From Candidatus Kapaibacterium sp. (GTDB taxonomy: Bacteria > Patescibacteriota > Patescibacteriia > UBA9934): a stretch of DNA of 64,000 nucleotides. The stretch covers positions 242,295 through 306,294 of the forward strand of contig JBILHA010000002.1 of NCBI GenBank assembly GCA_044350705.1. The letters are read 5' to 3'. The position numbers were made by a program, and so were the translations under genes. The notes beneath the pieces are model-generated. The model was not told the origin of the DNA. It did not search any database and saw only the letters and a list, made by a program, of their open reading frames with translations. Below are positions 1-64,000 of this stretch, one piece after another (the stretch's first letter is position 1; every line of letters begins with the position of its first letter).

Positions 1-385
1 AAAAAGCAGCTGAATCGCGCCTTGTGGACATGGAGAAACCGTGTCATCGAAATGATGGAAAATATCACGCCACCACCAATCCAATACGCACCAAACCAGA
101 ACATTATCAAAGCAAGCATGACTACTGACGAAGAAAGTTCGCCTTCCATAGGTTATAGAATGGAGTACGCCAGATAAGACATGAGCCCCGTTCCCAATGC
201 CGCAATGACCAGCGCAAATGAGAGCATATACAATGCCTGGCTCTCTTCGTGGTGCGCGAGCCATGCAATAAAGCCCGCAAGCGCTAGACAAATCACTGGA
301 AGAAACATCATATAGGAAAGTATAGCAAGAAGAGCGCGAAGGGATTTTACGTGAAAACGTGGGGATCTCGGGGGAATAGTGATCT

Positions 386-509
386 GAAAACCTTTTTATT
401 TCGAGGGATTTTTTACTCCGAAGAGGGAGGATTACCGATGCGTACTTACCGGTACGACGAGGCAACCGGACCGATGAGGGCAAAAAAGCACCGAAATAAA
501 AAGGTTTCC
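386..509 (+). ncRNA. Unclassified structured RNA element, copy 1 of 3 (tRNA-associated); 124 nt
   Basis: Closing helix gaaaacctttttatttcg (386-403) pairs with cgaaataaaaaggttt (492-507). Internal conserved boxes GAAGAGGGAGGATT (421-434), GTAC-stem hairpin cgtac-ttaccg-gtacg, and GAGGCAACCGGACCGATGAGG. About 80% identical to the copy at 7368-7491, with compensatory changes in the helix. Abuts the 3-prime end of tRNA-Ile on the opposite strand. Confidence 0.5.
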
Positions 510-512
510 CTT

Positions 513-589
513 TGGTAGGCCTGCCTGGATTCGAACCAGGGACCGCCGAGGTATAAGCTCGGAGCTCTAACCAACTGAGCTACAGGCCC
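513..589 (-). tRNA. tRNA-Ile, anticodon UAU (genomically encoded TAT)
   Basis: Reverse complement reads GGGCCTGTAGCTCAGTTGGTTAGAGCTCCGAGCTTATACCTCGGCGGTCCCTGGTTCGAATCCAGGCAGGCCTACCA, which folds as a cloverleaf. Acceptor GGGCCTG/CAGGCCT, anticodon stem CCGAG/CTCGG, loop CTTATAC, T-loop TTCGAAT, CCA encoded. The 5-prime half and 3-prime end CAGGCCTACCA resemble bacterial tRNA-Ile. Confidence 0.88.
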
Positions 590-597
590 ATACATTT

Positions 598-712
598 GCC
601 ACCCAAGTTTGTCCCTGGCGGTGTCGTGGGTCCCGACTGACTTCGTCAACGTCCATATAGGGGACGTCTCCTTGTCAGTCACCCACTCCTAGCCAGGAAC
701 AAACTTAGTGGC
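598..712 (-). other. Long imperfect hairpin (about 115 nt) immediately 5-prime of tRNA-Ile on the minus strand; possible leader or processing structure
   Basis: gccacccaagtttgtccctggc (598-619) is the near-reverse-complement of gccaggaacaaacttagtggc (692-712). Inner nested pairs gactgac/gtcagtc and acgtcc/ggacgt. Mismatches resolve to G-U wobbles only if the minus strand is the transcript. Confidence 0.4.
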
Positions 713-760
713 AAATGCATCGCTTCTTCATCACACGTCTCGCTTTTTTCATTTTTTTTA

Positions 761-785
761 CAACTGAACGAACTTAGTACCAAAT
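761..785. repeat. Conserved intergenic module M2 (caactgaacgaacttagtaccaaat), second copy at 61367-61391
   Basis: Near-identical 25-nt module shared with the region upstream of tRNA-Gly/capA. Confidence 0.6.
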
Positions 786-815
786 CTGCTTATCACGTTG
801 TATCAGACGGGTCGA

Positions 816-872
816 GGTACGCCTTGACGACCTTCCTCGCCCTTCCTTGAAGCTGACTAAACTTCGTAGCAA
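816..872. repeat. Conserved intergenic module M1 (ggtacgccttgacgaccttcctcgcccttccttgaagctgactaaacttcgtagcaa), second copy at 61251-61309
   Basis: About 90% identical over about 55 nt to 61251-61309. Contains a TTGACG box and, in copy B, a perfect 8-2-8 palindrome ctgactaa-ac-ttagtcag. Confidence 0.6.
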
Positions 873-928
873 CTTCTCAAAACTCCCCCACTATAGCTCA
901 AAGCCGTTCTTTCTGCCATACTTGCCCC

Positions 929-1858
929 ATGAAAACCTTTCATCCCTCTCAACCCGAGCCTACTCGGCTCGACATTGTGCTTGCTGCCTTCTTAGCAGTG
1001 AGTCGGTCCCAAGCCCAAAAGCGTATCGCTCAAGGCGATATCCGTATCAATGGAACTCCCGCTTCTTCGGCGCATGCTTTGGTATCTTCGTCTGATACGA
1101 TCGAGGTTACAGAAGCCCCTTTGCCTTCCGCGGAACCGCTTCCCCTTCCTCCTCTTACTATTCTCTATGAGGATGCAGATGTCGTGGTGGCAGAAAAAGC
1201 AGCGGGCGTACTCGTCCATCCTACCGGCGCCCAAGGCGCTCAAGAGCCTACCCTCATGGATGCAGTTATGACTCACTTTCCTCCCTTAGCTGGGGTGGGC
1301 GGTGATGCGCTGCGCTCCGGAGTCGTTCATCGCCTGGACCGTGAGGCTTCAGGGGTGCTTATTTTCGCCAAACATGATAAGGCGCATGCTTTTTTGAAGG
1401 AGCAGTTTAAGCAGCGTCTCACTAAAAAACTTTACGACGTTCTCGTGCTTGGTCGCGTGAAAGATGCGCACGGGACCATTACTTTCCCGATTGCTCGTTC
1501 CGCTCATCGAGGACGCATGGCTGCCCGACCCCTTTCTCAAGAGGGCAAAGATGCCATTACCCATTACGATGTCGTGCAGCATTACTCCTCTTCCACTCTT
1601 CTGCGCGTACATATTGAAACCGGTCGTACGCATCAGATTCGTGCTCATTTTTTTGCGCTCGGCCATCCTGTCGCGGGCGACACGCTGTATGTACAGCGCA
1701 ATCTCAAGCAGCTGAATCTGGGAAGACTTTTCCTCCATGCCGCCGAATTGCATCTCACTCTCCCGAATGGACAAGAGGCCATCTTCGCCTCTCCTCTTCC
1801 TCCCGACTTGCGCCAATTTCTTGAAGGACTCAAGCCCATGCCTTTATCTGCCGTATGA
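929..1858 (+). CDS. rluD: RluA/RluD-family 23S rRNA pseudouridine synthase with N-terminal S4 domain
   Basis: 309-aa ORF. HRLDREASGVLIFAKH catalytic motif typical of the RluA family, S4-like N-terminus, ATG at 929. Confidence 0.85.
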   Translation: MKTFHPSQPEPTRLDIVLAAFLAVSRSQAQKRIAQGDIRINGTPASSAHALVSSSDTIEVTEAPLPSAEPLPLPPLTILYEDADVVVAEKAAGVLVHPTGAQGAQEPTLMDAVMTHFPPLAGVGGDALRSGVVHRLDREASGVLIFAKHDKAHAFLKEQFKQRLTKKLYDVLVLGRVKDAHGTITFPIARSAHRGRMAARPLSQEGKDAITHYDVVQHYSSSTLLRVHIETGRTHQIRAHFFALGHPVAGDTLYVQRNLKQLNLGRLFLHAAELHLTLPNGQEAIFASPLPPDLRQFLEGLKPMPLSAV

Positions 1859-2412
1859 TCATTACGCTTGCCGGCCTCTCTGGGGCTGGAAAATCTACCG
1901 TCAAAAAAATTCTTGCCGACCGATTAGGATGGAAATCTTATTCCATGGGTGACATGCGCGGTGCATACGCACAAGAGCACGGAATGACCATTGATGAACT
2001 CAATGCTCTGGGCATGGAAGATCCTCAAACCGATGCGCTTGTGGATGAATTCCAAAAAGAACTCGGTGCACGAGAGGATAACTTTATTCTTGACGGCTGG
2101 CTCTCTTGGTATTTTATTCCGCAAAGTATTAAGGTCTTTTTAGACATTGACCCTGTCGAAGGAGCTCGACGCCTTTTTCGTGAGCAGCAGGATCACCCTG
2201 ACCATCGTCAGGATGAGCGAAAATACCGCGATATTGCCGATGTTCAAGAAACGCTTGCCCAGCGCGTCACGCAGAATCAGCAACGATATCAAAAGTGGTA
2301 TGGGGTCGATTTTCTCGATCCTGCTCATTACGATTTGCGCATTGATACCACCCCCCTGACGCCCGAGGAGGTAGCGGACCGCATCATGACCTATATTTCC
2401 TCGCGCGCTTGA
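1855..2412 (+). CDS. cmk: Cytidylate (CMP) kinase, short archaeal-type
   Basis: 185 aa. P-loop LAGLSGAGKST. ATG overlaps the rluD stop (ATGA coupling). Confidence 0.65.
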   Translation: MIITLAGLSGAGKSTVKKILADRLGWKSYSMGDMRGAYAQEHGMTIDELNALGMEDPQTDALVDEFQKELGAREDNFILDGWLSWYFIPQSIKVFLDIDPVEGARRLFREQQDHPDHRQDERKYRDIADVQETLAQRVTQNQQRYQKWYGVDFLDPAHYDLRIDTTPLTPEEVADRIMTYISSRA

Positions 2413-2472
2413 CGGTTTTTTGGTTTTTGGCTACCATTGGCGCATTCTTTTTTGGGAAATTCCCTCTTCAAT

Positions 2473-2820
2473 ATGGCACAAGTAAAAGACTACGCAGCAC
2501 TTGAACCTTCCGCTATTACTCCTGGGCAGGTTCTTCGCATTCATGAAAAGATCGTTGATATTGGCGCAAAAGGCGAAAAGCGTGAACGCGTCCAGATTTT
2601 CGAAGGCCTTGTTCTTGCTGTTCGCGGCGCAGGCCTTTCCAAGACCTTCACGATTCGCAAGGAAAGCAACGGATATGGGGTTGAGAAAATCTTCCCGGTC
2701 ACCACGCCTTCCATTGCAAAGATCGAATTGGTTAAGGCTTACCGCACCCGTCGTGCGCGTCTCACCTTCATCAAGGACTTTGCTCGTAAGTTGAAGGAAA
2801 TTGTTGTTGCAAAGGCGTAA
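2473..2820 (+). CDS. rplS: 50S ribosomal protein L19
   Basis: RVQIFEGLVLAVRGAGLSKTFTIRKESNGYGVEKIFPVTTP aligns with the conserved L19 core. The ORF track starts at a TTG (2437); the in-frame ATG at 2473 is preferred. Confidence 0.9.
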   Translation: MAQVKDYAALEPSAITPGQVLRIHEKIVDIGAKGEKRERVQIFEGLVLAVRGAGLSKTFTIRKESNGYGVEKIFPVTTPSIAKIELVKAYRTRRARLTFIKDFARKLKEIVVAKA

Positions 2821-2827
2821 TAAAAAA

Positions 2828-2860
2828 CTTCCTCGGGAAACCGAGGAAGTTTTTTATTTT
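2828..2860. terminator. Bidirectional rho-independent terminator between rplS (+) and the Cys-rich protein gene (-)
   Basis: cttcctcgg-gaaa-ccgaggaag perfect 9-bp stem with GAAA loop, followed by ttttttatttt. The reverse complement also ends in a U-tract. Confidence 0.8.
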
Positions 2861-4397
2861 ATGGCGTTAGGGTTACCGATCCTGAACATGCATAGTCATC
2901 AAATACATCGAATGCACCAAATCCTGTAAAGTTATCAAACACATCTTGTACCCAATTTGAGTCTACAAATCTACAGCTTCCTTGCTTCACCTCTCCTTTA
3001 TCGGCCAATTTACATGCGTCTTGCTCACACATCGAACCAAACACGTTCTTAAAGTCTTCAATTTGATCAGCAGATCCATAGTTGAGAATGTCCGCGATTC
3101 CGCCGCTTAAATCAACTCCATATGAATCAGCTTCGACATATTCATATGCTCCGCATCCATCTTCTAAGTCTGAAGCGACATCCTCGAGGAAGTAGCAATC
3201 AATATAGGTCCTTCCTTCCGTATAGAGAGCTACGCATTCATCTGCTCCTACTCCGTCTGCTCCAGAAAATTCAGAGAAGTCATCATCAAAATAGCAACTA
3301 TATACATGCTTGTCATTCGTCGCTCTCTTTTGCGCTTGTGAAGCTATTTGCGAACATACTGACGATGACGCCGTGAGACCGGTAGCAGAATTTAATGCTG
3401 ATACCTCTGCACATGAAACACACGTCCCCCCACTATTATCTCCTTTGATCACGCAGGATTTGCTCTTATCGTCACAGCCGCTATACATACAATCATCTCC
3501 CACTTCGGGAGGATTTGCGATGTTGAGGTTAATTTCATCATCTCCGCTTATCGTTCCCTTCTGCCCACACGTGCCGCTGATTTTCCCGTCGCTTGGGCAT
3601 GTACCGTCAATGCAAAATCCATATCCAAACAACGCCTCACACGTTGTGGCGTCATCAACCATCACCGCCTTTTTTACCAATGGGGGTCTGAGTTCATTAA
3701 ATCGAGTAAGGCGAGGATCTATAAGGTACGCGATGGCATATACCGACATGAGCAAAATGATCGCCGTGGCGGTATTGGCCATGCGGCCCTTTGCCTTTGC
3801 TACCGCGTTCTTATTCCCTCCTGCGGTCATGTACTGGAATCCCGCGATCGTAAACATGAGCGCACCAAAAATCCCCGCGACAGGGATCGCATAGGTGTAA
3901 ACAAGGTTTACATACGTTCCCAGGTTTGAAACCTGAGTTACCCCAAGAATAGGAACATTGAGCGTTACTGGCAGAAGTGGCCCATAGCAGTATCCCATCT
4001 CCGCCCCGGTTACCGATTGCTTGCTGCAATAGGGATTCTGATCACTCCACGTGCCTTTATACGTATCCCCCCCTATCTTTATCGGATAATCATTACACTC
4101 CTTTTCCGTCCAGCAGAGATTGCTATTCTCTGGATATGACGCTTCGTCCGCGAAGCATCCCACGTACGTCGCACCCCCATCTGCACATTCCGCAGCACAG
4201 GTGCTCGCGTCTTCTCTTCCTCCGATAGATCCTGCTCCTTGCTTCACGTCTCCACAAAAGCATTCACAGCTCGCTGCAATTGCTTGCGGAGCAAAAGATA
4301 TTCCCCAAAAAAACATCGCAACGACGAGTGCTATTCCTTTACTGAGCCAACGATTGTGCCGCTTCATACAAAATGCCATACGGGACTGCCCCTTCAA
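2859..4397 (-). CDS. Cysteine-rich (about 35 Cys) membrane protein; N-terminal signal/anchor plus a central two-TM hairpin reminiscent of VirB2/TrbC-type pilins; hypothetical
   Basis: 512-aa ORF. N-terminal hydrophobic segment LSKGIALVVAMFFWGISFAPQAIAAS. Two Cys-rich acidic domains (CECFCGD..., many CxxC, CxC, GTC motifs) separated by IPVAGIFGALMFTIAGFQYM - basic loop AGGNKNAVAKAKGRMANT - ATAIILLMSVYAIAYLI. Start overlaps the upstream dsbA-like gene. Confidence 0.6.
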   Translation of the reverse strand: MKGQSRMAFCMKRHNRWLSKGIALVVAMFFWGISFAPQAIAASCECFCGDVKQGAGSIGGREDASTCAAECADGGATYVGCFADEASYPENSNLCWTEKECNDYPIKIGGDTYKGTWSDQNPYCSKQSVTGAEMGYCYGPLLPVTLNVPILGVTQVSNLGTYVNLVYTYAIPVAGIFGALMFTIAGFQYMTAGGNKNAVAKAKGRMANTATAIILLMSVYAIAYLIDPRLTRFNELRPPLVKKAVMVDDATTCEALFGYGFCIDGTCPSDGKISGTCGQKGTISGDDEINLNIANPPEVGDDCMYSGCDDKSKSCVIKGDNSGGTCVSCAEVSALNSATGLTASSSVCSQIASQAQKRATNDKHVYSCYFDDDFSEFSGADGVGADECVALYTEGRTYIDCYFLEDVASDLEDGCGAYEYVEADSYGVDLSGGIADILNYGSADQIEDFKNVFGSMCEQDACKLADKGEVKQGSCRFVDSNWVQDVFDNFTGFGAFDVFDDYACSGSVTLTP

Positions 4398-5085
4398 TTT
4401 TTACTCCGTTTACGAACAATGTAGGGGTGGAAGTTACTCCCGCCGCAACACCGTCAGCGATGTCACCTGCGACCTCATTCTCGTAAAAATCTGATTCCAT
4501 GCATTGGATATATGTCCGTTTCTCCAAACCTGCCGAGAGGGCATACTGCAACAGATTTTCTTCCGTAAATTCCCCCGAGCTTTTATTGAGGAGCCTATAC
4601 ATTTCCTCATACTTTCCCTGCTCAGACGCGCATTCCGCTGCCATTGCTGCCTTATCTGCCCCTGGATGGAGGTCGGTGAGGGGAAAATCTCGCATGATCA
4701 CCCTTACTTTATCGCCCATATTACGTGCGATCGCTTCTAGCGCGTAACTTTCTTCTTGGGAATAGGGGCAGCCGAAGTCCGAGAAGGCAACGATCGTGAT
4801 GGGAGCATCCGCGGGGCCAAGCACCGGATCGTCCTCGGTTGCGAGCTCTCCACTCCCCTCGCTTTGTCTTGCCAACGCCGCAAGACGAGTTGCCGTAGCC
4901 TGGGTCGCATCGTATTTTTCCATGGGCAATAACTCTCCCGAGCGGAAATCCCGATAATAGGCAAAAATTTTCCAGGCAAACCCCCCCACCCCCACAAACA
5001 CCAATACAAATACGAAGGTTACAAGTGCTTTTACATAAGAAAATGCATGCCTGGGCCCTCCTTCCATATAGAAAAAGTATACCAT
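4339..5085 (-). CDS. DsbA-like thioredoxin-fold protein with monothiol CPYS active site, N-terminal membrane anchor
   Basis: 248 aa. FSDFGCPYSQ at the position of the DsbA CxxC; DNA tgc ccc tat tcc verified. C-terminal VTSTPTLFVNG is typical of the DsbA cis-Pro region. Hydrophobic N-terminus VTFVFVLVFVGVGGFAW. Confidence 0.7.
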   Translation of the reverse strand: MVYFFYMEGGPRHAFSYVKALVTFVFVLVFVGVGGFAWKIFAYYRDFRSGELLPMEKYDATQATATRLAALARQSEGSGELATEDDPVLGPADAPITIVAFSDFGCPYSQEESYALEAIARNMGDKVRVIMRDFPLTDLHPGADKAAMAAECASEQGKYEEMYRLLNKSSGEFTEENLLQYALSAGLEKRTYIQCMESDFYENEVAGDIADGVAAGVTSTPTLFVNGVKIEGAVPYGILYEAAQSLAQ

Positions 5086-5142
5086 CCCCTAAAATTCGTT
5101 CATCTTTACGCCCCCTCTCAGATTTGGTACACTCTCTTCGAT

Positions 5143-5358
5143 ATGATTTTGGATGTTATCCTTCTTATTCTCAGCGTACTTCTTTGTGGCGCTATCCTTC
5201 TTCAAGCTCGCGGTACCGACGCAGGGCTCGCATTTGGCGGAGATGGCAGCATGTATCGCACTCGCCGCGGCATTGAGAAATCTCTCCATGTAGGCACCAT
5301 TGTCCTTGCGGTACTCTTCTTTGTTACCGCGCTCTTGAACATGTTGTTTACTTGGTAA
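5143..5358 (+). CDS. secG: Preprotein translocase subunit SecG
   Basis: MILDVILLILSVLLCGAILLQARGTDAGLAFGG matches the SecG LLQxGKG..G..FG signature. The ORF track TTG start at 5047 gives an implausible extension. Confidence 0.8.
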   Translation: MILDVILLILSVLLCGAILLQARGTDAGLAFGGDGSMYRTRRGIEKSLHVGTIVLAVLFFVTALLNMLFTW

Positions 5359-5459
5359 ACGCACGTTCTCTGCTTCGCTCTCTTTTTTCACGCCTGGTTT
5401 CTCGAAAAAACGCCGGATCTCAATCGGGCGAACATTTGTCTCTTCGGCAGGTCAGCGCC

Positions 5460-7145
5460 ATGAAAGGCGGTAGGTACCTTCCTCGTTTTTCTCAAATTCA
5501 ACAGTTCCCTCGCATTCTTTCTTCCCTTGAGAAGCGCCTTTTCACCGCTGGGCTCGCGCTTTTCATATTAGGATCCGTCTTTCTCCTCATTGGAGGTTTT
5601 TCTCATTTTTTTGTTACCGTCCCTCAGCGCGGAGGCACGCTTACGGAAGGCATGCTCGGATATCCCCAGCTCATCAATCCCCTCTATGCCGATGCGAATA
5701 CCGTTGATCGTGAGCTGACCTCGCTTATTTATAGTGGCCTTCTTATTTACAATCCCACCTCCGATGCTCTTGAGCCTCATTTAGCGGAATCCTGGTCTTT
5801 AAGCGAAGATGAGAAAATGTACACTTTTACTCTCCGACAAGACGTTACTTGGCATGACGGAGAACCTTTTAGCGCATACGATGTCATTTTCACTTATTCT
5901 GCGCTCCAAAATGCCGCATACGGCAGTCCACTCTTTGATGCTTATCAAAATATTATTATTTCCCAGGTAGATGATCGTACGCTTACCTTTACGCTTGCCG
6001 AGCCTTACGCAGCATTTCCCGAACTTCTCACGGTAGGCATCCTTCCCGCCCACCTCTGGGAAGAAATAGCGCCTGCAAATGCTCGTCTCGTTGCGCTCAA
6101 CCTCAAGCCGGTTGGCACTGGTCCTTATCTTCTCGAAAAAACAAGCAAAGATTCTCGGGGTATTATTCGCAGCATCACTCTTCAAACTTTCGATGAGTAT
6201 CTCGGCATCCGCCCTTACCTCGATGAGATTATCGTTAAGTTCTTCTCAAACACCACGGACATCATGCAGGCGCTCCAGACAAAGCGCATCGATGCCACCG
6301 CTACTCTTTCTCTTACCGAAGCCCTCACCTTACAGGATGACAACGCACTTCGCATCACCCCCCTCCCGCTCTCTCAATACGTAGGGGCATTCTTCAATAC
6401 ACAAAAGGATCCGCTTAAGTCACTTGAAATCCGCAAGGCCCTCACCCTCTCACTTGATATTCCCGCCATCACCGCAGATGCAACAGGAAATCTGGGGCAG
6501 CCCACGGGATTCGCCCTGCCAGGCTTTCCTGCTACCGCCGCGAGCGTTCAGGATACTCAAACTGCCAGCCTCATCTTAGAAGAAGCTGGGTGGTCTCTCA
6601 ACGAGAACGGCAAGCGTACTCAAGGAAACAATGAGCTCACCCTTACTATCACCACCGCAGAACGCCCCGAGCTTCTGCGCGCCGCGGAAAAGGTAGCGGA
6701 AAACTGGAGATCTTTAGGCATTACCGTCACGGTCTCCCCCCTCTCCTACGCTGGCATTGCCACCGCTCTTCAAGAAAAGACCTACGATGTTCTTCTTGCC
6801 GCGGAGCAATATGGCATTATTGCCGATCCTTATCCATTCTGGCACTCCACAGGAAAGAATGCCGGCGGTCTCAATATGAGCCTCTTCTCGACTTCAGCAG
6901 CGGATACGGCGGTCAGTACTCTTCGAACTTCTGCAAATACTGAGAAGCGTCAAGAAGCGTTCAATACGCTCAATCAAGAACTTCTTGAGCACATGCCGGT
7001 CGTTTTCCTTTTCCAAAACGCCCTTCCGCTTGTCCATACCGTGGATATCATGGGGATAACTCCTGATGCCATCCCCCATACTTCTGCGCGCTGGCTCCTG
7101 GAATCTTCATGGTATCGCCGGACGGGCCTTTCTTGGAAGTTTTGA
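5460..7145 (+). CDS. ABC transporter substrate-binding protein, family 5 (OppA/DppA-like), membrane-anchored
   Basis: SBP_bac_5-like architecture in a 597-aa ORF; N-terminal TM LFTAGLALFILGSVFLLIGGF. ATG at 5460 preferred over the TTG at 5352. Confidence 0.75.
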   Translation: MKGGRYLPRFSQIQQFPRILSSLEKRLFTAGLALFILGSVFLLIGGFSHFFVTVPQRGGTLTEGMLGYPQLINPLYADANTVDRELTSLIYSGLLIYNPTSDALEPHLAESWSLSEDEKMYTFTLRQDVTWHDGEPFSAYDVIFTYSALQNAAYGSPLFDAYQNIIISQVDDRTLTFTLAEPYAAFPELLTVGILPAHLWEEIAPANARLVALNLKPVGTGPYLLEKTSKDSRGIIRSITLQTFDEYLGIRPYLDEIIVKFFSNTTDIMQALQTKRIDATATLSLTEALTLQDDNALRITPLPLSQYVGAFFNTQKDPLKSLEIRKALTLSLDIPAITADATGNLGQPTGFALPGFPATAASVQDTQTASLILEEAGWSLNENGKRTQGNNELTLTITTAERPELLRAAEKVAENWRSLGITVTVSPLSYAGIATALQEKTYDVLLAAEQYGIIADPYPFWHSTGKNAGGLNMSLFSTSAADTAVSTLRTSANTEKRQEAFNTLNQELLEHMPVVFLFQNALPLVHTVDIMGITPDAIPHTSARWLLESSWYRRTGLSWKF

Positions 7146-7210
7146 CCTTCCTCTCTTTTCATGATACGCTTTCTCGTGATTTTGCCGCGCTCTTACGCCG
7201 GCGTTTAGCG

Positions 7211-7250
7211 AAAAGGGATTTCGCATGGGTGCGTAGGGATTACGCTTGAG
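7211..7250. repeat. Direct repeat R1 (aaaagggatttcgcatgggtgcgtagggattacgcttg); partner R2 at 7592-7630
   Basis: About 75-80% identity over about 40 nt. The two copies flank the structured element plus tRNA-Leu(CAG). Confidence 0.5.
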
Positions 7251-7367
7251 GACATGGGTATTTCTCTTGAAAAACGGATGAATTGAGGGAGGAAAGGATT
7301 TCACCTGAAAGGAAATTTTTTCCTCAATAAAGAACGTATTTTTTCACTGATAATAAGCTCACTTCTG

Positions 7368-7491
7368 GAGAACGGCTTTATTTCGAGGCAGTTTTTGTTC
7401 CGAAGAGGGAGGATTGCCGAGAGGTACTCATGCGTACGGCGAGGCAACCGAACCGATGAAGACAAAAAATGACCGAGATAAAGCCGTTCTC
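7368..7491 (+). ncRNA. Unclassified structured RNA element, copy 2 of 3; 124 nt, ends 7 nt upstream of tRNA-Leu(CAG)
   Basis: Closing helix gagaacggctttatttcg (7368-7385) / cgagataaagccgttctc (7474-7491), 18 bp with one G-U. Internal boxes identical to copy 1. A G-U wobble supports the + strand being the RNA strand. Confidence 0.55.
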
Positions 7492-7498
7492 CCAACGG

Positions 7499-7585
7499 GC
7501 GGATGTGGCGGAATTGGCATACGCGCAGGTCTCAGAAGCCTGTCCTTTCACGAGGTTGAGGGTTCAAGTCCCTCCATCCGCACCA
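7499..7585 (+). tRNA. tRNA-Leu, anticodon CAG
   Basis: GCGGATG...CATCCGC-A-CCA acceptor. Anticodon stem CAGGT/GCCTG with loop CTCAGAA. Long variable arm (class II). T-loop GGTTCAAGTCC. CCA encoded. Confidence 0.9.
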
Positions 7586-7591
7586 AATGTA

Positions 7592-7630
7592 AAAAGGGAT
7601 TTCATATGGGAGTACGGGGATTACGCCTGG
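7592..7630. repeat. Direct repeat R2 (aaaagggatttcatatgggagtacggggattacgcctgg)
   Basis: Partner of R1 at 7211-7250. Begins 7 nt after the tRNA-Leu(CAG) CCA. Confidence 0.5.
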
Positions 7631-7741
7631 AAACGTAGGGAGTATGTATGGAAGCACGGTGAGTGAGGCGGTGGGAATGGGTTTAGTGTTTTTGTAAGTG
7701 TAGTTTCTTGAAAACTCGACTCACAAAAGTACTAAAACTTA

Positions 7742-9628
7742 ATGATTACTTTTATTATGGGAAATTTTAAACCATTCTCACCTTCTCCTCGCGCACCGCA
7801 GGGTGGAGGAAAACCCACTGGACGCAGCAGTGGTGGACGTCCCCCTTTTAAGCGAGGCGGCTTCCGTAAAGATATGCGCCGAGGACCTGCGGCTCCCCTT
7901 ACCCCTGCAGAAGTCGGGCAATCGGCTCCTCTTTTTGCGACTCCTACTGATGATAAAGTACGCGTCATTGTTCTGGGTGGTCTCGAGGAAGTCGGGATCA
8001 ACTGTACGCTGATTGAGTACAAAGATGACATTATCTTGGTAGACATGGGTCTCATGTTCCCTACCGAAGAGATGCCCGGCGTTGACTATCTTATCCCAAA
8101 CATGTCGTATGTTCGCGGAAAAGAAAAGAACATTCGGGGTGTTATTATCACCCACGGTCACTACGATCACATCGGTGCTATTCCTCATGTTGTACCAAAA
8201 ATTGGCAACCCTACCGTGTATGCACTTCCGGTTGCTGCGGGAATTATCAATAAGCGCCAGACTGACTTTCCAGAATCGAAAGTGAATGTAAAAACACTTG
8301 GCGTAGATTCCACCATTCAGCTCGGTGTCTTTAAAGTGCACTTCTTCCACATTAACCACAACATTCCTGATTCTGTAGGTATTGTTATTGAAACGCCCAA
8401 CGGCATCATCTGTCATACGGGCGACTGGAAGTACGACTTCCATCCCGTAGGCGCTCCTCCTGCAGACTTTCATAAGATGGCTCGTCTTGGCGAACAGGGA
8501 GTTACGCTTCTCATGGGCGACTCGACAAATGCTGATCGTGCCGGACACCAGAAATCAGAGAAGATTATCGGAGAAGAGCTTGAGAGCATTATTCAAAAGG
8601 CACGAGGCCGCGTTATTGTAGGCACCTTTGCCTCCCTCCTTTCACGCGTGAAGCAGATCATGGAGATCTCTGAACGTCATGGTCGCAAGATCGCGCTTGA
8701 TGGCTATTCCATGAAAACAAACGTGGAAATCGCGAAGGAACTTGGCTACATCAAAGTAGCGCAACGCAGCATTATCCCTATTGAGCAAGCAAACGAACTG
8801 CCTCCTGATAAGGTTACGATTATCTGTACGGGAGCACAGGGAGAAAAAAATGCAGCCCTTTCTCGTATCGCAAACGACGAGCACCGCTTCATCAAAATCG
8901 ATCGCGAAGACACCCTTATCTTCTCAAGCTCGGTGATTCCAGGAAATGAAGCGTCCGTCCAGCGCCTCAAAGATCTTCTCTACCGCAAGCGTGCACGCGT
9001 GATTCATAAAGATCTTATGGACGTTCACGCGGGTGGACACGCCATGAAGGAAGATATCAAGCTCATGCTTTCGCTCTTTAAACCCAAGTATTACATGCCT
9101 ATTGAAGGAAACCACTTCCTTCTTCGGGAGAATGCTGAAGTTGCCTATTCTATGGGCTGGAGCGAAGAAAACGTCTTCGTTGCAGACAACGGACAGATCA
9201 TCGAAATCTATCCTTCTGCAAAACCGGGCGTTTTGCCTGAGGCAAAGATCACCAAGGAAAAAGTTCCTACGGATCACGTCTATGTTGATGGACTTGGCGT
9301 GGGAGATATTTCCCAAGTCGTTCTGCGCGATCGTCAGGCGATGGCCGAAGACGGTATGCTCGTGGTTATCGCACAGTTCGAGCAACACACCGGTCGCCTT
9401 ATTACTGAGCCTGATATTGTCAGCCGAGGTTTTATCCAGATGAAGGAGAACAAGGAATTCGTGACGAGCATGCGCCAGCACCTCGCAAAGGCACTTCATG
9501 ACGTAAACCCTGCAACTCCCCTTGATCCTGAACAGGCAAAGAGCATTATCCGCGAAGAACTTGGCAAGTTCCTCTTCCAAAAGACGGAACGTCGCCCAAT
9601 GATTCTTCCGGTGATTATTGAGGTATAA
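7742..9628 (+). CDS. rnj: Ribonuclease J (metallo-beta-lactamase / beta-CASP) with a 70-aa Arg/Gly-rich N-terminal extension
   Basis: ITHGHYDHIGAIPH (HxHxDH) motif and RNase J domain order across a 628-aa ORF. N-terminus PRAPQGGGKPTGRSSGGRPPFKRGGFRKDMRRGP. Confidence 0.85.
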   Translation: MITFIMGNFKPFSPSPRAPQGGGKPTGRSSGGRPPFKRGGFRKDMRRGPAAPLTPAEVGQSAPLFATPTDDKVRVIVLGGLEEVGINCTLIEYKDDIILVDMGLMFPTEEMPGVDYLIPNMSYVRGKEKNIRGVIITHGHYDHIGAIPHVVPKIGNPTVYALPVAAGIINKRQTDFPESKVNVKTLGVDSTIQLGVFKVHFFHINHNIPDSVGIVIETPNGIICHTGDWKYDFHPVGAPPADFHKMARLGEQGVTLLMGDSTNADRAGHQKSEKIIGEELESIIQKARGRVIVGTFASLLSRVKQIMEISERHGRKIALDGYSMKTNVEIAKELGYIKVAQRSIIPIEQANELPPDKVTIICTGAQGEKNAALSRIANDEHRFIKIDREDTLIFSSSVIPGNEASVQRLKDLLYRKRARVIHKDLMDVHAGGHAMKEDIKLMLSLFKPKYYMPIEGNHFLLRENAEVAYSMGWSEENVFVADNGQIIEIYPSAKPGVLPEAKITKEKVPTDHVYVDGLGVGDISQVVLRDRQAMAEDGMLVVIAQFEQHTGRLITEPDIVSRGFIQMKENKEFVTSMRQHLAKALHDVNPATPLDPEQAKSIIREELGKFLFQKTERRPMILPVIIEV

Positions 9629-9670
9629 GGAAAAGATAGCAACAGATGAAGGCGGATTTGACAGATGCAA

Positions 9671-9702
9671 AGAGCTCTCTGAGATTTCAGAGAGCTCTTT
9701 TG
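9671..9702 (+). terminator. Hairpin terminator after rnj
   Basis: agagctctct-gagatttc-agagagctct perfect 10-bp stem followed by a short T-run. Confidence 0.5.
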
Positions 9703-9715
9703 CTATGATGTTCTT

Positions 9716-10147
9716 GTGCTTGAACAAGAACTCAGCCATAAGCTGATCGGAATCGCGATGCAGGTCCAGAATTTATACGGAAGTGCTCATCAAGAAATTA
9801 TCTACCAAAGAGCTTTGGAAGAAATCCTTCGCAAAGAACAGATTTCCTTTCTCGCGCAACCTCGTCTCCCTGTACGATCTCCGATCTCACAAAAAATTCT
9901 TGGCTTTTATAAGCCTGATTTTTTAGTTTCTTCAAAAATTATTGTAGAAATTAAAGCGGTACCGTACCCTATAGCTAGGTTTGAACAGCAAATATCTAGC
10001 TACCTTAAAAATTCTCCTTACGAAATCGGATATCTGATTAACTTCGGGATCCACCCCCTTTATTACCGAAGATTGTTTCATACGAAGGATCGTAAGATTT
10101 CCCCGCATCCTCCCCATCCGCCATCATCTGTCTTATCTCATCTATGA
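9716..10147 (+). CDS. GxxExxY-family protein (PD-(D/E)xK nuclease-like fold)
   Basis: LIGIAMQV...GSAHQEIIYQRALEEEL...LPV...GFYKPDFLVSSKIIVEIKAV...YLK...GYLINFG matches the conserved GxxExxY/TIGR04256 pattern. Stop overlaps the trpS start. Confidence 0.7.
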   Translation: MLEQELSHKLIGIAMQVQNLYGSAHQEIIYQRALEEILRKEQISFLAQPRLPVRSPISQKILGFYKPDFLVSSKIIVEIKAVPYPIARFEQQISSYLKNSPYEIGYLINFGIHPLYYRRLFHTKDRKISPHPPHPPSSVLSHL

Positions 10148-11124
10148 AAGCACTCACCGGCATTAAGCCTACGAATCTTCTTCACCTTGGAAATTATTTT
10201 GGTGCTCTTCTTCCCGCTGTAGAAATGCAGAGGGAATACGAACTTTCCATGATGATTGCGGATTTACATGCGATTACCGTTCCACAGGATCCGCAGAAGC
10301 TTTCAGAACACATTACCTTTGTTACCGCCACCTACCTTGCTGCAGGAATCGACCCCAAAAAGACGCTTCTTTTTCAGCAATCGCAAGTACCTGCGCATGC
10401 AGAGCTTGCATGGCTTTTACAGTGCGTTGCCCGCATGGGTGAAGCTGAACGCATGACGCAGTACAAAGACAAAACTACCAAAGGCGAAATTGTTTCTGTA
10501 GGGCTTCTCACCTACCCCATTCTCATGGCTGCTGATATTTTGCTCTATGATTCTGACGTGGTTCCCGTGGGAGCTGACCAAAAGCAACACGTTGAACTTG
10601 CACGCGATCTTGCAGAGCGATTCAATCGCGATTTTGGACAAACGTTCGTGGTACCCAAGCCGGTCATGAAAAAAGAGGGTGCCAAAATTCTTGGTCTTGA
10701 CGACCCGTCGAAGAAAATGAGCAAGAGTGCACCGAGTGAGAAAAACTATATTTCACTTCTCGATGACGCAGATGCTATTCGCAAGAAAATTAAATCTGCA
10801 GTGACCGATTCCACCCTGGGCATTACCTACGACGAACAACGACCGGGGCTTCACAATTTGCTCACGCTTTTTGCCCTTGCAACGGGCCAAGATGCTGAAC
10901 GCATTACCCTTATCTACGCAGACAAAGGCATGAAGGATTTGAAGGAAGATGTTTCCGAAGCGATTATCGCTATGCTTTTGCCTCTTCAAGAAAAGATTCG
11001 CATACTTATGGATGACCGAGCGTACCTTGCATCGGTTGTGGCAGAAGGTAATGCGCGTGCGCATGAAATTACCGCAAGCAAAGTACAGCAGGCGAAGCAA
11101 GCGATGGGGCTTGCCCTTCAATAG
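10144..11124 (+). CDS. trpS: Tryptophanyl-tRNA synthetase
   Basis: TGIKPTNLLHLGNYFGAL (HIGH-like) and KMSKS motifs; 326 aa. Confidence 0.9.
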   Translation: MKALTGIKPTNLLHLGNYFGALLPAVEMQREYELSMMIADLHAITVPQDPQKLSEHITFVTATYLAAGIDPKKTLLFQQSQVPAHAELAWLLQCVARMGEAERMTQYKDKTTKGEIVSVGLLTYPILMAADILLYDSDVVPVGADQKQHVELARDLAERFNRDFGQTFVVPKPVMKKEGAKILGLDDPSKKMSKSAPSEKNYISLLDDADAIRKKIKSAVTDSTLGITYDEQRPGLHNLLTLFALATGQDAERITLIYADKGMKDLKEDVSEAIIAMLLPLQEKIRILMDDRAYLASVVAEGNARAHEITASKVQQAKQAMGLALQ

Positions 11125-11327
11125 GGTCAAAAAGCACATCTTTTCTCTGGAAAAACAGTCCTTTGTGGCTGTTTTTTCTTTCTTTTTCAACGATCGCTTC
11201 TCTCTCATCGAGGCTCATCCTTGATTTTTTCACCTTTTTCTGGCATAGTCATGTCACTCAAAAGCCGCTCGGGTCACTCCGACCTCTGCGCTGATGAGCG
11301 ACCACCGAAGGAAAAGGACCAGCGACG

Positions 11328-11846
11328 TTGCAGCTCCATCACACCCCCCTCTTCCGTCGTCGCATCCCCCGCGGCAAGACCGGGAATACCGACCCGGTCA
11401 ACCGCCTCCGCCGAATGGCGGAGGCGGATGCCCGCCGCATCCGCGGCATGCTCTCCAAGACCCTCTCCAGCCGAGAGCGCGATGATCTGCAGGCGCTGCG
11501 CCGCCGGCTCGTCGATCTCCTCGCGCAGATGACCGAGCGCCCGTGGGATACCCCGGTGGGAGCCCACGAGGAGATCACCGGTACGATGGCCAAGGCGCGG
11601 CGGATCTACGCCCGCGCGCCCAAGCCCGACGGTCGCCGCCGGGCCAAGCGCCCGTCGGAGCAGAAGGGCGTCCGCGCCAAGAACCGGCCTATCGAGGATG
11701 GCCCGGAGGACCACCCCGATGAAGAGAACGAGAACGATCTCGACCGAAAGATCGCAGAGATCGTCCGGCGTTCTCGAGAGCCCCGCGCGGATCCCCGAGC
11801 CGAGGCCTTCTGGGCGGCCCAAGCGGCGGCGGCCACCAACAAGTAG
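11328..11846 (+). CDS. Hypothetical Arg-rich protein encoded in a high-GC island (about 65-70% GC versus 45-50% backbone)
   Basis: 172-aa ORF, charged and helical in character (LRRMAEADARRIRGMLSKTLSSRERDDLQALRRRLVDLLAQM...). Abrupt compositional shift 11270-11950. Own terminator downstream. ORFs on all frames here are GC artefacts; this is the longest sense-like one. Confidence 0.45.
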   Translation: MQLHHTPLFRRRIPRGKTGNTDPVNRLRRMAEADARRIRGMLSKTLSSRERDDLQALRRRLVDLLAQMTERPWDTPVGAHEEITGTMAKARRIYARAPKPDGRRRAKRPSEQKGVRAKNRPIEDGPEDHPDEENENDLDRKIAEIVRRSREPRADPRAEAFWAAQAAAATNK

Positions 11847-11914
11847 CCCCCCCGCGGGGGGAACCGCAACAGGCGGTCGGAGCGCACCGCGTTCCGACCG
11901 CCTCACGAACCCGT

Positions 11915-11957
11915 CCAGGGACTCGGCCGCAGCCGATGTCCCTGGATTTCGTTTTTA
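11915..11957 (+). terminator. Rho-independent terminator after the GC-island gene
   Basis: ccaggga-ctcggccgcagccgatg-tccctgg stem followed by atttcgtttttatt. Confidence 0.6.
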
Positions 11958-11979
11958 TTGAAAAAAATCCCTTACGGGA

Positions 11980-12312
11980 TTATTCTTCAGTTTCTTTTTT
12001 GCCGTATTCCGGATCATTTTCCCGCAGCCACCGATCAGCTTCGTCATGCTCATCAAGATCGGCGAACGGCTTTCTCGTCACCGTGAGGCGATCCATCTGC
12101 ACTGCAGTTACCTCTGTTGGATTTACTGCTTTTCCCGTTGCTTCATCTCTTTTTTGTCCGTAAAGGTCTTCACCTTCATCAAAGAGATTGGAGTTATGGA
12201 GCTCTAGGCTATCAACCACTCTGTGCTCTTCGACCATACGGGGTGCACCGTCGGGATATCTTCTTTTCTTCATACTTCTTCTTACAATACGTTTATCTCC
12301 CCGGCTCTTCAA
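11980..12312 (-). CDS. Hypothetical small acidic protein (110 aa), backbone-like GC
   Basis: Highly charged ORF ending in ...ENDPEYGKKETEE. Hairpin aatcccgtaagggatt plus U-tract immediately downstream on the minus strand (11962-11985). Confidence 0.4.
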   Translation of the reverse strand: MKSRGDKRIVRRSMKKRRYPDGAPRMVEEHRVVDSLELHNSNLFDEGEDLYGQKRDEATGKAVNPTEVTAVQMDRLTVTRKPFADLDEHDEADRWLRENDPEYGKKETEE

Positions 12313-12349
12313 GACACTTCTTCACACCCTTTTCCCTATCCCCGATCTC

Positions 12350-12377
12350 TTTACAATTTCTCGATTTTGCGTATACT
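12350..12377 (+). promoter_or_regulatory. Candidate sigma70-like promoter TTTACA-16-TATACT
   Basis: tttaca (12350-12355), 16-nt spacer, tatact (12372-12377). Precedes the GC-rich structured region. Confidence 0.4.
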
Positions 12378-12383
12378 CTTGCC

Positions 12384-12840
12384 GCCTCATCGAGGCAAAC
12401 CCCCCACTCCGGCGCCTTGACGCCGGACTGCGAGAGAACCGTGCCCCTTCCTGACATCTTCGAGGTTCTTGAGGAGGAACTGCCTCCCCCGTGGCACCCA
12501 CAGCTGCGAAGCCTAAAGCTCCGCATCGGGCAGAGACCGGACAAGAGGGTGTCCGACCTGGTTCGAGAGGCTTTCTTTTACGAGCCGCGGAGGAACAAGC
12601 AACTGAGTCCATTTTTCAATGCCCGGGAAACCCGGGGGGTTCCCCTCCCCGAATACCTCGGCATGGATCCTGAAGTCCCCGAGGCAATTGCGAAAAGAGT
12701 ATGGGAGCGACTCATCTCGAATTCCTCCATCGTTGGTCCGCGGAACATGAGCGCTATCGTGAAACAAGGACTCGGGCTATAAAGCCCTTCCACATCCGGG
12801 CCGCTCCTCGCAAGGAGTCGGCCCGGATCGTTGTTTTTTT
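12384..12840 (+). ncRNA. Candidate GC-rich structured ncRNA or unknown transcript (about 450 nt) between a promoter and a terminator-like hairpin
   Basis: About 60% GC with many perfect local hairpins (ccggcg-ccttga-cgccgg, cccggg-aaa-cccggg, cctcgg...ccgagg). Terminal hairpin ccgggccgctcctcgcaaggagtcggcccgg (12796-12826) followed by a T-run 12834-12840. No convincing ORF on either strand. Confidence 0.3.
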
Positions 12841-12853
12841 AGAAAGTTCTTTA

Positions 12854-12882
12854 TTTACTTTCCATCATTTTTTTGATACTAT
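12854..12882 (+). promoter_or_regulatory. Candidate promoter TTTACT-17-TACTAT for RNase P RNA
   Basis: tttact (12854-12859), 17-nt spacer, tactat (12877-12882). Same -10 hexamer as the rRNA promoter. Predicted TSS coincides with the P1 5-prime strand. Confidence 0.5.
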
Positions 12883-12889
12883 TTCTCGA

Positions 12890-13463
12890 CCTGGCCAGCA
12901 AGACGATTGCCCCAAGAACTCAATCATAAGAAAGAGTGGGAGAACGTTCTTATTTTGGACTAGTTTCGGCGCGCGACGCTGCTTGGGTCGTCAAGACGTA
13001 CAAAATAGTACGTCGTCGACACAAGCAAGGAGCAAGCTGAAAATAGACGAAATAAGAACGTTCTCTTGGGGAGGAAAGTCCGAACACCCTTTATGCAGCA
13101 ATGCATATCGCAGAAAAGGCGTTGCTAACAGCAACCGCGCGTAAGCGTAGGGAAAGTCTCGTGCAAACGAAAGAATGCGCGGGGTCAGAACCTGCTGGAA
13201 ACGGCAGGCAATGACGCAACAGAGACATTCAAGCCCGCCCTGATTCGTTCGAGCGGGCAAAAGGTGAAACGTGTGGGGTGCGCAAGCTTCCCCACTCCCT
13301 GCATGGTGACATGCAGCGGTGGCAAACCCGCCTTGGTGCAAGAGCAAATTTGGTAGCTCGCGCTGAGCATGCTGGCGACAGCATGCCAAGAGAGATGATC
13401 GTCTCCCACTTCGCTCCTTCGGAGCTTCGTCGGGAACAGAATTCGGCTTATCAGTTGACCAGG
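12890..13463 (+). ncRNA. rnpB: RNase P RNA (bacterial type) with an unusually expanded 5-prime (P1-P3) region
   Basis: GGGGAGGAAAGTCCGAACACC (13068-13088; P4 5-prime strand) and ACAGAATTCGGCTTATCAG (13436-13454; P4 3-prime strand). GTGAAACG motif. P1 candidates cctggccag (12890-12898) / ttgaccagg (13455-13463). Core 13055-13463 is confident; the 5-prime boundary is less so. Confidence 0.7.
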
Positions 13464-13481
13464 TATGAAAAAATCCGTCGA

Positions 13482-14945
13482 ATGACGGATTTTTTCATTT
13501 CGGGCTTCCTTTTCCTGCTATACTTTCTTTATATGCGCCGCGCAGATTTAGCATTTGCTGCTCTCCTCGTTCCCCTTGATTACCTCGCGCTCCTCGCCGC
13601 CGCATCTTTTGCATACAGCTTACGTTTTGCGCCGTGGCTTACTACGTATATTCCCGTTCAATTTGCGCTTACCTATCGGGAATATATTCTCACTGCGATG
13701 GGTGTTGGCCTTATCTATCTCCTCACATTCGCTTTCTCTGGCCTGTATGCCGTACGACCAAAGGGGGGAATTCTTTCCGAGGCACTTCGCGTAGGTATTT
13801 CTTCTTCAGCGGCGATGGCGGTTGTTCTGGCGATCGCCTTCTTCTCTCGCGAACTTTTTGATTCTCGCTTTATCATGCTCGCTGCATGGGGTTTTGCTAT
13901 TCTTTTTGTTTCTACAGCCCGGATTGGCGTGCGTTATATTCAAAAAGCTGTCCGTCTTTTTGGCATTGATGTCACTTCGCTTGTCGTCATTGGCAAAACA
14001 AAGACCAGTCAGAATCTTCTTCATACCCTTGCCGCGCATCCGAGTTGGGGCTATCGCGTGGCGCTCAATCTTCCTCATTTTTCTTCGGACATTGAAAAGA
14101 AATTGCGCACTCTTCGTCGTGAAGGACGCATTGACGGTATTCTTCTCGCTAATCCAAATGCCTCACGCGAAGAAATTCTTGCGGCGAAAACTTTTTCCGA
14201 CAATGAGCATCTCACCTTTCTCTATAGTGCGGATATTTTTGCGGGAAGCACGCTTCGCCCTATTACCCACTCCTTCGGAGATTCTCCGGTCATTGAAGTA
14301 CCAAAGACACCTTTGGATGGATGGGGAGCTATTTATAAAAGAATGTTCGATATCGTCGGCTCGCTTCTGCTCATTATCCTGACCCTTCCTCTTCAGCTTC
14401 TCATCGCCCTCCTGATTGTGATCGATTCTCCTGGAGGTATTTTCTTTTCACGTCTTCCGGGCGGAGGAAAAGCGATGCGCGTCGGTCAGTACGGCAAGCT
14501 CTTTCATTACTTTAAGTTCCGAAGCATGTATCGCGATCGTCACTTTGAGCGCTACAACGAGCTTGCTGCACACAATACTCGTTCGGGGCCTTTGGTTAAA
14601 ATCAATAATGATCCCCGTATCACTCGCATAGGAAGATTTATCCGGAAGACTTCCCTCGATGAGCTCCCCGAGTTTTGGCTTGTGCTTATGGGCCGCATGA
14701 GCCTTGTGGGGCCCCGCCCGCACCTTCCTGAAGAAGTAGATAAATATCGCCCTGAACACCGACGCGTCCTTACCATTAAGCCTGGAATTACCGGCCTTCC
14801 GCAGATCAGCGGCCGTGCCGCGCTTGACTTTGACGACGAAGTTCGCCTAGATATGCACTATATTGAGAACTGGACGCCTTGGCTGGATATTACTATTCTC
14901 CTTAAAACCCCCTTTGTTGTTCTCCTTCGCAAAGGAGCTTCTTAA
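13482..14945 (+). CDS. Undecaprenyl-phosphate sugar phosphotransferase (WbaP / exopolysaccharide polyprenyl glycosylphosphotransferase family)
   Basis: C-terminal bacterial sugar transferase domain DELPEFWLVLMGRMSLVGPRPHLPEE; N-terminal TM helices. Start moved to the ATG at 13482 because 13278-13463 is RNase P RNA. Confidence 0.8.
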   Translation: MTDFFISGFLFLLYFLYMRRADLAFAALLVPLDYLALLAAASFAYSLRFAPWLTTYIPVQFALTYREYILTAMGVGLIYLLTFAFSGLYAVRPKGGILSEALRVGISSSAAMAVVLAIAFFSRELFDSRFIMLAAWGFAILFVSTARIGVRYIQKAVRLFGIDVTSLVVIGKTKTSQNLLHTLAAHPSWGYRVALNLPHFSSDIEKKLRTLRREGRIDGILLANPNASREEILAAKTFSDNEHLTFLYSADIFAGSTLRPITHSFGDSPVIEVPKTPLDGWGAIYKRMFDIVGSLLLIILTLPLQLLIALLIVIDSPGGIFFSRLPGGGKAMRVGQYGKLFHYFKFRSMYRDRHFERYNELAAHNTRSGPLVKINNDPRITRIGRFIRKTSLDELPEFWLVLMGRMSLVGPRPHLPEEVDKYRPEHRRVLTIKPGITGLPQISGRAALDFDDEVRLDMHYIENWTPWLDITILLKTPFVVLLRKGAS

Positions 14946-14954
14946 TTCCCTTGT

Positions 14955-16070
14955 ATGCGCGTTGCCCTTGTCCATGACCATTTACTCCAACAAGGAGGAG
15001 CAGAACGCGTTTTAGAAGCTTTCGCGGCCCTTTGGCCCCAGGCCCCTCTCTATACCCTCGCAATGGATCGGGTCCAATTTTCTCATTTTGGTCATCGTGA
15101 AATTTATACCTCTTTTTTGGACCGCCTTCCCCTTGGACGTACGTTCTTCCGCTGGCTTCTCCCGCTCATGCCCACTGCCATCGAGAGCTTTGATTTGCGG
15201 AATGCCGATGTCGTCGTTTCGAGCGTGAGCGCTCTTGCAAAAGGCGTCATTACCCATCCGCACACCATCCACATTTGCTACTGTCACACCCCTACTCGCT
15301 ACCTCTGGTCTGAAACCCAGGAGTACATTGAAGAGCTGGATGCTCCTCGCTTTGTCAAACGTACTCTTCCTCCAATGCTTTCTTGGCTGCGCACTTGGGA
15401 TCGCATTGCCGCAGAACGAGTGGACGTTTTTATTGCAAATTCAGAAACGGTTCGCAAACGCATTAAAAAATACTACGGGAAAGAAAGTATCGTCATTCAC
15501 CCGCCTGTTGATATCGATCGCTTTTCCGTAAGCGATACTCCAGAAAAGAAATACTTTCTTGCAGGAGGACGTCTCGTTGCCTACAAGCGCTTCGACATTA
15601 TTGTTGATGCTTTTACTAAACTTGGAAAACCGCTCGTCATCTTCGGTACCGGTCCTGCAGAGGGGGATCTTCGTCGACGCGCAGGAAAAAATATTACGTT
15701 CGTTGGGCGCGTGAGTGACGAGGAACGTTCTCGGCTTTTTTCTGAAGCGATTGCCTTCATTCATCCGCAAGAGGAGGACTTTGGCATCACGGCTGTCGAA
15801 AGTATGGCCTCAGGGCGCCCAGTTATTGCCTATGCAAAGGGGGGCGCATCAGAAACGGTTATCGAAGGCCTCACGGGCACGCTCTTTTACGAACAGTCCG
15901 CTGAGGAACTCATGGATACCATTCTCCACTTTTCTCCCGAAGCTTTTTCTCCGACAAAGATCCGTGCATTTGCAGATAAATTTTCTCCACATGCATTCCG
16001 GGAACGGATGCTTGCCTTAGTCAGAGAACATTACACTCGGCATAAACAAGATACTCTCGGAGACCGCTAG
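14955..16070 (+). CDS. Glycosyltransferase family 4 (GT-B)
   Basis: EEDFGITAVESMASGRPVIA EX7E-type motif; 371 aa. Confidence 0.8.
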   Translation: MRVALVHDHLLQQGGAERVLEAFAALWPQAPLYTLAMDRVQFSHFGHREIYTSFLDRLPLGRTFFRWLLPLMPTAIESFDLRNADVVVSSVSALAKGVITHPHTIHICYCHTPTRYLWSETQEYIEELDAPRFVKRTLPPMLSWLRTWDRIAAERVDVFIANSETVRKRIKKYYGKESIVIHPPVDIDRFSVSDTPEKKYFLAGGRLVAYKRFDIIVDAFTKLGKPLVIFGTGPAEGDLRRRAGKNITFVGRVSDEERSRLFSEAIAFIHPQEEDFGITAVESMASGRPVIAYAKGGASETVIEGLTGTLFYEQSAEELMDTILHFSPEAFSPTKIRAFADKFSPHAFRERMLALVREHYTRHKQDTLGDR

Positions 16071-16073
16071 TCC

Positions 16074-17192
16074 ATGTCGCGCATTGCTATTGATATTCGA
16101 CCGCTCGTTGATCGCCACATGACTGGCGTGGGTTTTGCCCTCCTTGAAGCGCTTCGCATACTCCTTCCGCACGCCTCTCCTGCTCGTGAATATCTTCTTT
16201 TTGTCTCAGGAAGCGATGAAACTCTTTCCCGACTCCCTGAGCTTCCCCGAAATCCTCATGTCACCCTTATTAAAAAAAACATCCCCAATAAACTCGTTAC
16301 TCTTTGGTCGCTCTTTCAAAACGATGCGCTGGATAACCTCATTGGTGAGCCTTTTGATGCCTGGTGGTTCCCAAATTGGACGGTCATCTCCACGCAAAAG
16401 CCCTTCGCTCTCACCGTGCATGATGCAAGCTTCGTTCATACTCCCCACTTCTATACGCGTCTTGATCGTGCCCTTGTTCGCCTTGCTCAGCCTCATCGTG
16501 CCGCAGAACGCGCCATCCACTGCATCACCGTCTCTCCCCATACCGCGGCGGATATTCAAGATCTTTGGTGTCTTTCCCCCGCGAAAATTCACATTGCCCC
16601 CCTCGGTGTTGATCCTTCTTTTTTTGGCATTCGAGAGCAGCCGTCAGATCGGTCTTATCGAGCGAGCTACGACTTAAATCGCCCGTATCTTTTATCACTT
16701 GCAACGCACGAACCGAGAAAAAATATCATTGGCATTCTTGAGGGGTATCAAGAGGCTCGGCGCATTTCCCCTCACGCTCTTCCTCCCCTTGTTCTTGCCG
16801 GAGTCCATCGTCAACATCTCCCCCCTCACCTTCTTGAGCACGTACACATTCTCGGATATATCCCCAGCAAACACCGCGCCGCACTTTTGCGAGGTGCATA
16901 TGCGCTTCTTTTTCCCTCATTTAACGAAGGTTTCGGCCTCCCCGTTGCTGAAGCGCTCTCCTGTGGAACCCCCGTTGTTACCAGCGTCGCCACCCCCCCA
17001 AGCTCTCTTTTTTCCTCCGGAGTTTTTCCTGCCGACCCTTACAATATCGCCGACATTGCAAGCGCCCTCCTGTCCTGCTTACGCTACGGAAAGGATTCTG
17101 AAAAGCAGCTTCTCATGCACGAACAAACACGCCCTTTCACATGGAAAAGGCATGTCGATGTTTTAGAGCATGTTTTTCAACGTCTTTGTTAG
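16074..17192 (+). CDS. Glycosyltransferase (GT-B, GT4/GT1-like)
   Basis: FNEGFGLPVAEALSCGTPVV motif; 372 aa. Confidence 0.75.
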   Translation: MSRIAIDIRPLVDRHMTGVGFALLEALRILLPHASPAREYLLFVSGSDETLSRLPELPRNPHVTLIKKNIPNKLVTLWSLFQNDALDNLIGEPFDAWWFPNWTVISTQKPFALTVHDASFVHTPHFYTRLDRALVRLAQPHRAAERAIHCITVSPHTAADIQDLWCLSPAKIHIAPLGVDPSFFGIREQPSDRSYRASYDLNRPYLLSLATHEPRKNIIGILEGYQEARRISPHALPPLVLAGVHRQHLPPHLLEHVHILGYIPSKHRAALLRGAYALLFPSFNEGFGLPVAEALSCGTPVVTSVATPPSSLFSSGVFPADPYNIADIASALLSCLRYGKDSEKQLLMHEQTRPFTWKRHVDVLEHVFQRLC

Positions 17193-19078
17193 TCCGTTAC
17201 TATTCCCTTTCCTCCGGCAACTCCATCGCTCGGCATCTCCGTCGTTATCTCTCCGCTTTGCGCAGTAATAATTGCACCCGTTTGTGCATCAACTGCCCTG
17301 AGCACGGTACTTGAGAGAAGCTTCCCGTACGTATCTACGTCTTCTTCTCCGGGAGTGTATACAACCTCAATTTGGGCGCTGCCCGCGGCTACGTCTTCTG
17401 CGACTTCTGCAATGCTCCACGTCAGCACCCGTGAACTACTCTCGTAGGAAACTCCTCCTAGCGTTGTATTTCTCACTGCCTGAAAACGGACGTCAGGAGG
17501 GAGTGTTGCGGTAACGGTTACGTCCTGCAGCGCATGGAGCGTTCTTGCAAATGACCATGAAAGGAGAAACATCGTCTCTTGGCCCACCTTAGGAGGAAAT
17601 GCACCTGAGCCCAAGGGAGCCCCGCTTTCATTGTAATACCGAGCCTCCGAGGAAATAGAAGCATTCGCATTCATCTCTACGGTGAGCGGCAAACTCTGCA
17701 CGCGTACTCCTCCGCTGGTAACATATGCCGTTACCGTGAATGATGACTGCTGTCCTGCGGCTATCTCCTCTTTGAGCGGAAAGATGAACGAATACGTTTT
17801 CCGTTCGTTGGGCGCTAAGGTTCCTACATCTCCGGACGCCAGCACTACCCCCTGTGCGGTAATCTTTGCTTTTCCTATCGTTGCCTGACTCCATACGATT
17901 GGCACTCCTGTTTCGGGCTGGAAATCGAGGAGGATTTGCGCATCACTTACGGCTGCCTCTGAAATGTTCGCTAACTGTACGCTTAAACGAATTTGATCTC
18001 CCGGAGCAACGGAAGCTTGTGAAGTTGCTCCATTTCCGGCTAAAACAATGCTCAGCGATCCACCCTGGACATCCGTAAACCATGTTGCCTCTGTTTGCTT
18101 ATATGCATCTCCTTTTTGATTTTTCAGAAAACTGATCAGTTTTATCTCTTGCAGATCATCTACCTCGCTCGCAAATGAACCTTGAACACTTTGCGTTACT
18201 GAGGCGCCCGGCTGCAACGTGCCAAGCGACCATACGGTTCCCTGCCCGCCTGGAATTTCTGGAGCCCAGGTCTGTGCAACAAAACCTTCAGGAAAGACAA
18301 ATTCTCCCTCTCCTTCTACGGGGAAGCTTCCGGTGTTTGTAAATGTTGCGGTATAGGTTACCTGCTCTCCTGCCGTTGCCTTCTCAGGTCCAGACAAGGT
18401 TGCACTCAGCATGCTCTCATGGAGGGCAACGTCTGCGGTAGTGATATGGGAGAAGTCCGCGTTGAAGTTGGCGGGACGATATGTCGTTACTACCTGGATG
18501 CGATCATCTTGAGGAACATCCGCATACCATCGTCCGGTCAGGGCAATCTTTCCATCTGAATGTTGGCCAAGTGTCCCCACATTCCATACTAGCTGCTCCC
18601 TATTCGTAGGAGCGGGTTGAAATGATGTCGGTTCAAATCCTTGAGGGATATTTATATCGAGTGCCAGCTGTGCCAGGGCAACGCTCCGTGGGTTTGCGTA
18701 CACAATCTCGATCGTCACCTCTTCTCCACTTTTAATTGTCTGGGGGGTATGAATAGCAATACTTACCGCATCCTCTGTTCCATCTGCGCTCTTCCACCAC
18801 GTCCAACCTACAAACGCACTTCCTCCTCCGAACAGCAAAAGAATGAGGGCTAGCACGATCCTCCCGAGGATTCTCGTCAGTCCTCCGGGCGCCTTTGTCA
18901 CCACGCTTAAATCCGTGTCATCGCCTTTGTAGATCGCACGGAGTCCCTTTTCGATATCATCTGCATTGTGCGCAACTTGCTTTTCGACCGCCTCATCCGC
19001 AATCATGCCTTCTTCACGCATGTGCACATGCGTGAAGTCTTTCTTCTTTTTTGCATGCCCCTCCTTTTTTGGTCGCAT
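17189..19078 (-). CDS. Membrane-anchored surface protein with repeated beta-rich (DUF11/CARDB-like) domains; hypothetical
   Basis: 629 aa. N-terminal TM RILGRIVLALILLLFGGGSAFVGW, then long Thr/Ser/Val-rich repeated segments. Confidence 0.55.
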   Translation of the reverse strand: MRPKKEGHAKKKKDFTHVHMREEGMIADEAVEKQVAHNADDIEKGLRAIYKGDDTDLSVVTKAPGGLTRILGRIVLALILLLFGGGSAFVGWTWWKSADGTEDAVSIAIHTPQTIKSGEEVTIEIVYANPRSVALAQLALDINIPQGFEPTSFQPAPTNREQLVWNVGTLGQHSDGKIALTGRWYADVPQDDRIQVVTTYRPANFNADFSHITTADVALHESMLSATLSGPEKATAGEQVTYTATFTNTGSFPVEGEGEFVFPEGFVAQTWAPEIPGGQGTVWSLGTLQPGASVTQSVQGSFASEVDDLQEIKLISFLKNQKGDAYKQTEATWFTDVQGGSLSIVLAGNGATSQASVAPGDQIRLSVQLANISEAAVSDAQILLDFQPETGVPIVWSQATIGKAKITAQGVVLASGDVGTLAPNERKTYSFIFPLKEEIAAGQQSSFTVTAYVTSGGVRVQSLPLTVEMNANASISSEARYYNESGAPLGSGAFPPKVGQETMFLLSWSFARTLHALQDVTVTATLPPDVRFQAVRNTTLGGVSYESSSRVLTWSIAEVAEDVAAGSAQIEVVYTPGEEDVDTYGKLLSSTVLRAVDAQTGAIITAQSGEITTEMPSDGVAGGKGIVTD

Positions 19079-19080
19079 AT

Positions 19081-21747
19081 TTAGCGCTCAAAAATCCACC
19101 CCGCAAAAAGGTCATTTTGCTGGGATTCTATAAATACTTCCCGATCTTCATCTTGATCCGAGGACCATAGCTGAGAAAACGATGCGGGGGCATGAACTCG
19201 CACAAGTACGTTTTGCGCTACTCCTGATTGCTTTTGCACGACCATTGCGTATGACAACGCTTCTCGAGCTCCAAATACTTGCTTCGCCACCTCCCATGCA
19301 CCCTCTTCTGGGGTTCGCATTGCACGCCAAGGCAAACGATAGGTAAACGTTACTATCTGCGTTTCCCCTGGTGCAGTTTGTATCCAATTTCCAAATACTG
19401 TCTTTCCTTGCTCGTTCCAAATATCTGTTTGCGTAATTGGATCTTTATCAATATTTTGCATTGCAAGCTCAAGATCCTCATCTATCACCAATGGATACTC
19501 TGCGGTCTGGAATAACTCTCCGGGGGGAACTTCAAATCCTGTTCCCGTAATATACGTGCTTCCTTGGGGAACATAGATGCGTAAATAATTGACATTATTT
19601 ATTCCCGTAAACAGCGCATTCACCATGCCGCGGTGTGTTTGCGTAATCGTTACAGTGTTTTCAATCGTTCCATCTTCAGCGATATACGCGTCCACCGTTA
19701 CGTCGCGCGCAATTACCGCATCCGTCTTTCCTCCCCCTACATTCGTATTTACTACCATGAGGTAATCATCTGCAGTTGCACGCACCTCTCCGGTCCACCC
19801 TAATTCTTTCATGGTTGCCTGCATGGTGTTATCTGAAAAATACACCTGCATATCCTTTGTATTCAGTGCATCGACAAACGCACTCGCTACCTTCATGAGT
19901 GTTTGCGCATCAGCGGTTTCTAACTTCTTGAAAATAAGTTCCGTCAGCTCTCCCACCGCTGCTTTTGGTGCATTCTGCGCCTTGTCATAGTCAATTTCTA
20001 CCTCTTTTTGGAGCTCAAAAAGTACATTTTCCGCATTGAGCTCCGTGCCATCTGCAAGCGTCAACGGACCCACTACCGTCAGCATTTTTTCTAACACCGA
20101 TGCATTGATCGCGAGCACGCCATCTACCGAAGGTCCTCCTGCCGACTGGTAAAACCATAACATTTTTCTTGCCGAGGTCGGGAAATCGGGGAACCAATTT
20201 GCATCCTGGAATTCCCAGCGAGGACGCAATAATTGGAGCGGTCCGGGTGCCGCCACAAATGCCCTTAATTGTCCTTGAACGTCATACGTCCCTCCTCCGG
20301 GAATGATCATTTCTTCAATTGCACCGTCTTCAAACGCTACCTCCGCAAAAGACCCCATAAATCCTCCCGTTGGACGGAGTTCGGTGTTATTTTGAAATAC
20401 CACCATATAACGCCGCTTGTCCTGTCCTCCTAAAATTGCTCCCAAAGCATCTGCATGGACGATTACCTCTTCAAAGCTTTGCGCAAGCACGGGAACAAGC
20501 CTAACCATACGCGCCACTTTTTCCCTTGTTTCTTCAGGAATGACTTCAAGGTCCACGTGCTCTGCAGCAGATGCTGCACGCTTCATTTCTGGAAGTGCCT
20601 CTTCGGTATATGCCACCATGACCGCCAAGCGATCAGTCACGCTTAGTGCTTGAGCAGCTGATACCTCTTCTATGCCTCGCGCAAGTAGGGCCGAGGCTCG
20701 CGAAACACTCTCGCCAATATCTAAGAGCGCCTCGGCTGTAGAGGCAGTTTTTTCCGTAGAAGGAATAAGCGAAACCGCAGCAGCAACTACACCGTGCACC
20801 TCCTCAAGAGAAGCGGAGGCGGAGGCGAAAGCTCCTGATGCATTTCCAAATAATGCACTTGCCGCTGAAAAGTTTTGTTCTTGCAATGCATCTGCCCCTC
20901 GTAAAAACTGACTCAGTCCTGCTGAGCCCTGGGCCTCTACTGCATGCTTTGTCGAAAGCGCATCAGCGAATACGAATGACGCCTGCAGAGGAAGAAGTAC
21001 TATTGCCGCCAACGTTGCAAATGCAAGCGATGCCTTTGCGTGAACCTTCCACTGTTTTTTTGGAAGCGTCATCACCTGTAAACCTTTCGCTTCTTCTCCT
21101 ACCACCCTCTCCTCCTGTCCGTTTGCATAGGAGATCACATACGCTTCCCTTTCCTCTTCCGATATTTTCTCCTCTTTTTCTTCTTCTTGCGTATGCTCTT
21201 TCTCTGGAAGCACTAACTGATCTAGCACTTCCTCAAGCACCACCTCTTGTTTCTTTTCTTCCTGCTCATCGGCAAGAAGATCAGCAAAGATGTCTCGTGG
21301 CTCTCCTCTGAGAACCTCTATCGCAGGGACTGCGAGATCATATCCGCGTTCCGCAGGATATGGAGCAATTATTGGCAACTCATCTTTTCCGTTTTCTTCT
21401 ATGATCTGTGCGATTGCATGATCTTCTGCAAAGTGCAGCTTTCCTTCATGGTATTCAACAAGCGGGGCCTCATCGGGAAAAATATCCGCATCCTCAATGA
21501 TAAAACTTTCTCCAAGAGGTTCTCCTTTTTTGTGAGAAAGCTTCACGATATAGGGCGAGAGCATTTCCGGAGTTCCTTTATGCATTTTTATGCCCCTCCC
21601 CTCTTCACCTGATTCTCCATGACGAATCAGGCGCTCGGGGAGCGCATCATCAAAGGGCTGCAGTGGCTTCTTTTGTTCATCGCTCACAGACGAGGGAATG
21701 CATGTGTTAAGTACACTTCTTTCATTTCTTTCGCGCACTCTTCCCAA
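19081..21747 (-). CDS. DUF4012-domain membrane protein (commonly paired with glycosyltransferases in Patescibacteria)
   Basis: C-terminal YMVVFQNNTELRPTGGFMGSFAEV...FQDANWFPDFP...GVLAINASVLEKML pattern. N-terminal TM. The start may be the later ATG near 21585, which would avoid a 64-nt overlap with the upstream GT4. Confidence 0.6.
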   Translation of the reverse strand: MGRVRERNERSVLNTCIPSSVSDEQKKPLQPFDDALPERLIRHGESGEEGRGIKMHKGTPEMLSPYIVKLSHKKGEPLGESFIIEDADIFPDEAPLVEYHEGKLHFAEDHAIAQIIEENGKDELPIIAPYPAERGYDLAVPAIEVLRGEPRDIFADLLADEQEEKKQEVVLEEVLDQLVLPEKEHTQEEEKEEKISEEEREAYVISYANGQEERVVGEEAKGLQVMTLPKKQWKVHAKASLAFATLAAIVLLPLQASFVFADALSTKHAVEAQGSAGLSQFLRGADALQEQNFSAASALFGNASGAFASASASLEEVHGVVAAAVSLIPSTEKTASTAEALLDIGESVSRASALLARGIEEVSAAQALSVTDRLAVMVAYTEEALPEMKRAASAAEHVDLEVIPEETREKVARMVRLVPVLAQSFEEVIVHADALGAILGGQDKRRYMVVFQNNTELRPTGGFMGSFAEVAFEDGAIEEMIIPGGGTYDVQGQLRAFVAAPGPLQLLRPRWEFQDANWFPDFPTSARKMLWFYQSAGGPSVDGVLAINASVLEKMLTVVGPLTLADGTELNAENVLFELQKEVEIDYDKAQNAPKAAVGELTELIFKKLETADAQTLMKVASAFVDALNTKDMQVYFSDNTMQATMKELGWTGEVRATADDYLMVVNTNVGGGKTDAVIARDVTVDAYIAEDGTIENTVTITQTHRGMVNALFTGINNVNYLRIYVPQGSTYITGTGFEVPPGELFQTAEYPLVIDEDLELAMQNIDKDPITQTDIWNEQGKTVFGNWIQTAPGETQIVTFTYRLPWRAMRTPEEGAWEVAKQVFGAREALSYAMVVQKQSGVAQNVLVRVHAPASFSQLWSSDQDEDREVFIESQQNDLFAGWIFER

Positions 21748-22814
21748 TTATACCTCTTCGCTTGACGCGCCGCGGAAGCAATCAAGGTTTTCCATGTTTC
21801 TGGAGATTCAACCGCATGCTTCATAACGGCCGCCCATGCTGAGGGATCTTCTGCGGGAACAAACTGCGCACTCTCCTTGAGGGTTTCGTGGAAGATTGGA
21901 ATATCACTTACGGCGATAGGCGTCTTGAGGAGCGCAGCCTCAAGGGGAGGGATGCCAAACCCTTCAATACGAGCGGGATGGGCGACGAGTGATGCGTGCG
22001 TAATTAGTTCATGTATTTCACCATCGGTGGGGGCATGGATAAAGCGCACCCGTTCACTTACCCCGAGACGCTCAGCGGTCTTTTTTACTTTTTCTCCAAA
22101 GGCGTCATATCTCCCTGCGAATACAAGCTGCAACTGCGGTATATCTTCGCATTCCTTCAGCGCTTCAAGAAGTACCCCTTGATTTTTATGAGGGTACATA
22201 TTCCCCAACGCTAATACATAGGGCTTGTTCACCCCCATTCCCTCGATACTTGCTTGTTTATCGTACGCGGGTGGCTTTACCCCCTGATATACTACAGAGA
22301 TTTTTTGAGGTTTCACTCGAAAATGCGAAAGGATACTCCTCTTCGTGTAGCCAGAGACCGCTACAATATGACGCGATGCATGCACGGCATGCTCAAGTAC
22401 GTGTCGAAATGCCGCGTATTTCACTCCATGCACAATCGCATTTCTTGTTGTTGCATGTGCGGCCTGCCTGTCCTCAAGAGGGATCAGGTCATGCAGCGTC
22501 ACGATAAAAGGTACGCGGGACCAAAGAGGAACATTCCAATGCGGGTAATGCATTGCCTGTACCTTGGATAACAAAATTTCCTTTGGAAATGCGAACTGTT
22601 CCTTCGCTGAATACCAGGGAATATCTACTAAGCGTTTTGAAAAATTTTTTCGTTTGATGACAAAATCATGGAAGTTCTCTTTTTTGAGAAAAACCACATA
22701 TTCTGTTTCTTTATCGATCTCCTGCAGATGCATCACTAACTCAGCGATGTAGCGGCCAATACCGCCACCGCCAACGCGTGGTCCAAACATGCGGGCATCA
22801 ATACCCAACCTCAT
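21684..22814 (-). CDS. Glycosyltransferase family 4
   Basis: 376 aa with GT-B fold motifs (HDLIPLE..., EGFGIPPLEA). Confidence 0.8.
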   Translation of the reverse strand: MRLGIDARMFGPRVGGGGIGRYIAELVMHLQEIDKETEYVVFLKKENFHDFVIKRKNFSKRLVDIPWYSAKEQFAFPKEILLSKVQAMHYPHWNVPLWSRVPFIVTLHDLIPLEDRQAAHATTRNAIVHGVKYAAFRHVLEHAVHASRHIVAVSGYTKRSILSHFRVKPQKISVVYQGVKPPAYDKQASIEGMGVNKPYVLALGNMYPHKNQGVLLEALKECEDIPQLQLVFAGRYDAFGEKVKKTAERLGVSERVRFIHAPTDGEIHELITHASLVAHPARIEGFGIPPLEAALLKTPIAVSDIPIFHETLKESAQFVPAEDPSAWAAVMKHAVESPETWKTLIASAARQAKRYNWEECAKEMKEVYLTHAFPRL

Positions 22815-22853
22815 GCAGGTATTTTATCATGCCGTGTACAAAAAATGTGCACA

Positions 22854-23279
22854 CTACTCCTCCCCACTCGATCGTCTTGTTGCCTTCTTTTGTCCGAGTT
22901 TCTTTTTTTGTGTGATACGACGCTCTCGAGAACTTCTCGTCGGTCTTGTAGGAATGCGAACTTCAGGGACATGGAGTGCGTCTCGAATAAGTTCTTCAAG
23001 TCTGGCTTTTGCGAGGTGTTTATTCTCGAGTTGTGAACGTGTCGTTTGGCTCTTTGCGGTAAGCTCTCCCTCTTGCGTCAGTTGATGGCGTAATTTCTCC
23101 CCCAATCTCCGACGCTCTTCGTAGGTCAACATCGTTAAACGCCAAATATTTACCCGCGCACGTACTGCTGAGTCTGTGGTATTTACTCCCTGCCCTCCTT
23201 TTCCTCCTGACCGCATCGTTTCGTAGGAAATGAGGTGATCAGGAAGTATGAAATTTCGATAGAGACTCCCCCGCGTCAT
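22854..23279 (-). CDS. arfB: Peptidyl-tRNA hydrolase ArfB (alternative ribosome-rescue factor, RF-1 domain with GGQ)
   Basis: 141 aa. GGKGGQGVNTTDSAV GGQ motif plus basic C-terminal tail. Confidence 0.75.
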   Translation of the reverse strand: MTRGSLYRNFILPDHLISYETMRSGGKGGQGVNTTDSAVRARVNIWRLTMLTYEERRRLGEKLRHQLTQEGELTAKSQTTRSQLENKHLAKARLEELIRDALHVPEVRIPTRPTRSSRERRITQKKKLGQKKATRRSSGEE

Positions 23280-23281
23280 AC

Positions 23282-24229
23282 CTAAGACCGTCCTCGCACT
23301 TTTCTTGCTAAGCGGTACATCTTATATGCAAGCGGACGGATAGGAATATCAAAGGTTCCCGGCATGTGCACACGCTCTCCTCCGAATCCTGCTTTAAAGC
23401 GCGTGATTCCTGCCCATGCGTGAGTTGCATCAGCCCCCTCTGGAGCCACGCCCCAAAAGTCATATTGCTCCATTCCTTTCTTTATCGCTTCTTCCATCAG
23501 TGTGGCATGAAGCGCATACGGCGCCATGACTTCCCTGTCGGTATTTGCCGATGCCCCATGCAAATACGTGCGGTTTTTTTCCGCATCAATCATGATATTT
23601 GCCGCGAGATCTTTCCCATCATAGGTTGCAAATGCGAAAAAAGCGGAGCAGGTTGGTCCTTGAAACCTTTCTACAATCGCTCGATATCGATCTGGAGCGT
23701 GTGCATGAAACCCATCTCGCTCTGCAGTTTGCCGCATCAGTGCCATGAATCGAGAAAGTCCTTCGACGCCTGCATATTCAACTTGCACTCCCTTTTTCTG
23801 AGCCAAACGAATATTGTACCGCGTTTTCGGCTTCATTCGTGCGTACATCTCTTCAATATCCTTGGGAAGATTAACAATCATGGTGTGCGCAGGGTGGCGC
23901 TCGGTCGCAAAGATGCTTTCTTCCGACACTTGATCAGGTTCAATTTTGACAAAAGCACTTCCTTCGCACGCCTTTTTGAGCACCTCAAGGCGGGTCTTCA
24001 AGGGCGCATTCCCTAAAGGCGCTTTCGGAAAGAGCCAATACGAAGCCTTCAGGGGAAGGGGCTGCCAAATGCCCTGCGCAAGCACCACGCCTTCCGGCGT
24101 CTTTTCATATATCCGTTTTATGGGAGCACCTAATGACATTTGCACTTCTCCCCATTCCCACATCTGCAAAAAAGCTCCGAAAGGAGGAGCGTATTTTTCT
24201 ACTTCTTTGTTCCAATCTTGGGGAGACAT
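23282..24229 (-). CDS. FemAB-family aminoacyltransferase (peptidoglycan interpeptide bridge formation), putative
   Basis: 315 aa; overall FemAB-like pattern. Family assignment is from sequence feel only. Confidence 0.5.
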   Translation of the reverse strand: MSPQDWNKEVEKYAPPFGAFLQMWEWGEVQMSLGAPIKRIYEKTPEGVVLAQGIWQPLPLKASYWLFPKAPLGNAPLKTRLEVLKKACEGSAFVKIEPDQVSEESIFATERHPAHTMIVNLPKDIEEMYARMKPKTRYNIRLAQKKGVQVEYAGVEGLSRFMALMRQTAERDGFHAHAPDRYRAIVERFQGPTCSAFFAFATYDGKDLAANIMIDAEKNRTYLHGASANTDREVMAPYALHATLMEEAIKKGMEQYDFWGVAPEGADATHAWAGITRFKAGFGGERVHMPGTFDIPIRPLAYKMYRLARKVRGRS

Positions 24230-24231
24230 AT

Positions 24232-24774
24232 TTATTTCTTTCCGAGCATACGGAGAGCTGCTTTGATGCGTTCTTCTGATGACTCTCCCTGTACGTGAGG
24301 TAACACTGCCGCAATATCTTCTTTTGAATATCCAAGTCCTGCAAGCGCATCTGCCGCGTCATCTTGCAGTGCAGGCCCTCCCACCTCAACCAAAATTCCT
24401 TTCAAATCTAAGATGATTTTTTGTGCCGTCTTTTTTCCTACTCCTGAAATACCTGTAAGAAATGCAACATCTCCATTGAGAATGGTGCGGCGGATTGTAT
24501 CGGGCGAACCGGCGGACATAATCTTCATGCCTACCTTTGGTCCCACTCCTTGCACGCCAATGAGCGCCTCAAAAAGCACCAGGGCATCTGGCGAAATAAA
24601 GCCGTATAAGTCATGTCGATCTTCACGAATGACTTCTGAAAGATGGAGCGTAACCGCTTTCCCTATTTCTCCTACATCTTCCGAGATTCCTACTCGGTAC
24701 CCCACTCCATGCACATCGAGCACGATCGCGTCTCCTGTTTTTATCGCCACTGTCCCCGTCAAATATGCGAGCAT
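24232..24774 (-). CDS. ruvA: Holliday junction DNA helicase subunit RuvA
   Basis: MLAYLTGTV...DVHGVGYRV N-terminal OB domain; HhH motifs GVGPKVGMKI and ISGVGKKTAQKI. Confidence 0.85.
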   Translation of the reverse strand: MLAYLTGTVAIKTGDAIVLDVHGVGYRVGISEDVGEIGKAVTLHLSEVIREDRHDLYGFISPDALVLFEALIGVQGVGPKVGMKIMSAGSPDTIRRTILNGDVAFLTGISGVGKKTAQKIILDLKGILVEVGGPALQDDAADALAGLGYSKEDIAAVLPHVQGESSEERIKAALRMLGKK

Positions 24775-24780
24775 ATGTTC

Positions 24781-25788
24781 TCACGATTTCGTTTCTTCTT
24801 TTTCTCTCAAGCCTGCACTCCGCATGCGAAGCTCATGTGCGTGCTCCTCCCCTACATACCGCACGTCTTCCCCGTCTTCGATCCCTTTTATGAATCGATC
24901 GAGTATTTTTACTACCTTTCCTCGTTCTTTTCCATGAGGCGTATTCAGTCGCACGAACCATTCTTCTGGCCCCAGTCCCCATTTCTCTCGCAGAGTTTTA
25001 TATGCCTCTTTTTTCTTCCGCTGAGCTCTTAATTCATCTTCCTCTTTTCTCTGCGGAAAAGCTTCATACTCGCGCTCTGCGTATCTGATGAGGAACTGCG
25101 CTTTCTCGAATCCTGTCACCCGTTCATCCAGGCTCCCCCCTATGGCATCGAGCAAAAATGCAGCAGGAAGAAGCGCGAGCATCCGATTGGTGTTTATCCC
25201 TTGGCGGTCTGCGATCGCCGCAGCAGAAGAAAGTACCCTTGATTCTTTCTTGTGCGACATTTCGGTAATTATTTGCATGTGTATGCGCACGAGCTCCCGT
25301 AACAGCTTCCCTTCTGAGGGTGAACAATGTGAAAAATTTAATACCTTCTCTCTAAAATCCGCGTACTTCATATCTGCGCCCTGATGCGCGTGCATGGGGT
25401 AGTGCCAGCCCGTTTCATCGGAGTGCGCCGTATCTTTTTTTCCTATATCGTGCGCGAGAATATACGCGAGCAGAAATTTTTTTTCTTGTACGCATGTTTC
25501 TTGGAGGCGCTCGAAAAATCCTCCCAGATGCTTTGCCGAATGCCACTCATCTACCTTTCCCAAGGAACACTCTTCGTATTGAAGCGCAAAAAGAAACGTG
25601 AGTGCGCGCAGAATATGATCTCGCACCTCAGGACCCTCCGCGTGATGAGGTGCGCTTTGCTTCGTTTGGCACATTGCTAAAAAATCCGCATTTACTTTTG
25701 CGAATTCATGCACGATACTTCGTGCCTTTTCTTGCGCTTCCTTATGCGCCAGACAGCGTTCTTGCCAGAGAGAAAAATGCTCTTCCAT
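24781..25788 (-). CDS. HD-domain phosphohydrolase-like protein, hypothetical
   Basis: LAHDIGK HD motif. The 350-aa ORF overlaps the trmB-like stop; the shorter start is preferred. Confidence 0.45.
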   Translation of the reverse strand: MEEHFSLWQERCLAHKEAQEKARSIVHEFAKVNADFLAMCQTKQSAPHHAEGPEVRDHILRALTFLFALQYEECSLGKVDEWHSAKHLGGFFERLQETCVQEKKFLLAYILAHDIGKKDTAHSDETGWHYPMHAHQGADMKYADFREKVLNFSHCSPSEGKLLRELVRIHMQIITEMSHKKESRVLSSAAAIADRQGINTNRMLALLPAAFLLDAIGGSLDERVTGFEKAQFLIRYAEREYEAFPQRKEEDELRAQRKKKEAYKTLREKWGLGPEEWFVRLNTPHGKERGKVVKILDRFIKGIEDGEDVRYVGEEHAHELRMRSAGLREKEETKS

Positions 25789-25792
25789 ACAT

Positions 25793-26551
25793 TTATGCAG
25801 GAATTTCCACGGGAGTTGCACCCTCCCAGGCAAGGAGAAAGAGTACTCTCATGGTCTCTGCAAAAACATGATGATCAATGACCACAATTTCAATATTTTG
25901 CTGATAATTTAAAAATACCACTCGATTCGCATAAATCCAAAAATTGCCTCTGAACGATTCTCCTCCCATCATCTTTCTATGCGTTACGTGGTGAAATTTC
26001 GGTACAAATGACTCCCCACGATAGAGAAATTTTACTTTTGTACGCTCGTAGTTCACTACTTTTCTCGCTTGATGCACTTTTTCTTTATCTACAGCCATCT
26101 GCATCTGTTCAGTATCCATGAACTCGAGAATCTCTGCAGAGGCTACGCGTTCCACATCTTCAAAGAGCGAGGCCAATCCTTCATATCCGCTTAAAAAACG
26201 TACACGAGGTCGAGTATCCTGTCCTCCCTGCTGTACGCGAAGCTCGGGAGTCATACGCTTCAACGTCTCAAGCTCAGTGGTAAAAAGGGAAAGTCGCTGA
26301 GCAAAATATGCTTCCAACTTCTCTGGATCTTCTGCCAGAAAATTCCACTTTGCTCCTTCTGTCTTCTTCACAACAAGTCCTCGCTTTTCAAGCGATTCGA
26401 GTACTTCATATGCGGCTGTCCTGGAAATCTTTGATTCACGCGCAAGTACTTGCACTGGCTGCGCTCCATATGCAAGCAGCGTAAGATACATTGTTGCTTC
26501 ACATTCAGTTAACCCAAGACGCGTGAGCGTCAAACGAGGATCTGTCGGCAT
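25793..26551 (-). CDS. TrmB-family transcriptional regulator (N-terminal winged-helix)
   Basis: N-terminal TMYLTLLAYGAQPVQVLARESKISRTAAYEVLESLEKRGLV is typical of the TrmB HTH. Confidence 0.65.
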   Translation of the reverse strand: MPTDPRLTLTRLGLTECEATMYLTLLAYGAQPVQVLARESKISRTAAYEVLESLEKRGLVVKKTEGAKWNFLAEDPEKLEAYFAQRLSLFTTELETLKRMTPELRVQQGGQDTRPRVRFLSGYEGLASLFEDVERVASAEILEFMDTEQMQMAVDKEKVHQARKVVNYERTKVKFLYRGESFVPKFHHVTHRKMMGGESFRGNFWIYANRVVFLNYQQNIEIVVIDHHVFAETMRVLFLLAWEGATPVEIPA

Positions 26552-26570
26552 ACTTGCGACACATCTTACC

Positions 26571-27395
26571 CTATTCGCAAAGGTTGGCGATAATTTCGTC
26601 TACAGTAGGTGGACGATCTTTTGCGAGCATGCCCCAGCACATCTTTTTCCCAAAAAGAAATCCTCCAAATTTTTTAAAGAGCTTTTCTGCTTGCAGCGTT
26701 TCCTGCACGGATACTCGTCCGTCTCCTTCAACGATAATATTTACCGGAGGGTCTACTTGGTAGGCATCTGCAATGAAAAATGAAAGCGCTTCTCGCAAAT
26801 GGTGCTTACTTTGTGAGCGAATGACGAGGATGCCATCATGCATCTGCGCGGTAGCCCATGCCCGTCGAGCCTCCTCTTCCATCTCTTCATACCGCGGATT
26901 GATTTCGCGTTTTCGCGAAAGATAGTATGCCCGCGCAGCTCGTTTCTTTTCCTCGGGAAGGTTGCTTGCGGCCAGTTCCCATAAAAATCCCTGATCGATC
27001 AAAGCAACTCCTCGGATAATTTCTGGATCAAACGATGCACTCTTGAGGTCGTCATCCGTTATCTCGAAGAGCCGTAAAAATTGCGTCAACGACGCTTCTT
27101 CCTGCATGCGGTCAAGCTCCGGGTAGGTATGGTGATCGATAATATGGATTCTTATCCCCTGCTCCTGCAATTTTTGCTCTTCATGGGGCCCGGGAATTTC
27201 CACAATAGCGAGATCCTTCATTTCCCCCATCTCTTTTACTCGTTCAAAAAGACTGGGCTCACGTGAGAGCGTGGCGCCGTGCATCTGGCCCGATTGAAGA
27301 AGCGGAATCCCTAATGATTGTGCTATACGTACAATGGTTAGGGATTCCGGATCATTCGTCGTGCAAAGGAGAACCCAGCCGGTGATATCACGCAT
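26571..27395 (-). CDS. Hypothetical protein with a DHH-like motif (phosphoesterase-like), uncertain
   Basis: IRIHIIDHHTY motif. The longer upstream extension of the ORF is low-complexity. Confidence 0.35.
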   Translation of the reverse strand: MRDITGWVLLCTTNDPESLTIVRIAQSLGIPLLQSGQMHGATLSREPSLFERVKEMGEMKDLAIVEIPGPHEEQKLQEQGIRIHIIDHHTYPELDRMQEEASLTQFLRLFEITDDDLKSASFDPEIIRGVALIDQGFLWELAASNLPEEKKRAARAYYLSRKREINPRYEEMEEEARRAWATAQMHDGILVIRSQSKHHLREALSFFIADAYQVDPPVNIIVEGDGRVSVQETLQAEKLFKKFGGFLFGKKMCWGMLAKDRPPTVDEIIANLCE

Positions 27396-27511
27396 AAGAG
27401 AACATGAGAGGGGTGAACAGTTTGCCGTTGAGAACGAAAGGAACTGAGCGACTTTGCGTAACGTGTCATTTCGAGGGATCCGACGTCTCCAGATCGGACG
27501 ACGAGAGATCT

Positions 27512-30421
27512 TCAAGTTTTCTCTTCTACCTTAAACCCAATGACCATATCTCGCTCATGTACACGAAGCGGCTGTTCTTGCACTACGTCACTTCCTTTTC
27601 CAAACATCAGGAAAGCTGCTTGCGTATCCAACTTTAATGACTCTCCGTGCTCATCGAGCATCTTTGACACATCTTCATGTTCTGAGCTCACAAAGAGCGT
27701 GATGCGATCTTGAATCGTTAGCCCTGCTTCTTTTCGCATCGCGTTTACTTTGCGCGTGACTTCACGTGCCATTCCTTCGCGGATAAGCTCGGGAGTGAGC
27801 TCTGCATTTAAGGCTACCGCACGCTCCCCCTTGGTGACGGTTACCTTCTTTACGTTTACTTCATCTGCAAAGACCTGTGCGTATTGCTCAGGAAGTTCTC
27901 CCGATGGAAGAGTCACCATTGCTTCGCCTAATGCTTGTTTTACCGGAATACCCACCTGTTCGCGTACTTCAAGCGCACGAGAAACAAGTGCGCGGACGTC
28001 GGACATTTGCTCGAGGACGTTGGGTGTTGGGTGTTGGGTGTTGGGTTTTGGCCACATTTCCAAATGCACGGATGAGCGTTTTTCTCCTAAGAATTTGCCG
28101 TCGAGTTCTTGATATACCATCTCTGCTAAAAATGGCATGAATGGCGCGAGCATCTTAGCGAAGGTATCGAGAACTGTGCGCAAGGTTGCGAGCGCATCCT
28201 TTTGCACCTCTTCCCCTTCTTTTCCCGACATACGGTCGCGTGAACGACGGACATACCAGGTCGAGAGGTCGGTTACAAATGACTGTAAGGTTCGTGCGGC
28301 CCGGTCAAGCTCGTATGACTCCATCGCAGCAGTCTCTTCCTTCAAGGTCTCGTTAAGGCGCGCGAAGATCCATGCATCAAGGACGTGTGCTCCTTTTGCG
28401 CTGCGACCATCGTCATGTTCGCGATACAGCGAATAGAATGCGACAACGTTGCGCAAAATAGTAATGAATTTCTTGGATACTTCATCTACTTCCTTTTCCG
28501 CAAAACGAAGATTTTCTGCGGCGACTACCGGAGTAGACATGAGGTAGTAGCGCACCGCATCTGCGCCATACTTTTCCATCACCTCCATGGGATCAGGATA
28601 GTTTTTGAGCTTCTTGCTCATTTTCTTTCCATCTTCCGCAAGCACGATGCCGTTTACGATCACGTTCTTGAATGCAGGTTTTTCAAACAAAGCATCTGCA
28701 AGAACATGGAGGGTATAGAACCACCCCCGCGTTTGATCTTGCCCTTCTGCGATAAAGTCTGCAGGGAATTTTTGCGTAAAGCTTTGCGCGTTCTCGAACG
28801 GATAGTGAAGCTGCGCGTACGGCATGGAACCGCTTTCAAACCAGCAGTCGAGCACTTCAGGAATGCGTCGGAAGGTTTTTCCGTTTTTTACAATTTCCAA
28901 AGAATCCACCACATGTTTGTGCAGGTTCTTTACATCGTGCCCCACGTATTGCTCTAACTCAGCCACACTTCCAAGCACCAACACTTCCCCATCTTCTGCT
29001 TTCCATACCGGAAGCGGGGTACCCCAGTAGCGTGAGCGTGAGATTGCCCAATCACGTGCGCCTTCGAGCCACTTTCCAAAGCGGCCTTCTTTCATGTTTT
29101 CAGGTACCCAACGAATCTCCTGATTGTTCTTGAGGAGTCGGTCGGTCATTGAGGATACGCGCACAAACCACGACGTGGTTGCGTAGTTGAGGAGTGGCGT
29201 ATCACAACGCCAGCAGTGGGGGTAACTGTGAGAAAGTTTTTCCTTGGAAAAAAGCTTTCCATGATGCGCAAGCCATTTGATAATTTGAATATCAACCGCG
29301 CTGTACTCCCCCTTTGTTTTCATGGGAACACCTGCAACGGCATAACCTTCTTCGCTCATGGGCTTTGCCACTTCATCGACAAATTCGCCGTTTGTTTTTA
29401 CATGCATGAGCGGCTTCACGTTCTCCGCTTCTCCAAGCGCCATGTCATCAGCGCCGTAGCCAGGAGCAATGTGCACGATTCCGGTTCCGTCGGTATCGGA
29501 AACGAAATCTGCAGAAACCACACGGAAAGCATTTGCATGCGTGCGGAAATACGGAAAGAGTGGATCGTACGTTGATTGCGCCAGCGTCGAACCTGAGAAT
29601 TTCTCACCTATCGTGTATTCCTTGCCTTTGAAGACTCGTTCAATACAGGAAGTTGCGAGGATATATTTCTTGTCTTCACTTGTTACTTCTGCGTATTCCA
29701 TGTCCGCACCTACCGCGAGAAGTACGTTTCCGGGGAGGGTCCACGGCGTCGTCGTCCAGGCAAGAATGTGCGCACCCTTGCGAGGACCGCTCGTGAGTTC
29801 GAATGCTGCGGTTGCGGAGATGTCGGCCACATCCAAATAGCCTTGCGCAACTTCAAAGTTTGAAAGCGTGGTTTCGCAACGAGGGCAGAGGTGCATGGAC
29901 TTGTAGCCTTCGTAGATGTAGCCCTTTTTCCAAAGCGTCTGGAATACCCACCAGATTGACTCCATGAAGGGAAGGTCCATGGTGCGATAGGCATTTTCCA
30001 TGTCGACCCAGCGACCAAGGCGGCGAATGACCTTCTTCCATTCTGCAGCGTACTCCATCACTTTTCCTTCACAGCGATCGTTAAATGCACCGACGCCATA
30101 GGCTTCGATGTCCTTTCGACTCTTGAGATCAAATTCTTTCTCAACGATGTTTTCGATAGGCAGTCCATGGCAATCCCATCCCCACACGCGATCCACCCGA
30201 TAGCCACGCATCGTCCAAAAACGAGGGATGACGTCCTTCATCACACTTGCCACGATATGACCGTAATGCGGCAGTCCGGTTGCAAATGGCGGACCATCGT
30301 AAAAGGTATACGGCTTATTTTCCGGACGTTCTCGTACGGAGCGGCCAAAAATATCGTGTTTCTCCCAGTATTCCAGGACCTCTTTTTCTCGTTCGCTTTG
30401 CGTTTTATGCATATCAGGCAT
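27512..30421 (-). CDS. ileS: Isoleucyl-tRNA synthetase
   Basis: 969 aa. PPFATGLPHYGH (HIGH), GWDCHGLP, KMSKKL. Contains an in-frame low-complexity insertion PKPNTQHPTPN encoded by a (TGTTGGG)x4 tandem repeat at 28019-28046. Confidence 0.9.
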   Translation of the reverse strand: MPDMHKTQSEREKEVLEYWEKHDIFGRSVRERPENKPYTFYDGPPFATGLPHYGHIVASVMKDVIPRFWTMRGYRVDRVWGWDCHGLPIENIVEKEFDLKSRKDIEAYGVGAFNDRCEGKVMEYAAEWKKVIRRLGRWVDMENAYRTMDLPFMESIWWVFQTLWKKGYIYEGYKSMHLCPRCETTLSNFEVAQGYLDVADISATAAFELTSGPRKGAHILAWTTTPWTLPGNVLLAVGADMEYAEVTSEDKKYILATSCIERVFKGKEYTIGEKFSGSTLAQSTYDPLFPYFRTHANAFRVVSADFVSDTDGTGIVHIAPGYGADDMALGEAENVKPLMHVKTNGEFVDEVAKPMSEEGYAVAGVPMKTKGEYSAVDIQIIKWLAHHGKLFSKEKLSHSYPHCWRCDTPLLNYATTSWFVRVSSMTDRLLKNNQEIRWVPENMKEGRFGKWLEGARDWAISRSRYWGTPLPVWKAEDGEVLVLGSVAELEQYVGHDVKNLHKHVVDSLEIVKNGKTFRRIPEVLDCWFESGSMPYAQLHYPFENAQSFTQKFPADFIAEGQDQTRGWFYTLHVLADALFEKPAFKNVIVNGIVLAEDGKKMSKKLKNYPDPMEVMEKYGADAVRYYLMSTPVVAAENLRFAEKEVDEVSKKFITILRNVVAFYSLYREHDDGRSAKGAHVLDAWIFARLNETLKEETAAMESYELDRAARTLQSFVTDLSTWYVRRSRDRMSGKEGEEVQKDALATLRTVLDTFAKMLAPFMPFLAEMVYQELDGKFLGEKRSSVHLEMWPKPNTQHPTPNVLEQMSDVRALVSRALEVREQVGIPVKQALGEAMVTLPSGELPEQYAQVFADEVNVKKVTVTKGERAVALNAELTPELIREGMAREVTRKVNAMRKEAGLTIQDRITLFVSSEHEDVSKMLDEHGESLKLDTQAAFLMFGKGSDVVQEQPLRVHERDMVIGFKVEEKT

Positions 30422-30520
30422 ATGGGAGAAGATTAGCAGAGGGTGGAGTGCGTGGGAAGGGTGCAGAAATATCTCTCAGCCCATTGAAGTCGGCGTTCAC
30501 CTTCTGTTGCGTTATACTTT

Positions 30521-30979
30521 TTGTATATGTCGACGGTTTTTTTGGGAGCGGACCATGCGGGATTTCTGTTAAAGAATACTTTGAAAGATGCCCTGCATTT
30601 GGCGGGATACACCATTGAGGATTTGGGCGCGTATGAACTCGTACCTGATGATGACTATCCGGAGTATGCGGCGCGCGTGGCCCATGCGGTCATGACGCAT
30701 CCAAGGAGTAAGGGCGTGCTCTTGTGTGGAAGCGCTGAAGGCATGTGTATTGCAGCGAACAAGTTTGATGATATTCGCGCGGGTATTGGGTTTTCTAAAG
30801 AGGCTGCGCGAATGATGCGTCAGGATGATGACGCGAATATTATTTGTGTGCCAACACGTATTGAGCTCGTTGACGATCGTGTAGAAATTGTGAAAATGTT
30901 TCTTGAGACGCCGTTTTCAGGTGCAGAACGTCATGTGAGGAGAGTTGGGAAGATCGATAAGATTGAGGAGGAGAATTGA
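30521..30979 (+). CDS. rpiB: Ribose-5-phosphate isomerase B (RpiB/LacAB family)
   Basis: 152 aa; VFLGADHAGF...LLCGSAEGMCIAANKF. Confidence 0.85.
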   Translation: MYMSTVFLGADHAGFLLKNTLKDALHLAGYTIEDLGAYELVPDDDYPEYAARVAHAVMTHPRSKGVLLCGSAEGMCIAANKFDDIRAGIGFSKEAARMMRQDDDANIICVPTRIELVDDRVEIVKMFLETPFSGAERHVRRVGKIDKIEEEN

Positions 30980-31149
30980 GTATAGATGTGTCTCATGACG
31001 AGAAATCTTCGAAAATCTCGCCAAGGAGATCCCTCCCTTCCTATCGTCAGGGCAATACCTACCGTCGGGATGACACAACACCACCCCCTTCATCTCCTTT
31101 CTCACTTCCAACTTCATACTTCTTAGTCTCACCCCCTTCCACGTCTCCT

Positions 31150-31800
31150 ATGATCATCACTCCCGCGATTCTCGCGAAAGACGAGCAGGACTTTCGGCAT
31201 TACATGCAATACGCCCATCAGCTCCCCTCAGGACGCTGGCATATTGATATTTTGGATGGAACCATGCACGATCGTACCTGCTGGCACGATGAGGCGATCA
31301 TTGGTGATATGCCGGATTTACCTGAACTTGAAATCCATCTCATGGTGCAAAATCCTTCGCTTCATATTCTTTCCTGGTATCGCGCTGTTCCGTTCTTGCG
31401 GAGAGTTCTCGTCAATGCAGATACACATCGGCTGGATAAGGTCATTGCGCAGGTGCAGGCACTCAAACTTGACCTTACGCTTACGCTCAATCCTGATGCT
31501 ATTCCGGATATCTGCACACCTTTCATTGGCGCTACGGACGAAATTCTCATTATGGGCGTTCATCCCGGATCTTCGGGGCAGAAATTTCTTGGCGAAGAGA
31601 TTTTCGCAAAGATCCAGCGCACTCGAGCACTCTTTCCTGTCGTGGACATCGCCCTTGATGGAGGGGTGCATGAAAAGAATCTGAGCGCGCTCGCAAAACA
31701 CGGCGTTACTCGAGCTATTGCTTCATCCGCACTTTGGAAGGCCGCTTCCCCTATTGATGCACACCTTGCCTTGGAAGAAGCTGCCCGAATCGTGCTATAA
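31150..31800 (+). CDS. rpe: Ribulose-phosphate 3-epimerase
   Basis: IDILDG, HLMV, GVHPGSSGQKF, DGGV motifs. The ATG at 31150 is preferred; the 58-aa Pro/Ser-rich extension from 30976 is probably not translated. Confidence 0.8.
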   Translation: MIITPAILAKDEQDFRHYMQYAHQLPSGRWHIDILDGTMHDRTCWHDEAIIGDMPDLPELEIHLMVQNPSLHILSWYRAVPFLRRVLVNADTHRLDKVIAQVQALKLDLTLTLNPDAIPDICTPFIGATDEILIMGVHPGSSGQKFLGEEIFAKIQRTRALFPVVDIALDGGVHEKNLSALAKHGVTRAIASSALWKAASPIDAHLALEEAARIVL

Positions 31801-31806
31801 TATCTG

Positions 31807-32631
31807 TTGAACACTTCTTTTATGATCAAATCTTTCTTTGGCTCCGCTGTCATGGCAGCATTTCTCGTCGGAAATTTCGGCGCGTTTGTTTCTCCTGCGC
31901 AGGCGGTTACTATTTCATCCGGCGATCTTATCCGCGGTACCACGTTCTCTGCCGTGTATTACATGGGTATTGACGGTATGCGCTACGTTTTTCCTAATGA
32001 AAAAACGTATAAGACTTGGTACATGGACGCAAGCGGCAACTCAGACTTCTCTGATGTCGTCATGATTTCCGATGCTGAGCTTGCTGATATCCAGCTTGGC
32101 GGAAACGTTACCTATAAGCCGGGTGTTCGCATGGTAAAGATCAACTCTGATGCAAAGGTATATTTTGTAACCGACGGTGGCGTTCTTCGCCCTGTCGCTA
32201 GTGAAGCAGCCGCAAAGGCAATGTACGGAACCGATTGGAATAAGAAAATTGATGATGTTCCGGATGCTTTCTTTGGTAGCTATACCTTGAGTACCAACGA
32301 TGTCAGCGAAAGTGAAACCAGCCTCATCGACTCTGACTTCGCAGATACCATCAACGAAGACAAATCACTCCTTACCCCTGAAGATATCAGCATTACTGAT
32401 AGCGGATACAATCCTCTGGATGTCACCATCTGTATCGGTCAAAATGTTCGCTTCACGAACAGTGGCACCACGAAGCACACTGCAACTTCCGATGATCTCA
32501 CCTGGGGATCGGGTACTCTCCAAGTAGGTGATACCTTTATCCGCAAGTTTAACGAGGAGGGAACCATTACCTTCTACGATGGCTACGACAGCACCAACAC
32601 GGGAGCAATCTTCGTTGAAGACTGCGAGTAG
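31807..32631 (+). CDS. Secreted hypothetical protein with signal peptide; C-terminal cupredoxin-like beta domain (no obvious Cu ligands)
   Basis: Signal peptide MIKSFFGSAVMAAFLVGNFGAFVSPAQA; 274 aa. Confidence 0.5.
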   Translation: MNTSFMIKSFFGSAVMAAFLVGNFGAFVSPAQAVTISSGDLIRGTTFSAVYYMGIDGMRYVFPNEKTYKTWYMDASGNSDFSDVVMISDAELADIQLGGNVTYKPGVRMVKINSDAKVYFVTDGGVLRPVASEAAAKAMYGTDWNKKIDDVPDAFFGSYTLSTNDVSESETSLIDSDFADTINEDKSLLTPEDISITDSGYNPLDVTICIGQNVRFTNSGTTKHTATSDDLTWGSGTLQVGDTFIRKFNEEGTITFYDGYDSTNTGAIFVEDCE

Positions 32632-32704
32632 TCACACGCTCCTTCCTGTTCTCAAAAGACGGCCCACCGGGCCGTCTTTATGTTTTGCTATACTTTCTCT
32701 TACT

Positions 32705-33580
32705 ATGTCTCGCCAATCCATTGCCCTGCTCTCCGAACGCAAGCTTCGAGATTTAGAGTTGCGCGCAATGGAACTTCGCAAGGATACGCTGGCCATGCTC
32801 ACCAAGGCGGGGAGCGGTCATAGCGCAGGTCCTCTTGGTATGGCGGATATTTTTTCTGCATTGTATTTTCACATCCTTTCCCATCAGCCAAAAAAGCCTC
32901 ACTGGGAAGAGCGCGATCGTCTCTTCCTTTCCAATGGCCACATCGTTCCTATTCGATACACTGCAATGGCCCATGCAGGCTATTTTTCAAAAGATGAACT
33001 CGGTACTCTCCGACAGTTTGGATCCCGCCTTCAGGGACATCCTGAATATCGCTTTCTTCCTGGCATTGAACACACTTCTGGTCCCCTGGGTGATGGCTCA
33101 TCTCAGGCTGCAGGCACCGCGTACGCAGGAAAAATGGATAAAGCATCTTGGCGAGTGTATTGCGTCATGAGTGATGGTGAGCTTGCTGCAGGGATTACCT
33201 GGGAGGCTGCACTTTTTGCAGGAAAATATCGCCTTGATAATCTCACGTGGATTATTGACCGTAATAATATTCAGATCGATGGAACAACCGAGGAGATCAT
33301 GCCGCTTGATCCGCTTCATGAAAAATTCTCTTCCTTCAATTGGAATGTTTTGGAAATCGACGGCCACAACATCCGTGAATTTATTACCGCATGCGACCAC
33401 GCTCAAGCTACCCACGATCAGCCTACGGTCATCATTGCACACACGATCCCCGGAAAAGGCGTTGATTTTATGGAAAATGATTATCGGTGGCACGGCATTC
33501 CACCCAAGCCCGAAGAATTAAAAAAAGCACTTCGAGAAATCCGCACCTTAGAAGGAAAAATTAAATCTGAGGCCGAATAG
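32705..33580 (+). CDS. Transketolase, N-terminal (TPP-binding) subunit of a split transketolase
   Basis: GSGHSAGPLGMADIF, SNGH, GPLGDG motifs. Start at the ATG 32705. Confidence 0.85.
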   Translation: MSRQSIALLSERKLRDLELRAMELRKDTLAMLTKAGSGHSAGPLGMADIFSALYFHILSHQPKKPHWEERDRLFLSNGHIVPIRYTAMAHAGYFSKDELGTLRQFGSRLQGHPEYRFLPGIEHTSGPLGDGSSQAAGTAYAGKMDKASWRVYCVMSDGELAAGITWEAALFAGKYRLDNLTWIIDRNNIQIDGTTEEIMPLDPLHEKFSSFNWNVLEIDGHNIREFITACDHAQATHDQPTVIIAHTIPGKGVDFMENDYRWHGIPPKPEELKKALREIRTLEGKIKSEAE

Positions 33581-33612
33581 CAATGCACTAGCTTTCATCC
33601 TCTCTTTCTCCT

Positions 33613-34605
33613 ATGGCTCTCTCAAAACAATATCCTACCCTTTCCCCTCATCTCTTTAGCGAGAAAATCCCATCCATTCCGACGCGAAATGGTTTTGGGG
33701 AAGGCTTGGTGATTGCCGGGGAACACGATGAGCGCATTGTCGTATTATGCGCAGATCTTACCGAATCTACGCGCGTTGATGCTTTTAAAAAGAGGTTTCC
33801 CGAACGCTTTGTTCAATTTGGCGTGTCAGAGCAATCTCTCGCGGCTATTGCTGCAGGATTTGCGCTTGCCGGAAAAATTCCGGTCATTGCAAGTTACGCC
33901 GCGTTTTCTCCTGGTCGGAACTGGGAGCAAATCCGTACCACCGCATGCCTGCAGGAGATGCCCGTAAAAATTGCAGGAGCGCATGCCGGGGTATCCGTGG
34001 GACCAGACGGAGGAACGCATCAAATGACTGAAGATATTGCCATCATGCGGGTACTGCCGAATATGACGGTTCTTGCACCTTGTGATGCCCTTGAAACACG
34101 TAAGGCAACAATCGCTGCACTTGCGCACCCTGGACCCGTGTATATTCGCTTTACCCGTGAAGCAAGCCCGGTTTTTACGAGCGAAAAGACTCCGTTTACC
34201 ATCGGAAAAGCGGAGATCTTCCGCCATGGTGACGACATTGCTCTTGTGGCGTGCGGACCTCTGGTCTACGAGGCGCTTCTTGCAGCTAAAATGCTCGCAG
34301 AGAAAGGCATTGAGGCTCGTGTCATCAATGCTGCGAGCATTAAGCCACTCGATGAGCACGCGCTTCTTGATGCCGCCCACACCTGTGGCGCAATGGTAAC
34401 CGTTGAGGAAGCGCAGGCTGCAGGAGGCCTGGGTGGAGCGGTCGCCGAACTTCTCTGCAGGCACCTCCCTATTCCCGTTGAGCGCGTAGGACTTGAGGAC
34501 GTCTTTGGACAATCGGGCAAACCCACAGAACTTCTTGAACATTATCGCCTTACCGCTCCCCACATCGTCAAAGCAGCACTTCGTGCACTTAAAATGAAGA
34601 AATAA
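33613..34605 (+). CDS. Transketolase, C-terminal (pyrimidine-binding / transketolase C) subunit
   Basis: 330 aa with Transket_pyr-like FGVSEQS and a C-terminal domain. Confidence 0.85.
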   Translation: MALSKQYPTLSPHLFSEKIPSIPTRNGFGEGLVIAGEHDERIVVLCADLTESTRVDAFKKRFPERFVQFGVSEQSLAAIAAGFALAGKIPVIASYAAFSPGRNWEQIRTTACLQEMPVKIAGAHAGVSVGPDGGTHQMTEDIAIMRVLPNMTVLAPCDALETRKATIAALAHPGPVYIRFTREASPVFTSEKTPFTIGKAEIFRHGDDIALVACGPLVYEALLAAKMLAEKGIEARVINAASIKPLDEHALLDAAHTCGAMVTVEEAQAAGGLGGAVAELLCRHLPIPVERVGLEDVFGQSGKPTELLEHYRLTAPHIVKAALRALKMKK

Positions 34606-34612
34606 TCTTTCT

Positions 34613-35143
34613 ATGCAGCGACCTCTCTTTTTTCTTTCTTTATTCGCTGCAATCGGCATTCTTTTCTGGCTTCTCTTTGGCTTCTTTGGCGTACAAGCTC
34701 TTTTTATAAACACCGCTGTACAGGAAGAACTTCCCGAGATTCCTTCTTCCGGAAGCGCCCTTTCTGACACTTCTTCTCCAACCCTTCTTGCCTCAGGAGG
34801 CTTCGTGCAAGGCGATAGCACATACACTATTTCGGGAAGCGCCTTCCTCACTCAAGAAAGCGAAACGCGCACACTTTCTTTCGAGAATTTTTCAGTGACC
34901 AATGGTCCTGATCTTTTCGTGTATCTTGTTGACACTTCTTCTGCGGATAATACGTCGGTTAAAGATGCGGTTCGTGAAGGAAATTTTATTAATTTAGGCC
35001 AACTCAAGGGAAATTTGGGGAATCAAAACTATCTTCTCCCTGAAGGTGAGCTTCCAGCTCGCATGGTCATCAGTATTTGGTGCAAACGATTTTCTCGTAA
35101 CTTTGGCGCCGCAGCGCTTGTCTCCCCCATTCAGACCGAGTAA
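34613..35143 (+). CDS. DM13-domain secreted protein
   Basis: N-terminal TM/signal; FENFSVTNGPDLFVYL ... ISIWC pattern characteristic of DM13. Confidence 0.55.
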   Translation: MQRPLFFLSLFAAIGILFWLLFGFFGVQALFINTAVQEELPEIPSSGSALSDTSSPTLLASGGFVQGDSTYTISGSAFLTQESETRTLSFENFSVTNGPDLFVYLVDTSSADNTSVKDAVREGNFINLGQLKGNLGNQNYLLPEGELPARMVISIWCKRFSRNFGAAALVSPIQTE

Positions 35144-35156
35144 CATATGCTTTTCT

Positions 35157-35858
35157 ATGTCCGTACGCCTCAATAAACACCTCGTAGATATTGGCGCTTG
35201 TTCGCGCCGCGAAGCTGACCGTCTCATGGCAGAAGGTCGTATTTTTGTAAATGGTGCTCCTGCAACCGTAGGCATCAAAGTTGAGGGAAGTGAGCGCATT
35301 GAAATTGATGGAAAAGAGGTAAAGCCTATCACCAAAAAAGTGTATATCGCGTATCACAAACCTGTGGGCATTATTTGCACCAGCGATCCGAATGCCACGG
35401 ATAATATCATTGATGCCATTGGATACCCTGAGCGCCTTTTTCACATTGGCCGTCTTGACGTCGCCTCATCTGGGCTCATTCTTCTTACTAATGACGGCGA
35501 TATCGTAAATCGCATTCTTCGCGCAGAGACGAAACACGAAAAAGAATATCGGGTCATGGTTGATAAACGCCTTTCTCATGATGCACTCCAACGCATGCGT
35601 TCAGGCATGTACATTGAAGGCGATGATCGTAAAACGCTTCCCGCAGATGTAGAGCAGGTGGATGATCGTACGTTCTTTATCACGCTTATCGAAGGCCGTA
35701 ATCGCCAAATCCGTCGCATGTGTGAAGCGGAAGGCTATAACGTTCTCCAGCTCCGCCGTGAACGAATCATGCATATTTATTTGCATGATATTCCTGTTGG
35801 TCACTGGAGACACCTGACCCCCGAAGAAGAGCGAGAGCTTCTTCATGCGACACGATAA
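35157..35858 (+). CDS. RsuA/RluB-family rRNA pseudouridine synthase with S4 domain
   Basis: S4 N-terminus (RLNKHLVDIGACSRREADRLMAEGRIFVNG) and catalytic GRLDVASSGLILLTNDGD. Confidence 0.75.
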   Translation: MSVRLNKHLVDIGACSRREADRLMAEGRIFVNGAPATVGIKVEGSERIEIDGKEVKPITKKVYIAYHKPVGIICTSDPNATDNIIDAIGYPERLFHIGRLDVASSGLILLTNDGDIVNRILRAETKHEKEYRVMVDKRLSHDALQRMRSGMYIEGDDRKTLPADVEQVDDRTFFITLIEGRNRQIRRMCEAEGYNVLQLRRERIMHIYLHDIPVGHWRHLTPEEERELLHATR

Positions 35859-36396
35859 TTTTCTTATGGCTTTTTTGTACCTGCTTCTTTTTCTCTTTCT
35901 TTTTACCGCAGCCTACGCAGGATACAAAGGAGCGCCTTGGGTACCTACGCGTTCAGCAGATATTTCTCAGGCACTCGCTTTCGTTGAAGGAAGATCCTTC
36001 CGTACCGCAATTGATCTTGGGTGTGGAACAGGCTCCCTTCTTTTTGCATTGGCACAAAGGAGATCAGATCTTATTCTGCATGGCTACGAAGTCTCACTTG
36101 CACCTCTGCTCTTTGCCTGGATACGAAAATATTTCTCACCAAAGCGCTACAAAAATATTCATTTACATTGGAAAAATCTTTACTCGGTTGACGTTTCTTC
36201 TGCTGATCTCATTTTTGTATTCATGATGCCTGAACCGCATACGCGTATTGCAAAGACGATTCTTCACCGAGCTAAAAAGGATGCGCTCATTCTTTTTGAA
36301 GCCTGGGCTCCCACCGGCTTCCCTCCCGACCGAACTCTTCAAAACCCCGGGTGCCTTCCCCTTCATATTTACTCTGGTTCTCAATTCCGTACGTAA
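35845..36396 (+). CDS. Class I SAM-dependent methyltransferase with N-terminal TM segment
   Basis: AIDLGCGTGSL motif I; 183 aa. Confidence 0.5.
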   Translation: MRHDNFLMAFLYLLLFLFLFTAAYAGYKGAPWVPTRSADISQALAFVEGRSFRTAIDLGCGTGSLLFALAQRRSDLILHGYEVSLAPLLFAWIRKYFSPKRYKNIHLHWKNLYSVDVSSADLIFVFMMPEPHTRIAKTILHRAKKDALILFEAWAPTGFPPDRTLQNPGCLPLHIYSGSQFRT

Positions 36397-36424
36397 GCCG
36401 CACTTCCCCTGTTATACTAGGATC

Positions 36425-37396
36425 ATGCGCGTTTTTACATTGGGGGATATTAAGCGCGATACGTTTGTCGCCTTGCCTGATGCAAGTCTGTTTTGTAAAA
36501 AGCAAGATCCTTCTTGCTCACTTTGTTTTTCTTACGGAGAAAAGATACCTGTAGGCGCATTTTTTTCTCAAATTGCCGGCACCGCTCCGAATGTTGCGAT
36601 TGGATTGAAGAAACTGAACTTTGCAGCGGGAGTTATTAGCAGCATTGGTACTGATCAGGATGCACAAGATGCGCTCACCTTTTTAGCACATGCAGGCATT
36701 GATACTTCATATATTTCCCAAATTCATACTTCGCACATGACGCATGCGGTTGTGCTCAATTTTAAAGGAGAATCCACCCAGCTTGTTGCAGAAAATAATA
36801 CTCTTCATGTTTTTCCTCACAAGCTTCCCGCCGCTGATCTTCTCCATATTTCTGAGATTGGAAAAGGGTACAAAAAAATCTTTCGAGACATTCTTGCATA
36901 CCATAAAAAAACAAAAACACCGTTGAGCATCAATCCGGGTGCTATCCAAATTCGTGATCGATCGCGAGAGCTTCTTGCACTCATTCAAGCGAGCAGCATC
37001 CTTTTTGTAAACAGAAAAGAAGCCACACTTCTCACGAAGCTCCCCTCCTCCGCATCTCCCAAAAAGCTTCTCTCAGCACTTCTTGCACTCGGGCCTCACA
37101 CGGTCATCATGACCGATGGCATGCAAGGTGCGTACGCGGCAAATACACAACAGCGCTTTTTTGCGCCTCTTTTTCCCGGAGAACGAAAGGAAGCGACCGG
37201 TGCGGGTGACGCTTTCTCTGCGGGCGTTCTTGGAGCCCTGTTAGCAAAGAAGCCTCTTTCTGAAGCGCTTGCATGGGGCTCCGTCAATGCAACTTCAGTC
37301 ATTGCGTACATCGGACCCACTGCTGGCCTTCTTCATGCGAAAGAAATCACCAAGCGTTTACGACAAGAAGAGGGTTACCGGGTACAATCTCTTTAA
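36425..37396 (+). CDS. PfkB-family carbohydrate kinase (ribokinase-like)
   Basis: GAGDAFSAGVLGALL C-terminal PfkB signature. Confidence 0.75.
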   Translation: MRVFTLGDIKRDTFVALPDASLFCKKQDPSCSLCFSYGEKIPVGAFFSQIAGTAPNVAIGLKKLNFAAGVISSIGTDQDAQDALTFLAHAGIDTSYISQIHTSHMTHAVVLNFKGESTQLVAENNTLHVFPHKLPAADLLHISEIGKGYKKIFRDILAYHKKTKTPLSINPGAIQIRDRSRELLALIQASSILFVNRKEATLLTKLPSSASPKKLLSALLALGPHTVIMTDGMQGAYAANTQQRFFAPLFPGERKEATGAGDAFSAGVLGALLAKKPLSEALAWGSVNATSVIAYIGPTAGLLHAKEITKRLRQEEGYRVQSL

Positions 37397-37401
37397 CTTC
37401 T

Positions 37402-38241
37402 ATGGCAACGTTCATCCTTCCTTTTGATCATCGCTCAGGTCTTGCAAAAGAAATCATGGAGACGACCTATCCTTTTTCTCCCGCAGATCGTCAGCGAGCG
37501 CAGGAACTAAAACGCGTTATTTATGATGCATTTCTCGAAGTGCGCCATGCGTATGACGGAAATGATGTACTTGGGATTCTTATCGACGAAGAAACGGGAT
37601 CTCAGATTCTTCATGACGCTCATCATCACGGTATTTTTAACATCCTTACTCTTGAAGCGAGTGGCGAACCTACCTTCCGCCTTCAGTATGGAGACCAATC
37701 CTCTCAGCGCATTCGCATGATTGGCGCGTCGATGGGAAAAGTGCTTCTTCGCTTTCCGGGACTTCCCGAAAAGCATGATCGTCAGCTGCAGGTTCTTCAG
37801 GCCATCCATGCACAGCTCACCAAAGCCGGGCAACGTCTTCTCATTGAGCTTCTTTCTACCGGAAGCGAAGATGAAAGAGAGGACTTCCTTGTTCATACGA
37901 TACGTATTGCAACCGAAATGGGCATTATCCCTGAATTTTGGAAAGTAGAAAGCCTTCCTACCGAACAAGCTTGGAAAAAGGTAAAAAGCGTCTGCCATGA
38001 TTCATCCGGTATTCTTCTTTTGGGAAGAGGTGAAGATCGGGCACACGTGGAAGAGGCGGTAAAGACCGCCGTACGATGCAAAGAACAAGGAAAGAATCTT
38101 GTTGATGGATTCGCTATTGGGCGTACGCTTTTTGCCGATGAACTTCGTAAACTTGTAGCAGGGAAAATGAAGCGAAAAGATGCAGTTCATGCCATTGCAG
38201 AGAATTTTCATTCCATGATTCGTCTTTGGAAATCCGTATGA
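37402..38241 (+). CDS. Hypothetical TIM-barrel/aldolase-like protein (DUF2090-like), uncertain
   Basis: 280 aa, located between two PfkB kinases. Assignment is by context and overall pattern only. Confidence 0.35.
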   Translation: MATFILPFDHRSGLAKEIMETTYPFSPADRQRAQELKRVIYDAFLEVRHAYDGNDVLGILIDEETGSQILHDAHHHGIFNILTLEASGEPTFRLQYGDQSSQRIRMIGASMGKVLLRFPGLPEKHDRQLQVLQAIHAQLTKAGQRLLIELLSTGSEDEREDFLVHTIRIATEMGIIPEFWKVESLPTEQAWKKVKSVCHDSSGILLLGRGEDRAHVEEAVKTAVRCKEQGKNLVDGFAIGRTLFADELRKLVAGKMKRKDAVHAIAENFHSMIRLWKSV

Positions 38242-39218
38242 GTTCTGGCGGCATTCTTACCGTAGGTGCGGCAGTGCGAGATGTATTTCTTACCTCTCCT
38301 GAATTTCGTGTCCTTCGCTCTCCTCAGTTTTCTACGGGGTATGCAGAATGTGTAACTCTCGGTGCAAAAATTGATATCGAAGATTGTGTCTTTGCTACGG
38401 GAGGGGGAGCCACGAATGCTGCAGCGACCTTCGCGCATCTTGGATTTTCCTCCAGCGTTCTTGCAAAAATTGGCGATGATGAACCTGGGCAAGCTATTCT
38501 TCGCGATCTTCATGCGCATGGCGTCTCATCTTCTTTCGTCAAAAAGGAACGAAAAGGAAGAACGGGCTACAGCACGCTTCTTACCACCATCGATGGCGAG
38601 CGCACCGTCCTCGTGTTTCGCGGCGTCAGCGCGGAATGGAAGGCAAGCGATATTCCTCAACTTCCCGATTCTCTTCAAGCGCTTTATATTACCTCTTTGG
38701 GCGGGAACATGGAGGCTTTAGCAAAAATTCTTGATCGTGCACAAAAAAAGAAGCTTCGCGTTGCCCTTAATCCTGGATCTGCAGAACTCAAGCAAGGATC
38801 TGCGCTTTTGCGTCTTCTTTCGGGCGTTTCTGTTCTCATTCTCAATAAAGAAGAAGCTCAACTTCTCACCGCAAAGGCAAAAGCAGATGTTCCCACCCTT
38901 GCAGCAACCTTGCATCGTCATTGCCCGCTTGTCGTTCTTACCGATGGAACTCAAGGAAGCTACGCACACGACGCACACCATTTATGGTTCGCGCGAACTT
39001 CAAAAGTAAAATCCATTTCTCGCACGGGCGCCGGCGATGCGTTTGGATCCGGTTTTTTTGCCGCGTATCTTCATGGACTTGATACTGCCACCGCATTGCA
39101 AGTGGGTACGCTCAATGCAGAGGGTGTCATCCAGCATGTCGGCGCGAAGGCTGGTATACTACGTGCATGGCCAAGCAAGGCAATGCGCATGCGAATTCAC
39201 GTGACCTCGCGGTCGTAA
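38238..39218 (+). CDS. PfkB-family carbohydrate kinase (second copy)
   Basis: TGAGDAFGSGFFAAYLHGL signature. Confidence 0.75.
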   Translation: MSSGGILTVGAAVRDVFLTSPEFRVLRSPQFSTGYAECVTLGAKIDIEDCVFATGGGATNAAATFAHLGFSSSVLAKIGDDEPGQAILRDLHAHGVSSSFVKKERKGRTGYSTLLTTIDGERTVLVFRGVSAEWKASDIPQLPDSLQALYITSLGGNMEALAKILDRAQKKKLRVALNPGSAELKQGSALLRLLSGVSVLILNKEEAQLLTAKAKADVPTLAATLHRHCPLVVLTDGTQGSYAHDAHHLWFARTSKVKSISRTGAGDAFGSGFFAAYLHGLDTATALQVGTLNAEGVIQHVGAKAGILRAWPSKAMRMRIHVTSRS

Positions 39219-39244
39219 GCAATCGACCACAGAGTCACAAAGTC

Positions 39245-39895
39245 ATGGAGGGGCTTTTGTTGTTAAGTGCTCTGGGTATTTTGGTTATTATCTTTTCGTT
39301 TTTTGCTCTTGAGCTTCATTCACTCTCGGAGAATGCTATCGCGCGAAGCCGATCCACTCCCCCGTCTTCCTCTTCCTCTCTTACTCCCCCTCGCGTAGAA
39401 GCTCGCGTCATCGGCTCAGAGCTTCTTCTTATGGAAATTGATGGGGTTGGAAACCCACTTCGCACCCTCTACGCTTCTGATCTTTCCGATGAGATTGCTG
39501 ATTTTACCCTCTTTGCCGTTCCTCAAACCGGATATCAGGGATTTATCTACGTTCGTCCCATCGTTGATGGAAATCTCCCCAATCTCAAAGTCTATCCTCT
39601 CGATGTAGAAAGTGGCACCTTAAAGGCTGCAACGCTCAGCGTACCTGCTGATGAATACCTCGTCTCAGCAGATGAAACCCTGGTAGGCGTCAGGGATGGG
39701 AACACTCTTTTTCTCTACGCTCTTGAAGACGGAGCACTTGTTGCCGAAGGAGAAATCTCAGCCGATTGGAGGGATCAACTTACTGTAGGAAACGCTACTC
39801 TTGTTCTGAACGCAGACTCTTGTCTTTCTCTCACTCTTCAGACTCCTCTCGCTGAAGAACAAGCGATCGATCCTTTCGAAAGCGTCTGTCCTTAA
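39245..39895 (+). CDS. Hypothetical membrane-anchored secreted protein
   Basis: N-terminal TM MEGLLLLSALGILVIIFSFFAL. Confidence 0.4.
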   Translation: MEGLLLLSALGILVIIFSFFALELHSLSENAIARSRSTPPSSSSSLTPPRVEARVIGSELLLMEIDGVGNPLRTLYASDLSDEIADFTLFAVPQTGYQGFIYVRPIVDGNLPNLKVYPLDVESGTLKAATLSVPADEYLVSADETLVGVRDGNTLFLYALEDGALVAEGEISADWRDQLTVGNATLVLNADSCLSLTLQTPLAEEQAIDPFESVCP

Positions 39896-39899
39896 TTCT

Positions 39900-40088
39900 A
39901 TGGCGAAATCTTCTCAAGCACTTCCTGCTAAGCTCTCCACTTGGATCATCATGCTTCTCGTGTGGAATATCGCTCTTTTAAGCATTGCCATTTTTTATCT
40001 CCTCAAAATGACCCAGACCCCTCTTTCTTCTGCCGATCTTGCACGCGAATGCAGCGAGGCTATCCTCTCTATCTCTCCCTCTCTATGA
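39900..40088 (+). CDS. Small hydrophobic protein (62 aa), translationally coupled to the next gene (ATGA overlap)
   Basis: TM segment WIIMLLVWNIALLSIAIFYLL. Stop overlaps the ATG at 40085. Confidence 0.35.
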   Translation: MAKSSQALPAKLSTWIIMLLVWNIALLSIAIFYLLKMTQTPLSSADLARECSEAILSISPSL

Positions 40089-40741
40089 TCACCTCTCGCG
40101 CATTTATTCCGTTTATTCTCTGTACACTCGCGCTTTCTTTGGCAGCGGTAGCTCTCATTGTCAATGGCGCTCTTCGTACCCCTCAGGCAGAAGAGATTGC
40201 CGCTCTCTGCGGAGAGCGTTTTGCTGCCGCACTTCAGCCGGCAGACTGCCCTGAGCCTGCAGCGCCCGCACAAGAAATAAGCACTGTCGCTCCCAGCGCT
40301 TCGCATCCAGGATTTTCTTATCCTTATGGCTGGAATGCGATTGCAACAACGACTCCTCTTCTTGCCGGAGAAGAGAGAACGGATATCCGTCTTACGTTTG
40401 GCGGTCTTTTCTTTCTCTGTGATACCTGCACAGAAGGCGTCATCATTACGCTTTCTCAAGAGCCTTTTGTCCTCGATGCAACGCAAACGCTGGATACCTA
40501 TATCTCTTCTCTCTACACCTCTGTTCCCGGTGCAGATATCCAAAAAGAAACCTTCGGAGGAAATAAAACGAAGTACACCATCAACGGCATTTCCCCTACT
40601 GACGGCCCCTTTACCCATATTATCGCCTTTGGAGCAACGTCAAAAGCTGAGGTTCTTCTTCCTGCATCCGACCTTCTTCCTCAGGGTGTTGCGGAACGAG
40701 CGGCATTCATTTCCTCTCTCGACTTTTCTCTCCTTCCCTAA
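40085..40741 (+). CDS. Hypothetical membrane-anchored protein
   Basis: N-terminal TM FIPFILCTLALSLAAVALIV. Confidence 0.4.
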   Translation: MITSRAFIPFILCTLALSLAAVALIVNGALRTPQAEEIAALCGERFAAALQPADCPEPAAPAQEISTVAPSASHPGFSYPYGWNAIATTTPLLAGEERTDIRLTFGGLFFLCDTCTEGVIITLSQEPFVLDATQTLDTYISSLYTSVPGADIQKETFGGNKTKYTINGISPTDGPFTHIIAFGATSKAEVLLPASDLLPQGVAERAAFISSLDFSLLP

Positions 40742-40749
40742 CACTTTCT

Positions 40750-41739
40750 ATGTCCGCCCTCCGTGTTTTCGTGACTCGTCGTATTCCCGATGCAGGACTC
40801 AAGCTTCTTAAAAAGAACCGCTCTCTTGCTCTTGATATCTACGAAGAGGACCGTGCAATTCCTCGAAAGGAGCTCTTGAAGCGCGTAAAGCATGCGGATA
40901 TTCTTCTTTCTCTTCTTACTGACCGTATTGATGAGGAGGTCATGGATACGGCACCCCACCTGCAAATGATCGCAAATTATGCAGTAGGTTTTGATAATAT
41001 CGATCTTCGTGCTGCGGCAAGACGCGACATTACCGTCACTAATACCCCTGTCCCCGAGGTCTCCGAAACGGTTGCGGAGCATGCCATCGCTCTCATCTTC
41101 GGCCTTGCGCATCGTGTTGTCGAAAGCGATGCTTTTACTCGCGCAGGAAAATATCATGGATGGGGACCGCAAATGCTCCTCGGAACAGATGTTGCCGGAA
41201 AAACATTAGGCATTGTTGGTGGAGGCGCCATTGGCAGCGCCCTTGCGCGTCGCATGCATGACGGTTTTGATGTGCGCATTCTTTATCACGATCTCAAACG
41301 TAACAGCCTTTTAGAGACCGCCTATGATGCTACGTCCGTTTCTCTTTCCAAGCTTTTACAAGAGAGTGACTTTGTCAGTCTCCATGTTCCCCTTCTGCCT
41401 TCTACCCGACACCTTATTAGCACGTCGGAGCTCAGACTCATGAAAAAAACCGCTTTTCTCATCAATACTTCACGCGGGCCAATCGTAGATGAGAAAGCAC
41501 TCACCCGCGCCCTTCTCAAGGGCACCATTGGTGGCGCAGGGCTCGACGTCTTTGAATGCGAGCCTCTTATTGATTGTGACCCTACGGATACGCTTGAACT
41601 CAGAAAGCTTCCCAATGTAATTCTTACTCCGCATACGGCAAGCGCTACCCATGAATCTCGTGATGCCATGAGTATCTGCGCAGCAAAGAATATTTTGGCT
41701 TATATTTCCGGAAAAAGACCGGAAAACTTGGTCCACTAG
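40750..41739 (+). CDS. D-isomer-specific 2-hydroxyacid dehydrogenase (glyoxylate/hydroxypyruvate reductase or PGDH-like)
   Basis: GIVGGGAIGSALARRM Rossmann motif; catalytic His/Glu region; 329 aa. Confidence 0.8.
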   Translation: MSALRVFVTRRIPDAGLKLLKKNRSLALDIYEEDRAIPRKELLKRVKHADILLSLLTDRIDEEVMDTAPHLQMIANYAVGFDNIDLRAAARRDITVTNTPVPEVSETVAEHAIALIFGLAHRVVESDAFTRAGKYHGWGPQMLLGTDVAGKTLGIVGGGAIGSALARRMHDGFDVRILYHDLKRNSLLETAYDATSVSLSKLLQESDFVSLHVPLLPSTRHLISTSELRLMKKTAFLINTSRGPIVDEKALTRALLKGTIGGAGLDVFECEPLIDCDPTDTLELRKLPNVILTPHTASATHESRDAMSICAAKNILAYISGKRPENLVH

Positions 41740-41785
41740 GGTTCTTGCCAGATTTTTTTCTGTCGTGTATAGTTTCTGCGCTTGA

Positions 41786-41861
41786 GGGCCTTTAGCTCAG
41801 TTGGTAGAGCGCCACATTTGCAATGTGGATGTCATCGGTTCGAATCCGATAAGGTCCACCA
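41786..41861 (+). tRNA. tRNA-Ala, anticodon UGC
   Basis: GGGCCTTTAGCTCAGTTGGTAGAGCGCCACATTTGCAATGTGG...GGTTCGAATCCGATAAGGTCCACCA. G3-U70 identity pair; anticodon loop TTTGCAA; CCA encoded. Confidence 0.9.
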
Positions 41862-41863
41862 AA

Positions 41864-41912
41864 AAATCCCCCACTTCGCTCATTCCTGAGCTTTGCTAGG
41901 GGATTTTTTATT
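41864..41912. terminator. Terminator hairpin after tRNA-Ala; also 3-prime of the convergent vanW-like gene
   Basis: aaaaatcccc ... ggggatttttta stem flanked by A/T runs. Confidence 0.5.
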
Positions 41913-42736
41913 TAGGGTAGTCGAATCACCGGAATATCAGGGTTAGGGATGTACTTTACTTCGCTGTGATTTTTGTAGAGAAGGCGTTCGTCAACGTATT
42001 TTCCGGTTTTACGATCGATGCGTGCTTGGTAAAGCGCGTTTTCTCGGTAGTACTTTTTTTCGTGCGCAACGTAGGTGAATTTATGATCGCGTTCAATAAC
42101 CTTGTACGAATACGGGAGCGGTTCTGTGGTGCGGAGTTCGCCCTGAAGATGCGTATCATCGAGCCACACGCAGATTTGGATGGGTTGGTTTGTGGGGTTG
42201 TAAAATTTGAGGTCGATATAGTTATAAAAGATGGTGGCTCCGCTTCCAAACGGGAGCACGCGACCTGAATCGGGAAAGGCGTCGAAGCTGTGATGATAGC
42301 GTTCGCTTACCACAAGTGGAGAGTGGAGCGCCATCCAATGCAACAGGTTTGCGAGCTGGCACAGTCCCCCGCCCACTCCTTCGATAACTTCGCCTTGAGA
42401 AAGGAGCATGCCGGGAACATATCCCCGGAGGCGTGAGGCGCGCCCCACGGATCGCCACAGCGAAAATGTTTCACCGGGAGCCATCACGATATGCGTCATC
42501 CGGTTCGAGGCGATGCGAAGGTTTTTTACTTTGTTGTACTGCAGTCGCATGTCAGCGTTTCCGAGCCTGCGCAAGAGCAGAGATTCGTGGCGCGTGATGA
42601 CCACGGGGAGTTTTTCTTTTTTTCTTCGTGTTGCCAACCGAACGTTGCCAAACCACCACGAAAACATGCGCCGCATCCGATGTGTTTCAACGGCTATAAA
42701 GTATAAAAAGGGGTGTTTTTTACGTGAAATTGGCAC
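41912..42736 (-). CDS. VanW-family protein
   Basis: GGGLCQLANLLHW matches the VanW GGGVCQ signature. Confidence 0.65.
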   Translation of the reverse strand: MPISRKKHPFLYFIAVETHRMRRMFSWWFGNVRLATRRKKEKLPVVITRHESLLLRRLGNADMRLQYNKVKNLRIASNRMTHIVMAPGETFSLWRSVGRASRLRGYVPGMLLSQGEVIEGVGGGLCQLANLLHWMALHSPLVVSERYHHSFDAFPDSGRVLPFGSGATIFYNYIDLKFYNPTNQPIQICVWLDDTHLQGELRTTEPLPYSYKVIERDHKFTYVAHEKKYYRENALYQARIDRKTGKYVDERLLYKNHSEVKYIPNPDIPVIRLP

Positions 42737-42927
42737 AAATCATTGACAAAAATGGTCTTTTTTGGTATAGTATTCGGTTCGTTTCCTGGAGATATCCTGC
42801 ATGCGAATCCTTGCCTCATGTCTTGCGCAGTCCTGTACATGATGTGTAAGCCGCGTGAAGAGGACTTTCTGGGGAAGAACGCTGACGAAACGCCGCAAGG
42901 CGCTTTTTTCATTTATACTACCTGTAT

Positions 42928-44208
42928 ATGCAATGGCGCCTTGCCCTTTCTTTCAGTGTTCTTTTCCTTTTCTGTTCAGCTATTCCTTACTTTGCACAGG
43001 CTGCCTCCTCACCACTTCTTACTCTTGAAAAAGATGGCACGGTTATTGGCATGTTCTCTCCAGAAATTTCTTCCGTCAGCTCCTTAGCCTTGGCAGATTT
43101 AGGTACTGATGGAATTAGCGAGATGGTTGTTGCTACCGGATATGGTACACCAACAAAAATATATGCCCTCAGAAAAGATGGAACGATTATCGGGTCCTTC
43201 TCTCCTTATCAAGAAAACTTTGCAGGAGGTGCATCGGTGAGCGTGTGCGATCTTGATCACGACGGAGTCAATGAAATCATTACCGGAGCAGGCTTCTCAG
43301 GAGGACCTCATGTGCGTATTTTTCATCATGATGGTACTCCGACTGGAACGCACTTTTTTGCTTATGACGAAGCGTTCCGCGGTGGAGTGAACATCCTTTG
43401 TACGGACATTACCGGGGATGGAAATGCCGACATCATTACGACACCTGGGCCAACAGGAGGACCTCACGTAAAAGTTTTTTCTTCTACAGGTACCCTCGTT
43501 GACGAGCTTTCTCTCGATGGTTTTCCAAGAAATTCCGGTCTCACTCCTTATGCCCTTCCTCACGATCCAAAAACGATATACGTCGTGCCTTCGGCGTACT
43601 CGACCCCTCTTGTAGGAACTCTCGGCTTTGCTCACGATACTCTTTCACTCTTTTCTTCTGAACAGAAAGGTGAAGAAATGACACCCCCTCTTTCTCTTAC
43701 GAGCTATGACGGCTCTACGCTCTCTGTATCGCATTCAACGGTCAGTGCAGCTGCATGGAGTGAGGGGTCTTTTTATCGATTGAGTGCGGTCCCAACAACC
43801 GCCCTCGCATCTGATACTTCTCCCAAATATATTCATGTCGATATTTCTACTCAAACCCTGACGGCATACGAGTACGGCATTCCTGCATTCTCATTTCTTG
43901 TTTCAACAGGAGTTGCGACGCATCCTACTCCCCTTGGAAAAACGGAGGTCATCGCAAAACTTCCTTCTCATGATTACGTCTGGTACTACGGCGCGAACAA
44001 TCCTTCGAACTACAATATTCCTAACGTCCTTTGGAATCTGCGCTTCAGAAAGCATTACTACATTCACTCTGCATACTGGCATAACAACTTTGGACATCGC
44101 ATGAGTCATGGATGTGTAAATGTCAGCATCCCTAACGCAGAAAAAATCTTCCATTGGGCAGAGGTGGGAACGCCCGTAGAAATTACAGATTCAACATTCG
44201 CGTTATAA
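42928..44208 (+). CDS. Secreted FG-GAP/VCBS-repeat protein with C-terminal L,D-transpeptidase (YkuD) domain
   Basis: Repeats DLGTDGISEMVV, CDLDHDGVNEIITGAGFSGGPHVRIF, TDITGDGNADIITTPGPTGGPHVKVF. C-terminal HSAYWHNNFGHRMSHGCVNV catalytic His/Cys. Confidence 0.75.
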   Translation: MQWRLALSFSVLFLFCSAIPYFAQAASSPLLTLEKDGTVIGMFSPEISSVSSLALADLGTDGISEMVVATGYGTPTKIYALRKDGTIIGSFSPYQENFAGGASVSVCDLDHDGVNEIITGAGFSGGPHVRIFHHDGTPTGTHFFAYDEAFRGGVNILCTDITGDGNADIITTPGPTGGPHVKVFSSTGTLVDELSLDGFPRNSGLTPYALPHDPKTIYVVPSAYSTPLVGTLGFAHDTLSLFSSEQKGEEMTPPLSLTSYDGSTLSVSHSTVSAAAWSEGSFYRLSAVPTTALASDTSPKYIHVDISTQTLTAYEYGIPAFSFLVSTGVATHPTPLGKTEVIAKLPSHDYVWYYGANNPSNYNIPNVLWNLRFRKHYYIHSAYWHNNFGHRMSHGCVNVSIPNAEKIFHWAEVGTPVEITDSTFAL

Positions 44209-44218
44209 GAAATAAAAA

Positions 44219-44245
44219 ACAACTGACGAAAGTCAGTTGTTTTTT
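44219..44245. terminator. Bidirectional rho-independent terminator
   Basis: acaactgac-gaaa-gtcagttgt perfect stem with GAAA loop, then ttttt. Confidence 0.75.
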
Positions 44246-44299
44246 ATGATAAGCATCTCCTTCTCGTGTTTTCACGACACATGCTCATCGAGTAAGTAC

Positions 44300-44443
44300 C
44301 TAGCGTCGCTTTGCAACTTTCTTTGCAACTTTCTTTGCTGCAACTTTACGCTTAGGTGCGGCCTTCTTAGCTGCCTTGCGAACTACTTTCTTCGCTGGCT
44401 TGCGTGCCGCCACCTTCTTTGCTGCTTTCTTGGCCATGGCCAT
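44300..44443 (-). CDS. Small Lys/Ala-rich basic protein (47 aa), histone H1-like or DNA/RNA-binding tail
   Basis: Not in the ORF track (under 60 aa). The reverse complement translates to MAMAKKAAKKVAARKPAKKVVRKAAKKAAPKRKVAAKKVAKKVAKRR followed by TAG. Confidence 0.45.
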   Translation of the reverse strand: MAMAKKAAKKVAARKPAKKVVRKAAKKAAPKRKVAAKKVAKKVAKRR

Positions 44444-44524
44444 ATGATCAAGTGGCGTTACTCGCGATAATTTTCGCGACTAGTAAATAGTATAAAGTGT
44501 TTTTTGCATTTTCTTTATTTTGTA

Positions 44525-44863
44525 TCACTCATACTGTGCATAACTTACAACAATTTTTCTTGCACATGCATTGTTTTTTTCAAATTGTGGCACGCCATAT
44601 ACACCATCGTATCCTGCACGCCATGAAATCTTTTCTTCTCGCATGCGCACCACTGCATCTGCAACGCGCTCATCACTGAGCGAAAGGAGATCTTTCGCGC
44701 TTGCATCAAGAAGCAGATGAAATTCATTTCCTCCTTGTGCAATCATGTATTCGTATATTTCCTGTACCTTCTTTGCTTGCGGTTTTTTTCCTGTTGCGAG
44801 CGCAATTATTTCGGGAAGATGAATTATCTTCCAATATGACACGTATCGCTTGATGAATTCCAA
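44525..44863 (-). CDS. Hypothetical protein (112 aa)
   Basis: ORF with balanced composition; no recognisable motif. Confidence 0.4.
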   Translation of the reverse strand: MEFIKRYVSYWKIIHLPEIIALATGKKPQAKKVQEIYEYMIAQGGNEFHLLLDASAKDLLSLSDERVADAVVRMREEKISWRAGYDGVYGVPQFEKNNACARKIVVSYAQYE

Positions 44864-44881
44864 GTTTTTTTATGGTCACTC

Positions 44882-45496
44882 CTATTTCTCCTCAAAAAGT
44901 GGTCTCGTAACCGCGCAGAAAAAAAGCGTGGTAAGTGCCAATAAACTCACCATGTATCCTATCGTACTTACTCGCAGCGCAACGTCTGTTGCAAGCACAA
45001 AAAACATCCATGCTAAACCAAGAAACCACACCACCGCGATTCCTCCGCGTACTCTTTTTTGCGGGAATACCCTCCACGCAAAAATGAGCAATGCATGAAC
45101 GATAAATACACTCGTCGCACTCGTGCTTAATACGAGCAGCGCAACTATCTCGCAAATGTATGCAAGCGTCGTGAATACCTCATGCATTTTTCCTTGGAGC
45201 CGGGTGAGTAAAAGATTCGATCCAAAGAATATCGCTATGGCTACAATCATCATCCACATCCCTCGGGTAAGCTCACTCGTGAGCACCCCAACACCTCTCG
45301 CTCCCAGAAGAGCATTCACTACATCCCCACTTTTCCATGCAAGGAAAGGAAGGGCAATTCCCATGAGACATGCTGCGCAGAAAAAAAGTGGTGCATACAT
45401 TCCCCCTAAAAGATCAAACGCTTTTTTGAGCGCGAATTGAAAAGCTTGCGCTTGTTCCTTTTCTCGGTCAAGAAATTGTTTGACGAAGGGATGCAT
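44882..45496 (-). CDS. Hypothetical polytopic membrane protein (204 aa)
   Basis: Four to five hydrophobic helices. Confidence 0.45.
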   Translation of the reverse strand: MHPFVKQFLDREKEQAQAFQFALKKAFDLLGGMYAPLFFCAACLMGIALPFLAWKSGDVVNALLGARGVGVLTSELTRGMWMMIVAIAIFFGSNLLLTRLQGKMHEVFTTLAYICEIVALLVLSTSATSVFIVHALLIFAWRVFPQKRVRGGIAVVWFLGLAWMFFVLATDVALRVSTIGYMVSLLALTTLFFCAVTRPLFEEK

Positions 45497-45501
45497 AGAT
45501 A

Positions 45502-46272
45502 TTAGGTCATGGCTTTGTACCGCTCTGCGATCGCCAACTCTTCCGGCGTATTCACGCCAATCACTGAAAGTGCGTCAGTGGTTGTCGTAAGAAGTTTTAA
45601 GCCTTCTTCAAAAGCAATGTGCACGACATCAGTAAGATAATACTCACCACTGGCATTTTTATTTGTGAGCTTTTCAAGTGCCTCTGCAAGCCACGTCGCA
45701 GGAAAGATATACATTGCGGGATTTATTTCTTGGATAGCAAGCTCTTCAGGAGATGCATCTTTCGCTTCTCTAATGTCACTCACCCTTCCTTCCTTGTCTC
45801 GCAATATTCTTCCCCAACTTCTAAACCCTTGATATTCCCCCTCGTATGAAGGAACTCTCGCGGTAAGCATGTGTACTGCAGTTGGTTCAATTCTAAACGC
45901 CTCTATCAGCTCTTGGAGCACTTGCTTCGGAAGAAAAGGATGATCCGCATTCAATACCATGATGCCATCCGCATCTTCCCAAAGGTTACGAGATGCCTTT
46001 ACGGCATCTCCCGTTCCTAATGCTTCTTGTTGAAGCGCATACTCCACTCTCTCCCCTAGCACCTCTCTAAAAAGCACTTCTCCTGAAGGAGATACTACCA
46101 CTATCGGCTTTTTCTGCTCTGAGAGATCTGTGATCGTTTCCACTAGATGCTGCACCATGGGCTTGCCTGCAATAGGGACAAGTGGTTTAGGCACTGATAA
46201 CCCCATCCGCTTTCCTTTTCCTGCTGCGAGGATAACTGTTTTTACCAGAGACATATGGAAAAATCCTATCAT
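45502..46272 (-). CDS. Sugar-phosphate nucleotidyltransferase (GlmU N-terminal-like)
   Basis: VILAAGKGKRM nucleotide-binding motif. Stop overlaps the ddl-like start. Confidence 0.7.
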   Translation of the reverse strand: MIGFFHMSLVKTVILAAGKGKRMGLSVPKPLVPIAGKPMVQHLVETITDLSEQKKPIVVVSPSGEVLFREVLGERVEYALQQEALGTGDAVKASRNLWEDADGIMVLNADHPFLPKQVLQELIEAFRIEPTAVHMLTARVPSYEGEYQGFRSWGRILRDKEGRVSDIREAKDASPEELAIQEINPAMYIFPATWLAEALEKLTNKNASGEYYLTDVVHIAFEEGLKLLTTTTDALSVIGVNTPEELAIAERYKAMT

Positions 46273-47174
46273 TTCCGCAAGGATTCTTCAATCCATTCTT
46301 GGAAGAGATTTTCCTCAGAAATACCAGCAGTTTTCAGCATTTTTGGCATGAGTGAAGTAGCGGTATATCCGGGAATGGTATTTATTTCTAAAAACCATAA
46401 CCCCCCTTCCTCATCCATCATGATGTCCGTACGCGTCATATGAGTACATCCAATTGCTTTATGCGCCTTCAAAGCAATCTCTTGAAGGCGTGCGGCAAGC
46501 TCCCCATCAATCCGCGCAGGACATACTTCTTCTGCGAGATTTTCTGCACTGTATTTTTGCTCATAGTCAAAGAATGACTTGGCAACAATCTCTACAACAG
46601 GGAGCGCAATTGTTCCTTTTTTTCCCTCAATAACCCCCACGGTAAATTCCCTTCCCACAATACGCCGCTCAACGATAATTTTTTCTGTTACTTCCGCCGC
46701 TCTCTTTATCGCCTCCTGGTACTCCTCCTCAGATGCAGCGATGCAGGTTGCAACCGAACTCCCTCCATCGCCCGGCTTTACCACCACGGGATAGCCTGGA
46801 TATTTGCTCTCTCCTCCTTTTTGCACTACATATCCTTCCGGAGAAGCAACGCCCACCTGGTGTACCCTCTCTTTTGCGCGATCTTTTTGGAGCGCAATCT
46901 CATGTGCTTCGCTCGGAGAAAAAATAAAAGGGATATCCATTTTTTTCAACCACCTTTGTATCTCTCCATCTTCGCCTCCTTTTCCGTGCATTACGGGGAC
47001 AGCAAGATCTATCGTCTCTTTCTCTCGAATAAATACATCCATTGCTTCCGGAAAAATAAATGTTTTTACGGGATAGTGGATTCCGATAATCCGCGCGATA
47101 TTTTCCGCTGATCGTAATGAGATTACTCTTTCAGTGCTTTCGCCTCCCGTTATCACCGCAATTGTATGGGTCAT
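46269..47174 (-). CDS. ddl: D-alanine--D-alanine ligase family (ATP-grasp)
   Basis: N-terminal IAVITGGESTERVISLRSA and the ATP-grasp C-terminus are typical of Ddl. Substrate not provable from sequence. Confidence 0.75.
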   Translation of the reverse strand: MTHTIAVITGGESTERVISLRSAENIARIIGIHYPVKTFIFPEAMDVFIREKETIDLAVPVMHGKGGEDGEIQRWLKKMDIPFIFSPSEAHEIALQKDRAKERVHQVGVASPEGYVVQKGGESKYPGYPVVVKPGDGGSSVATCIAASEEEYQEAIKRAAEVTEKIIVERRIVGREFTVGVIEGKKGTIALPVVEIVAKSFFDYEQKYSAENLAEEVCPARIDGELAARLQEIALKAHKAIGCTHMTRTDIMMDEEGGLWFLEINTIPGYTATSLMPKMLKTAGISEENLFQEWIEESLRK

Positions 47175-48988
47175 ATGTATGAATTTATTTTTACCTCCCC
47201 CGTGGATCCATTTATTTCTACTTCTTGTCCTTCTTTTAGCGTGTAGATGGGATAATTTACAATTACGGGAAGCTTCATTTCTCTCGCAATAATCGCAAAG
47301 TGTGATAAAAGGCCTCCGTGATCCGCAATCACCCCCTCGAGCATCGATGCGTGCTCTGCAATATCTGGAGTAAGCGCGGATACTACCAGGATTCCCCCCG
47401 GCGTAGGAATGCGCGTGACCTCACCTCTGCCTTTTCCTCCAGACACCCCCAAAGGCCCTTCTGACGGCATTGCAAAAGGCGTATCCGTCAGTACTGAGGG
47501 CGCAAGCTCTCCTTCGTTTTCTTCCTTTTCTGTAGGAACAAAATTTCTCAGTTTCGTTACGTAACGCAATGCCGTCCATCTCCCGTACTCTCTCAAACGA
47601 AGCATTTCCTGCGCATGCTTGAGCTCCTTTCTCGGTATTCCTTCAAGAATTTTTCCTGTAGCTTGCTGTTGGAGATGCGTCATGAAAGAGGAAGTGTCAC
47701 AAAAGTCCAATGTATTTCCTACAATATCTTCAGGTGGCTGCCATGCTTTTCCCATATCTTCAGGGAAGATGCTCAGGGCCTCTGTGAGCGAGGTACCTCC
47801 AGGCAGCTTTTCTTGCAGATCTCGTATCGCTTTTTCTGCGAGAAGATTCACGGTAAAAATTCTTTCATACTCCTTCATAAACTGCTGCATAATCTCTTCG
47901 GGAAAGGGGCTGTTGAGATCTTTCTGAAGAGAGCTTCGAAGTTGAAGAGCGATTTCTTCGTAATTCCCCTCAATCTTCTTTAGTGCACGACTATTTTTCA
48001 ATGAAGTCAAAAACCCCTTCATCTGAACAGGACGAGGGGCATATTCTTTTCTCAGAAAATAACTATATGCGGGAAATAAACTCTGCAATTCCTTTTCTTT
48101 ATCTACGTAGAGCTCTCCTGCGATCACCTTAAGAAAATTCATCTCTTGATATGCAACTCCGTATGCTCGGTATGCCCTGTCTACCGGGCCATCCTGCTCA
48201 TATAGGCGCTCCAGAAGGGCAAACGTCTCTCGCGAAGGTCGAGGCGCAACATCACACACGGAAGTTTTTGCGAAATAGTACTTCCCCTCTTTCGGCAGCT
48301 CCTCTTCTATGCGGAGAAGAAATTCATGACGCTCTTGTGTCAATGAAGTAATAGGACGAGCTTGAAGAATGTACCACTCGTCTTCTTGAATACACCATTC
48401 GATATCTTGAGGAAATTCAAAGAGCTTTTCTATTTCTAGAAAGAGCGTTTTTCCCTTTAAAATATTGGGCAATTTCGACGTGACCTCTTTTTGTGTTCGA
48501 TAAAATATTTCGCGCTCTGGAGTAATCATTCCCCCTACCACCTCATCACCTTGTCCCTCGTGAAATTCTATTATCATCTCCCGCTCTCCATTTGGATTTC
48601 TTGTAAAGGTAACTCCAGAAAATGTTGCGGGAATATATTTTTGGATAATGAGAGAAAATTCAGAGAGGCTTCCTAGCTTTTTCTCTGCATCATGCCGCAC
48701 TTCTTCGATTGCCACTGCTAGATCCTCAGGAGCAATATCAAGCTTCGTGAGGAATTTTCCTGCCATAGACTCCTCCTGGGCATCTTCTATCAGCGCACTT
48801 GAACGTACCGCGTAACTTACGGCACTCATCTTTGTATGAGCGTATGTCGCTATTTCTTCTCCAGAATCCTGAGCGGTTCTCTCGGTATCAATGAGCACAA
48901 ATTCAGGAACAGGAAGTCCCGCTCGTTGCATGATCTCTAATCTTCTTCCTTTTTCTCCATTCATATTAGTATTCCCAGGGAGTGGCAT
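47171..48988 (-). CDS. PEP-utilising enzyme family protein (PPDK N-terminal ATP-grasp plus swivel phosphohistidine domain; PpsA/rifampin-phosphotransferase-like, lacks TIM-barrel)
   Basis: C-terminal GGLLSHFAIIAREMKLPVIV mobile His domain. N-terminal pyruvate-phosphate-dikinase-like nucleotide-binding domain. Confidence 0.6.
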   Translation of the reverse strand: MPLPGNTNMNGEKGRRLEIMQRAGLPVPEFVLIDTERTAQDSGEEIATYAHTKMSAVSYAVRSSALIEDAQEESMAGKFLTKLDIAPEDLAVAIEEVRHDAEKKLGSLSEFSLIIQKYIPATFSGVTFTRNPNGEREMIIEFHEGQGDEVVGGMITPEREIFYRTQKEVTSKLPNILKGKTLFLEIEKLFEFPQDIEWCIQEDEWYILQARPITSLTQERHEFLLRIEEELPKEGKYYFAKTSVCDVAPRPSRETFALLERLYEQDGPVDRAYRAYGVAYQEMNFLKVIAGELYVDKEKELQSLFPAYSYFLRKEYAPRPVQMKGFLTSLKNSRALKKIEGNYEEIALQLRSSLQKDLNSPFPEEIMQQFMKEYERIFTVNLLAEKAIRDLQEKLPGGTSLTEALSIFPEDMGKAWQPPEDIVGNTLDFCDTSSFMTHLQQQATGKILEGIPRKELKHAQEMLRLREYGRWTALRYVTKLRNFVPTEKEENEGELAPSVLTDTPFAMPSEGPLGVSGGKGRGEVTRIPTPGGILVVSALTPDIAEHASMLEGVIADHGGLLSHFAIIAREMKLPVIVNYPIYTLKEGQEVEINGSTGEVKINSYI

Positions 48989-50072
48989 ACCTGCCCAGGA
49001 AGATATTTCCTCGTTTCTCCAACTTTATTCCGATAATTTTCGCGTCAAAACAAGTTACAAAATCTTCGCATATGGTAACTATTCTCGCACTCGATGGCAC
49101 GCGACTCAATTCACTCTCTAGCTCCTCGGTCGGAGTATATATCGCCGAAATAGCCACACTTCCTAATATCGGATGAGGCTTGCTCGCGCTTTCTTGTCGC
49201 GTATCCACTGTCAGCACATTTTGCTGTTGGAGTTCTTTTATTTCATCGGTAGAAAATATCTTCGTATATTGTGGATCACTGTATACCGCAGAGAATGCAA
49301 TCTCTCCTTCAAATATTCCTCCCGCTTCAACCCATCCGCTTACCCCATTTTCCAGTGCTTGTGCCATAATCCCCCTTTCTCGCAAGTAAGCCGAGATCTC
49401 ACTTCCACGAATACCCGACCAGCAAATTACAAATACCAGTCGATCCCTGGGAAGCACTTCCCATTTGCCTGCAAGAAGGTCTGCAAAACGTATGTGCGTA
49501 CTTCCTGGATAGTGTCCTATCTCGTACTCCTCGTCTTCACGGGCATCTAGTATAAAAGCATCTTCAGCCTGTTGTTCAAAATCACTATTTGTTACAAGCA
49601 GAGGAAGATTTTCATGCGCCTTAAAGAAATCGCTTCGTGTATCTTCCGCTTCTTCTGCATCCTTCCTCGCAATCTCTTCATGCAATTTCTCTGCAACTTG
49701 CTTCCCATACTCTTCCTGAGCATACAGCCTTCTTACTTCAACGACCGTGTACGCCGTCGATAGTGCAACTCCGAGCGTACTTATCGCCACCAGTAAAATG
49801 ATGATGGGTTTCCGACGTACAAACATCCCTATTCTTTTGAAATACTGGAGTACAAAAGAGAATGCCAGTGAAAGAAACACGGCGAGTAAACTAAAGATCT
49901 GAACAAATGAAGATCCGATATTTGAAAGTATTTCGGGGGGAGGAATGGCGTGCGACTCTCGCGGCCATACTGCCGTAGCAAGGAGAAAAACAAGAAACGC
50001 AGCTCGCGGATTTCTCTCCTCCTTTTCTTTGCCCCCACTTCCCACGTCTTTTGCTCCTGAAGGCCGCTTCAT
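48966..50072 (-). CDS. Membrane-anchored rhodanese-domain protein (two rhodanese-like modules)
   Basis: Two TM helices near the N-terminus; FVICWSGIRGSEIS active-site Cys loop. Confidence 0.55.
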   Translation of the reverse strand: MKRPSGAKDVGSGGKEKEERNPRAAFLVFLLATAVWPRESHAIPPPEILSNIGSSFVQIFSLLAVFLSLAFSFVLQYFKRIGMFVRRKPIIILLVAISTLGVALSTAYTVVEVRRLYAQEEYGKQVAEKLHEEIARKDAEEAEDTRSDFFKAHENLPLLVTNSDFEQQAEDAFILDAREDEEYEIGHYPGSTHIRFADLLAGKWEVLPRDRLVFVICWSGIRGSEISAYLRERGIMAQALENGVSGWVEAGGIFEGEIAFSAVYSDPQYTKIFSTDEIKELQQQNVLTVDTRQESASKPHPILGSVAISAIYTPTEELESELSRVPSSARIVTICEDFVTCFDAKIIGIKLEKRGNIFLGRYATPWEY

Positions 50073-50139
50073 ATCTCTCCTATCATACCGCTTTTATAAA
50101 CAAAAAACAGCTCTTTCGAGCTGTCTTCTGTATAAAATC

Positions 50140-50261
50140 GCACGGTTCTGGCGGCAACCTACTCTCGCCAACCTTGACTACCATCGGCTCACAAAGGCTT
50201 AACGGCCGTGTTCGGAATGGGAACGGGTGTGACCCTTTGGAAAGAACCACCAGAACCGTGC
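50140..50261 (-). rRNA. rrf: 5S ribosomal RNA
   Basis: Reverse complement contains CCCATTCCGAACACGGCCGTTAAGCC and GGTAGT motifs. About 120 nt. Terminator acagctcgaaagagctgt plus U-tract downstream (50108-50135). Confidence 0.85.
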
Positions 50262-50337
50262 GATCTTATGTGCTTCTCGCACAAGAATACTGATTGAAGA
50301 AATGCTTTTGCATTCGTCAGCCACCACGCGTTTTGCG

Positions 50338-53378
<3,041 letters not shown>

Positions 53379-53474
53379 GCACAACAGCAGTGTTGCGGTC
53401 TTTTTCGAAGTGGGATGGCGAATTGCAAATATGCATCATCTTCATCAGTATTCAGTTGTGAAAGTGCGGCAGAA

Positions 53475-53503
53475 TAGTATCTCTTCCCTGTGGTATTGTC
53501 AAG
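53475..53503 (-). promoter_or_regulatory. Candidate rRNA promoter TTGACA-17-TACTAT (minus strand) about 90 nt upstream of 23S
   Basis: Reverse complement of 53475-53503 reads cTTGACAataccacagggaagagaTACTAT. Confidence 0.55.
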
Positions 53504-53567
53504 AAGTCATCCACGGCACGAGAACACTCTTCTTCCTGCCTTTGTTTTTTGGCTAATATTCCTTTGT

Positions 53568-53993
53568 ATGCTGAAGACTCTCCTTCTTTCGGTTGGCGAT
53601 CTGCCTTCGGGAGGCTTTCGAGAAATTGGGGATAACTTTCTCCTTTTTTTAAAGAAATACGCGAGCATCGAAACTCGTTCTTATAAGTCGTCAAAACTCC
53701 TCCTCGAAAAAGCTCCGAGAGACGCTTTTCTTTTGGATGAGCGCGGCAAGAGCTATACCTCCCATTCCTTTGCCGCCCTTCTTTCCCAATTTGAAGATCG
53801 CGGAGATACCTTTACTCTTCTCTTGGGAGGCCCGGATGGCTTTACCGCCCAGGAAAAAGCGCCGTTTCAAAAAATCTCCCTTTCTCCCATGACCACAACG
53901 CACGATATCGCGCATCTTTTTCTTCTTGAGCAGCTGTTTCGCGGCCTCAGTATTGTGCATGGATCGAGTTATCATCGCGATGAGCCAAAATAA
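53568..53993 (+). CDS. rlmH: 23S rRNA (pseudouridine1915-N3)-methyltransferase RlmH (SPOUT)
   Basis: MLKTLLLSVGDL N-terminus; C-terminal SLSPMTTTHDIAHLFLLEQLFRGLSI is typical of RlmH. About 140 aa. Confidence 0.8.
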   Translation: MLKTLLLSVGDLPSGGFREIGDNFLLFLKKYASIETRSYKSSKLLLEKAPRDAFLLDERGKSYTSHSFAALLSQFEDRGDTFTLLLGGPDGFTAQEKAPFQKISLSPMTTTHDIAHLFLLEQLFRGLSIVHGSSYHRDEPK

Positions 53994-54028
53994 AACTCCC
54001 GCCGAGATCTGGCGGGAGTTTTATTTCC
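53994..54028. terminator. Bidirectional terminator
   Basis: aactcccgcc-gagatct-ggcgggagtt followed by ttatttcc. Confidence 0.7.
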
Positions 54029-54350
54029 AGGTGCGCTTTTTGTTTATTTCCTCTTTTTCACGAATAGCCTCTTCAATATTTATTGAGAAGCTATTTGCGA
54101 GGTCGAGCAGATACATAGTGACATCGGCGAATTCTTCTTTGAGATTATGAAGCTTTTCTTCGTCGGTATGCGTTCCTTCTACGTGCATGCCTTCCATTTT
54201 CCGGATGGCTTTTGCGAGCTCACCAATTTCTTCACTAAAGAGAAGGAACTTCTCAAGGGGTGTGTTCTTATCAAATCCTCGCTCTTTACACATGTGTTCG
54301 ATCCATTTTTGTGCATCTGGCAAAGAGACGTTTTTGGGAAAATCTTGCAT
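54021..54350 (-). CDS. MazG-like nucleotide pyrophosphohydrolase
   Basis: 109 aa; EExGELAKAIRK and EEFADVTMYLLDLA EExxE/D motifs. Confidence 0.7.
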   Translation of the reverse strand: MQDFPKNVSLPDAQKWIEHMCKERGFDKNTPLEKFLLFSEEIGELAKAIRKMEGMHVEGTHTDEEKLHNLKEEFADVTMYLLDLANSFSINIEEAIREKEEINKKRTWK

Positions 54351-54356
54351 ATCTTT

Positions 54357-54749
54357 TTATTCTTTTTCTTGGAGTTCTTGGAGAAATGCTTTCGTGGCAG
54401 GATATGCCGGCAACTCTTTTGTTTCGGATAAGTAAAACCATCTTCCTTCTGCAATCTCATCCTGATCGATTTGTAATTTCTCTCCTGGTTTTACCTTGGT
54501 GGTAAAGCAATAAACCGTTCCCTCTCCAAAATCAAATGGGATTTGCATGATTTCTTTGACATCTTCGTACGCCAACTCTATTCCCGCCTCTTCTCTCACC
54601 TCACGTATTCCCGCCGCGCGAGGATCTTCATCTTCGTCATCGACTCCCCCTCCAAGAGGCTGCCATTTATCCGGATAACTATGCGTTCTTACTAAAAAGA
54701 TTTCTCCTTTTTCGCTTACCAGCGCGACTATCGCTACATCTCTTTTCAT
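54357..54749 (-). CDS. NUDIX hydrolase
   Basis: Nudix box GGGVDDEDEDPRAAGIREVREEAGIE. Confidence 0.75.
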   Translation of the reverse strand: MKRDVAIVALVSEKGEIFLVRTHSYPDKWQPLGGGVDDEDEDPRAAGIREVREEAGIELAYEDVKEIMQIPFDFGEGTVYCFTTKVKPGEKLQIDQDEIAEGRWFYLSETKELPAYPATKAFLQELQEKE

Positions 54750-54752
54750 ACT

Positions 54753-55352
54753 TTATAAAAGCAAATCTGCGTACGCGTCTGGGAGGGATTTTCCTGGGGC
54801 GTAAACAATAGGTTCAGCGATTGCTTTCTCGATAGTTTCGAGAATGATTGGATACTGAGATTGCTCGTTAAAATGTCCGCCGGTTTCTGGAGTAAAAAGA
54901 TGGCCGTGGAAAACGGTTGCGTATTTTTGTGCATGATCGACGGGAATGACTTTGTCGTTTTTTGCATGGACGATGTAAAAACGGGAGGCGCGCCACATGA
55001 GGACGTCATGGTCGAGGTCGGATAAGAAGAAGCCGCGGAAGCGCTCGTCTTTAATGAACCAGGGGGCAGAAATCAGTACGCATGCTTTTGGCGTCGTGCG
55101 TGCTTCGGCGGCTTCGAGAAAACGAAGCGCGGCAGCACCTCCTAAGCTGTGGCCGACGATAATATCCTCTTCGGTAAGAGTACGTGCAGCTTCAACAAGC
55201 GCCTTTGTCCAGGTTTCGGGATCAGGATTTTCGGGGTCAGGAAGGTCGGGAATGAGGACTTCGTGGCCGCGCTTCTTGAGCTCATCTTCAAGCCAGGGCC
55301 AGAAGTGGAGGCTAGAAGATGAGCGATAGCCGTGAATGCCGATGATGCGCAT
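54753..55352 (-). CDS. Alpha/beta-hydrolase (esterase/lipase-like)
   Basis: GHSLGG nucleophile elbow; 199 aa. Confidence 0.6.
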   Translation of the reverse strand: MRIIGIHGYRSSSSLHFWPWLEDELKKRGHEVLIPDLPDPENPDPETWTKALVEAARTLTEEDIIVGHSLGGAAALRFLEAAEARTTPKACVLISAPWFIKDERFRGFFLSDLDHDVLMWRASRFYIVHAKNDKVIPVDHAQKYATVFHGHLFTPETGGHFNEQSQYPIILETIEKAIAEPIVYAPGKSLPDAYADLLL

Positions 55353-55452
55353 AGGGTGGGAGCTGAGAAAGGGAGTATACGTGGGAGCTTAGGGAGTAAG
55401 GGGAGTATGGGGAGTGTTTTTTTTATTTAGAGTACGGGAAAGTGAGGAAACT

Positions 55453-55478
55453 GAAAACCGCCCGAGGTTGGGCGGCTT
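55453..55478 (-). terminator. Rho-independent terminator after the membrane protein gene
   Basis: ccgccc-gaggtt-gggcgg stem; U-tract on the minus strand. Confidence 0.65.
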
Positions 55479-55482
55479 TCTT

Positions 55483-56610
55483 TTACTTGCTTGCTTTTGC
55501 TGGGGTTGTTTTTTGCTTTGCACGAAGGAACATGAGTCCGCCAATTGCTATGCCTGCAACAATGACTAGCGCAAAAATGTTTTGCACAATTGCCGATACC
55601 ACAATAGTGATGAGTGAAAGTACGAGTGCAACGATGAGTGTTACCCCTCCAATCACCGCGCGACTTGCTCCTCCCAAAAATGGCAAGATATCGAGCAATG
55701 TTGAGAAAGGACCGGTGACTGCCATCATTCCTGCCCACATGAGCAAGAATCCTACGAGACGGAAAATCCAGAGCATCATTTTATATTCACCATGCATGGT
55801 TGCGAGCGCTTCATCGCGTCCACCTTCGAAAACACGAAATACGCCGTTGCCTTTTTTATCTGTGAATTTTGTTACTTCCGAACCACTCACTTCTCCAAAA
55901 ATTGTTCCGAGCATTCCTTCTTTGAGCACCGAAAATGAAACGCGCTCGTCGCCTACTTTTGGCGCGGCTGGATCTGCACCCTTGAGATAGATATATCTTC
56001 CTTGAATGACTGCGTCTTTTGGTAGCTCTACCATTGCGGGCGTGAGCGAAATTTCATCGCCGCCGCCAATGGATACTTCTTGGCCGTTGAAGCTATACGC
56101 ACCGACTGTCATGGTTTCGGGATTGTATGATCCGTATTCCTGCGTTGGTGCTGGGTTTTCGTGACCCTCTGGATATTCGAACGTTGATGAATCGCTTGGC
56201 GACGCGGTCCATGCTTTTTGATAATTGTACGTGGTTGTTGTGGTTTCTGATCCTCCGAGATTTGTTTGGCTTTGTGACTCACTCTCTTGTTCCCATGCGT
56301 ACATTTCCGCGGTTCTTGTCACGATAAGATAAGGGCCTGGCTTGAGGTACATTCCGTCACCGATATCTTCGCTTCCCATGATTTTTCCTGTCATGGATAC
56401 GAATGCGCCGTCTTTACCGGCATCTACCGTTTCTGCGGAAATTGCTTCGGATTTTTTTGCAATATCGGAAATGTCGACTCGACCCTCATTCCAATACAAC
56501 ACACCGAATGAACCAAAAAACATTGCAACTCCCATGACTACTCCACTGATAGAATTCATGATGCGTTTTCCGAATCCTACGGTCGTTGTTTGTGTATATG
56601 TATCAGGCAT
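55483..56610 (-). CDS. Hypothetical membrane protein (N-terminal TM, large extracytoplasmic domain, C-terminal multi-TM; TMEM43/DUF1625-like)
   Basis: 375 aa with hydrophobic termini. Confidence 0.45.
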   Translation of the reverse strand: MPDTYTQTTTVGFGKRIMNSISGVVMGVAMFFGSFGVLYWNEGRVDISDIAKKSEAISAETVDAGKDGAFVSMTGKIMGSEDIGDGMYLKPGPYLIVTRTAEMYAWEQESESQSQTNLGGSETTTTTYNYQKAWTASPSDSSTFEYPEGHENPAPTQEYGSYNPETMTVGAYSFNGQEVSIGGGDEISLTPAMVELPKDAVIQGRYIYLKGADPAAPKVGDERVSFSVLKEGMLGTIFGEVSGSEVTKFTDKKGNGVFRVFEGGRDEALATMHGEYKMMLWIFRLVGFLLMWAGMMAVTGPFSTLLDILPFLGGASRAVIGGVTLIVALVLSLITIVVSAIVQNIFALVIVAGIAIGGLMFLRAKQKTTPAKASK

Positions 56611-56656
56611 AGTTTAAGTTAATTGCGCTCATCATACCGGATTTTTCCTTTTTTCT

Positions 56657-57307
56657 TTATTCCTTGGGGATAGGTGTGAAACGCGACTGTTGTCCTTCTG
56701 GCGTTTCAACATGACCATAAAACTCTTCCTTGGGACGCACCCACCATTCTCCATTACGCAAAGATTCGTATACCACATGCTCACGCTCGTCGTTCGTATG
56801 CAGCGCCTCACCCACAATGCGATAGAAACCTCCTTTGAAATGTTTTACGATCTTTTTCTCTGGGAAAAATGCGTTGAATACTTTTTTAAAATCTGGGAGC
56901 GTTTTCAACTTTCTTACTTCGTCGATTGCTAACCACACGTAGTCTTGCGATTCCCGATCACGTGTTACGTTTTCTGCGGTGACTTCTACAAGTACCGCAT
57001 GCACGATCCACGTCTTTTTATTTTCCTCATCTTCTTGCGTGAAGATAGGACCGCGACGAATGTGTACTACATGATCAGATGGAATTCCTCCTTCTTCTTG
57101 CAATTCTTCAAGCACCTTTTCTTCAATCGTTTTTTCGTCATCAAGAAAGCCAGAAATGCCATTCCAGTGGTGCGGATGCAAATCCATTTTTACACCCCGC
57201 TGAATCATCAAGATTTTTCCTTCGCGATGCACGACACAATTCACCACCGGTGCGTAACGAATATTCGTATAATCAACTCTCCCTGATTTTGGAATAAATT
57301 CCGACAT
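56657..57307 (-). CDS. NUDIX hydrolase fused to a C-terminal DUF1653-like domain
   Basis: Nudix box GISGFLDDEKTIEEKVLEELQEEGGI. C-terminal FKGGFYRIVGEALHTNDEREHVVYESL. Start at the ATG 57307 avoids overlap with the structured element; the longer ORF to 57496 is rejected. Confidence 0.55.
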   Translation of the reverse strand: MSEFIPKSGRVDYTNIRYAPVVNCVVHREGKILMIQRGVKMDLHPHHWNGISGFLDDEKTIEEKVLEELQEEGGIPSDHVVHIRRGPIFTQEDEENKKTWIVHAVLVEVTAENVTRDRESQDYVWLAIDEVRKLKTLPDFKKVFNAFFPEKKIVKHFKGGFYRIVGEALHTNDEREHVVYESLRNGEWWVRPKEEFYGHVETPEGQQSRFTPIPKE

Positions 57308-57391
57308 ATCTTCCTTTCTGCTTGTATAAAACTTCCTGATTCTGTACCATTTTATCCGATTCAGTAAAAAGCTGAATGGTTTGGGAGAAAT

Positions 57392-57635
57392 GGAAAACGG
57401 TTTTATTTGGAGACAGTTTGGACCTGAAGAGGGAGGATTCACGAGCCGTACCAAAAATGTACGGTGAGCGAACAGGACCGATGAGCGTAAGGTCATAAGG
57501 CAAGAATTAAAAACATTTTTATTTTAGGCTAGTTTTGGCTCGCGACGCAGAAGGCGTCGTCAAGGCCTACTCAAATGTAGGCCGTCGACGCTTTCAAGGA
57601 GCATGACAAAAATAGACAAAATAAAAATGTTTTCC
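57392..57635 (+). ncRNA. Unclassified structured RNA element, copy 3 of 3 (about 244 nt; carries an extra multi-hairpin insertion), ends 3 nt before tRNA-Leu(UAG)
   Basis: 5-prime ggaaaacggttttatttgg (57392-57410) pairs with caaaataaaaatgttttcc (57617-57635). Shares the boxes GAAGAGGGAGGATT, ccgtac-caaaaat-gtacgg hairpin and GAGCGAACAGGACCGATGAG. Inserted hairpins gacgc-agaag-gcgtc and ggcctac-tcaaat-gtaggcc. Confidence 0.45.
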
Positions 57636-57638
57636 CGA

Positions 57639-57722
57639 GGGCGAGTGGTGGAATTGGTATACACGCATGTCTTAGGAACATGTGCTTCGTGCATGAGGGT
57701 TCGAGTCCCTCCTCGCCCACCA
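57639..57722 (+). tRNA. tRNA-Leu, anticodon UAG
   Basis: GGGCGAG...CTCGCCC-A-CCA acceptor. Anticodon stem CATGT/ACATG with loop CTTAGGA. Long variable arm. T-loop GGTTCGAGTCC. Confidence 0.88.
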
Positions 57723-57773
57723 ATGGATAGAAAAGAAGGGAGTGAGGGGAGTGAGGGGAGTTGGATGTGGCAA

Positions 57774-57798
57774 GGCGCTGAAAGGCGCTGTTTTTTTT
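57774..57798 (+). terminator. Terminator after tRNA-Leu(UAG)
   Basis: ggcgct-GAAA-ggcgc stem plus tttttttt. Confidence 0.55.
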
Positions 57799-57823
57799 AT
57801 TTTATCTTGCTTGGCGACAAAAC

Positions 57824-57852
57824 TTGCAAAAGTGCTCATTTTTTGCTATACT
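57824..57852 (+). promoter_or_regulatory. Candidate sigma70-like promoter TTGCAA-17-TATACT for the receiver-domain gene
   Basis: ttgcaa (57824-57829), 17-nt spacer, tatact (57847-57852). Confidence 0.5.
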
Positions 57853-57920
57853 TTCATGTCTCTCGATGGATCATTTCGATCTGTTGAGAACAAAGGACTG
57901 CCAAGTCCCTTGGAGGGAAT

Positions 57921-58292
57921 ATGGCAAATGTCATCTTTGTGGACGACGAGCCGCCCATTCGTAGGACGCTCGTTCGGCGCGCAACGAGGGGGCATGGCCT
58001 CGTGGCCCATGCCCCCTCCAGCCTCAGCGAGCTCCTCGAGCTCGCTGAGCAAAACCCCAGCGCGGTCGTCGTTTTCGACGGCAACTGCGCCGGGGCGTTC
58101 GAGGGCCTGAACGGGTGGGATCTGGTCCCCCTCCTTCGTGCCCGCGGCTGGACCGGTGAGGGCGTCGTCTTCACCGGCGCGCGGGATGAAAATATCCCGG
58201 CCTTCAGGAATGCCGGCCTTCCGGCCGAGCGGGTTTTTGACAAGCCCGAACTTAGCGATCTCTTTCAGCTCCTCGTGGAGCTCGCCAAGTAA
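57921..58292 (+). CDS. Single-domain response-regulator receiver (CheY-like) protein, orphan, encoded in a high-GC island
   Basis: 123 aa. DD (FVDDEP), phospho-acceptor Asp (VVFDGN), Thr (VVFTGA), Lys-Pro (FDKP). About 65% GC versus the backbone. Confidence 0.65.
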   Translation: MANVIFVDDEPPIRRTLVRRATRGHGLVAHAPSSLSELLELAEQNPSAVVVFDGNCAGAFEGLNGWDLVPLLRARGWTGEGVVFTGARDENIPAFRNAGLPAERVFDKPELSDLFQLLVELAK

Positions 58293-58510
58293 TTCCTTCC
58301 CGTGAGCACACCGCTGTGTGTCTCGCGGGTCGCTTCAACATGAGAACTCGCCTTCTCGTATTGAAACGACTTTTCCACAAGAACTTCTTTCCTCTGCTTC
58401 GCCCGTGATAAGGTGGTTTTGCAGACATCACTCCCCCGTCTCTTTGTTGAGATGTGTGGGAGTTTTGTTTTGTACGACGTCGTTCCTCTCATTCATTTAA
58501 CGTACTGCAC

Positions 58511-60766
58511 ATGCAACATCGCTATGTCGCACTCACCCTCCTTGCGTGCACATTCGCAACAGTGTCTCCTCTACGGACAACTGCGACCACTCTTCCCCCG
58601 GTCATCCTCTCGGAAATTAACTGGGGAGGATCTCCTCTTTCCACGGCAGACGAGTGGATTGAGCTTGCGAACACCACCACGCAAAATCTAGATATCAGCG
58701 CCTGGCGCATTGTCGGCGCTTCATCGCCGGAATCCCCTATTGTGATTCCTGCATCTACGATGCTTTCTCCGGGAGAAACGTATGTCATTGCAAACTATGC
58801 AGATACCGATGTGAAGTCGGTGCTCAACTTTGCTCCCGATCTTGTCAGTTCATCCGTGAGCATCCCCAATACTTCGCTTGCGATTACTTTGTATGACCCT
58901 GCCGGAGTAATCGTCGATACGTATATCGACACGGGAACTCCGGAATTTGGTAGCTCTTCTCTTCATGCGAGCATGGAAAGGAGTCTCGTGACCGGAGCCT
59001 GGGAAAGCGCGCAATATGCACTTCATGTAGATAGCGCTGAAATGCTCGGATCACCTGGCGCTCTCTCTGCCTCTTCCGCGACTCATGAAGCTCAGCCTTC
59101 CCCTGAAAGCTATCCACCTCTTCCGCCATGCTCACCTCTTCCCTCATCGCCGCAAGAGATACCTGAAACAACATCCACTGATGCACAAAGCATATCCGAG
59201 GAGGAGCATGCGGAACCTCCTCAGGAAAGTTCAGATTCTGAGACATCTCCTGAGATTACGCTCATTGCACTAGTTACCCAGGAGTCAGTTACTGATGCGC
59301 AGGATTCTTCTCCATCGTCTCCGGTATCTGAAGTCCTCACCGACGTCGAAACTCCGCATACCAAGACGGAAGCAGAAGACTCTGAAGATGAAGCGGATAC
59401 ACAAACAGAAGCTCCTCTTCGCACCGTTGATTACCACTCGCTTCGTATTACCGAGTTTGTCAGCGATCCGCTCGATGGAAAAGAGTTTATTGAACTCTTC
59501 AATGCGGGAAGAGAAGCCCTTCCCTTGGAAGGCGTACATATTGCAGATGCTTCTGGCAAACGCACATCTCTCTCTGGAGAAATCGCTGCCGGCGCTTACC
59601 TTGTCATAGAAAATCCCCTTGGAAAGCTCAACAACGATGGAGATGCTCTTGTCCTTCTTCTTCCGGATGACCAAACGCTCTTTACGCTTTCGTATGGTAC
59701 TAACACCTTCCCTGCTCCCAAAAAAGGCTTCTCCGCAGGAGTTTGTGCGGATCTTTGGATGACCACCCTCTCTCCTTCTCCTGGACAAGAAAATATTTGC
59801 TCTTCACCTTCTCTTTCTTATGAAACATCAGAAACGTCAACGCCCGCAATCGACCGCGGCAGTACCTCTTCGGGAACTTCTTCATCCGTTCAAGGAAATG
59901 TTTCTTCTGCGAAAACAGAAAGCACAGATGTCACCGATGTTGCGCCTGCGCAATCCGTAGTGGTTACTCACGCAGCATACACCGCACCTGGTTCATCTCA
60001 CATGGATAGCCAATCTGGATCTTCTTCTGCAAAAAAGAAAACTTCCAAAAGCACTCCCGTAGAAACGACTCTTGATGCGCTTGAAACCCTTTCCTCAGGT
60101 CAGGTCGTTGAAGTTACCGGCACGCTTATTGCTACTCCTGGCATGCTTGGAAAACGTGTTGCGTATCTTGATGGCGTGCAACTCTACTTCCATAAAGCCA
60201 CATGGCCAGATCTGTCACTTGGAGATCAGGTGCGCATTACCGGAACATGGGACTACCAGGAAGGTGTACGGAGAATAAAAATTTCCGATGCAGAAAACAT
60301 TACCGTTCTTGGGAATGCACCTCTCACGCCACGTGCTTGGGAAGATATTCCTCAAGATGAGCGAGGGGACATTCTTGCTTCCGCGAACGGTACGCTTCTG
60401 AGAAAAGATGGAGATGCATTTATCTTCTCCTTGCAAAGCACTCAAGCAGAAATTGTCGTTGTTGATTTGGGGAAGACTGGTGCTCTCTCTTTACTGCGCA
60501 CGGGAGATGCTGTTTCTCTGACTGGCATTCGTTTGCCGCATGATGGGAGAATTGTCCTCGTTCCTCGAAGCGCTGATGACGTGGTCAAGGCATCCTCTCC
60601 TTCACTTCATGAGGAAGGATCGGAACATGCGTCGGGTATACTCACTTCTTCGACGCCCCCTTCCCCTGCACCTCTTATTGGCGGAGGCATTCTCATGAGT
60701 AGCATGGGTGCACTTAGTTATTGGTTTATTCGTTCGAAAAAATATTCATTCTTATTCTCATCATAA
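58511..60766 (+). CDS. Lamin-tail-domain (LTD) surface protein with Ser/Thr/Glu-rich linker and C-terminal TM anchor
   Basis: Signal peptide; ILSEINWGGSPLSTADEWIELANTT LTD signature; second LTD-like ITEFVSDPLDGKEFIELFN; C-terminal LIGGGILMSSMGALSYWFI. Confidence 0.6.
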   Translation: MQHRYVALTLLACTFATVSPLRTTATTLPPVILSEINWGGSPLSTADEWIELANTTTQNLDISAWRIVGASSPESPIVIPASTMLSPGETYVIANYADTDVKSVLNFAPDLVSSSVSIPNTSLAITLYDPAGVIVDTYIDTGTPEFGSSSLHASMERSLVTGAWESAQYALHVDSAEMLGSPGALSASSATHEAQPSPESYPPLPPCSPLPSSPQEIPETTSTDAQSISEEEHAEPPQESSDSETSPEITLIALVTQESVTDAQDSSPSSPVSEVLTDVETPHTKTEAEDSEDEADTQTEAPLRTVDYHSLRITEFVSDPLDGKEFIELFNAGREALPLEGVHIADASGKRTSLSGEIAAGAYLVIENPLGKLNNDGDALVLLLPDDQTLFTLSYGTNTFPAPKKGFSAGVCADLWMTTLSPSPGQENICSSPSLSYETSETSTPAIDRGSTSSGTSSSVQGNVSSAKTESTDVTDVAPAQSVVVTHAAYTAPGSSHMDSQSGSSSAKKKTSKSTPVETTLDALETLSSGQVVEVTGTLIATPGMLGKRVAYLDGVQLYFHKATWPDLSLGDQVRITGTWDYQEGVRRIKISDAENITVLGNAPLTPRAWEDIPQDERGDILASANGTLLRKDGDAFIFSLQSTQAEIVVVDLGKTGALSLLRTGDAVSLTGIRLPHDGRIVLVPRSADDVVKASSPSLHEEGSEHASGILTSSTPPSPAPLIGGGILMSSMGALSYWFIRSKKYSFLFSS

Positions 60767-60776
60767 TGTAGATTCT

Positions 60777-60998
60777 ATGGAAAACGCTAAGCAGTCTTGG
60801 TACAGCAAACTCTCTGATTCGTTCGATGCGCTCATGCGCAAGTTTGATATGCCTGAAGATATGGAAATTGAACTTCGCGAATTTGTTTTTACGGTGGCAA
60901 AAGAACAATTCCGCGTGGGCAATAAATCGGGTATTAGCTGGGTCTATCGCAAGATGCGCGAAGAACAAGGCGCGCCCGCAACACCCGTTGCCGCATAA
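60777..60998 (+). CDS. Hypothetical small protein (73 aa)
   Basis: ORF MENAKQSWYSKLSDSFDALMRKFDMPEDMEIELREFVF... followed by two tandem hairpins. Confidence 0.3.
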   Translation: MENAKQSWYSKLSDSFDALMRKFDMPEDMEIELREFVFTVAKEQFRVGNKSGISWVYRKMREEQGAPATPVAA

Positions 60999-61075
60999 TC
61001 ATATCGATCTTCATTGATATATATATGGAGAGACGCGAGGAATCGCGTCTCTCCAGTTTACCGTTTGTGAAAAAG

Positions 61076-61106
61076 AAAAACCCCTCACAAAAGTGAGAGG
61101 ATTTTC
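61076..61106. terminator. Bidirectional terminator between the small ORF (+) and tRNA-Gly (-)
   Basis: ccctcac-aaaa-gtgagagg with a T-run on both strands. Preceded by a perfect 12-bp hairpin ggagagacgcga-ggaa-tcgcgtctctcc at 61027-61054. Confidence 0.65.
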
Positions 61107-61181
<75 letters not shown>

Positions 61182-61250
61182 TCAAATTTCTGACCCAAGT
61201 TTAGCAATCTTCTGTGTCAGAGCTCCGGGCGGTCGACGACGTACCGTTTA

Positions 61251-61309
61251 GGTACGCCTTGACGACCGTCCTCGCTCTTCCTTGAAGCTGACTAAACTTA
61301 GTCAGAAAT
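61251..61309. repeat. Module M1 copy B (ggtacgccttgacgaccgtcctcgctcttccttgaagctgactaaacttagtcagaaa)
   Basis: About 90% identical to 816-872. Contains the perfect palindrome ctgactaa-ac-ttagtcag. Confidence 0.6.
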
Positions 61310-61366
61310 TTTACTCTTCTTTGATTTGTTTTAACATAGGTTCGTCCAAGCCTCGAAATCTCCTAG

Positions 61367-61391
61367 CAACTGAACGAACTTAGCAACGAAT
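61367..61391. repeat. Module M2 copy B (caactgaacgaacttagcaacgaat)
   Basis: Matches 761-785. Confidence 0.6.
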
Positions 61392-61457
61392 TTCACTCTT
61401 CTGGTTCCTTTGCGAGAAAGGAATAAGATGGGATGAAATTCGTGGGATACTATACTT

Positions 61458-62540
61458 ATGGAACCAGAAAACGTCAATAAAGGAAAGTGGGCATACTTTT
61501 TGGTGAGCATTCTCGGAATGACCGTCTTTTTTGGAATGTTTGCTTTTCTTCCCGAGACCGTCGTCGCTCCTCTTTCTTCAGATACCGATCTTTCTTCGCA
61601 ACTCCCTGATTTCGGCAAGCCCCTTGATCGCTCGCCTTCCCATGAACCCGTCCCTTCCGAACCCTCATCCGTTCGTCTCGTTTTCACAGGAGACATTATG
61701 CTTGCTCGCGCAGTTGAATGGGCGATACGCGCAGAGGGTCCTGAATATCCGTTTTTACGCTGGGAGAGCGGGGAGTTTTTAGATGCTGACGCGGTAATTG
61801 GGAATTTTGAAGGGACGATTCGCGCGACGGAAAACATTGAGCAAACAAATGTGATGGCATTTGATACCTTGCCTACCTCTATTCCTGCACTCAAAAATGC
61901 AGGATTCACTCATCTTTCCCTTTCCAATAATCACTCCGATGATTTTGGAGAAGAAGTTGCTGAGTTCACGAGATCGACCATTTTTGAAAGCGGCATGATT
62001 CCTTTTGGAGATCCATTTGCAAGTGAGAAATTTGTTACTCGTATTGAAGGCGGTATTCCTGTTTCGATCATTGGATTTCACGCATTTAATGAAACGGCGG
62101 AAAGCATTTTTCAGGCGATTCAAGAAGAGGATGCGGCTGGAAACTTTGTCATCGTCTATCCGCACTGGGGAAACGAGTATGAGCATTCCCCTTCCCCTGC
62201 ACAAACTTCTGCAGCGCAATTGTGGATTGAGGCGGGCGCAGATCTCATTGTTGGCGCGCATCCGCATGTAGTACAAAGCGTAGATACGATCGATGGCGTT
62301 CCGGTAATTTATTCCTTGGGCAATTTCCTATTTGATCAGGATTTTTCACGCGCTACACAGGTAGGAGCCTTTGCAGATGTAGTGATTTCCGATGACGAAA
62401 TTTCTTTGTCGTTTTCTCCGGTAGAGATTCGTTCACGACAAATGTTTATCAACCACGAAGAAAACGAACAACTTCTTTCGTGGCTTGGGCTTTCGGATCT
62501 TACTTGGAACGTTCCACGAGAAGAAGTCCAAACGCCTTAA
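61458..62540 (+). CDS. CapA-family metallophosphatase-like protein (poly-gamma-glutamate capsule synthesis family)
   Basis: N-terminal TM; metallophosphoesterase-like motifs (GDIML, GNHS-like NNHSDDFG, GAHPHV). Confidence 0.6.
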   Translation: MEPENVNKGKWAYFLVSILGMTVFFGMFAFLPETVVAPLSSDTDLSSQLPDFGKPLDRSPSHEPVPSEPSSVRLVFTGDIMLARAVEWAIRAEGPEYPFLRWESGEFLDADAVIGNFEGTIRATENIEQTNVMAFDTLPTSIPALKNAGFTHLSLSNNHSDDFGEEVAEFTRSTIFESGMIPFGDPFASEKFVTRIEGGIPVSIIGFHAFNETAESIFQAIQEEDAAGNFVIVYPHWGNEYEHSPSPAQTSAAQLWIEAGADLIVGAHPHVVQSVDTIDGVPVIYSLGNFLFDQDFSRATQVGAFADVVISDDEISLSFSPVEIRSRQMFINHEENEQLLSWLGLSDLTWNVPREEVQTP

Positions 62541-62994
62541 GTGCCGCTTCAGTTCCTGGACGCTTGGGTGCCCACATGCCTTCAAGGAGTTCATACGGGC
62601 TTCCCCAACGCACGGCGTCGAATTCTCGATGATGTGCGTCGAGATTGAATTCGACCGCGCCGGAAAACATGGCGAGAAAGAAATGTTGTTCTTGGCCGAT
62701 ATATGTTTCGTTTGGATACTGTGCGCGAGATTGTTCGAGATATTCTTTTGGCCACTCGTAACAAAAGGTTTGATCAAGTTGATCGATAATTTCAAAATCT
62801 TCTTTTGCAACTCCGAGCTCTTCCATCATTTCGCGCTCTGCGGCCTCGCGGGGAGTTTCTCCCGGATCTATTCCTCCTTGGACGGTTTGCACTGTTTTAT
62901 CTGCGTATCCTGGAAACCCTCTTTCACATAACAAGACTTCGCCCTTTTCGTTTGTCACAATAACTGCCGCATTTGGTCGGAAAAGATTTTGCAT
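62500..62994 (-). CDS. NUDIX hydrolase (RppH-like)
   Basis: Nudix box GGIDPGETPREAAEREMMEELGV. Confidence 0.7.
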   Translation of the reverse strand: MQNLFRPNAAVIVTNEKGEVLLCERGFPGYADKTVQTVQGGIDPGETPREAAEREMMEELGVAKEDFEIIDQLDQTFCYEWPKEYLEQSRAQYPNETYIGQEQHFFLAMFSGAVEFNLDAHHREFDAVRWGSPYELLEGMWAPKRPGTEAALKAFGLLLVERSK

Positions 62995-63208
62995 ACTTTT
63001 TCTAGCTTAGCAAAGAAAAAGATTTGCGAATATATTTGACAGAAAATCTTTTTTAATTATGATGAGAAAAGATATGAGTCTTCATGTAACAAAAAAGTTT
63101 TTTGCTTGGCGCAATGCTTCCCACGCGGGGTGAGCTTTTGCGTTATTTTTGTAAAATGAAGCAAAGGCCCACCCGATTCCGGGTGGGTTTTTTTCTTTTG
63201 GAGGAAAC

Positions 63209-63994
63209 GTGACGAACGATACCCTTGCTCGAGTTCAGACTGCGCTCACGCAGGAAGCGCGAAAGTTTCCTGAACGAACTACTGCCATGACCGTTTCTGA
63301 CGTCATGACATTCCTTGCTCGCATCATCGATCAGGACAGGCACGCATTGTATTCGCGTGCTCGGCTTGTTCATCTGGGCAAGTACCTTATGCGCCACGGG
63401 CTTTGCGTTCTCGCCCCCGCCTGTCCGGACTATGCGCATCACGAGGGTGTCTACACCTTCCGCGATGTTTCTGGGGGAACGTCGCTTCTTGCGCAATTGC
63501 AGATCGAGTTTTTGCAGCAGCTCGGTTTGCAAAACGTAACGCTCATGTACGCCGACGTGGAGCGGTTCGATAGCGCTATCCGTGCTACGTTGCGCATTGA
63601 CGAAGCTGACTTCTTCAAGCTCATTCAACAATCGTGTGCGGATTCGAAGTGTCGCGTTCCTTCTACGTGGAACGTTGTACTCATGTCGGATTTTGTACCA
63701 AAGCTTTATGAGCGTTCTGAAGCACGCATGCAACTCATGCTTGCCGATGAACACAAGCGTCAGCGTCTTGTGAGGGAAACTCATGAACGCTCACGGATGT
63801 ATGCGAAGATCGTCCCCCGCGCAAGCTTCGACGAGCTCCTTGAGCGCACGACGCGCACGGCGGCGCAATATTGCGAGCTTGGCGAATTCGCCCTGCGGCA
63901 TGGCTTCGTGATTTCGAATCACGTTACCACGAACCTTGCCTGGTACGACGAAGTTCGCGCTCCTGTTCTTTTGAATCCGGTGCGCATTTACTAG
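63209..63994 (+). CDS. Hypothetical protein (261 aa), moderately elevated GC
   Basis: GTG start 14 nt after a GGAGG and a terminator hairpin gcccacccgattccgggtgggttttttt (63166-63195). No recognisable motif. Confidence 0.45.
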   Translation: MTNDTLARVQTALTQEARKFPERTTAMTVSDVMTFLARIIDQDRHALYSRARLVHLGKYLMRHGLCVLAPACPDYAHHEGVYTFRDVSGGTSLLAQLQIEFLQQLGLQNVTLMYADVERFDSAIRATLRIDEADFFKLIQQSCADSKCRVPSTWNVVLMSDFVPKLYERSEARMQLMLADEHKRQRLVRETHERSRMYAKIVPRASFDELLERTTRTAAQYCELGEFALRHGFVISNHVTTNLAWYDEVRAPVLLNPVRIY

Positions 63995-64000
63995 GTGACG

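Follow-up and report, generated by a model that had tools for sequence, protein, structure and literature searches.

The 64,000-nt stretch of DNA analysed here (the window) contains seven related hairpin elements, all within stable-RNA units. On present evidence we lean, with somewhat better than even confidence, toward reading them as mobile, non-autonomous palindromic hairpins, resembling ERIC repeats and rRNA intervening sequences (IVSs), that persist where RNA is discarded or structurally permissive. The family is carried by one group of Candidatus Uhrbacteria and is a lineage-restricted superfamily.

A family of structured hairpins

An earlier note on this DNA had described three copies, at 386-509, 7368-7491 and 57392-57635, and all three are real and lie at these positions. 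The sequence GAAGAGGGAGGATT occurs exactly three times (0.69 matches expected at ≤2 mismatches) and the copies fold far better than shuffled sequences (z-scores -4.6 to -7.4). The family is not limited to these copies, however. Two covariance models, R1 and R2, were searched across the window and related loci, in a sample of only ~300 kb from 10-12 genomes, and they bring the number of related hairpins in the window to seven; the additional ones lie within the RNase P RNA P3 loop, in front of tRNA-Ile, in front of tRNA-Gly and, as a second unit, in copy 3 (Table 1). No Rfam family matched the elements, even at E≤1-10.

Table 1. Coordinates of hairpin elements, stable-RNA genes and associated features in the window.
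Feature	Position	Strand	Basis or remark
Hairpin element, subfamily A, copy 1	384..511	+	R1 128.9 bits
tRNA-Ile(UAU)	513..589	-	ARAGORN and Rfam
Hairpin element, subfamily B	586..724	-	R2 111.8 bits, R1 26.4 bits; MFE -76.1
Truncated 5'-half copy of tRNA-Gly leader hairpin	815..867	-	94% identical to 61250-61302
Promoter-like site ATGGCA-18-TATAGT, tRNA-Ile transcript	890..919	-	motif conserved in L005 and L007
Promoter-like site TTGACC-17-TACGCT, tRNA-Leu(CAG) transcript	7142..7170	+	overlaps SBP stop codon
GGGA-rich direct repeat, upstream copy	7211..7269	+	repeat search
Hairpin element, subfamily A, copy 2	7366..7493	+	R1 134.5 bits; MFE -54.7, z -7.4
tRNA-Leu(CAG)	7499..7585	+	ARAGORN and Rfam
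GGGA-rich direct repeat, downstream copy	7592..7650	+	repeat search
RNase P RNA, revised 5' boundary	12889..13466	+	alignment to L005 RNase P RNA
Hairpin element in RNase P RNA P3 loop	12938..13067	+	R1 65.2 bits, E 3e-12
Copy 3 unit 1, subfamily A, degenerate 3' arm	57391..57522	+	R1 101.7 bits; pairing fails in 3' arm
Copy 3 unit 2, A-type arms, different GC-rich core	57507..57636	+	R2 29.6 bits; MFE -52.9
tRNA-Leu(UAG)	57639..57722	+	ARAGORN and Rfam
tRNA-Gly(GCC)	61107..61181	-	ARAGORN and Rfam
Hairpin element, B-type arms, core with GAAGAGCGAGGA	61182..61314	-	R2 102.4 bits, R1 47 bits; MFE -62.7

The element is ~125 nt in size, with a short purine-rich 5' tail in some copies, and folds as a long rod consisting of a closing stem of 18-22 bp, a mid-section formed by two boxes, and an apical CGUAC-loop-GUACG hairpin. 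The outer part of the closing stem varies between copies yet remains paired, and the four compensated closing-helix pairs reported between copies 1 and 2 were recovered (A3 columns 6/186, 10/182, 11/181 and 12/180). Covariation bears out a conserved structure: double changes were found in 15 of 44 pairs, and 88.6% of cells were paired, compared with at most 48% in slid controls. For subfamily B, double changes affect 29 of 43 pairs. Conservation on the canonical strand extends to some G.U pairs. The two invariant boxes are present as described, but they are not unpaired single strands; they pair with each other, facing across three or four tandem G.A/A.G mismatches with one or two Watson-Crick pairs between. 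This box pair changes from GG/CC to GC/GC in L012 and to AC/GU in L007. The canonical strand folds 5-17 kcal/mol better than the opposite strand in most copies; the MFE of copy 1 is -39.8 on the plus strand and -44.1 on the minus strand. G-U wobbles, from which the plus strand had been deduced, are a weak guide, with one G.U against two A.C in copy 1 and one against one in copy 2.

Placement at stable-RNA genes

Copies 1, 2 and 3 lie 3, 7 and 3 nt from their tRNA genes, as had been noted. It does not follow that every copy abuts a tRNA, since the element at 12938-13067 is inside RNase P RNA, and the proposed link to class-II tRNAs also fails, with relatives preceding tRNA-Ile, tRNA-Gly and tRNA-Leu(UAA) as well as lying within RNase P RNA. 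Both tRNA-Ala and tRNA-Gly were said to lack the element. This is correct for tRNA-Ala, which has no hairpin, but not for tRNA-Gly, because R1 finds a weaker relative in its 5' leader (61182-61313, minus strand), and another weaker one 5' of tRNA-Ile (586-724, minus strand). The tRNA-Val of the same genome, like its tRNA-Ala, is without a hairpin. Each of the seven hairpins of the window, like every other one in the 85 kb examined of this genome, is in a stable-RNA unit, and none was found among protein-coding genes in the same regions. The sites are pre-tRNA leaders, tRNA 3' flanks (in inverted orientation) and the RNase P RNA P3 loop, which are stable-RNA parts that are discarded or structurally tolerant and whose transcription is predicted from promoter-like motifs. 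Copies on the 5' side are all on the tRNA strand and copies on the 3' side are all on the opposite strand, and the 3' end of the hairpin is always directed toward the stable-RNA gene.

The suggestion that the elements belong to tRNA leaders gained support from a promoter-like motif, TTGAC(C/G)-N17-TAnnnT, found behind the SBP gene at the corresponding position of all 10 syntenic loci, with a single match in each. The motif lies upstream of the hairpins and therefore places them inside the predicted transcript, so that they would be transcribed within pre-tRNA 5' leaders. Where a locus lacks the hairpin the predicted leader measures 20-34 nt, and where it has one, 170-371 nt. No convincing promoter was found for the canonical strand of the 3'-flank copies.

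At tRNA-Ile(UAU), the 3' end of copy 1 faces the 3' end of the opposite-strand tRNA gene at 3 nt; its ortholog in L007 (2593-2777) has an internal insertion. The subfamily B hairpin forms the 5' leader of the same tRNA, ending 3 nt before it, and is kept in three genomes (the window, L005 and L007), with fully compensated closing stems in the two orthologs. Farther upstream within this leader is the truncated half copy of the tRNA-Gly leader hairpin. At tRNA-Leu(CAG), copy 2 has an ortholog in L012 (4823-4949). Its final bases had been proposed as the edge of a direct-repeat-bounded segment, but no repeat involves those bases; the only direct repeat bracketing the element together with the tRNA is the GGGA-rich pair, whose upstream copy ends 99 nt before the start of copy 2. 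Copy 3 had been described as one element with a ~110-nt insertion and is instead two overlapping units. Unit 2, which lies 3 nt 5' of tRNA-Leu(UAG), is a hairpin complete in itself; its inverted repeat I1 is 100% complementary, and L002 shows a compensatory T>C / A>G change that supports a helix belonging to this unit. Four tandem units precede tRNA-Leu(UAA), and the cores of two of these are 97% identical.

Presence and absence among relatives

The hairpin in RNase P RNA has A-type arms and a core resembling copy 3 unit 2 (MFE -69.1, z -10.9). The Rfam match to RNase P RNA began at 13043 and put P1/P2 on the 3' arm of the hairpin; we read the P1 and P2 5' strands by eye at about 12889-12909. 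Apart from P3, the RNase P RNAs of the window and L005 give a close alignment (81% column identity overall, insertion columns scored as gaps), and of the two only that of the window has a ~140-nt P3-loop insertion, which carries the hairpin. The hairpin is absent from the RNase P RNA of L005, L013 and L009. At the orthologous site 5' of tRNA-Leu(CAG), a subfamily A hairpin is found in the window and L012, subfamily C in L013 and L014, and subfamily B in L018, while L005, L007, L009 and L011 have no hairpin there. The covariance models gave no matches in L009, L011, L034 or L035, a limited range that we count in favour of mobility.

Nature of the elements

Hairpins have been gained or lost between close relatives, and for that reason seem better described as selfish insertions than as a new riboswitch or ribozyme. 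Among the alternatives raised in the earlier note, a MITE-like mobile element gains most support because of the presence/absence pattern at orthologous sites and the RNase P RNA insertion; attC-like ends are not supported. The shuffling of arms and cores among subfamilies (mosaicism) favours mobility, as do the debris and arrays (the half copy at 815-867, the tRNA-Leu(UAA) array and the fused copy 3), the confinement to stable-RNA units and the consistent orientation. Against mobility, no target-site duplication was visible by eye at any junction, neither the window nor the called genes recorded for same-genome flanking loci include a transposase, reverse transcriptase or integrase, and we know of no autonomous partner. 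The elements may spread through insertion and local tandem duplication, with an insertion polarity that would set the 3' end beside the stable-RNA gene; newer complete copies would then adjoin the gene and older ones decay farther out. A leader copy would depart with the leader at the RNase P cut, possibly aided by RNase III on the long stem, and the cost to the host would therefore be small. We propose that mobilising or processing machinery recognises the folded nucleic acid and that the hairpin is retained for this reason. Neither the gene distance of 0-7 nt nor the regular orientation is accounted for by a simple "safe place" argument, and the very strong covariation and the persistence of subfamily B 5' of tRNA-Ile would also fit selection for RNA function at individual loci.

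A less probable explanation, to which we give about half the credence of a mobile origin, is a host-beneficial cis-acting module of stable-RNA precursors. Its tandem-G.A rod would offer a platform for protein binding or for RNase III, helping pre-tRNAs and RNase P RNA to be processed, to fold or to remain stable, and might couple RNase P to a subset of its substrates. The strong covariation, the conservation of loop purines and G.U pairs on the canonical strand, the better folding of that strand and the exclusive association with RNase P substrates and RNase P RNA argue for it, as does the retention of subfamily B before tRNA-Ile although the rest of the leader is unalignable. However, very close relatives lack the hairpin in the same tRNA leaders and in their RNase P RNA, tRNA-Ala and tRNA-Val of the same genome manage without it, different genomes have different subfamilies at one site, and the 3'-flank copies, for which no convincing canonical-strand promoter was seen, would be transcribed as the reverse complement. 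It is improbable that the hairpin is an independent small RNA acting in trans, with a 3' end that RNase P would generate by cleavage at the tRNA or tRNA-like fold that follows, in a manner that would resemble MALAT1/mascRNA or plant tRNA-snoRNA units. Its stable structure (z-scores down to -10.9) and a 3' end always 0-7 nt before a cloverleaf, sense or antisense, are consistent with this, and antisense tRNA still scores as a tRNA-derived fold (a Plastid-ycf2 match); but no cloverleaf follows the RNase P P3 copy, the antisense cases have no detected promoter, no part of the rod combines variability with lack of pairing in the way expected of a guide or target-pairing segment, and relatives sporadically lack the hairpin.

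We consider it very improbable that these are box C/D-like or TIGR-type guide RNA units bound by a Nop-domain (Tas) protein. TIGR arrays of candidate phyla radiation bacteria consist of hairpin units with palindromic stems, sometimes in tandem, in which variable spacer loops are flanked by short box motifs beside a Tas gene, and a candidate phyla radiation clade of these proteins has been reported with stem-loop arrays (PMC12045711). The elements here share the palindromic stems, occasional tandem arrangement (four units at tRNA-Leu(UAA)) and host bacteria, and CUGA ... GUGAUGA occurs in the L007 copy and CUGA in copies 3 and L002. However, covariation shows the U and C positions of these putative boxes to be Watson-Crick partners, the mutually pairing loops are conserved while the stems vary, the opposite of spacers, and no Nop, Tas or L7Ae gene is in the window or recorded for flanking loci, nor is a Tas gene nearby. 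Least credible of all is an integron attC site, intrinsic terminator, riboswitch, T-box or self-cleaving ribozyme, a reading already contradicted by the tests. The AAC...GTT ends of subfamily A and the location of a long hairpin in a leader would suit it, but nothing matched in Rfam, subfamilies B and C have different arms without AAC/GTT ends, GAAAAC does not fit RYYYAAC, positions of the hammerhead core are variable, and the stem has no U-tract after it, whereas ordinary terminators do follow tRNA-Ala, tRNA-Gly, tRNA-Val and tRNA-Leu(UAA).

Comparison with known systems

The ERIC/IRU and Correia-type repeats of proteobacteria are non-coding, imperfect palindromes of ~100-170 nt with multiple variably present copies and insertion variants, scattered between protein-coding genes and with TA duplications in many; they are transcribed together with adjacent genes, their RNA forms hairpins, and RNase III cuts Correia elements. 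Our elements resemble them in being variably present non-coding palindromes with insertion variants, predicted co-transcription and RNA hairpins, but are confined to stable-RNA loci with a fixed polarity toward the gene, show no duplication and have a conserved tandem-G.A rod as their core. In helices 25 and 45 of bacterial 23S rRNA, IVSs are extended hairpins that replace the helix loop, sporadically among close relatives, and the permissiveness of the site explains their tolerance. This pattern is matched by the RNase P P3 copy, an extended hairpin in the loop of a stable-RNA helix. To our knowledge IVSs occur in rRNA and not in RNase P RNA or tRNA leaders, the sites used here, and the 23S rRNA of the window had no covariance-model match. 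Dictyostelium TRE5/TRE3 and yeast Ty3 are autonomous retrotransposons that Pol III factors guide to sites a fixed short distance from tRNA genes, where their orientation depends on the position. Our elements share the short distance and the orientation but are ~125-nt non-coding bacterial hairpins, and no reverse transcriptase was found. We know of no gene-abutting rule with fixed polarity for organelle hairpin repeats. The sponge mitochondrial RHE (PMC2800124) and algal palindromic repeats (PMC4524435), which are organellar and unrelated in sequence to the hairpins described here, are likewise described as families of mobile hairpins that have invaded organelle intergenic regions.

Hairpin elements next to tRNA genes belong to a larger family

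All three copies of the structured element described in the earlier note are present on the + strand of the window (see table), and their spacings of 3, 7 and 3 nt from the adjacent tRNA genes agree with the gene positions given by ARAGORN and Rfam. The sequence GAAGAGGGAGGATT occurs exactly three times, and at up to two mismatches it was found seven times versus 0.69 expected. Folding z-scores of the copies range from -4.6 to -7.4 against dinucleotide shuffles. The note had matched the element to no known RNA class, and no Rfam family matches it, either at the gathering score or at E<=1-10.

The family is nevertheless larger than the three copies proposed. A covariance model (R1) based on A3, in which six copies of subfamily A are aligned, finds further hairpins, bringing the total to seven in 64 kb, and also detects matching hairpins in relatives. 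One of them lies directly 5' of tRNA-Gly, a gene that had been said to lack the element. A second model (R2), based on nine copies of subfamily B, also picks up subfamilies A and C. The hairpins form a single superfamily in which cores are shuffled and arms come in three or more types (A, B and C). Copy 3, previously read as one element carrying an insertion, consists instead of two overlapping units, the second of which forms a full hairpin, with arms of type A but another core; its helix is backed by a compensatory change (T>C / A>G) in an orthologous metagenome contig (L002). In the same genome, four subfamily B units stand in tandem 5' of tRNA-Leu(UAA). Only the tRNA-adjacent unit is complete, and the cores of units 1 and 4 are 97% identical. 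A 99-aa ORF called on this array has no Pfam hit and is probably spurious. The tRNA-Ala and tRNA-Val genes of the same genome have no hairpin, and show plain promoters and terminators.

Coordinates of hairpin elements, tRNA genes and neighbouring features (window positions unless a locus is named)
Feature	Position	Strand	Source or remark
Hairpin copy 1	386-509	+	
Hairpin copy 2	7368-7491	+	
Hairpin copy 3	57392-57635	+	
Further hairpin, in RNase P RNA	12938-13067	+	R1, 65 bits
Further hairpin, directly 5' of tRNA-Gly	61182-61313	-	R1
Further hairpin, directly 5' of tRNA-Ile	586-724	-	R1
Hairpin fragment	815-867		94% identical to part of tRNA-Gly leader hairpin
Hairpin fragments, core-only			upstream of tRNA-Leu(UAA)
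Hairpin fragment			unit 1 of copy 3
Tandem subfamily B array, four units	L015 13254-13790		5' of tRNA-Leu(UAA), 1.5-2 kb past the window's right end
tRNA-Ile(UAU)	513-589	-	ARAGORN + Rfam
tRNA-Leu(CAG)	7499-7585	+	ARAGORN + Rfam
tRNA-Ala	41786	+	ARAGORN + Rfam
tRNA-Leu(UAG)	57639-57722	+	ARAGORN + Rfam
tRNA-Gly	61107-61181	-	ARAGORN + Rfam
GGGA-rich direct repeat	7211-7269 / 7592-7650		
GGG(A) runs	7211-7290; 7592-7690; 55358-55413; 57738-57759		
PDDEXK_3 gene	9716-10147		between RNase J and TrpRS genes
23S rRNA	50146-53370		
RNase J upstream hairpin	L009 ~9730-9775; L011 ~9790-9835; L013 ~9925-9965; L014 ~4150-4195; L018 ~1100-1140		

Relatives and scope of the searches

The window is assigned to Candidatus Uhrbacteria (phylum Patescibacteria) by RNase J homologues and by flanking genes such as those for a type IV secretion pilin, a lamin-tail-domain protein and RNase J. 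Syntenic loci of relatives were retrieved via RNase J, whose identity to the window protein is 87% in L012, 86% in L005, 82% in L007 and L009, 80% in L011, 77% in L013, 75% in L014, 73% in L034, 72% in L018 and 64% in L035. Two further loci, L015 and L017, are the same DNA as the window (L015 with 0 mismatches across 12,543 shared bases) and add 8.5 kb to its right and 9.1 kb to its left; the contig is 462 kb long. R1 and R2 had no match in L009, L011, L034 or L035. Exact-pattern scans, with a pattern that was too strict, returned one true ortholog (L002) and two chance matches from metagenome contigs, and from genome contigs a single chance match inside a coding region. Relaxed subfamily A and B patterns matched 14 loci in a viral collection, none with a model hit or a tRNA, and all are chance matches. 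We did not find a description of these hairpin elements in the literature.

The hairpins fold as rods with serial tandem G.A steps

The six A3 copies share a single consensus rod in which 88.6% of cells are paired, versus at most 48% when partners are slid. Double changes occur in 15 of 44 pairs, and the observed covariation score was reached by none of 500 shuffles; in the nine subfamily B copies, 29 of 43 pairs show double changes. Copies 1 and 2 do differ by the four compensated pairs noted earlier. The two boxes that had been called invariant are not loops, as 5'-GA-A-GA-GG-GA-GG lies opposite 5'-CC-G(A)A-CC-GA-U-GA, and the facing boxes form three tandem G.A/A.G steps with short Watson-Crick steps between them. 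A fourth tandem G.A lies beneath the apical CGUAC/GUACG hairpin. Within the boxes, GG/CC becomes GC/GC in L012 and AC/GU in L007, so that the apparent C box of L007 (GUGAUGA) arises from the pairing itself. Its serial tandem G.A steps make the rod a distinctive RNA motif, and one that can be tested.

Wobble pairs, which the earlier note had used to assign the + strand, turned out to be a weak guide, with G.U : A.C counts of 1:2 in copy 1, 1:1 in copy 2, 2:0 in L012 and 2:3 in L007. The canonical strand folds 5-17 kcal/mol better in most copies, three 3'-flank copies among them; the exceptions are window copy 1 and its L007 ortholog, which fold slightly better on the tRNA strand.

One copy occupies the P3 loop of RNase P RNA

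Directly 3' of the hairpin at 12938-13067 comes GGGGAGGAAAGUCC, which is the RNase P RNA P4 strand. The RNase P RNA genes of the window and L005 align closely outside P3 (81% column identity, with the insertion counted as gaps). P3 reads GCCCC-TTCGGCATTCGCCTCA-GGGG in L005 and GCCCC-AAGAACTCAATCATAAGAAAGAGT-(hairpin)-TT-GGGG in the window; short P3 hairpins are also found in L009 and L013, and the insertion is absent from all three relatives. Judged from this alignment, the hairpin is an insertion into the P3 loop. As in rRNA-type intervening sequences, an extended hairpin replaces the terminal loop, and does so sporadically (window vs L005). The L005 comparison puts the true 5' end of the RNA near 12889, whereas the Rfam match begins at 13043, about 150 nt too late. 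The Rfam model had fitted P1/P2 to the insert's 3' arm, which accounts for both the late start and the marginal score (103.7 vs a cutoff of 100).

It had already been noted, without this explanation, that RNase P RNAs carry large helix extensions in these bacteria (PMC8172020). The genomes of the candidate phyla radiation are tiny, yet their stable RNAs carry unexplained extensions, and the hairpin family is one concrete source of them. The same kind of hairpin both fills tRNA leaders and expands P3 of RNase P RNA, where it misleads covariance-model boundaries.

Occupancy, leaders and orientation

Orthologous sites differ in occupancy. The tRNA-Leu(CAG) site holds subfamily A in the window and L012, subfamily C in L013 and L014 and subfamily B in L018, and is empty in L005, L007, L009 and L011. 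The 3' flank of tRNA-Ile holds subfamily A in the window and L007 and is free of it in L005 and L009. Fragments lie farther from the gene than complete copies. The neighbourhood shows another presence/absence polymorphism, a small PD-(D/E)XK (PDDEXK_3) gene that is present in the window, L007 and L018 and absent from L005, L009, L011 and L013.

A promoter-like motif, TTGAC(C/G)-N17-TAnnnT, occurs once at a syntenic spot just after the SBP gene upstream of tRNA-Leu(CAG) in 10 of 10 loci, and a comparable conserved motif lies upstream of the tRNA-Ile leader. These positions suggest that the 5'-side hairpins are parts of predicted pre-tRNA leaders. The predicted tRNA-Leu(CAG) leader is 170-371 nt long with a hairpin, and 20-34 nt in the hairpin-free L005, L007, L009 and L011. 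The spacers between hairpin and tRNA (CCAACGG, CAG and TAT) match positions -7 to -1 of the native leader where the site is empty. Insertion was therefore not at the mature tRNA end, and we rejected joining at mature ends by reverse transcription or template switching since both the 7-nt and the 3-nt spacers match native leader (CCAAC..).

The 5'-side tRNA hairpins and the P3 copy are all on the strand of the gene, and the 3'-flank hairpins (window copy 1, two in L007, and those of L013 and L018) are all on the opposite strand, which leaves the element's 3' end facing the gene in every case. Once orthology is allowed for, the independent cases number about nine on the 5' side and two to four on the 3' side. 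A search for promoters that would serve the canonical strand of 3'-flank copies gave nothing convincing.

Nature of the element

A non-autonomous mobile palindromic element fits best, because presence at orthologous sites is sporadic and subfamilies replace one another, because arms and cores are mosaic and accompanied by debris and tandem growth, and because the insertion in an otherwise closely similar RNase P RNA gene is clean. Leaders removed by RNase P, 3' flanks and the P3 loop would be sites where a hairpin does little harm. The MITE-like reading raised earlier is supported by dispersed copies that are polymorphic for presence (empty sites in L005, L007, L009 and L011; empty P3 in L005, L009 and L013), but not at the junctions: reading of the sequences and a 7-nt seed search revealed no target-site duplication, in the form of a shared direct repeat, at those of subfamily A or P3 copies. 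No transposase or other mobilising gene is encoded in the window or recorded in the annotations of flanking loci. These two absences, together with the tight 0-7 nt spacing, the polarity and the strength of covariation, keep alive both a functional role for the hairpin and its targeted delivery. In the latter case, rod RNA or single-stranded DNA would arrive at the boundaries of stable-RNA genes with its 3' end leading, which would explain the mirror-image orientation on either side of a tRNA, the stacking of newer copies nearest the gene, and the RNase P RNA case. In the former, the shared rod might be a protein-binding module that holds RNase P RNA and some of its substrates physically together. 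That the family is either a bacterial counterpart of tRNA-gene-targeted mobile elements or such a linking module seems to us unlikely. Should the rule of polarity and position hold genome-wide, the family would offer one of the rare examples in bacteria of small elements homing to stable-RNA genes, and its naturally filled and empty sites would help in finding the mechanism.

Known classes account for the element less well. Integron attC sites had been suggested from the AAC...GTT ends; these are GAAAAC/GTTTTC and not RYYYAAC ... GTTRRRY, the B and C arms differ, and no integrase is encoded in the window. A hammerhead ribozyme has a CUGANGA ... GAAA core around three stems, and box C/D RNAs carry RUGAUGA (C) and CUGA (D). 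The hairpin core is not invariant (CCGAUGA, GCGAUGA, GUGAUGA; GAAC, GGAC, GCAG) and has no Rfam match, and a hammerhead was rejected. A K-turn or box C/D unit was suggested by CUGA/GUGAUGA in L007, but those bases pair with each other. Against a box C/D, K-turn or TIGR guide unit, the box positions covary as pairs (GG/CC, GC/GC, AC/GU); against a box C/D or TIGR guide, loops are conserved and stems variable, and no Nop-domain gene was seen in the window or in the records of its flanking loci. A T-box or other riboswitch was rejected, there being no Rfam hits at E<=1-10 and a tRNA or the RNase P P4 strand following directly. An intrinsic terminator was rejected as well: a scan found no terminator-like site at window copy 1 or the L013 hairpins, two hits in the L007 copy are short sub-hairpins with a count close to shuffle expectation, and canonical terminators are located elsewhere than the hairpin elements.

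Repeats and other features of the neighbourhood

The final bases of copy 2 had been described as the edge of a direct-repeat-bounded segment packaging the element with tRNA-Leu(CAG). The 7-nt seed search found no such repeat; the only direct repeat around the two is GGGA-rich, and its upstream member stops 99 nt before the start of copy 2, which leaves that description unsupported. GGG(A) runs about 10-11 nt apart flank tRNA-Leu(CAG) on both sides, in its leader and its trailer, and recur in the tRNA-Leu(UAG) trailer and at one intergenic spot (GGGA-N5-9-GGG-N5-9-GGGA, 8 matches vs 0.52 expected). Such runs might serve as arrays for protein binding or be prone to form G-quadruplexes.

In several relatives a small conserved hairpin, followed by GCCGACTGTCAGGA/GAAT, sits immediately before the RNase J start codon and may be a leader element of this gene; the window sequence differs at this position. 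Compared with the bacterial model, the 23S rRNA contains several inserted blocks (of ~54 and ~59 nt, among others), none of which matches the hairpin models. It is followed by 5S rRNA, with no 16S rRNA nearby. A UAU anticodon on tRNA-Ile is unusual for bacteria and is conserved in all Uhrbacteria loci fetched; the gene apparently shares a transcript with a 52-aa membrane-protein ORF downstream of it. Read antisense, tRNA-Ile (515-589, +) and tRNA-Leu (7499-7583, -) give sub-threshold Rfam scores to Plastid-ycf2 (33 and 23 bits), in keeping with the cloverleaf-like fold that a tRNA retains when reverse-complemented.

Follow-up and report, generated by a model that had tools for sequence, protein, structure and literature searches.

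Features of the locus

The DNA analysed here, a stretch of 64,000 nucleotides referred to as the window hereafter, belongs to a lineage of the CPR/Patescibacteria that is close to Candidatus Uhrbacteria. Near its left end, a tRNA gene lies between two hairpins, and further copies of these hairpins occur at other stable-RNA genes of the window. The relevant features are as follows.

153 to 311, minus strand: small membrane-protein gene (52 aa) downstream of the tRNA gene, its position kept in relatives
380 to 516, plus strand: 3′ trailer hairpin, inverted relative to the tRNA (R2, 133.1 bits)
513 to 589, minus strand: tRNA-Ile with anticodon UAU, a G1-U72 wobble pair and an encoded CCA (ARAGORN; Rfam tRNA)
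590 to 722, minus strand: 5′ leader hairpin, sense to the tRNA (inverted-repeat arms, fold; covariance model R1, 131.9 bits)
763 to 881, minus strand: degenerate partial element copy upstream of the leader hairpin (repeat comparison; R1, 12.8 bits, E = 0.4)
890 to 919, minus strand: promoter-like site ATGGCA-18-TATAGT, putatively for the tRNA transcript (sequence scan)
929 to 1858, plus strand: RluA-family pseudouridine synthase (RluD-like, S4 + PseudoU_synth_2), divergent neighbour of the tRNA gene (TIGR00005, 222.9 bits)
7362 to 7498, plus strand: element copy, leader of tRNA-Leu(CAG) at 7499-7585 (R2, 134.1 bits)
12934 to 13072, plus strand: element copy in the P3 loop of RNase P RNA, whose gene spans 12891-13466 (R2, 122 bits)
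27512 to 30421, minus strand: isoleucyl-tRNA synthetase (IleRS), type 2, the presumed charging enzyme (TIGR00392, Pfam and PDB matches)
57424 to 57486, plus strand: partial element copy near the tRNA-Leu(UAG) leader (R2, 21.7 bits)
57503 to 57641, plus strand: element copy, leader of tRNA-Leu(UAG) at 57639-57722 (R2, 118.8 bits)
61177 to 61316, minus strand: element copy, leader of tRNA-Gly(GCC) at 61107-61181 (R1, 106 bits)

The promoter-like site is kept in all relatives as TATGGCAGAAAGAA..TTTGAGCTATAGT. The 52-aa membrane-protein gene has its own −10 box, TTGCTATACT, at about 318-327.

The tRNA-Ile(UAU) gene and its conservation

The preliminary description, made from the sequence by eye, had placed a tRNA-Ile(UAU) at 513-589 of the minus strand, and ARAGORN returned the same assignment (tRNA-Ile, anticodon tat). 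The Rfam tRNA model matches this interval with 70.5 bits (E = 2e-13). The gene encodes a canonical tRNA of 77 nt in which ARAGORN finds no intron; the anticodon loop reads CTTATAC, and the 3′ end is CAGGCCTACCA, with the CCA encoded in the gene. This 3′ end is plausibly identical to that of E. coli tRNA-Ile, as had been stated. U12-A23, C4-G69 and A73, which are established identity elements in E. coli, can all be read directly from the sequence. With its canonical cloverleaf, tRNA-Ile-like body and TAT anticodon, the gene has the characters of the bacterial tRNA-Ile(UAU) decoders. Separately, the comparison with E. coli matched a prophage tRNA-Ile alone, in 20 genomes, which is irrelevant here.

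Nine relatives, whose loci were reached through RluA homologues, carry the gene in the corresponding position. In the alignment of the ten orthologues, 100% of the cells in the cloverleaf stems are paired, compensatory changes occur at 6 of the pairs, and the anticodon loop is invariant. This pattern points to clear purifying selection on the tRNA across at least 10 Uhrbacteria genomes. The synteny, consisting of rluA, the tRNA-Ile gene, the small membrane-protein genes and a tRNA-Val gene, is also conserved, which argues for vertical inheritance. Judged from these sequence comparisons, 513-589 is a genuine and conserved tRNA-Ile(UAU) gene; it would be a vertically inherited one, typical of the CPR/Patescibacteria.

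Distribution of tRNA-Ile(UAU) in bacteria

A tRNA-Ile with a UAU anticodon had been called rare in the preliminary description. This is right for published work: 9 species without tilS are given in Taniguchi 2013 (PMC3575796), the tRNADB-CE list of 2014 contains 19 species, and a 2026 preprint speaks of "rare cases". However, it does not hold for the CPR lineage. When a generic tRNA-Ile(UAU) pattern was compared with species genomes, at least 64 of the 120 matches listed were CPR records. The matches listed thus suggest that tRNA-Ile(UAU) is routine across the CPR/Patescibacteria, ordinary in the host lineage and present again in Planctomycetota, Chloroflexota and DPANN archaea, whereas reviews and the 2026 preprint treat the bacterial gene as a rare exception. 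Our literature search found no paper that joins lysidine or TilS with the CPR/Patescibacteria.

Decoding of AUA codons

The UAU anticodon of this minor isoleucine tRNA would be expected to read AUA. Of the 35 family-supported genes, 25 contain this codon; its frequency is 5.7 per 1000 codons, and it makes up 9.3% of the Ile codons. The lone AUA codon of the IleRS gene aligns with V or I in the homologues and the RluA gene has none, numbers too small to be informative. The tRNA would most likely be charged by the IleRS encoded 27 kb away. This enzyme scores 894.9 bits with TIGR00392 and about 700 bits with the MupA/MupB profiles; among Pfam families, DUF5915 is present and zf-FPG_IleRS was not found; and in the PDB it matches cytoplasmic IleRS and IleRS2 with 670-765 bits, as against 260-320 bits for IleRS1. 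By these profile and structure-database matches, it is a type-2 enzyme with a eukaryote/archaeal-like C-terminus and without the zinc-binding domain.

Several known systems resemble this arrangement. As in Mycoplasma mobile, the UAU anticodon is genomically encoded and AUA would be decoded without lysidine on that tRNA; M. mobile has been shown to lack tilS and to leave U34 unmodified (PMC3575796). Its IleRS is, however, of type 1, with Arg865 in place of Trp in the zinc-binding domain, whereas the enzyme here is of type 2 and lacks that domain, in which an Arg or Lys in place of the Trp that contacts the wobble base would mark the M. mobile subtype. In Bifidobacterium and Neorickettsia, a UAU tRNA-Ile and a eukaryote-like type-2 IleRS are found in one genome, as they are here; the link between this tRNA and the eukaryote-type IleRS was drawn in the same study, which reported the species concerned to be without tilS (PMC3575796). 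The present lineage differs from them in belonging to the CPR, where the UAU gene appears far more widespread. The combination of a UAU gene with a type-2 IleRS is likewise that of the eukaryotic cytoplasm, and here a gene of an RluA-family synthase adjoins the tRNA gene. Eukaryotic tRNA-Ile(UAU) carries a pseudouridine-A-pseudouridine anticodon, and its intron is needed for the formation of pseudouridine-34/36 by Pus1; the intron-containing form of the gene is not what is found here.

Neither tilS nor any PP-loop ORF was found in the window and its 18-kb flank (82 kb in total; the genome has at least 462 kb). No TilS came up when 61 ORFs of the window were scanned for protein families, the 8.5 kb beyond the right end of the window contained no tilS, and a search for the PP-loop motif in the window ORFs and in about 0.9 Mb of loci gave nothing relevant. 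The loci fetched contain 19 tRNAs with a CAT anticodon, among which inspection does not separate tRNA-Ile(CAU) from tRNA-Met. The tRNA-Ile(UAU) may accordingly not be the only AUA decoder but a redundant one. In that case it would be redundant or transitional, as in Lactobacillus casei, and tilS and a tRNA-Ile(CAU) encoded elsewhere would do most of the AUA decoding. We regard this as a serious possibility that falls somewhat short of an even one; being about how AUA is decoded, it shares ground with the explanations of the hairpins given below, so that its probability is not to be added to theirs. Bacteria with both AUA-decoding systems are documented (Taniguchi 2013; PMC3575796), and since about half of all bacteria combine IleRS2 with TilS (bioRxiv 10.64898/2026.02.03.703510), a type-2 IleRS does not imply the loss of tilS; moreover, the inspected DNA amounts to about 82 kb of the genome of at least 462 kb. 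Redundancy is, on the other hand, opposed by the selection on the tRNA and its invariant anticodon loop in at least 10 Uhrbacteria genomes, and by the spread of the UAU gene across the CPR (at least 64 among the 120 matches listed), because a dispensable duplicate is not expected so widely in genomes of about 1 Mb. If tilS is absent, a very large share of bacterial diversity reads AUA without lysidine, and the CPR would be a natural system for learning how U34 avoids reading AUG.

Hairpin elements around stable-RNA genes

An imperfect hairpin had been noted 5′ of the tRNA gene at 598-712, and it proved to be real and slightly larger, spanning 590-722 (about 130 nt). Its arms lie at 590-602/708-720 and 605-619/692-706, and it ends 0-1 nt before position +1 of the tRNA-Ile. 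The 140 nt upstream of the tRNA fold with −80.4 kcal/mol (z = −13.4 against shuffles), and this z is the most extreme among the 120 listed tRNA-Ile(UAU) loci that were compared. The outer stem contains the conserved CTAAGTTTG/CAAACTTGGG with an invariant U-G, the internal loops contain AGGAG and GACACCG, and the apical stem is ACGT..ACGT. The G-U wobbles that had been attributed to the minus strand were also recovered: in the tRNA sense there are 4 G-U pairs with the −80.4 kcal/mol given above, as against none with −65.5 kcal/mol in the antisense. On the other side of the tRNA gene, the structured element that had been reported was found as well, with arms at 388-413/482-507 and z = −6.5. Its 3′ end, in the orientation of the element, abuts the 3′ end of the tRNA-Ile, and a copy of it with 80% identity lies at 7368-7482. 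A scan of 1-1000 for intrinsic terminators, which consist of a short G+C-rich stem with a run of U behind it, gave 0 terminator-like sites, from which the trailer does not appear to be a classical terminator. The region 370-880 as a whole has z = −6.7, a stability that none of 100 shuffles reaches. The degenerate copy at 763-881 shares 94% identity with the tRNA-Gly leader over its 5′ half (815-867 versus 61250-61302).

The leader, the trailer and the sister copies align as one family, with 54-66% identity between the copies. All 6 of the full copies in the window touch a stable-RNA gene, as does a 7th just outside it. In the 82 kb, 5 of the 7 tRNA genes carry a sense element at the 5′ end, with a gap of 0-6 nt to +1; the tRNA-Ala and tRNA-Val genes of the same genome are without the element. 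In RNase P RNA, which scored 118.8 bits when re-scanned with Rfam, the element forms an insertion of 142 nt in P3. The structure is well supported by covariation: in the leader alignment, 95% of the cells are paired and double changes are seen in 17 of the 40 pairs, a result that 0 of 500 shuffles reach, while slid-alignment controls give 29-44% paired. The sense fold is the more stable one in 11 of the 12 copies, and G-U pairs number 40 in the sense versus 21 in the antisense. The apical loops are neither conserved nor mutually complementary.

Rfam 15 contains no counterpart: no element match was obtained at E < 1 in 1-8000 (tRNAs only), and none at the gathering score in the entire window. 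A T-box, a Y-RNA/YrlA, an integron attC and a K-turn module were considered and set aside, having no Rfam match and motifs that do not fit; a small ORF in the leader was likewise dismissed, its ATG not being conserved in relative L128. Among other tRNA-Ile(UAU) loci (n = 100, 725 kb), the element was found only in an Uhrbacteria locus (L069). As far as could be seen from these comparisons, the elements would constitute one Uhrbacteria-restricted family of structured elements of about 130 nt that is confined to the leaders of pre-tRNAs, the 3′ flanks of tRNAs and RNase P RNA. The family would be an undescribed structured element with real covariation.

The presence of the hairpins is patchy among the orthologous loci. 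In relative L132, the hairpin is absent, and the distance from the same promoter-like site to the tRNA is only about 25 nt; only the 3′ arm of the leader is left in L130; and L031 and L125 have no hairpin at all, the last being the one locus, without hairpins, that a clade-specific tRNA pattern retrieved from metagenomes. Four relatives (L127, L128, L129 and L132) are without the trailer, and another (L133) has a longer form of it. In the strain variant L124, the synteny breaks at the end of the trailer, and contig L122 ends inside it. Since the leader is missing or truncated in some of the orthologous loci, it is dispensable. The preliminary description had also suggested that the hairpin context could reflect special processing, regulation or acquisition. 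The context is not special to this tRNA gene and is no sign of its acquisition: hairpins of the same family precede tRNA-Gly and three tRNA-Leu genes and reside in RNase P RNA, and the orthologous tRNA-Ile(UAU) genes of L132, L031 and L125 are without any hairpin.

Interpretation of the hairpin elements

The reading to which we incline, with modest confidence, is that of a functional, vertically inherited UAU tRNA accompanied by transcribed passenger hairpins, similar to intervening sequences (IVS) or ERIC, which are removed at maturation. The leader is situated between the conserved promoter-like site (890-919) and the tRNA, and must therefore be transcribed as a 5′-terminal hairpin of the pre-tRNA if that site serves the tRNA. 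RNase P would cut it off at +1, possibly after a double-strand-specific cut, although the window ORFs tested included no gene for RNase III (rnc) and a helix abutting +1 would be expected to hinder RNase P. The folding capacity of the leader may be maintained because a hairpin that is complete in itself leaves the host RNA undisturbed; it would be an accessory passenger that the UAU tRNA does not need, and the trailer may be a more recent insertion in the inverted orientation.

This reading has precedents. The IVS of 23S rRNA, which are known in Salmonella, Leptospira and others, are extended hairpins of about 100-150 nt that take the place of a stable-RNA loop, occur sporadically among strains and copies, and are tolerated because they fold on themselves; they are known from helices of rRNA, out of which RNase III cuts them. 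The 142-nt copy in the P3 loop fits this description exactly, and the leader and the trailer are patchy among orthologous loci. The present copies, in contrast, reside in RNase P RNA and in the leaders of pre-tRNAs, and their excision is a proposal. ERIC/IRU and Correia-type repeats are transcribed imperfect palindromes of about 125-150 nt, and like them, the elements are non-coding imperfect palindromes present in multiple copies, in either orientation and in a patchy manner. The ERIC and Correia families are not known to be associated with the 5′ ends of tRNAs or with RNase P RNA, and the conserved terminal inverted repeats and target-site duplications of Correia elements are not seen in the present ones.

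Two observations speak against a passive passenger: the strikingly strict tie to tRNA 5′ ends together with the copy in RNase P RNA, and the purifying selection on the structure of the element across species. They fit a function at least as well as a passenger. The hairpins may thus have a role in tRNA processing, and the alternative that they serve the stable-RNA metabolism of this clade as functional cis-elements, which we think rather unlikely, has two versions. In one, the hairpin is a 5′-terminal stabiliser that shields the pre-tRNA from the 5′-exonuclease RNase J until RNase P acts; a gene for RNase J is present in the window (7742-9628). In the other, it is a protein-binding module common to RNase P RNA (P3) and its substrates that tethers the enzyme to the pre-tRNAs, and no candidate for the binding protein was identified. 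The sense copies ending directly before +1 at most tRNA genes of the 82 kb, the same module in P3, the covariation with U-G, bulge and loop motifs that persist across species, and the promoter-like −10 boxes read by eye just upstream of the element starts all agree with such a function, and the sense-strand G-U bias points to a constraint at the RNA level. They have to be weighed against the tRNA-Ala and tRNA-Val genes, which do without the element, against the orthologous tRNA-Ile(UAU) genes from which it is missing or reduced to a remnant, and against the inverted trailer copies and the variable, non-complementary apical loops.

The patchy presence, the several copies per genome and the ends of contigs L122, L126 and L131 at or inside elements, together with the recombination of L124 inside the trailer, could also be explained if the hairpins were DNA-level mobile palindromes of the MITE/REPIN kind that prefer tRNA gene ends, their RNA structure being incidental. 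The abutment of the element 3′ end on a tRNA gene end in either orientation would suit a mechanism that recognises, in the DNA, the inverted repeat of the acceptor stem. We consider this improbable: the copies are only 54-66% identical, the terminal arms vary yet stay complementary, unlike conserved transposase sites, the copy in the P3 loop is not at a tRNA end, and the strand-asymmetric G-U pairs with the energy gap between sense and antisense indicate a constraint on RNA. A comparison of filled and empty sites shows no target-site duplication, and no transposase or RAYT domain was detected among the window ORFs tested, of which about a dozen are without a family match. The conserved terminal repeats and near-identical copies of MITE/Correia elements are thus not seen here; this absence of mobility machinery, target-site duplications and near-identical copies leaves the spread of passenger hairpins equally without a visible vehicle. 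Depending on which reading is right, the family would represent either a processing signal of a new type or a new kind of selfish insert that has specialised in the transcripts of stable RNAs.

A bolder interpretation, to which we give little credence, has two parts. The element would be a recognition module shared by RNase P and the pre-tRNAs: since the same element sits in P3 and at the 5′ edge of most substrates, a (dimeric) protein or an RNA-RNA contact could tether the enzyme, which would give bacteria a counterpart of the shared P3/Pop-protein modules known from eukaryotes. Our literature search found no paper joining RNase P RNA with the CPR/Patescibacteria. The second part, equally doubtful, is a CPR-wide decoding of AUA free of lysidine, which would combine the UAU tRNA with the eukaryote-type IleRS and perhaps with pseudouridylation by the neighbouring RluA-family enzyme. 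An RluA-family ORF is located within 400 bp of the tRNA-Ile(UAU) gene in about 10 of the 120 loci among the matches listed.

Identity and inheritance of the tRNA-Ile(UAU) gene

Five tRNA genes were detected in the window by ARAGORN, and one of them is, as the preliminary description had claimed, a tRNA-Ile with the anticodon tat at 513–589 (−). It matches the Rfam tRNA model with 70.5 bits (E = 2e-13), and its sequence (GGGCCTGTAGCTCAGTTGGTTAGAGCTCCGAGCTTATACCTCGGCGGTCCCTGGTTCGAATCCAGGCAGGCCTACCA) has the anticodon loop CTTATAC, a gene-encoded CCA, and a G-U wobble at the 1–72 pair. Orthologous loci were found via homologues of the adjacent RluA-family gene and by a genome scan. Ten tRNA-Ile(UAU) genes of the Uhrbacteria clade align without gaps: all 189 of the 189 stem cells are paired, with compensatory changes at six pairs, the anticodon loop is identical throughout, and eight of the nine distinct sequences retain G1-U72, the wobble pair that tops the acceptor stem. 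The synteny, consisting of the divergent rluA gene, tRNA-Ile, two small membrane-protein genes, and tRNA-Val, is also kept. Judged from these alignments, the gene is vertically inherited and under purifying selection.

G1-U72 also occurs in tRNA-Ile(UAU) from other phyla in the scan (e.g., the comparison loci L001, L006, and L090). Matches in E. coli (78.5% identity; 20 of 5426 genomes) were to prophage-borne tRNA-Ile only; in one example (L135, NZ_CP017220.1, 2058989–2059065), the tRNA cluster lies between antitermination and lysis genes.

Occurrence of tRNA-Ile(UAU)

By 2013, the TAT gene was known from nine species without tilS (Taniguchi et al. 2013, PMC3575796), and 19 species were found in tRNADB-CE in 2014 (PMC4013482). 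UAU was regarded as lost in prokaryotes by a 2021 review (PMC8007984), and 'rare cases' is still the wording of a 2026 preprint (bioRxiv 10.64898/2026.02.03.703510). We scanned one genome per species for 185,579 species with the generic pattern GCTCAG-N1-3-GGTNAGAGC-N6-CTTATA-N7-GGTC, which matched at least 120 tRNA-Ile(UAU) loci, a number that is not a frequency estimate and whose phylum assignments follow the record titles. Among the matches listed, at least 64 of 120 are by title CPR/Patescibacteria (Saccharibacteria, Parcubacteria, Uhrbacteria, Magasanikbacteria, Peregrinibacteria, and Dojkabacteria), and for 119 of these 120 loci ARAGORN likewise called a tRNA with the tat anticodon. Pattern matches were also found in Planctomycetota (at least six: L004, L013, L022, L025, L028, L047), in MAGs of Chloroflexota/Dormiibacterota (at least seven: L001, L008, L029, L045, L086, L090, L104), and in DPANN archaea (at least seven: L035, L049, L051, L055, L056, L070, L109). 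Given the CPR share and the ARAGORN confirmation, such a gene is ordinary for the CPR lineage; the rarity asserted earlier agrees with the literature counts but does not hold for this lineage. Our literature search found no paper tying lysidine or TilS to CPR. The hairpin family described below and the seemingly wide spread of UAU-type tRNA-Ile within CPR are the most interesting points to emerge from this analysis.

At least 13 further matches come from small MAGs whose labels, 'uncultured Gammaproteobacteria', look doubtful; one is a 931-kb chromosome. In about 10 of the 120 loci among the matches listed, from several CPR groups (L017, L040, L050, L059, L069, L076, L091, L094, L099, L110, L112), tRNA-Ile(UAU) has an RluA-family pseudouridine synthase gene no more than 400 bp away; in the window, this gene is at 929–1858 (+). 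Such adjacency is far more frequent than expected by chance; it could reflect old synteny, or it could hint at pseudouridylation of the anticodon, as known for eukaryotic tRNA-Ile(UAU). A pseudouridine-A-pseudouridine anticodon is accepted by eukaryotic IleRS (Taniguchi et al. 2013, PMC3575796).

AUA codons and IleRS

AUA has a frequency of 5.7 per 1000 codons, makes up 9.3% of the Ile codons, and is present in 25 of 35 family-supported genes (7.8 per 1000 in a cruder tally over all ORFs); it is a minor yet regular codon in the window genes. The isoleucyl-tRNA synthetase (IleRS) at 27512–30421 matches TIGR00392 with 895 bits and the MupA/MupB models with about 700 bits. Its closest named homologues are from Patescibacteria and Candidatus Uhrbacteria, one relative being 97% identical. 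In its C-terminus, the DUF5915 domain is present and the IleRS zinc-finger domain was not found. In comparison with structures, it scored 670–765 bits against cytoplasmic IleRS and IleRS2 and 260–320 bits against IleRS1, and it is thereby a type-2 enzyme. No TilS/PP-loop protein was found in the window and 18 kb of added flank. Since IleRS2 occurs together with TilS in about half of all bacteria (bioRxiv 10.64898/2026.02.03.703510), the IleRS type alone is uninformative on tilS. In species of Bifidobacterium and Neorickettsia without tilS, the UAU tRNA is paired with a type-2 IleRS (Taniguchi et al. 2013, PMC3575796), and the window likewise has a UAU tRNA-Ile plus IleRS2. The tRNA is predicted to be a functional AUA-reading tRNA-Ile of this type, typical of CPR.

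Among the 35 genes counted, 36 of the 71 AUA codons sit in four adjacent genes at 45502–50072 (−), encoding an NTP transferase, a D-Ala-D-Ala ligase, a PPDK-like protein, and a rhodanese-domain protein. Because GC content in the window is lowest where these AUA-rich genes lie (0.44–0.46), the region could be an island that was acquired. Within the IleRS coding region, a tandem repeat with a 7-nt unit (GTTGGGT × 4.7, 96% matches) occupies 28019–28051.

A hairpin family at stable-RNA genes

The hairpins reported on both sides of tRNA-Ile were confirmed by inverted-repeat arms (590–602/708–720 and 605–619/692–706 on the 5′ side; 388–413/482–507 on the 3′ side) and by folding. The 511-nt region around the tRNA folds at −200.8 kcal/mol (z = −6.7), which was attained by 0 of 100 shuffles. 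For the 140 nt upstream of the tRNA, the folding energy is −80.4 kcal/mol, with a z-score (−13.4) more extreme than at any other of the 120 loci of the matches listed, most of which lie between −3 and +2. The trailer (386–500) is 80% identical to 7368–7482, directly upstream of tRNA-Leu(CAG), and 815–867 is 94% identical to 61250–61302, upstream of tRNA-Gly. Seven aligned copies have one architecture in common: the outer stem is long and rich in A+T, the apical stem has the pattern ..CGTAC-loop-GTACG.., and there are two further shared stretches, one rich in purines (GAAGAGGGAGGA or CAAGGAAGAGCGAGGA) and one internal on the 3′ side (CCG..GA). By these resemblances, the hairpins belong to one family, for which no matching Rfam family was found. 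Two covariance models located six full and two partial copies in the window.

Copies of the element (those in the window by covariance model)
380–516 (+), full, trailer of tRNA-Ile, abutting the tRNA 3′ end, inverted
585–723 (−), full, leader of tRNA-Ile
763–881 (−), partial
7362–7498 (+), full, leader of tRNA-Leu(CAG)
12934–13072 (+), full, within RNase P RNA
57424–57486 (+), partial
57503–57641 (+), full, leader of tRNA-Leu(UAG)
61177–61316 (−), full, leader of tRNA-Gly
13166–13387 of L134 (about 620–840 bp past the right end of the window), seventh full copy, sense leader of tRNA-Leu(UAA)

All seven full copies touch a stable-RNA gene, and five of them are sense-oriented leaders ending 0–6 nt before +1 (tRNA-Ile, tRNA-Gly, and three tRNA-Leu); that of tRNA-Leu(UAA) bears the CTAAGTTTG/CAAACTTGGG box and ends 4–5 nt ahead of the tRNA. 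The Rfam match of RNase P RNA initially covered 13043–13466 (103.7 bits) and missed P1–P3; when realigned with the upstream sequence, it extends over 12891–13466 (+) (about 576 nt, 118.8 bits), with the element inserted into the P3 loop (142 nt). The tRNA-Ala and tRNA-Val genes have plain promoters and no element. The same family thus occurs at tRNA-Gly, three tRNA-Leu, and RNase P RNA, and the idea that the hairpin context is special to tRNA-Ile or a sign of its acquisition was not upheld.

G-triplet repeats (GGGAnT, spaced by about 10.5 or 21 nt; GGGAGTGAG/GGGAGTAAG × 2.7) were observed at 7211–7269 and 7592–7650 (both sides of tRNA-Leu(CAG)), 57738–57761 (after tRNA-Leu(UAG)), and 55367–55415; the 21-nt-spaced pattern has four matches against 0.15 expected by chance.

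Structural constraint and interpretation

A promoter-like site (ATGGCA-18-TATAGT, 919–890) is conserved at nearly every base among all the relatives. At L132, an orthologous locus without the element, only about 25 nt separate this site from the tRNA; the window carries the partial copy and the leader hairpin as insertions in this interval. With the site upstream of it, we infer that the leader hairpin must belong to the primary transcript. A consensus built from the Ile leaders of the window and four related loci (L127, L128, L129, L133) and the window Gly leader has 40 pairs, with 95% of the cells paired and both-side changes at 17 pairs, the structure being derived from the same sequences as were scored and self-correction at the DNA level being possible in palindromes as well; these values were reached by 0 of 500 shuffles, and sliding the partners left 29–44% paired. 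The outermost 10 pairs differ in every species with complementarity kept (gcca/tggc, cctg/cagg, gtcg/cggc, ctga/tcag), and no variation is seen in the CTAAGTTTG/CAAACTTGGG box, which includes a U-G pair and a bulged G. Among 12 copies, the sense fold is better than the antisense fold by 5–19 kcal/mol in 11, and G-U pairs number 40 in sense versus 21 in antisense.

We commit to the reading that the element is a transcribed, self-folding passenger of stable-RNA transcripts, resembling in this respect the 23S rRNA intervening sequences and ERIC elements. RNase P cleavage at +1, perhaps preceded by a double-strand-specific cut, would release the leader. However, this reading leaves the precise placement at tRNA 5′ ends unexplained, and it is further weakened by the presence of a copy within RNase P RNA and by how strongly the structure is conserved. 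These three points keep alive a functional role, as a 5′ stabiliser or as a module common to RNase P and its substrates, which we consider unlikely though far from negligible. A purely DNA-level mobile palindrome is the least likely explanation, because the G-U signal is strand-specific and the termini covary instead of being conserved.

Patchy presence of the element

The element is patchily distributed. It is missing at L132, only the 3′ arm (ACAAACTTGGGCAGCAAGTTCA) remains in L130, and L031 and L125 (tRNAs 94% identical) have a promoter of their own and lack the element. A leader without a trailer is found in L127–L129, and both are found in L133 and the window. Among 100 other tRNA-Ile(UAU) loci of the matches listed (725 kb, mostly CPR), the element occurs in one, L069, a more distant Uhrbacteria locus with one copy as the tRNA-Ile leader and another, inverted, at the tRNA-Val 3′ end. 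In the strain variant L124 (655–785), different flanking DNA begins right past the trailer and substitutions fall in the second half of the trailer, a pattern that suggests recombination between element copies. Neither target-site duplications nor near-identical copies were found for the element, nor a transposase domain among the window ORFs tested. Three Logan contigs, L122 (1–117), L126, and L131 (the latter two at their starts), terminate at or in elements.

Other RNA genes in the window

Rfam searches also identified, besides RNase P RNA, a 23S–5S pair, which neither a 16S gene nor spacer tRNAs accompany. The match to 23S is about 100 nt longer than the Rfam model, so that the gene may carry a small insertion, and an RlmH-like SPOUT methyltransferase gene is adjacent; together these features occupy 50146–53370 (−) and 53490–53993 (+).

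What the first reader, a model, noticed from the sequence alone, without database searches (positions are those of the whole stretch)
2859..5085. Coupled pair: cysteine-rich membrane protein with a pilin-like TM hairpin plus a CxxS (monothiol) DsbA-like protein
The 512-aa protein has about 35 cysteines concentrated in two acidic ectodomains. These are separated by a hydrophobic helix, a short basic loop and a second hydrophobic helix. That arrangement is reminiscent of VirB2/TrbC-type pilin cores.

Its start overlaps the stop of a membrane-anchored DsbA-like thioredoxin-fold protein. In that protein the catalytic motif is CPYS rather than CxxC (verified in the DNA as tgc ccc tat tcc).

A monothiol DsbA homologue dedicated to an adjacent heavily disulfide-bonded surface protein suggests a specialised folding, isomerase or mixed-disulfide tethering system for a surface appendage. 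I do not recognise the Cys-rich protein family.
Basis: partly seen in the sequence, partly recalled or inferred. Interest (0 to 1): 0.55.

Follow-up and report, generated by a model that had tools for sequence, protein, structure and literature searches.

The report
Cysteine-rich pilin fusion plus one-cysteine DsbA
An uncultured Patescibacteria bacterium carries two overlapping genes: one for a surface protein made of a secretion-pilus membrane hairpin between two domains that together hold 28 conserved cysteines, and one for a disulfide-bond enzyme that has naturally lost one of its two catalytic cysteines. The pair is real and conserved and is probably a client with its folding helper, but no experiment has tested this.

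Summary
The ORF at 2859-4397(-) encodes a Sec-exported protein with 28 mature cysteines (the ORF holds 29, not about 35). Its order is signal peptide, 10-Cys N-ectodomain, helical hairpin, then an acidic 18-Cys C-ectodomain. The hairpin passes Pfam's cut-off for PF18895 T4SS_pilin.

The start of this gene overlaps the 3' end of a membrane-anchored DsbA-family gene (4339-5085(-)), whose active site reads CPYS. The serine is not a sequencing error. All 31 close homologues checked have CP[YF][ST], the serine uses all four TCN codons across loci, and the clade is monophyletic.

The pair, with its 20-47 nt overlap, recurs in 10 of 13 distinct loci. Related genomes hold a second locus in which a canonical CxxC DsbA precedes paralogous hairpin proteins, some of which carry peptidoglycan-hydrolase domains.

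Every orthologue has an even cysteine count in each ectodomain. This fits fully paired disulfides and argues against a permanent mixed-disulfide tether. The ectodomains have no detectable relatives in Pfam, PDB or BFVD.

The best reading is an ectodomain-bearing VirB2-like pilin with a monothiol disulfide-shuffling helper. Two facts weaken "dedicated": three loci keep the CxxS enzyme without the partner gene, and one partnered enzyme reads CPYC. I rate it a new variant of known kinds, of moderate interest.

The parts
4339..5085 (-). DsbA-family thioredoxin-fold protein (248 aa; possibly starting at M7, nt 5067) with an N-terminal membrane anchor and a monothiol active site
   Evidence: PF13462 E 4e-23 and PF01323 E 8e-16. 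AF2 model pLDDT 88.9. Foldseek top hit 3gyk with target TM-score 0.85 and rmsd 1.9, followed by ScsC, TsdA/MdbA, alpha-DsbA2, BdbD and BcfH. PDB profile search gives 3gyk at E 1.5e-26.
4939..5037 (-). N-terminal transmembrane and juxtamembrane helix of the DsbA-like protein (residues 17-49), with residues F36, W38 and G50 invariant
   Evidence: Kyte-Doolittle windows above 1.6 at residues 13-45. AF2 helix 17-49. Invariant columns among 7 orthologues.
4759..4770 (-). Active-site codons TGC CCC TAT TCC, encoding C106-P-Y-S109 (CxxS, not CxxC)
   Evidence: Read directly from the DNA. CP[YF][ST] is present in all 31 close cluster representatives checked. The Ser codon is TCC, TCG, TCA or TCT in different loci. 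C106 is invariant in a 50-sequence alignment.
4423..4428 (-). T220-P221, the cis-proline loop of the thioredoxin fold
   Evidence: T220 and P221 are invariant in 50 sequences and in 7 orthologues.
4501..4632 (-). Stretch bounded by C152 and C195, a second invariant cysteine pair in the helical insert (probable structural disulfide)
   Evidence: Both are invariant in the orthologues. They are present together (CC) in the whole CxxS clade and absent together in many CxxC relatives.
4339..4379 (-). Overlap between the 3' end of the DsbA-like gene and the start of the Cys-rich gene (ATG at 4379 or 4367), implying translational coupling
   Evidence: ATG offsets of -41 and -29 nt here, and -20 to -47 nt in ten other loci. 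Orthologue N-termini align at MAFCMKR or MKR.
2859..4379 (-). Cys-rich VirB2-like hairpin protein (506 aa from M7 or 502 aa from M11; 28 Cys in the mature part)
   Evidence: ORF. 28 full-length or near-full-length cluster representatives, all carrying PF18895. Alignment.
4275..4367 (-). Sec-type signal peptide: MKRHNRWLSKGIALVVAMFFWGISFAPQAIA, followed by AS
   Evidence: The sequence shows a basic n-region, a hydrophobic core and an AxA-like end. AF2 helix at model residues 2-24, numbered from M11. Cleavage is inferred, not tested.
3981..4274 (-). N-terminal ectodomain with 10 invariant Cys (C44, 46, 48, 67, 71, 81, 95, 101, 124, 137), including the CxCxC motif
   Evidence: Invariant columns. 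Even Cys count (10 or 12) in 22 of 22 orthologues. AF2 block pLDDT 76-88.
3660..3980 (-). Conserved 'neck' motifs (LNVPILG; LIDPRLTRFNELRPPLVK) flanking the two long helices and the basic loop GFQYMTAGGxKxAVxKAKxR. The PF18895 match covers residues 157-226 (nt 3720-3929)
   Evidence: PF18895 at 31.2 bits against a 26.6-bit gathering score, covering model positions 3-71 of 71. AF2 helices at model residues 149-181 and 186-215. This is the most conserved region, at 60% mean pairwise identity. The same loop motif occurs in 112-148 aa Cys-free pilins of other Patescibacteria.
2862..3659 (-). C-terminal acidic ectodomain with 18 Cys: 15 invariant, one (C475) at least 90% conserved, and C262/C267 present or absent only as a pair
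   Evidence: phmmer against 1.84 billion representatives finds only 24 relatives, and in all but three short (204-285 aa) hits the match begins at residues 178-236 of a 413-636 aa protein, the same position as here. No Pfam, PDB-sequence, Foldseek PDB or BFVD match.

Best explanation
This is a two-gene, translationally coupled envelope module of a Patescibacteria chromosome.

Gene 2 encodes an ectodomain-bearing VirB2-like pilin. After Sec export and signal-peptide cleavage, the two long helices insert as a hairpin with the basic loop in the cytoplasm. Both Cys-rich domains then lie outside the cell, where they fold around 5 and 8-9 intradomain disulfides respectively.

Gene 1 encodes a membrane-anchored DsbA-fold protein that keeps the nucleophilic Cys106 and the cis-Pro loop but has Ser in place of the resolving Cys.

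Proposed mechanism:
1. The monothiol enzyme cannot store or donate a disulfide, so it cannot act as a standard oxidase.
2. Its single thiolate attacks mispaired disulfides in the nascent client. The client's own thiols then resolve the mixed disulfide.
3. This is redox-neutral shuffling combined with a holdase role. It needs no DsbD-like reductant and cannot be switched off by oxidation.
4. The first oxidation comes from the CxxC DsbA paralogue encoded at a second hairpin-protein locus, or from ambient oxidant.
5. The folded product stays membrane-anchored, or is drawn into the T4SS-type pilus as a minor or tip subunit that displays a fast-evolving, disulfide-braced surface.

Shown here: gene structures, folds, conservation, coupling and Cys parity. 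Inferred: the disulfides themselves, the isomerase chemistry, the source of oxidation and any pilus incorporation.
For: Client architecture:
- PF18895 is matched above its gathering score.
- A signal peptide, two hydrophobic helices and a basic loop are present.
- 25 invariant and one near-invariant Cys.
- Cys counts are even in each ectodomain in 22 of 22 orthologues, and Cys are gained or lost only in pairs.

Enzyme:
- DsbA fold.
- C106, T220 and P221 are invariant.
- CxxS is fixed in a monophyletic clade, with all four TCN Ser codons in use.
- The retained nucleophile argues for thiol chemistry rather than a dead enzyme.

Coupling:
- The start/stop overlap of 20-47 nt is conserved in all 10 paired loci.
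- The pair persists where flanking genes differ (L007).

Parallel locus B:
- A CxxC DsbA (CPSC, CEGC, CGSC or CASC) sits directly upstream of paralogous hairpin proteins in the same genomes.
- DsbA-to-hairpin-protein is therefore a repeated design with two kinds of active site.
- The NCBI names of P0041 (99% identical to the window enzyme) and of P0029 (locus-B type) share the locus-tag prefix EBT31, which I read as one assembly.

Precedents:
- F-like T4SSs encode their own thioredoxin-fold isomerase TrbB and the CxxC-less TraF, alongside TraN (22 Cys), TraU and TraH (PMC11315126).
- BcfH is an oxidase/isomerase that contributes to Salmonella fimbrial biogenesis (PMC8405906).
- Monothiol (CxxS) PDI variants retaining isomerase activity is established knowledge recalled from memory, not tested here.

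Surface variability: the hairpin is 60% identical between orthologues, the N-domain 48% and the C-domain 40% (35% when Cys are excluded).
Against: - No biochemical or expression data exist.
- Three loci forming one subclade (L010, L032, L033) keep the CP[YF]S enzyme between secG and rplS with no Cys-rich gene beside it. The enzyme must therefore have another role, or the client gene moved.
- One orthologous pair (L001) has CPYC, so the monothiol state is not obligatory for this client.
- No virB4 or other T4SS gene, and no second pilin gene, lies in the 64-kb window. The pilus link rests on the hairpin homology alone.
- The neighbourhood is housekeeping and syntenic (secG, rplS, cmk-like, rluD), so part of the adjacency is simple inheritance.
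- Patescibacteria generally lack a respiratory chain (PMC10633639). Most standard DsbA re-oxidation routes pass through quinones (my own knowledge), so the source of oxidising power is unclear.
- No VKOR or DsbB is present in the window.
- The AF2 model of the client is only moderate (pLDDT 74, pTM 0.45).
Confidence: 0.45

Rival explanations
1. The monothiol DsbA-like protein is a general envelope thiol-exchange or redox-maintenance factor of this lineage. The Cys-rich hairpin protein is only one of several substrates, placed next to it by inheritance rather than by a private partnership.
For: - Three loci keep the CxxS enzyme at the same secG-rplS position without the Cys-rich gene.
- The whole neighbourhood is syntenic housekeeping.
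- These genomes encode other exported Cys-rich proteins, including the locus-B hairpin proteins with 12-18 Cys.
Against: - The start/stop overlap is conserved in all 10 paired loci.
- The pair persists when the downstream flank changes.
- An independent DsbA-to-hairpin-protein arrangement exists at locus B.
Confidence: 0.2
2. The DsbA-like protein is a redox-inert assembly chaperone, analogous to F-plasmid TraF (a thioredoxin fold without CxxC). It binds the hairpin protein, or helps its membrane insertion or extraction, without thiol chemistry.
For: - The resolving Cys is lost.
- TraF is a precedent (PMC11315126).
- The transmembrane and juxtamembrane segment is unusually conserved (F36, W38, G50 invariant), hinting at a membrane-level interaction.
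Against: C106 and the cis-Pro loop are invariant across the clade, and in 50 sequences that include catalytic relatives. A purely non-redox protein would not be expected to keep the nucleophile. TraF lost the CXXC active site (PMC11315126).
Confidence: 0.1
3. The single Cys106 forms a long-lived intermolecular disulfide with the Cys-rich protein. This would be covalent tethering or retention in the manner of ERp44, making the two proteins a stable heterodimer on the surface.
For: CxxS thioredoxin-fold proteins tend to accumulate mixed disulfides (established knowledge from CxxS trapping mutants; not tested here). Both proteins are membrane-anchored and co-translated.
Against: Every orthologue has an even number of Cys in each ectodomain (10 or 12, and 16 or 18). 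No unpaired partner cysteine is available. The L001 enzyme has CPYC. Three loci lack the partner.
Confidence: 0.07
4. The monothiol enzyme is still an oxidase but uses other chemistry, for example a Cys106 sulfenic acid or a mixed disulfide with a host-derived small thiol. This would suit an organism without a quinone-linked DsbB or VKOR.
For: Patescibacteria generally lack a respiratory chain (PMC10633639). No VKOR or DsbB is found in the window.
Against: The same genomes keep a canonical CxxC DsbA at locus B, so dithiol oxidases are in use. I know of no precedent within the DsbA family (my knowledge, plus the limited literature search).
Confidence: 0.08
5. The cysteines of the ectodomains bind metals (Zn or Fe-S type clusters) rather than forming disulfides, and the adjacent thioredoxin-fold protein is unrelated to their folding.
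For: CxCxC and CxxC-like spacings occur: SCECFCG, and C326-x2-C329.
Against: - The domains are extracytoplasmic (signal peptide plus hairpin topology).
- Cys counts are always even, and Cys are gained or lost in pairs.
- No His or extra Asp/Glu partners are conspicuously co-conserved in the invariant list.
- A Dsb gene is translationally coupled to the gene.
Confidence: 0.05

Closest known systems
VirB2-like pilins of Patescibacteria (Pfam PF18895 T4SS_pilin; PMC12102498, PMC10633639)
   Same: - Signal peptide, two long hydrophobic helices and a short basic loop.
- Passes the PF18895 gathering score.
- Shares the loop motif [AS]G[FL]QY[MA]TAG with 112-148 aa canonical pilins of Gottesmanbacteria, Falkowbacteria, Saccharibacteria and Paceibacteria.
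   Different: - About 470 aa mature instead of about 100-150 aa.
- Carries a 10-Cys domain before the hairpin and a 16-18-Cys domain after it.
- Stands alone between secG and rplS rather than in a pilin array or near virB4.
- Coupled to a DsbA-like gene, which PMC12102498 and PMC10633639 do not mention.
DsbA family of the Gram-positive / ScsC type: 3gyk, BdbD (3eu3), C. diphtheriae TsdA/MdbA (4pwo, 7unn, 5c00), ScsC (4gxz, 4xvw), Wolbachia alpha-DsbA2 (6eez)
   Same: - Thioredoxin fold with a helical insert.
- N-terminal membrane anchor.
- Thr-cisPro loop.
- Extra structural Cys pair in the insert.
- CP-aromatic dipeptide in the active site.
   Different: The active site is CPYS. The resolving cysteine is replaced by Ser in a whole monophyletic clade. 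All wild-type solved relatives that I inspected or know of have CxxC.
F-like plasmid T4SS thioredoxin-fold proteins TrbB (isomerase) and TraF (no CxxC), with their Cys-rich clients TraN, TraU and TraH (PMC11315126)
   Same: Same concept: a pilus or T4SS-related system that brings its own thioredoxin-fold folding factor for heavily disulfide-bonded surface components. One such factor has an incomplete active site.
   Different: - No sequence relationship was found: no TraF or TrbB family appears in the Pfam results.
- Monoderm-type host, and a membrane-anchored DsbA fold rather than a soluble periplasmic protein with a thioredoxin domain.
- The client is itself the pilin-like protein.
- The genes are chromosomal and not in a T4SS cluster.
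Salmonella BcfH, a DsbA-like oxidase/isomerase that contributes to fimbrial biogenesis (PMC8405906; PDB 7jve)
   Same: A DsbA-fold enzyme tied to a surface-fibre system, with isomerase activity. It is a structural neighbour of the window protein (E about 1e-8).
   Different: BcfH has CSWC (a dithiol) and is trimeric. The window protein is monothiol, and its oligomeric state is unknown.
Eukaryotic natural CxxS members of the PDI family (yeast Eug1p, ERp44); recalled from memory, not tested here
   Same: A natural monothiol thioredoxin-fold active site in an oxidative folding compartment. Such proteins act by isomerisation or mixed-disulfide retention.
   Different: Different family (PDI a-domains, not the DsbA fold), a different kingdom and soluble ER proteins.

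Membership tests
PF18895 T4SS_pilin / VirB2-like pilin | Profile match at or above Pfam's gathering score over the whole model | tested here: met
   31.2 bits against 26.6, covering model positions 3-71 of 71 at residues 157-226. All 28 family members carry PF18895 in the precomputed annotation.
PF18895 T4SS_pilin / VirB2-like pilin | Cleavable signal peptide followed by two hydrophobic helices joined by a short basic loop | tested here: met
   Hydropathy segments and loop charge. AF2 helices at model residues 149-181 and 186-215. Cleavage itself was not tested.
PF18895 T4SS_pilin / VirB2-like pilin | Small protein consisting essentially of the hairpin (about 100-150 aa) | tested here: not met
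   502-506 aa, with ectodomains of about 100 aa and about 270 aa. Canonical relatives are 112-148 aa.
PF18895 T4SS_pilin / VirB2-like pilin | Encoded near virB4 or other T4SS genes, or in a pilin array | tested here: not met
   All window ORFs of at least 597 aa were scanned or identified and none is VirB4. There is no second hairpin ORF in 64 kb. Neighbours are secG, rplS, cmk-like and rluD in every locus.
PF18895 T4SS_pilin / VirB2-like pilin | Polymerises into a T4SS-dependent pilus | not testable with these tools
   Needs microscopy or biochemistry.
DsbA family (PF01323 / PF13462) | Profile match above the gathering score | tested here: met
   PF13462 at 82.7 bits against 23.2, and PF01323 at 58.9 bits against 25.6.
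DsbA family (PF01323 / PF13462) | Thioredoxin fold with an inserted helical domain, and a cis-Pro loop | tested here: met
   AF2 pLDDT 88.9. Foldseek hit to 3gyk with target TM-score 0.85 and rmsd 1.9. T220-P221 invariant.
DsbA family (PF01323 / PF13462) | Catalytic CxxC dithiol | tested here: not met
   CPYS here. CP[YF][ST] in all 31 close cluster representatives checked, against CxxC in 79 more distant ones.
DsbA family (PF01323 / PF13462) | Re-oxidising partner (DsbB or VKOR) in the genome | tested here: inconclusive
   A full-length query carrying a VKOR domain (P0130) hit only the DsbA-like ORF in the window. The rest of the genome could not be searched.
NF041057 Rcas_1661 thioredoxin-like (seleno)lipoprotein | Score at or above the NCBIfam cut-off | tested here: not met
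   70.1 bits against a cut-off of 190.
F-plasmid TraF / TrbB thioredoxin-fold T4SS proteins | Sequence membership in the TraF or TrbB families | tested here: not met
   No such family appears among the Pfam or NCBIfam matches at E up to 1. The similarity is functional analogy only.
NF045849 Mbov_0395 pilin-like conjugal transfer protein (Mycoplasma ICE) | Score at or above the NCBIfam cut-off | tested here: not met
   19.4 bits against 40, although it aligns over positions 6-76 of 80 on the hairpin. This indicates a distant relationship only.

The most novel reading that the evidence does not exclude
In Patescibacteria the VirB2-like hairpin is a general mounting module. Through it, cells load disulfide-braced binding domains and cell-wall-degrading enzymes (M23, M15, NlpC/P60, C39-like) onto a T4SS-derived surface fibre used against the host cell. 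This lineage has evolved a matched two-enzyme folding service for that 'armed pilus': a CxxC DsbA as oxidase at one locus, and a naturally monothiol DsbA as a reductant-independent isomerase at the other. The monothiol enzyme would be the first natural CxxS DsbA-family isomerase, showing how a minimal genome does without DsbC and DsbD.
Probability: 0.2. Interest if true: 0.8.

Novelty: new variant of a known kind. Interest (0 to 1): 0.55.

Why it matters
- Patescibacteria make up a large share of bacterial diversity, and their T4SS-type pilins are essential for epibiotic growth in the one system tested (PMC10633639). What those pilins display to the host is unknown.
- This locus shows that the pilin hairpin can carry large, fast-evolving, disulfide-braced ectodomains, and in paralogues peptidoglycan hydrolases. 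Such proteins come with their own DsbA genes.
- A naturally monothiol DsbA conserved across a clade is an unusual redox enzyme. If it is an isomerase, it shows how a minimal genome can proofread disulfides without a DsbC/DsbD electron pathway, and it gives a compact tool for oxidative folding.
- If it is not an isomerase, it is still a clean natural experiment on what the second cysteine of DsbA is for.

Tried and rejected
- Sequencing error for CxxS: rejected. It is conserved in 31 cluster representatives, with four synonymous Ser codons in use.
- The JGI gene call starting at M28 (P0001, 485 aa), which would remove the overlap: rejected. Orthologues align from MAFCMKR or MKR, and M28 would truncate the signal peptide.
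- A known family for the ectodomains: none found. Searches were Pfam and NCBIfam at E up to 1, a PDB sequence profile, Foldseek against PDB and BFVD (best E 1.8 and 0.4, helical-hairpin matches only), and phmmer of the C-domain against 1.84 billion representatives (24 hits, no sign of any other domain architecture).
- Homology between the N-terminal Cys modules of the window family and the locus-B family: the shared CxC...CAxxC pattern looked suggestive, but hhalign gave 1.8% probability. I do not claim it.
- Similarity of the window ectodomains to the Cys-rich pilin fusions of Saccharibacteria and Paceibacteria: no phmmer hit.
- T4SS genes, a second pilin, VKOR/DsbB or another thioredoxin in the window: none found.
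- Promoter and terminator scans of 2400-5500: fewer matches than in shuffled sequence, so uninformative.
- Stable mixed-disulfide tether: disfavoured by Cys parity.
- Checking Cys-Cys distances in the AF2 model: not possible, because coordinates are not exposed.


Full report
**1. What is in the sequence**

Two minus-strand ORFs occupy 2859-5085.

The downstream ORF (2859-4397) is 512 aa from the most upstream TTG.
- It has 29 cysteines, not about 35. One lies at residue 10, ten at residues 44-137 and eighteen at residues 253-504. None lies in residues 138-252.
- Net charge is -9 for residues 45-165 and -32 for residues 250-512.
- Two hydrophobic segments begin at about residues 165 and 207. 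They flank the loop TAGGNKNAVAKAKGR.
- Orthologues begin at MAFCMKR or MKR. The real start is therefore ATG 4379 or 4367, which gives a classical signal peptide (MKRHNRWLSKGIALVVAMFFWGISFAPQAIA, followed by AS).
- That start overlaps the upstream gene's stop codon (4339-4341) by 41 or 29 nt.
- A public gene call starting at M28 (P0001) would remove the overlap, but it would also truncate the signal peptide.

The upstream ORF (4339-5085) is 248 aa.
- It has an N-terminal hydrophobic helix.
- It has strong Thioredoxin_4 and DSBA matches.
- Its motif is C106-P-Y-S109, encoded by TGC CCC TAT TCC.

**2. Host and surroundings**

Homologues come from Patescibacteria metagenome-assembled genomes.

The neighbours are housekeeping genes:
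- On one side: rluD-like, cmk-like and rplS.
- On the other side: secG (divergent), a family-5 solute-binding protein, RNase J and trpS.

The 64-kb window contains no VirB4-sized T4SS ATPase among the ORFs of at least 597 aa. It has no second hairpin protein, no VKOR-like ORF and no other thioredoxin-like CxxC ORF.

**3. The Cys-rich protein**

*Hairpin.* Residues 157-226 match Pfam PF18895 (T4SS_pilin) over the whole model at 31.2 bits, above the 26.6-bit gathering score. A Mycoplasma ICE pilin-like family is matched below its cut-off.

*Family and conservation.* The family has 28 full-length or near-full-length cluster representatives at 32-100% identity, all annotated with PF18895. In a 22-sequence alignment:
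- 25 of the 28 mature Cys are invariant and C475 is at least 90% conserved.
- C262 and C267 lie in a CIDGxC insert that is present or absent as a unit.
- Every orthologue has an even Cys number in each ectodomain: 10 or 12, and 16 or 18. One read-through sequence has 26.

This parity, the extracytoplasmic topology and the adjacent Dsb gene make 5 plus 8-9 intradomain disulfides the natural reading. It is inferred, not shown.

*Structure.* AlphaFold2 with the family alignment gives pLDDT 74 and pTM 0.45. It shows two helices of about 30 residues (model residues 149-181 and 186-215) between mixed alpha/beta ectodomains.

*No known relatives for the ectodomains.*
- Foldseek finds nothing beyond helical hairpins in PDB (best E 1.8) or BFVD (best E 0.4).
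- A PDB sequence profile search finds nothing.
- The C-domain alone has only 24 relatives among 1.84 billion representative proteins. In all but three short (204-285 aa) hits, the match begins at residues 178-236 of a 413-636 aa protein, the same position as here.

*Rates.* The hairpin with its flanking motifs (LNVPILG; LIDPRLTRFNELRPPLVK) is the most conserved part at 60% mean pairwise identity. The N-domain is 48% and the C-domain 40% (35% without Cys). The picture is a fixed scaffold with a variable surface.

**4. The hairpin belongs to real pilins, and fusions are common**

The loop motif [AS]G[FL]QY[MA]TAG retrieved loci from Gottesmanbacteria, Falkowbacteria, Saccharibacteria and Paceibacteria. 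There the motif sits in 112-148 aa Cys-free proteins, often in tandem arrays. These are the VirB2-like pilin arrays described in PMC12102498, and pilins of this kind were found to be essential in Southlakia epibionticum (PMC10633639).

The same loci also encode larger hairpin proteins:
- Hairpin plus Big_5 or Big_7 Ig-like domains (L021).
- N-terminal domains of 16-20 Cys followed by a C-terminal hairpin (L024, L027, L029).
- A 502-aa, 22-Cys protein with a central hairpin (L029).

None of these shows sequence similarity to the window's ectodomains, and none has a DsbA-like gene within 3 kb. Ectodomain-bearing pilin-like proteins are therefore a broader Patescibacteria theme. Neither paper I searched on this point (PMC12102498, PMC10633639) describes it.

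**5. The DsbA-like protein**

*Fold.* AlphaFold2 gives pLDDT 88.9. Foldseek places it firmly in the DsbA fold:
- The top hit is 3gyk, with target TM-score 0.85 and rmsd 1.9.
- It is followed by ScsC, C. diphtheriae TsdA/MdbA, Wolbachia alpha-DsbA2, BdbD and BcfH.
- The sequence profile search agrees.

*Conserved residues.* C106 and the T220-P221 cis-Pro loop are invariant in 50 sequences. C152 and C195 form a second invariant pair in the helical insert.

*The CxxS motif is selected.*
- All 31 close cluster representatives checked (P0041-P0069, P0072, P0073) read CP[YF][ST]. 79 more distant relatives read CxxC.
- The Ser codon is TCC, TCG, TCA or TCT in different loci. It is therefore a selected state, not an error.
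- A neighbour-joining tree without support values puts the CxxS proteins in one clade, with a single CPYC member (L001) nested inside. That looks like a one-nucleotide reversion.

*Other conserved feature.* The transmembrane and juxtamembrane segment is conserved (F36, W38, G50), which is unusual for a mere anchor.

**6. Is the pair a unit?**

For:
- In 10 of 13 distinct loci the DsbA-like gene is followed by the Cys-rich gene, with a 20-47 nt overlap.
- This includes L007, where the downstream neighbour is a superoxide dismutase gene instead of rplS.
- Related genomes carry a second locus (B), in this order: two unannotated proteins, a DsbA of about 214 aa, one or two hairpin proteins, then radA.
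- The locus-B DsbAs read CPSC, CEGC, CGSC and CASC and form a separate clade.
- Hairpin proteins of the locus-B type carry C-terminal Peptidase_M23, M15_4 or NlpC/P60 domains, or another Cys-rich domain. P0030, with a C39_2-like domain, has the same build, but its locus was not examined.
- The NCBI names of P0041 (99% identical to the window enzyme) and P0029 (locus-B type) share the locus-tag prefix EBT31. I read that as one assembly, so the window organism probably has both loci.

Against a strictly private partnership:
- One subclade (L010, L032, L033) keeps a CP[YF]S enzyme between secG and rplS with no hairpin gene nearby.
- The L001 pair works with CPYC.

**7. Mechanism**

A DsbA fold with only the nucleophilic cysteine cannot hold a disulfide, so it cannot act as a standard oxidase. 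It can still attack substrate disulfides and let substrate thiols resolve the adduct. That is the minimal requirement for disulfide isomerisation. It is established for CxxS variants and natural CxxS members of the PDI family; this is my own knowledge, not tested here.

Such an enzyme needs no DsbD-type reductant, and an oxidase cannot inactivate it. That would suit a minimal genome. A client with 13-14 disulfides is exactly the kind of protein that needs shuffling.

I therefore favour a monothiol shuffling and holdase factor, translationally coupled to its main client, with first oxidation by the CxxC paralogue or by ambient oxidant (confidence 0.45).

Rivals:

| Rival | Confidence | Main point |
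|---|---|---|
| General, non-dedicated envelope thiol-exchange factor | 0.20 | Supported by the three partner-less loci |
| Redox-inert, TraF-like chaperone | 0.10 | Weakened by the invariant Cys106 |
| Oxidase using unconventional chemistry | 0.08 | A CxxC DsbA is still in use at locus B |
| Permanent mixed-disulfide tether | 0.07 | Weakened by Cys parity |
| Metal-binding rather than disulfide cysteines | 0.05 | Domains are extracytoplasmic and Cys counts are even |

Whether the client stays a membrane-anchored surface protein or enters a T4SS-type fibre as a minor or tip subunit cannot be decided here. The termini of VirB2/TraA pilins face the outside of the pilus (my own knowledge), so appended domains are geometrically conceivable. 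No T4SS gene is nearby, however.

**8. Comparison and novelty**

The closest known systems are:
- Patescibacteria VirB2-like pilins. The hairpin is the same, but size, context and partner differ.
- Gram-positive-type DsbA, ScsC and BcfH enzymes. The fold is the same, but the active site is incomplete.
- F-plasmid TrbB and TraF with the 22-Cys TraN (PMC11315126). This is an analogue by concept only.

I found no description of a natural CxxS DsbA-family clade, or of DsbA-coupled pilin fusions, in the searchable library. That library is incomplete.

I rate the finding a new variant of known kinds, with interest 0.55. The most novel reading that the evidence does not exclude is a modular 'armed pilus' with a matched oxidase and isomerase pair. 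I give that about 0.2 probability.

Noticed in passing
L017 369-1577; L018 2656-3840 and 3844-5286; L019 2665-4005; L020 2596-4002; L034 4001-5374: A second conserved locus in related genomes. A CxxC DsbA of about 214 aa is followed by one or two PF18895 hairpin proteins, then radA. Cluster representatives of these hairpin proteins carry C-terminal Peptidase_M23, M15_4 or NlpC/P60 domains, or another Cys-rich domain. These are pilin hairpins fused to cell-wall hydrolases.
   Followed up: partly
L010 3995-4783; L032 4001-4771; L033 2410-3180: One subclade keeps the monothiol CP[YF]S DsbA-like gene between secG and rplS but has no Cys-rich hairpin gene beside it. Whether that gene moved elsewhere or was lost is unknown.
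   Followed up: partly
L021 2692-4638 and 4611-6131; L024 3245-4210; L027 4461-5444; L029 28-1533 and 4579-5490: Other Patescibacteria (unclassified Patescibacteria, Saccharibacteria, Paceibacteria) encode PF18895 hairpins fused to Ig-like Big_5 or Big_7 domains, or to ectodomains of 16-22 Cys. In L024, L027 and L029 these lie next to runs of small pilin genes. They show no sequence similarity to the window's ectodomains.
   Followed up: partly
window 50146-53370: 23S rRNA (50343-53370, minus strand) and 5S rRNA (50146-50254, minus strand), with no 16S rRNA gene anywhere in the 64-kb window. The rRNA operon is therefore unlinked.
   Followed up: no
window 13043-13466: RNase P RNA (class A, 103.7 bits, just above the gathering score of 100). 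It overlaps the mechanical ORFs 12701-13144 and 13278-14945, so those ORF boundaries are probably wrong at these ends.
   Followed up: no
window 13278-27515: A run of envelope and glycan genes: Bac_transf sugar transferase, a 629-aa DUF11/A2M-like protein, an 888-aa DUF4012 protein, a GT4 glycosyltransferase and several unscanned ORFs.
   Followed up: no
window 58454-60766 and 42928-44208: A 770-aa protein with Lamin Tail Domain matches, and a YkuD L,D-transpeptidase fused to FG-GAP repeats. Both are probable surface proteins.
   Followed up: no
window 11274-11906: Long ORFs rich in Arg and Glu overlap on both strands (210 aa on the minus strand, 172 aa on the plus strand) in a slightly GC-richer stretch. 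It is unclear which one, if either, is a gene.
   Followed up: no
window 5047-5143: The mechanical secG ORF starts at 5047 and would overlap the DsbA-like start at 5085. Orthologous SecG proteins are 71 aa, so secG probably starts near 5143. That leaves a short divergent intergenic region shared with the DsbA-like and pilin-like pair.
   Followed up: partly
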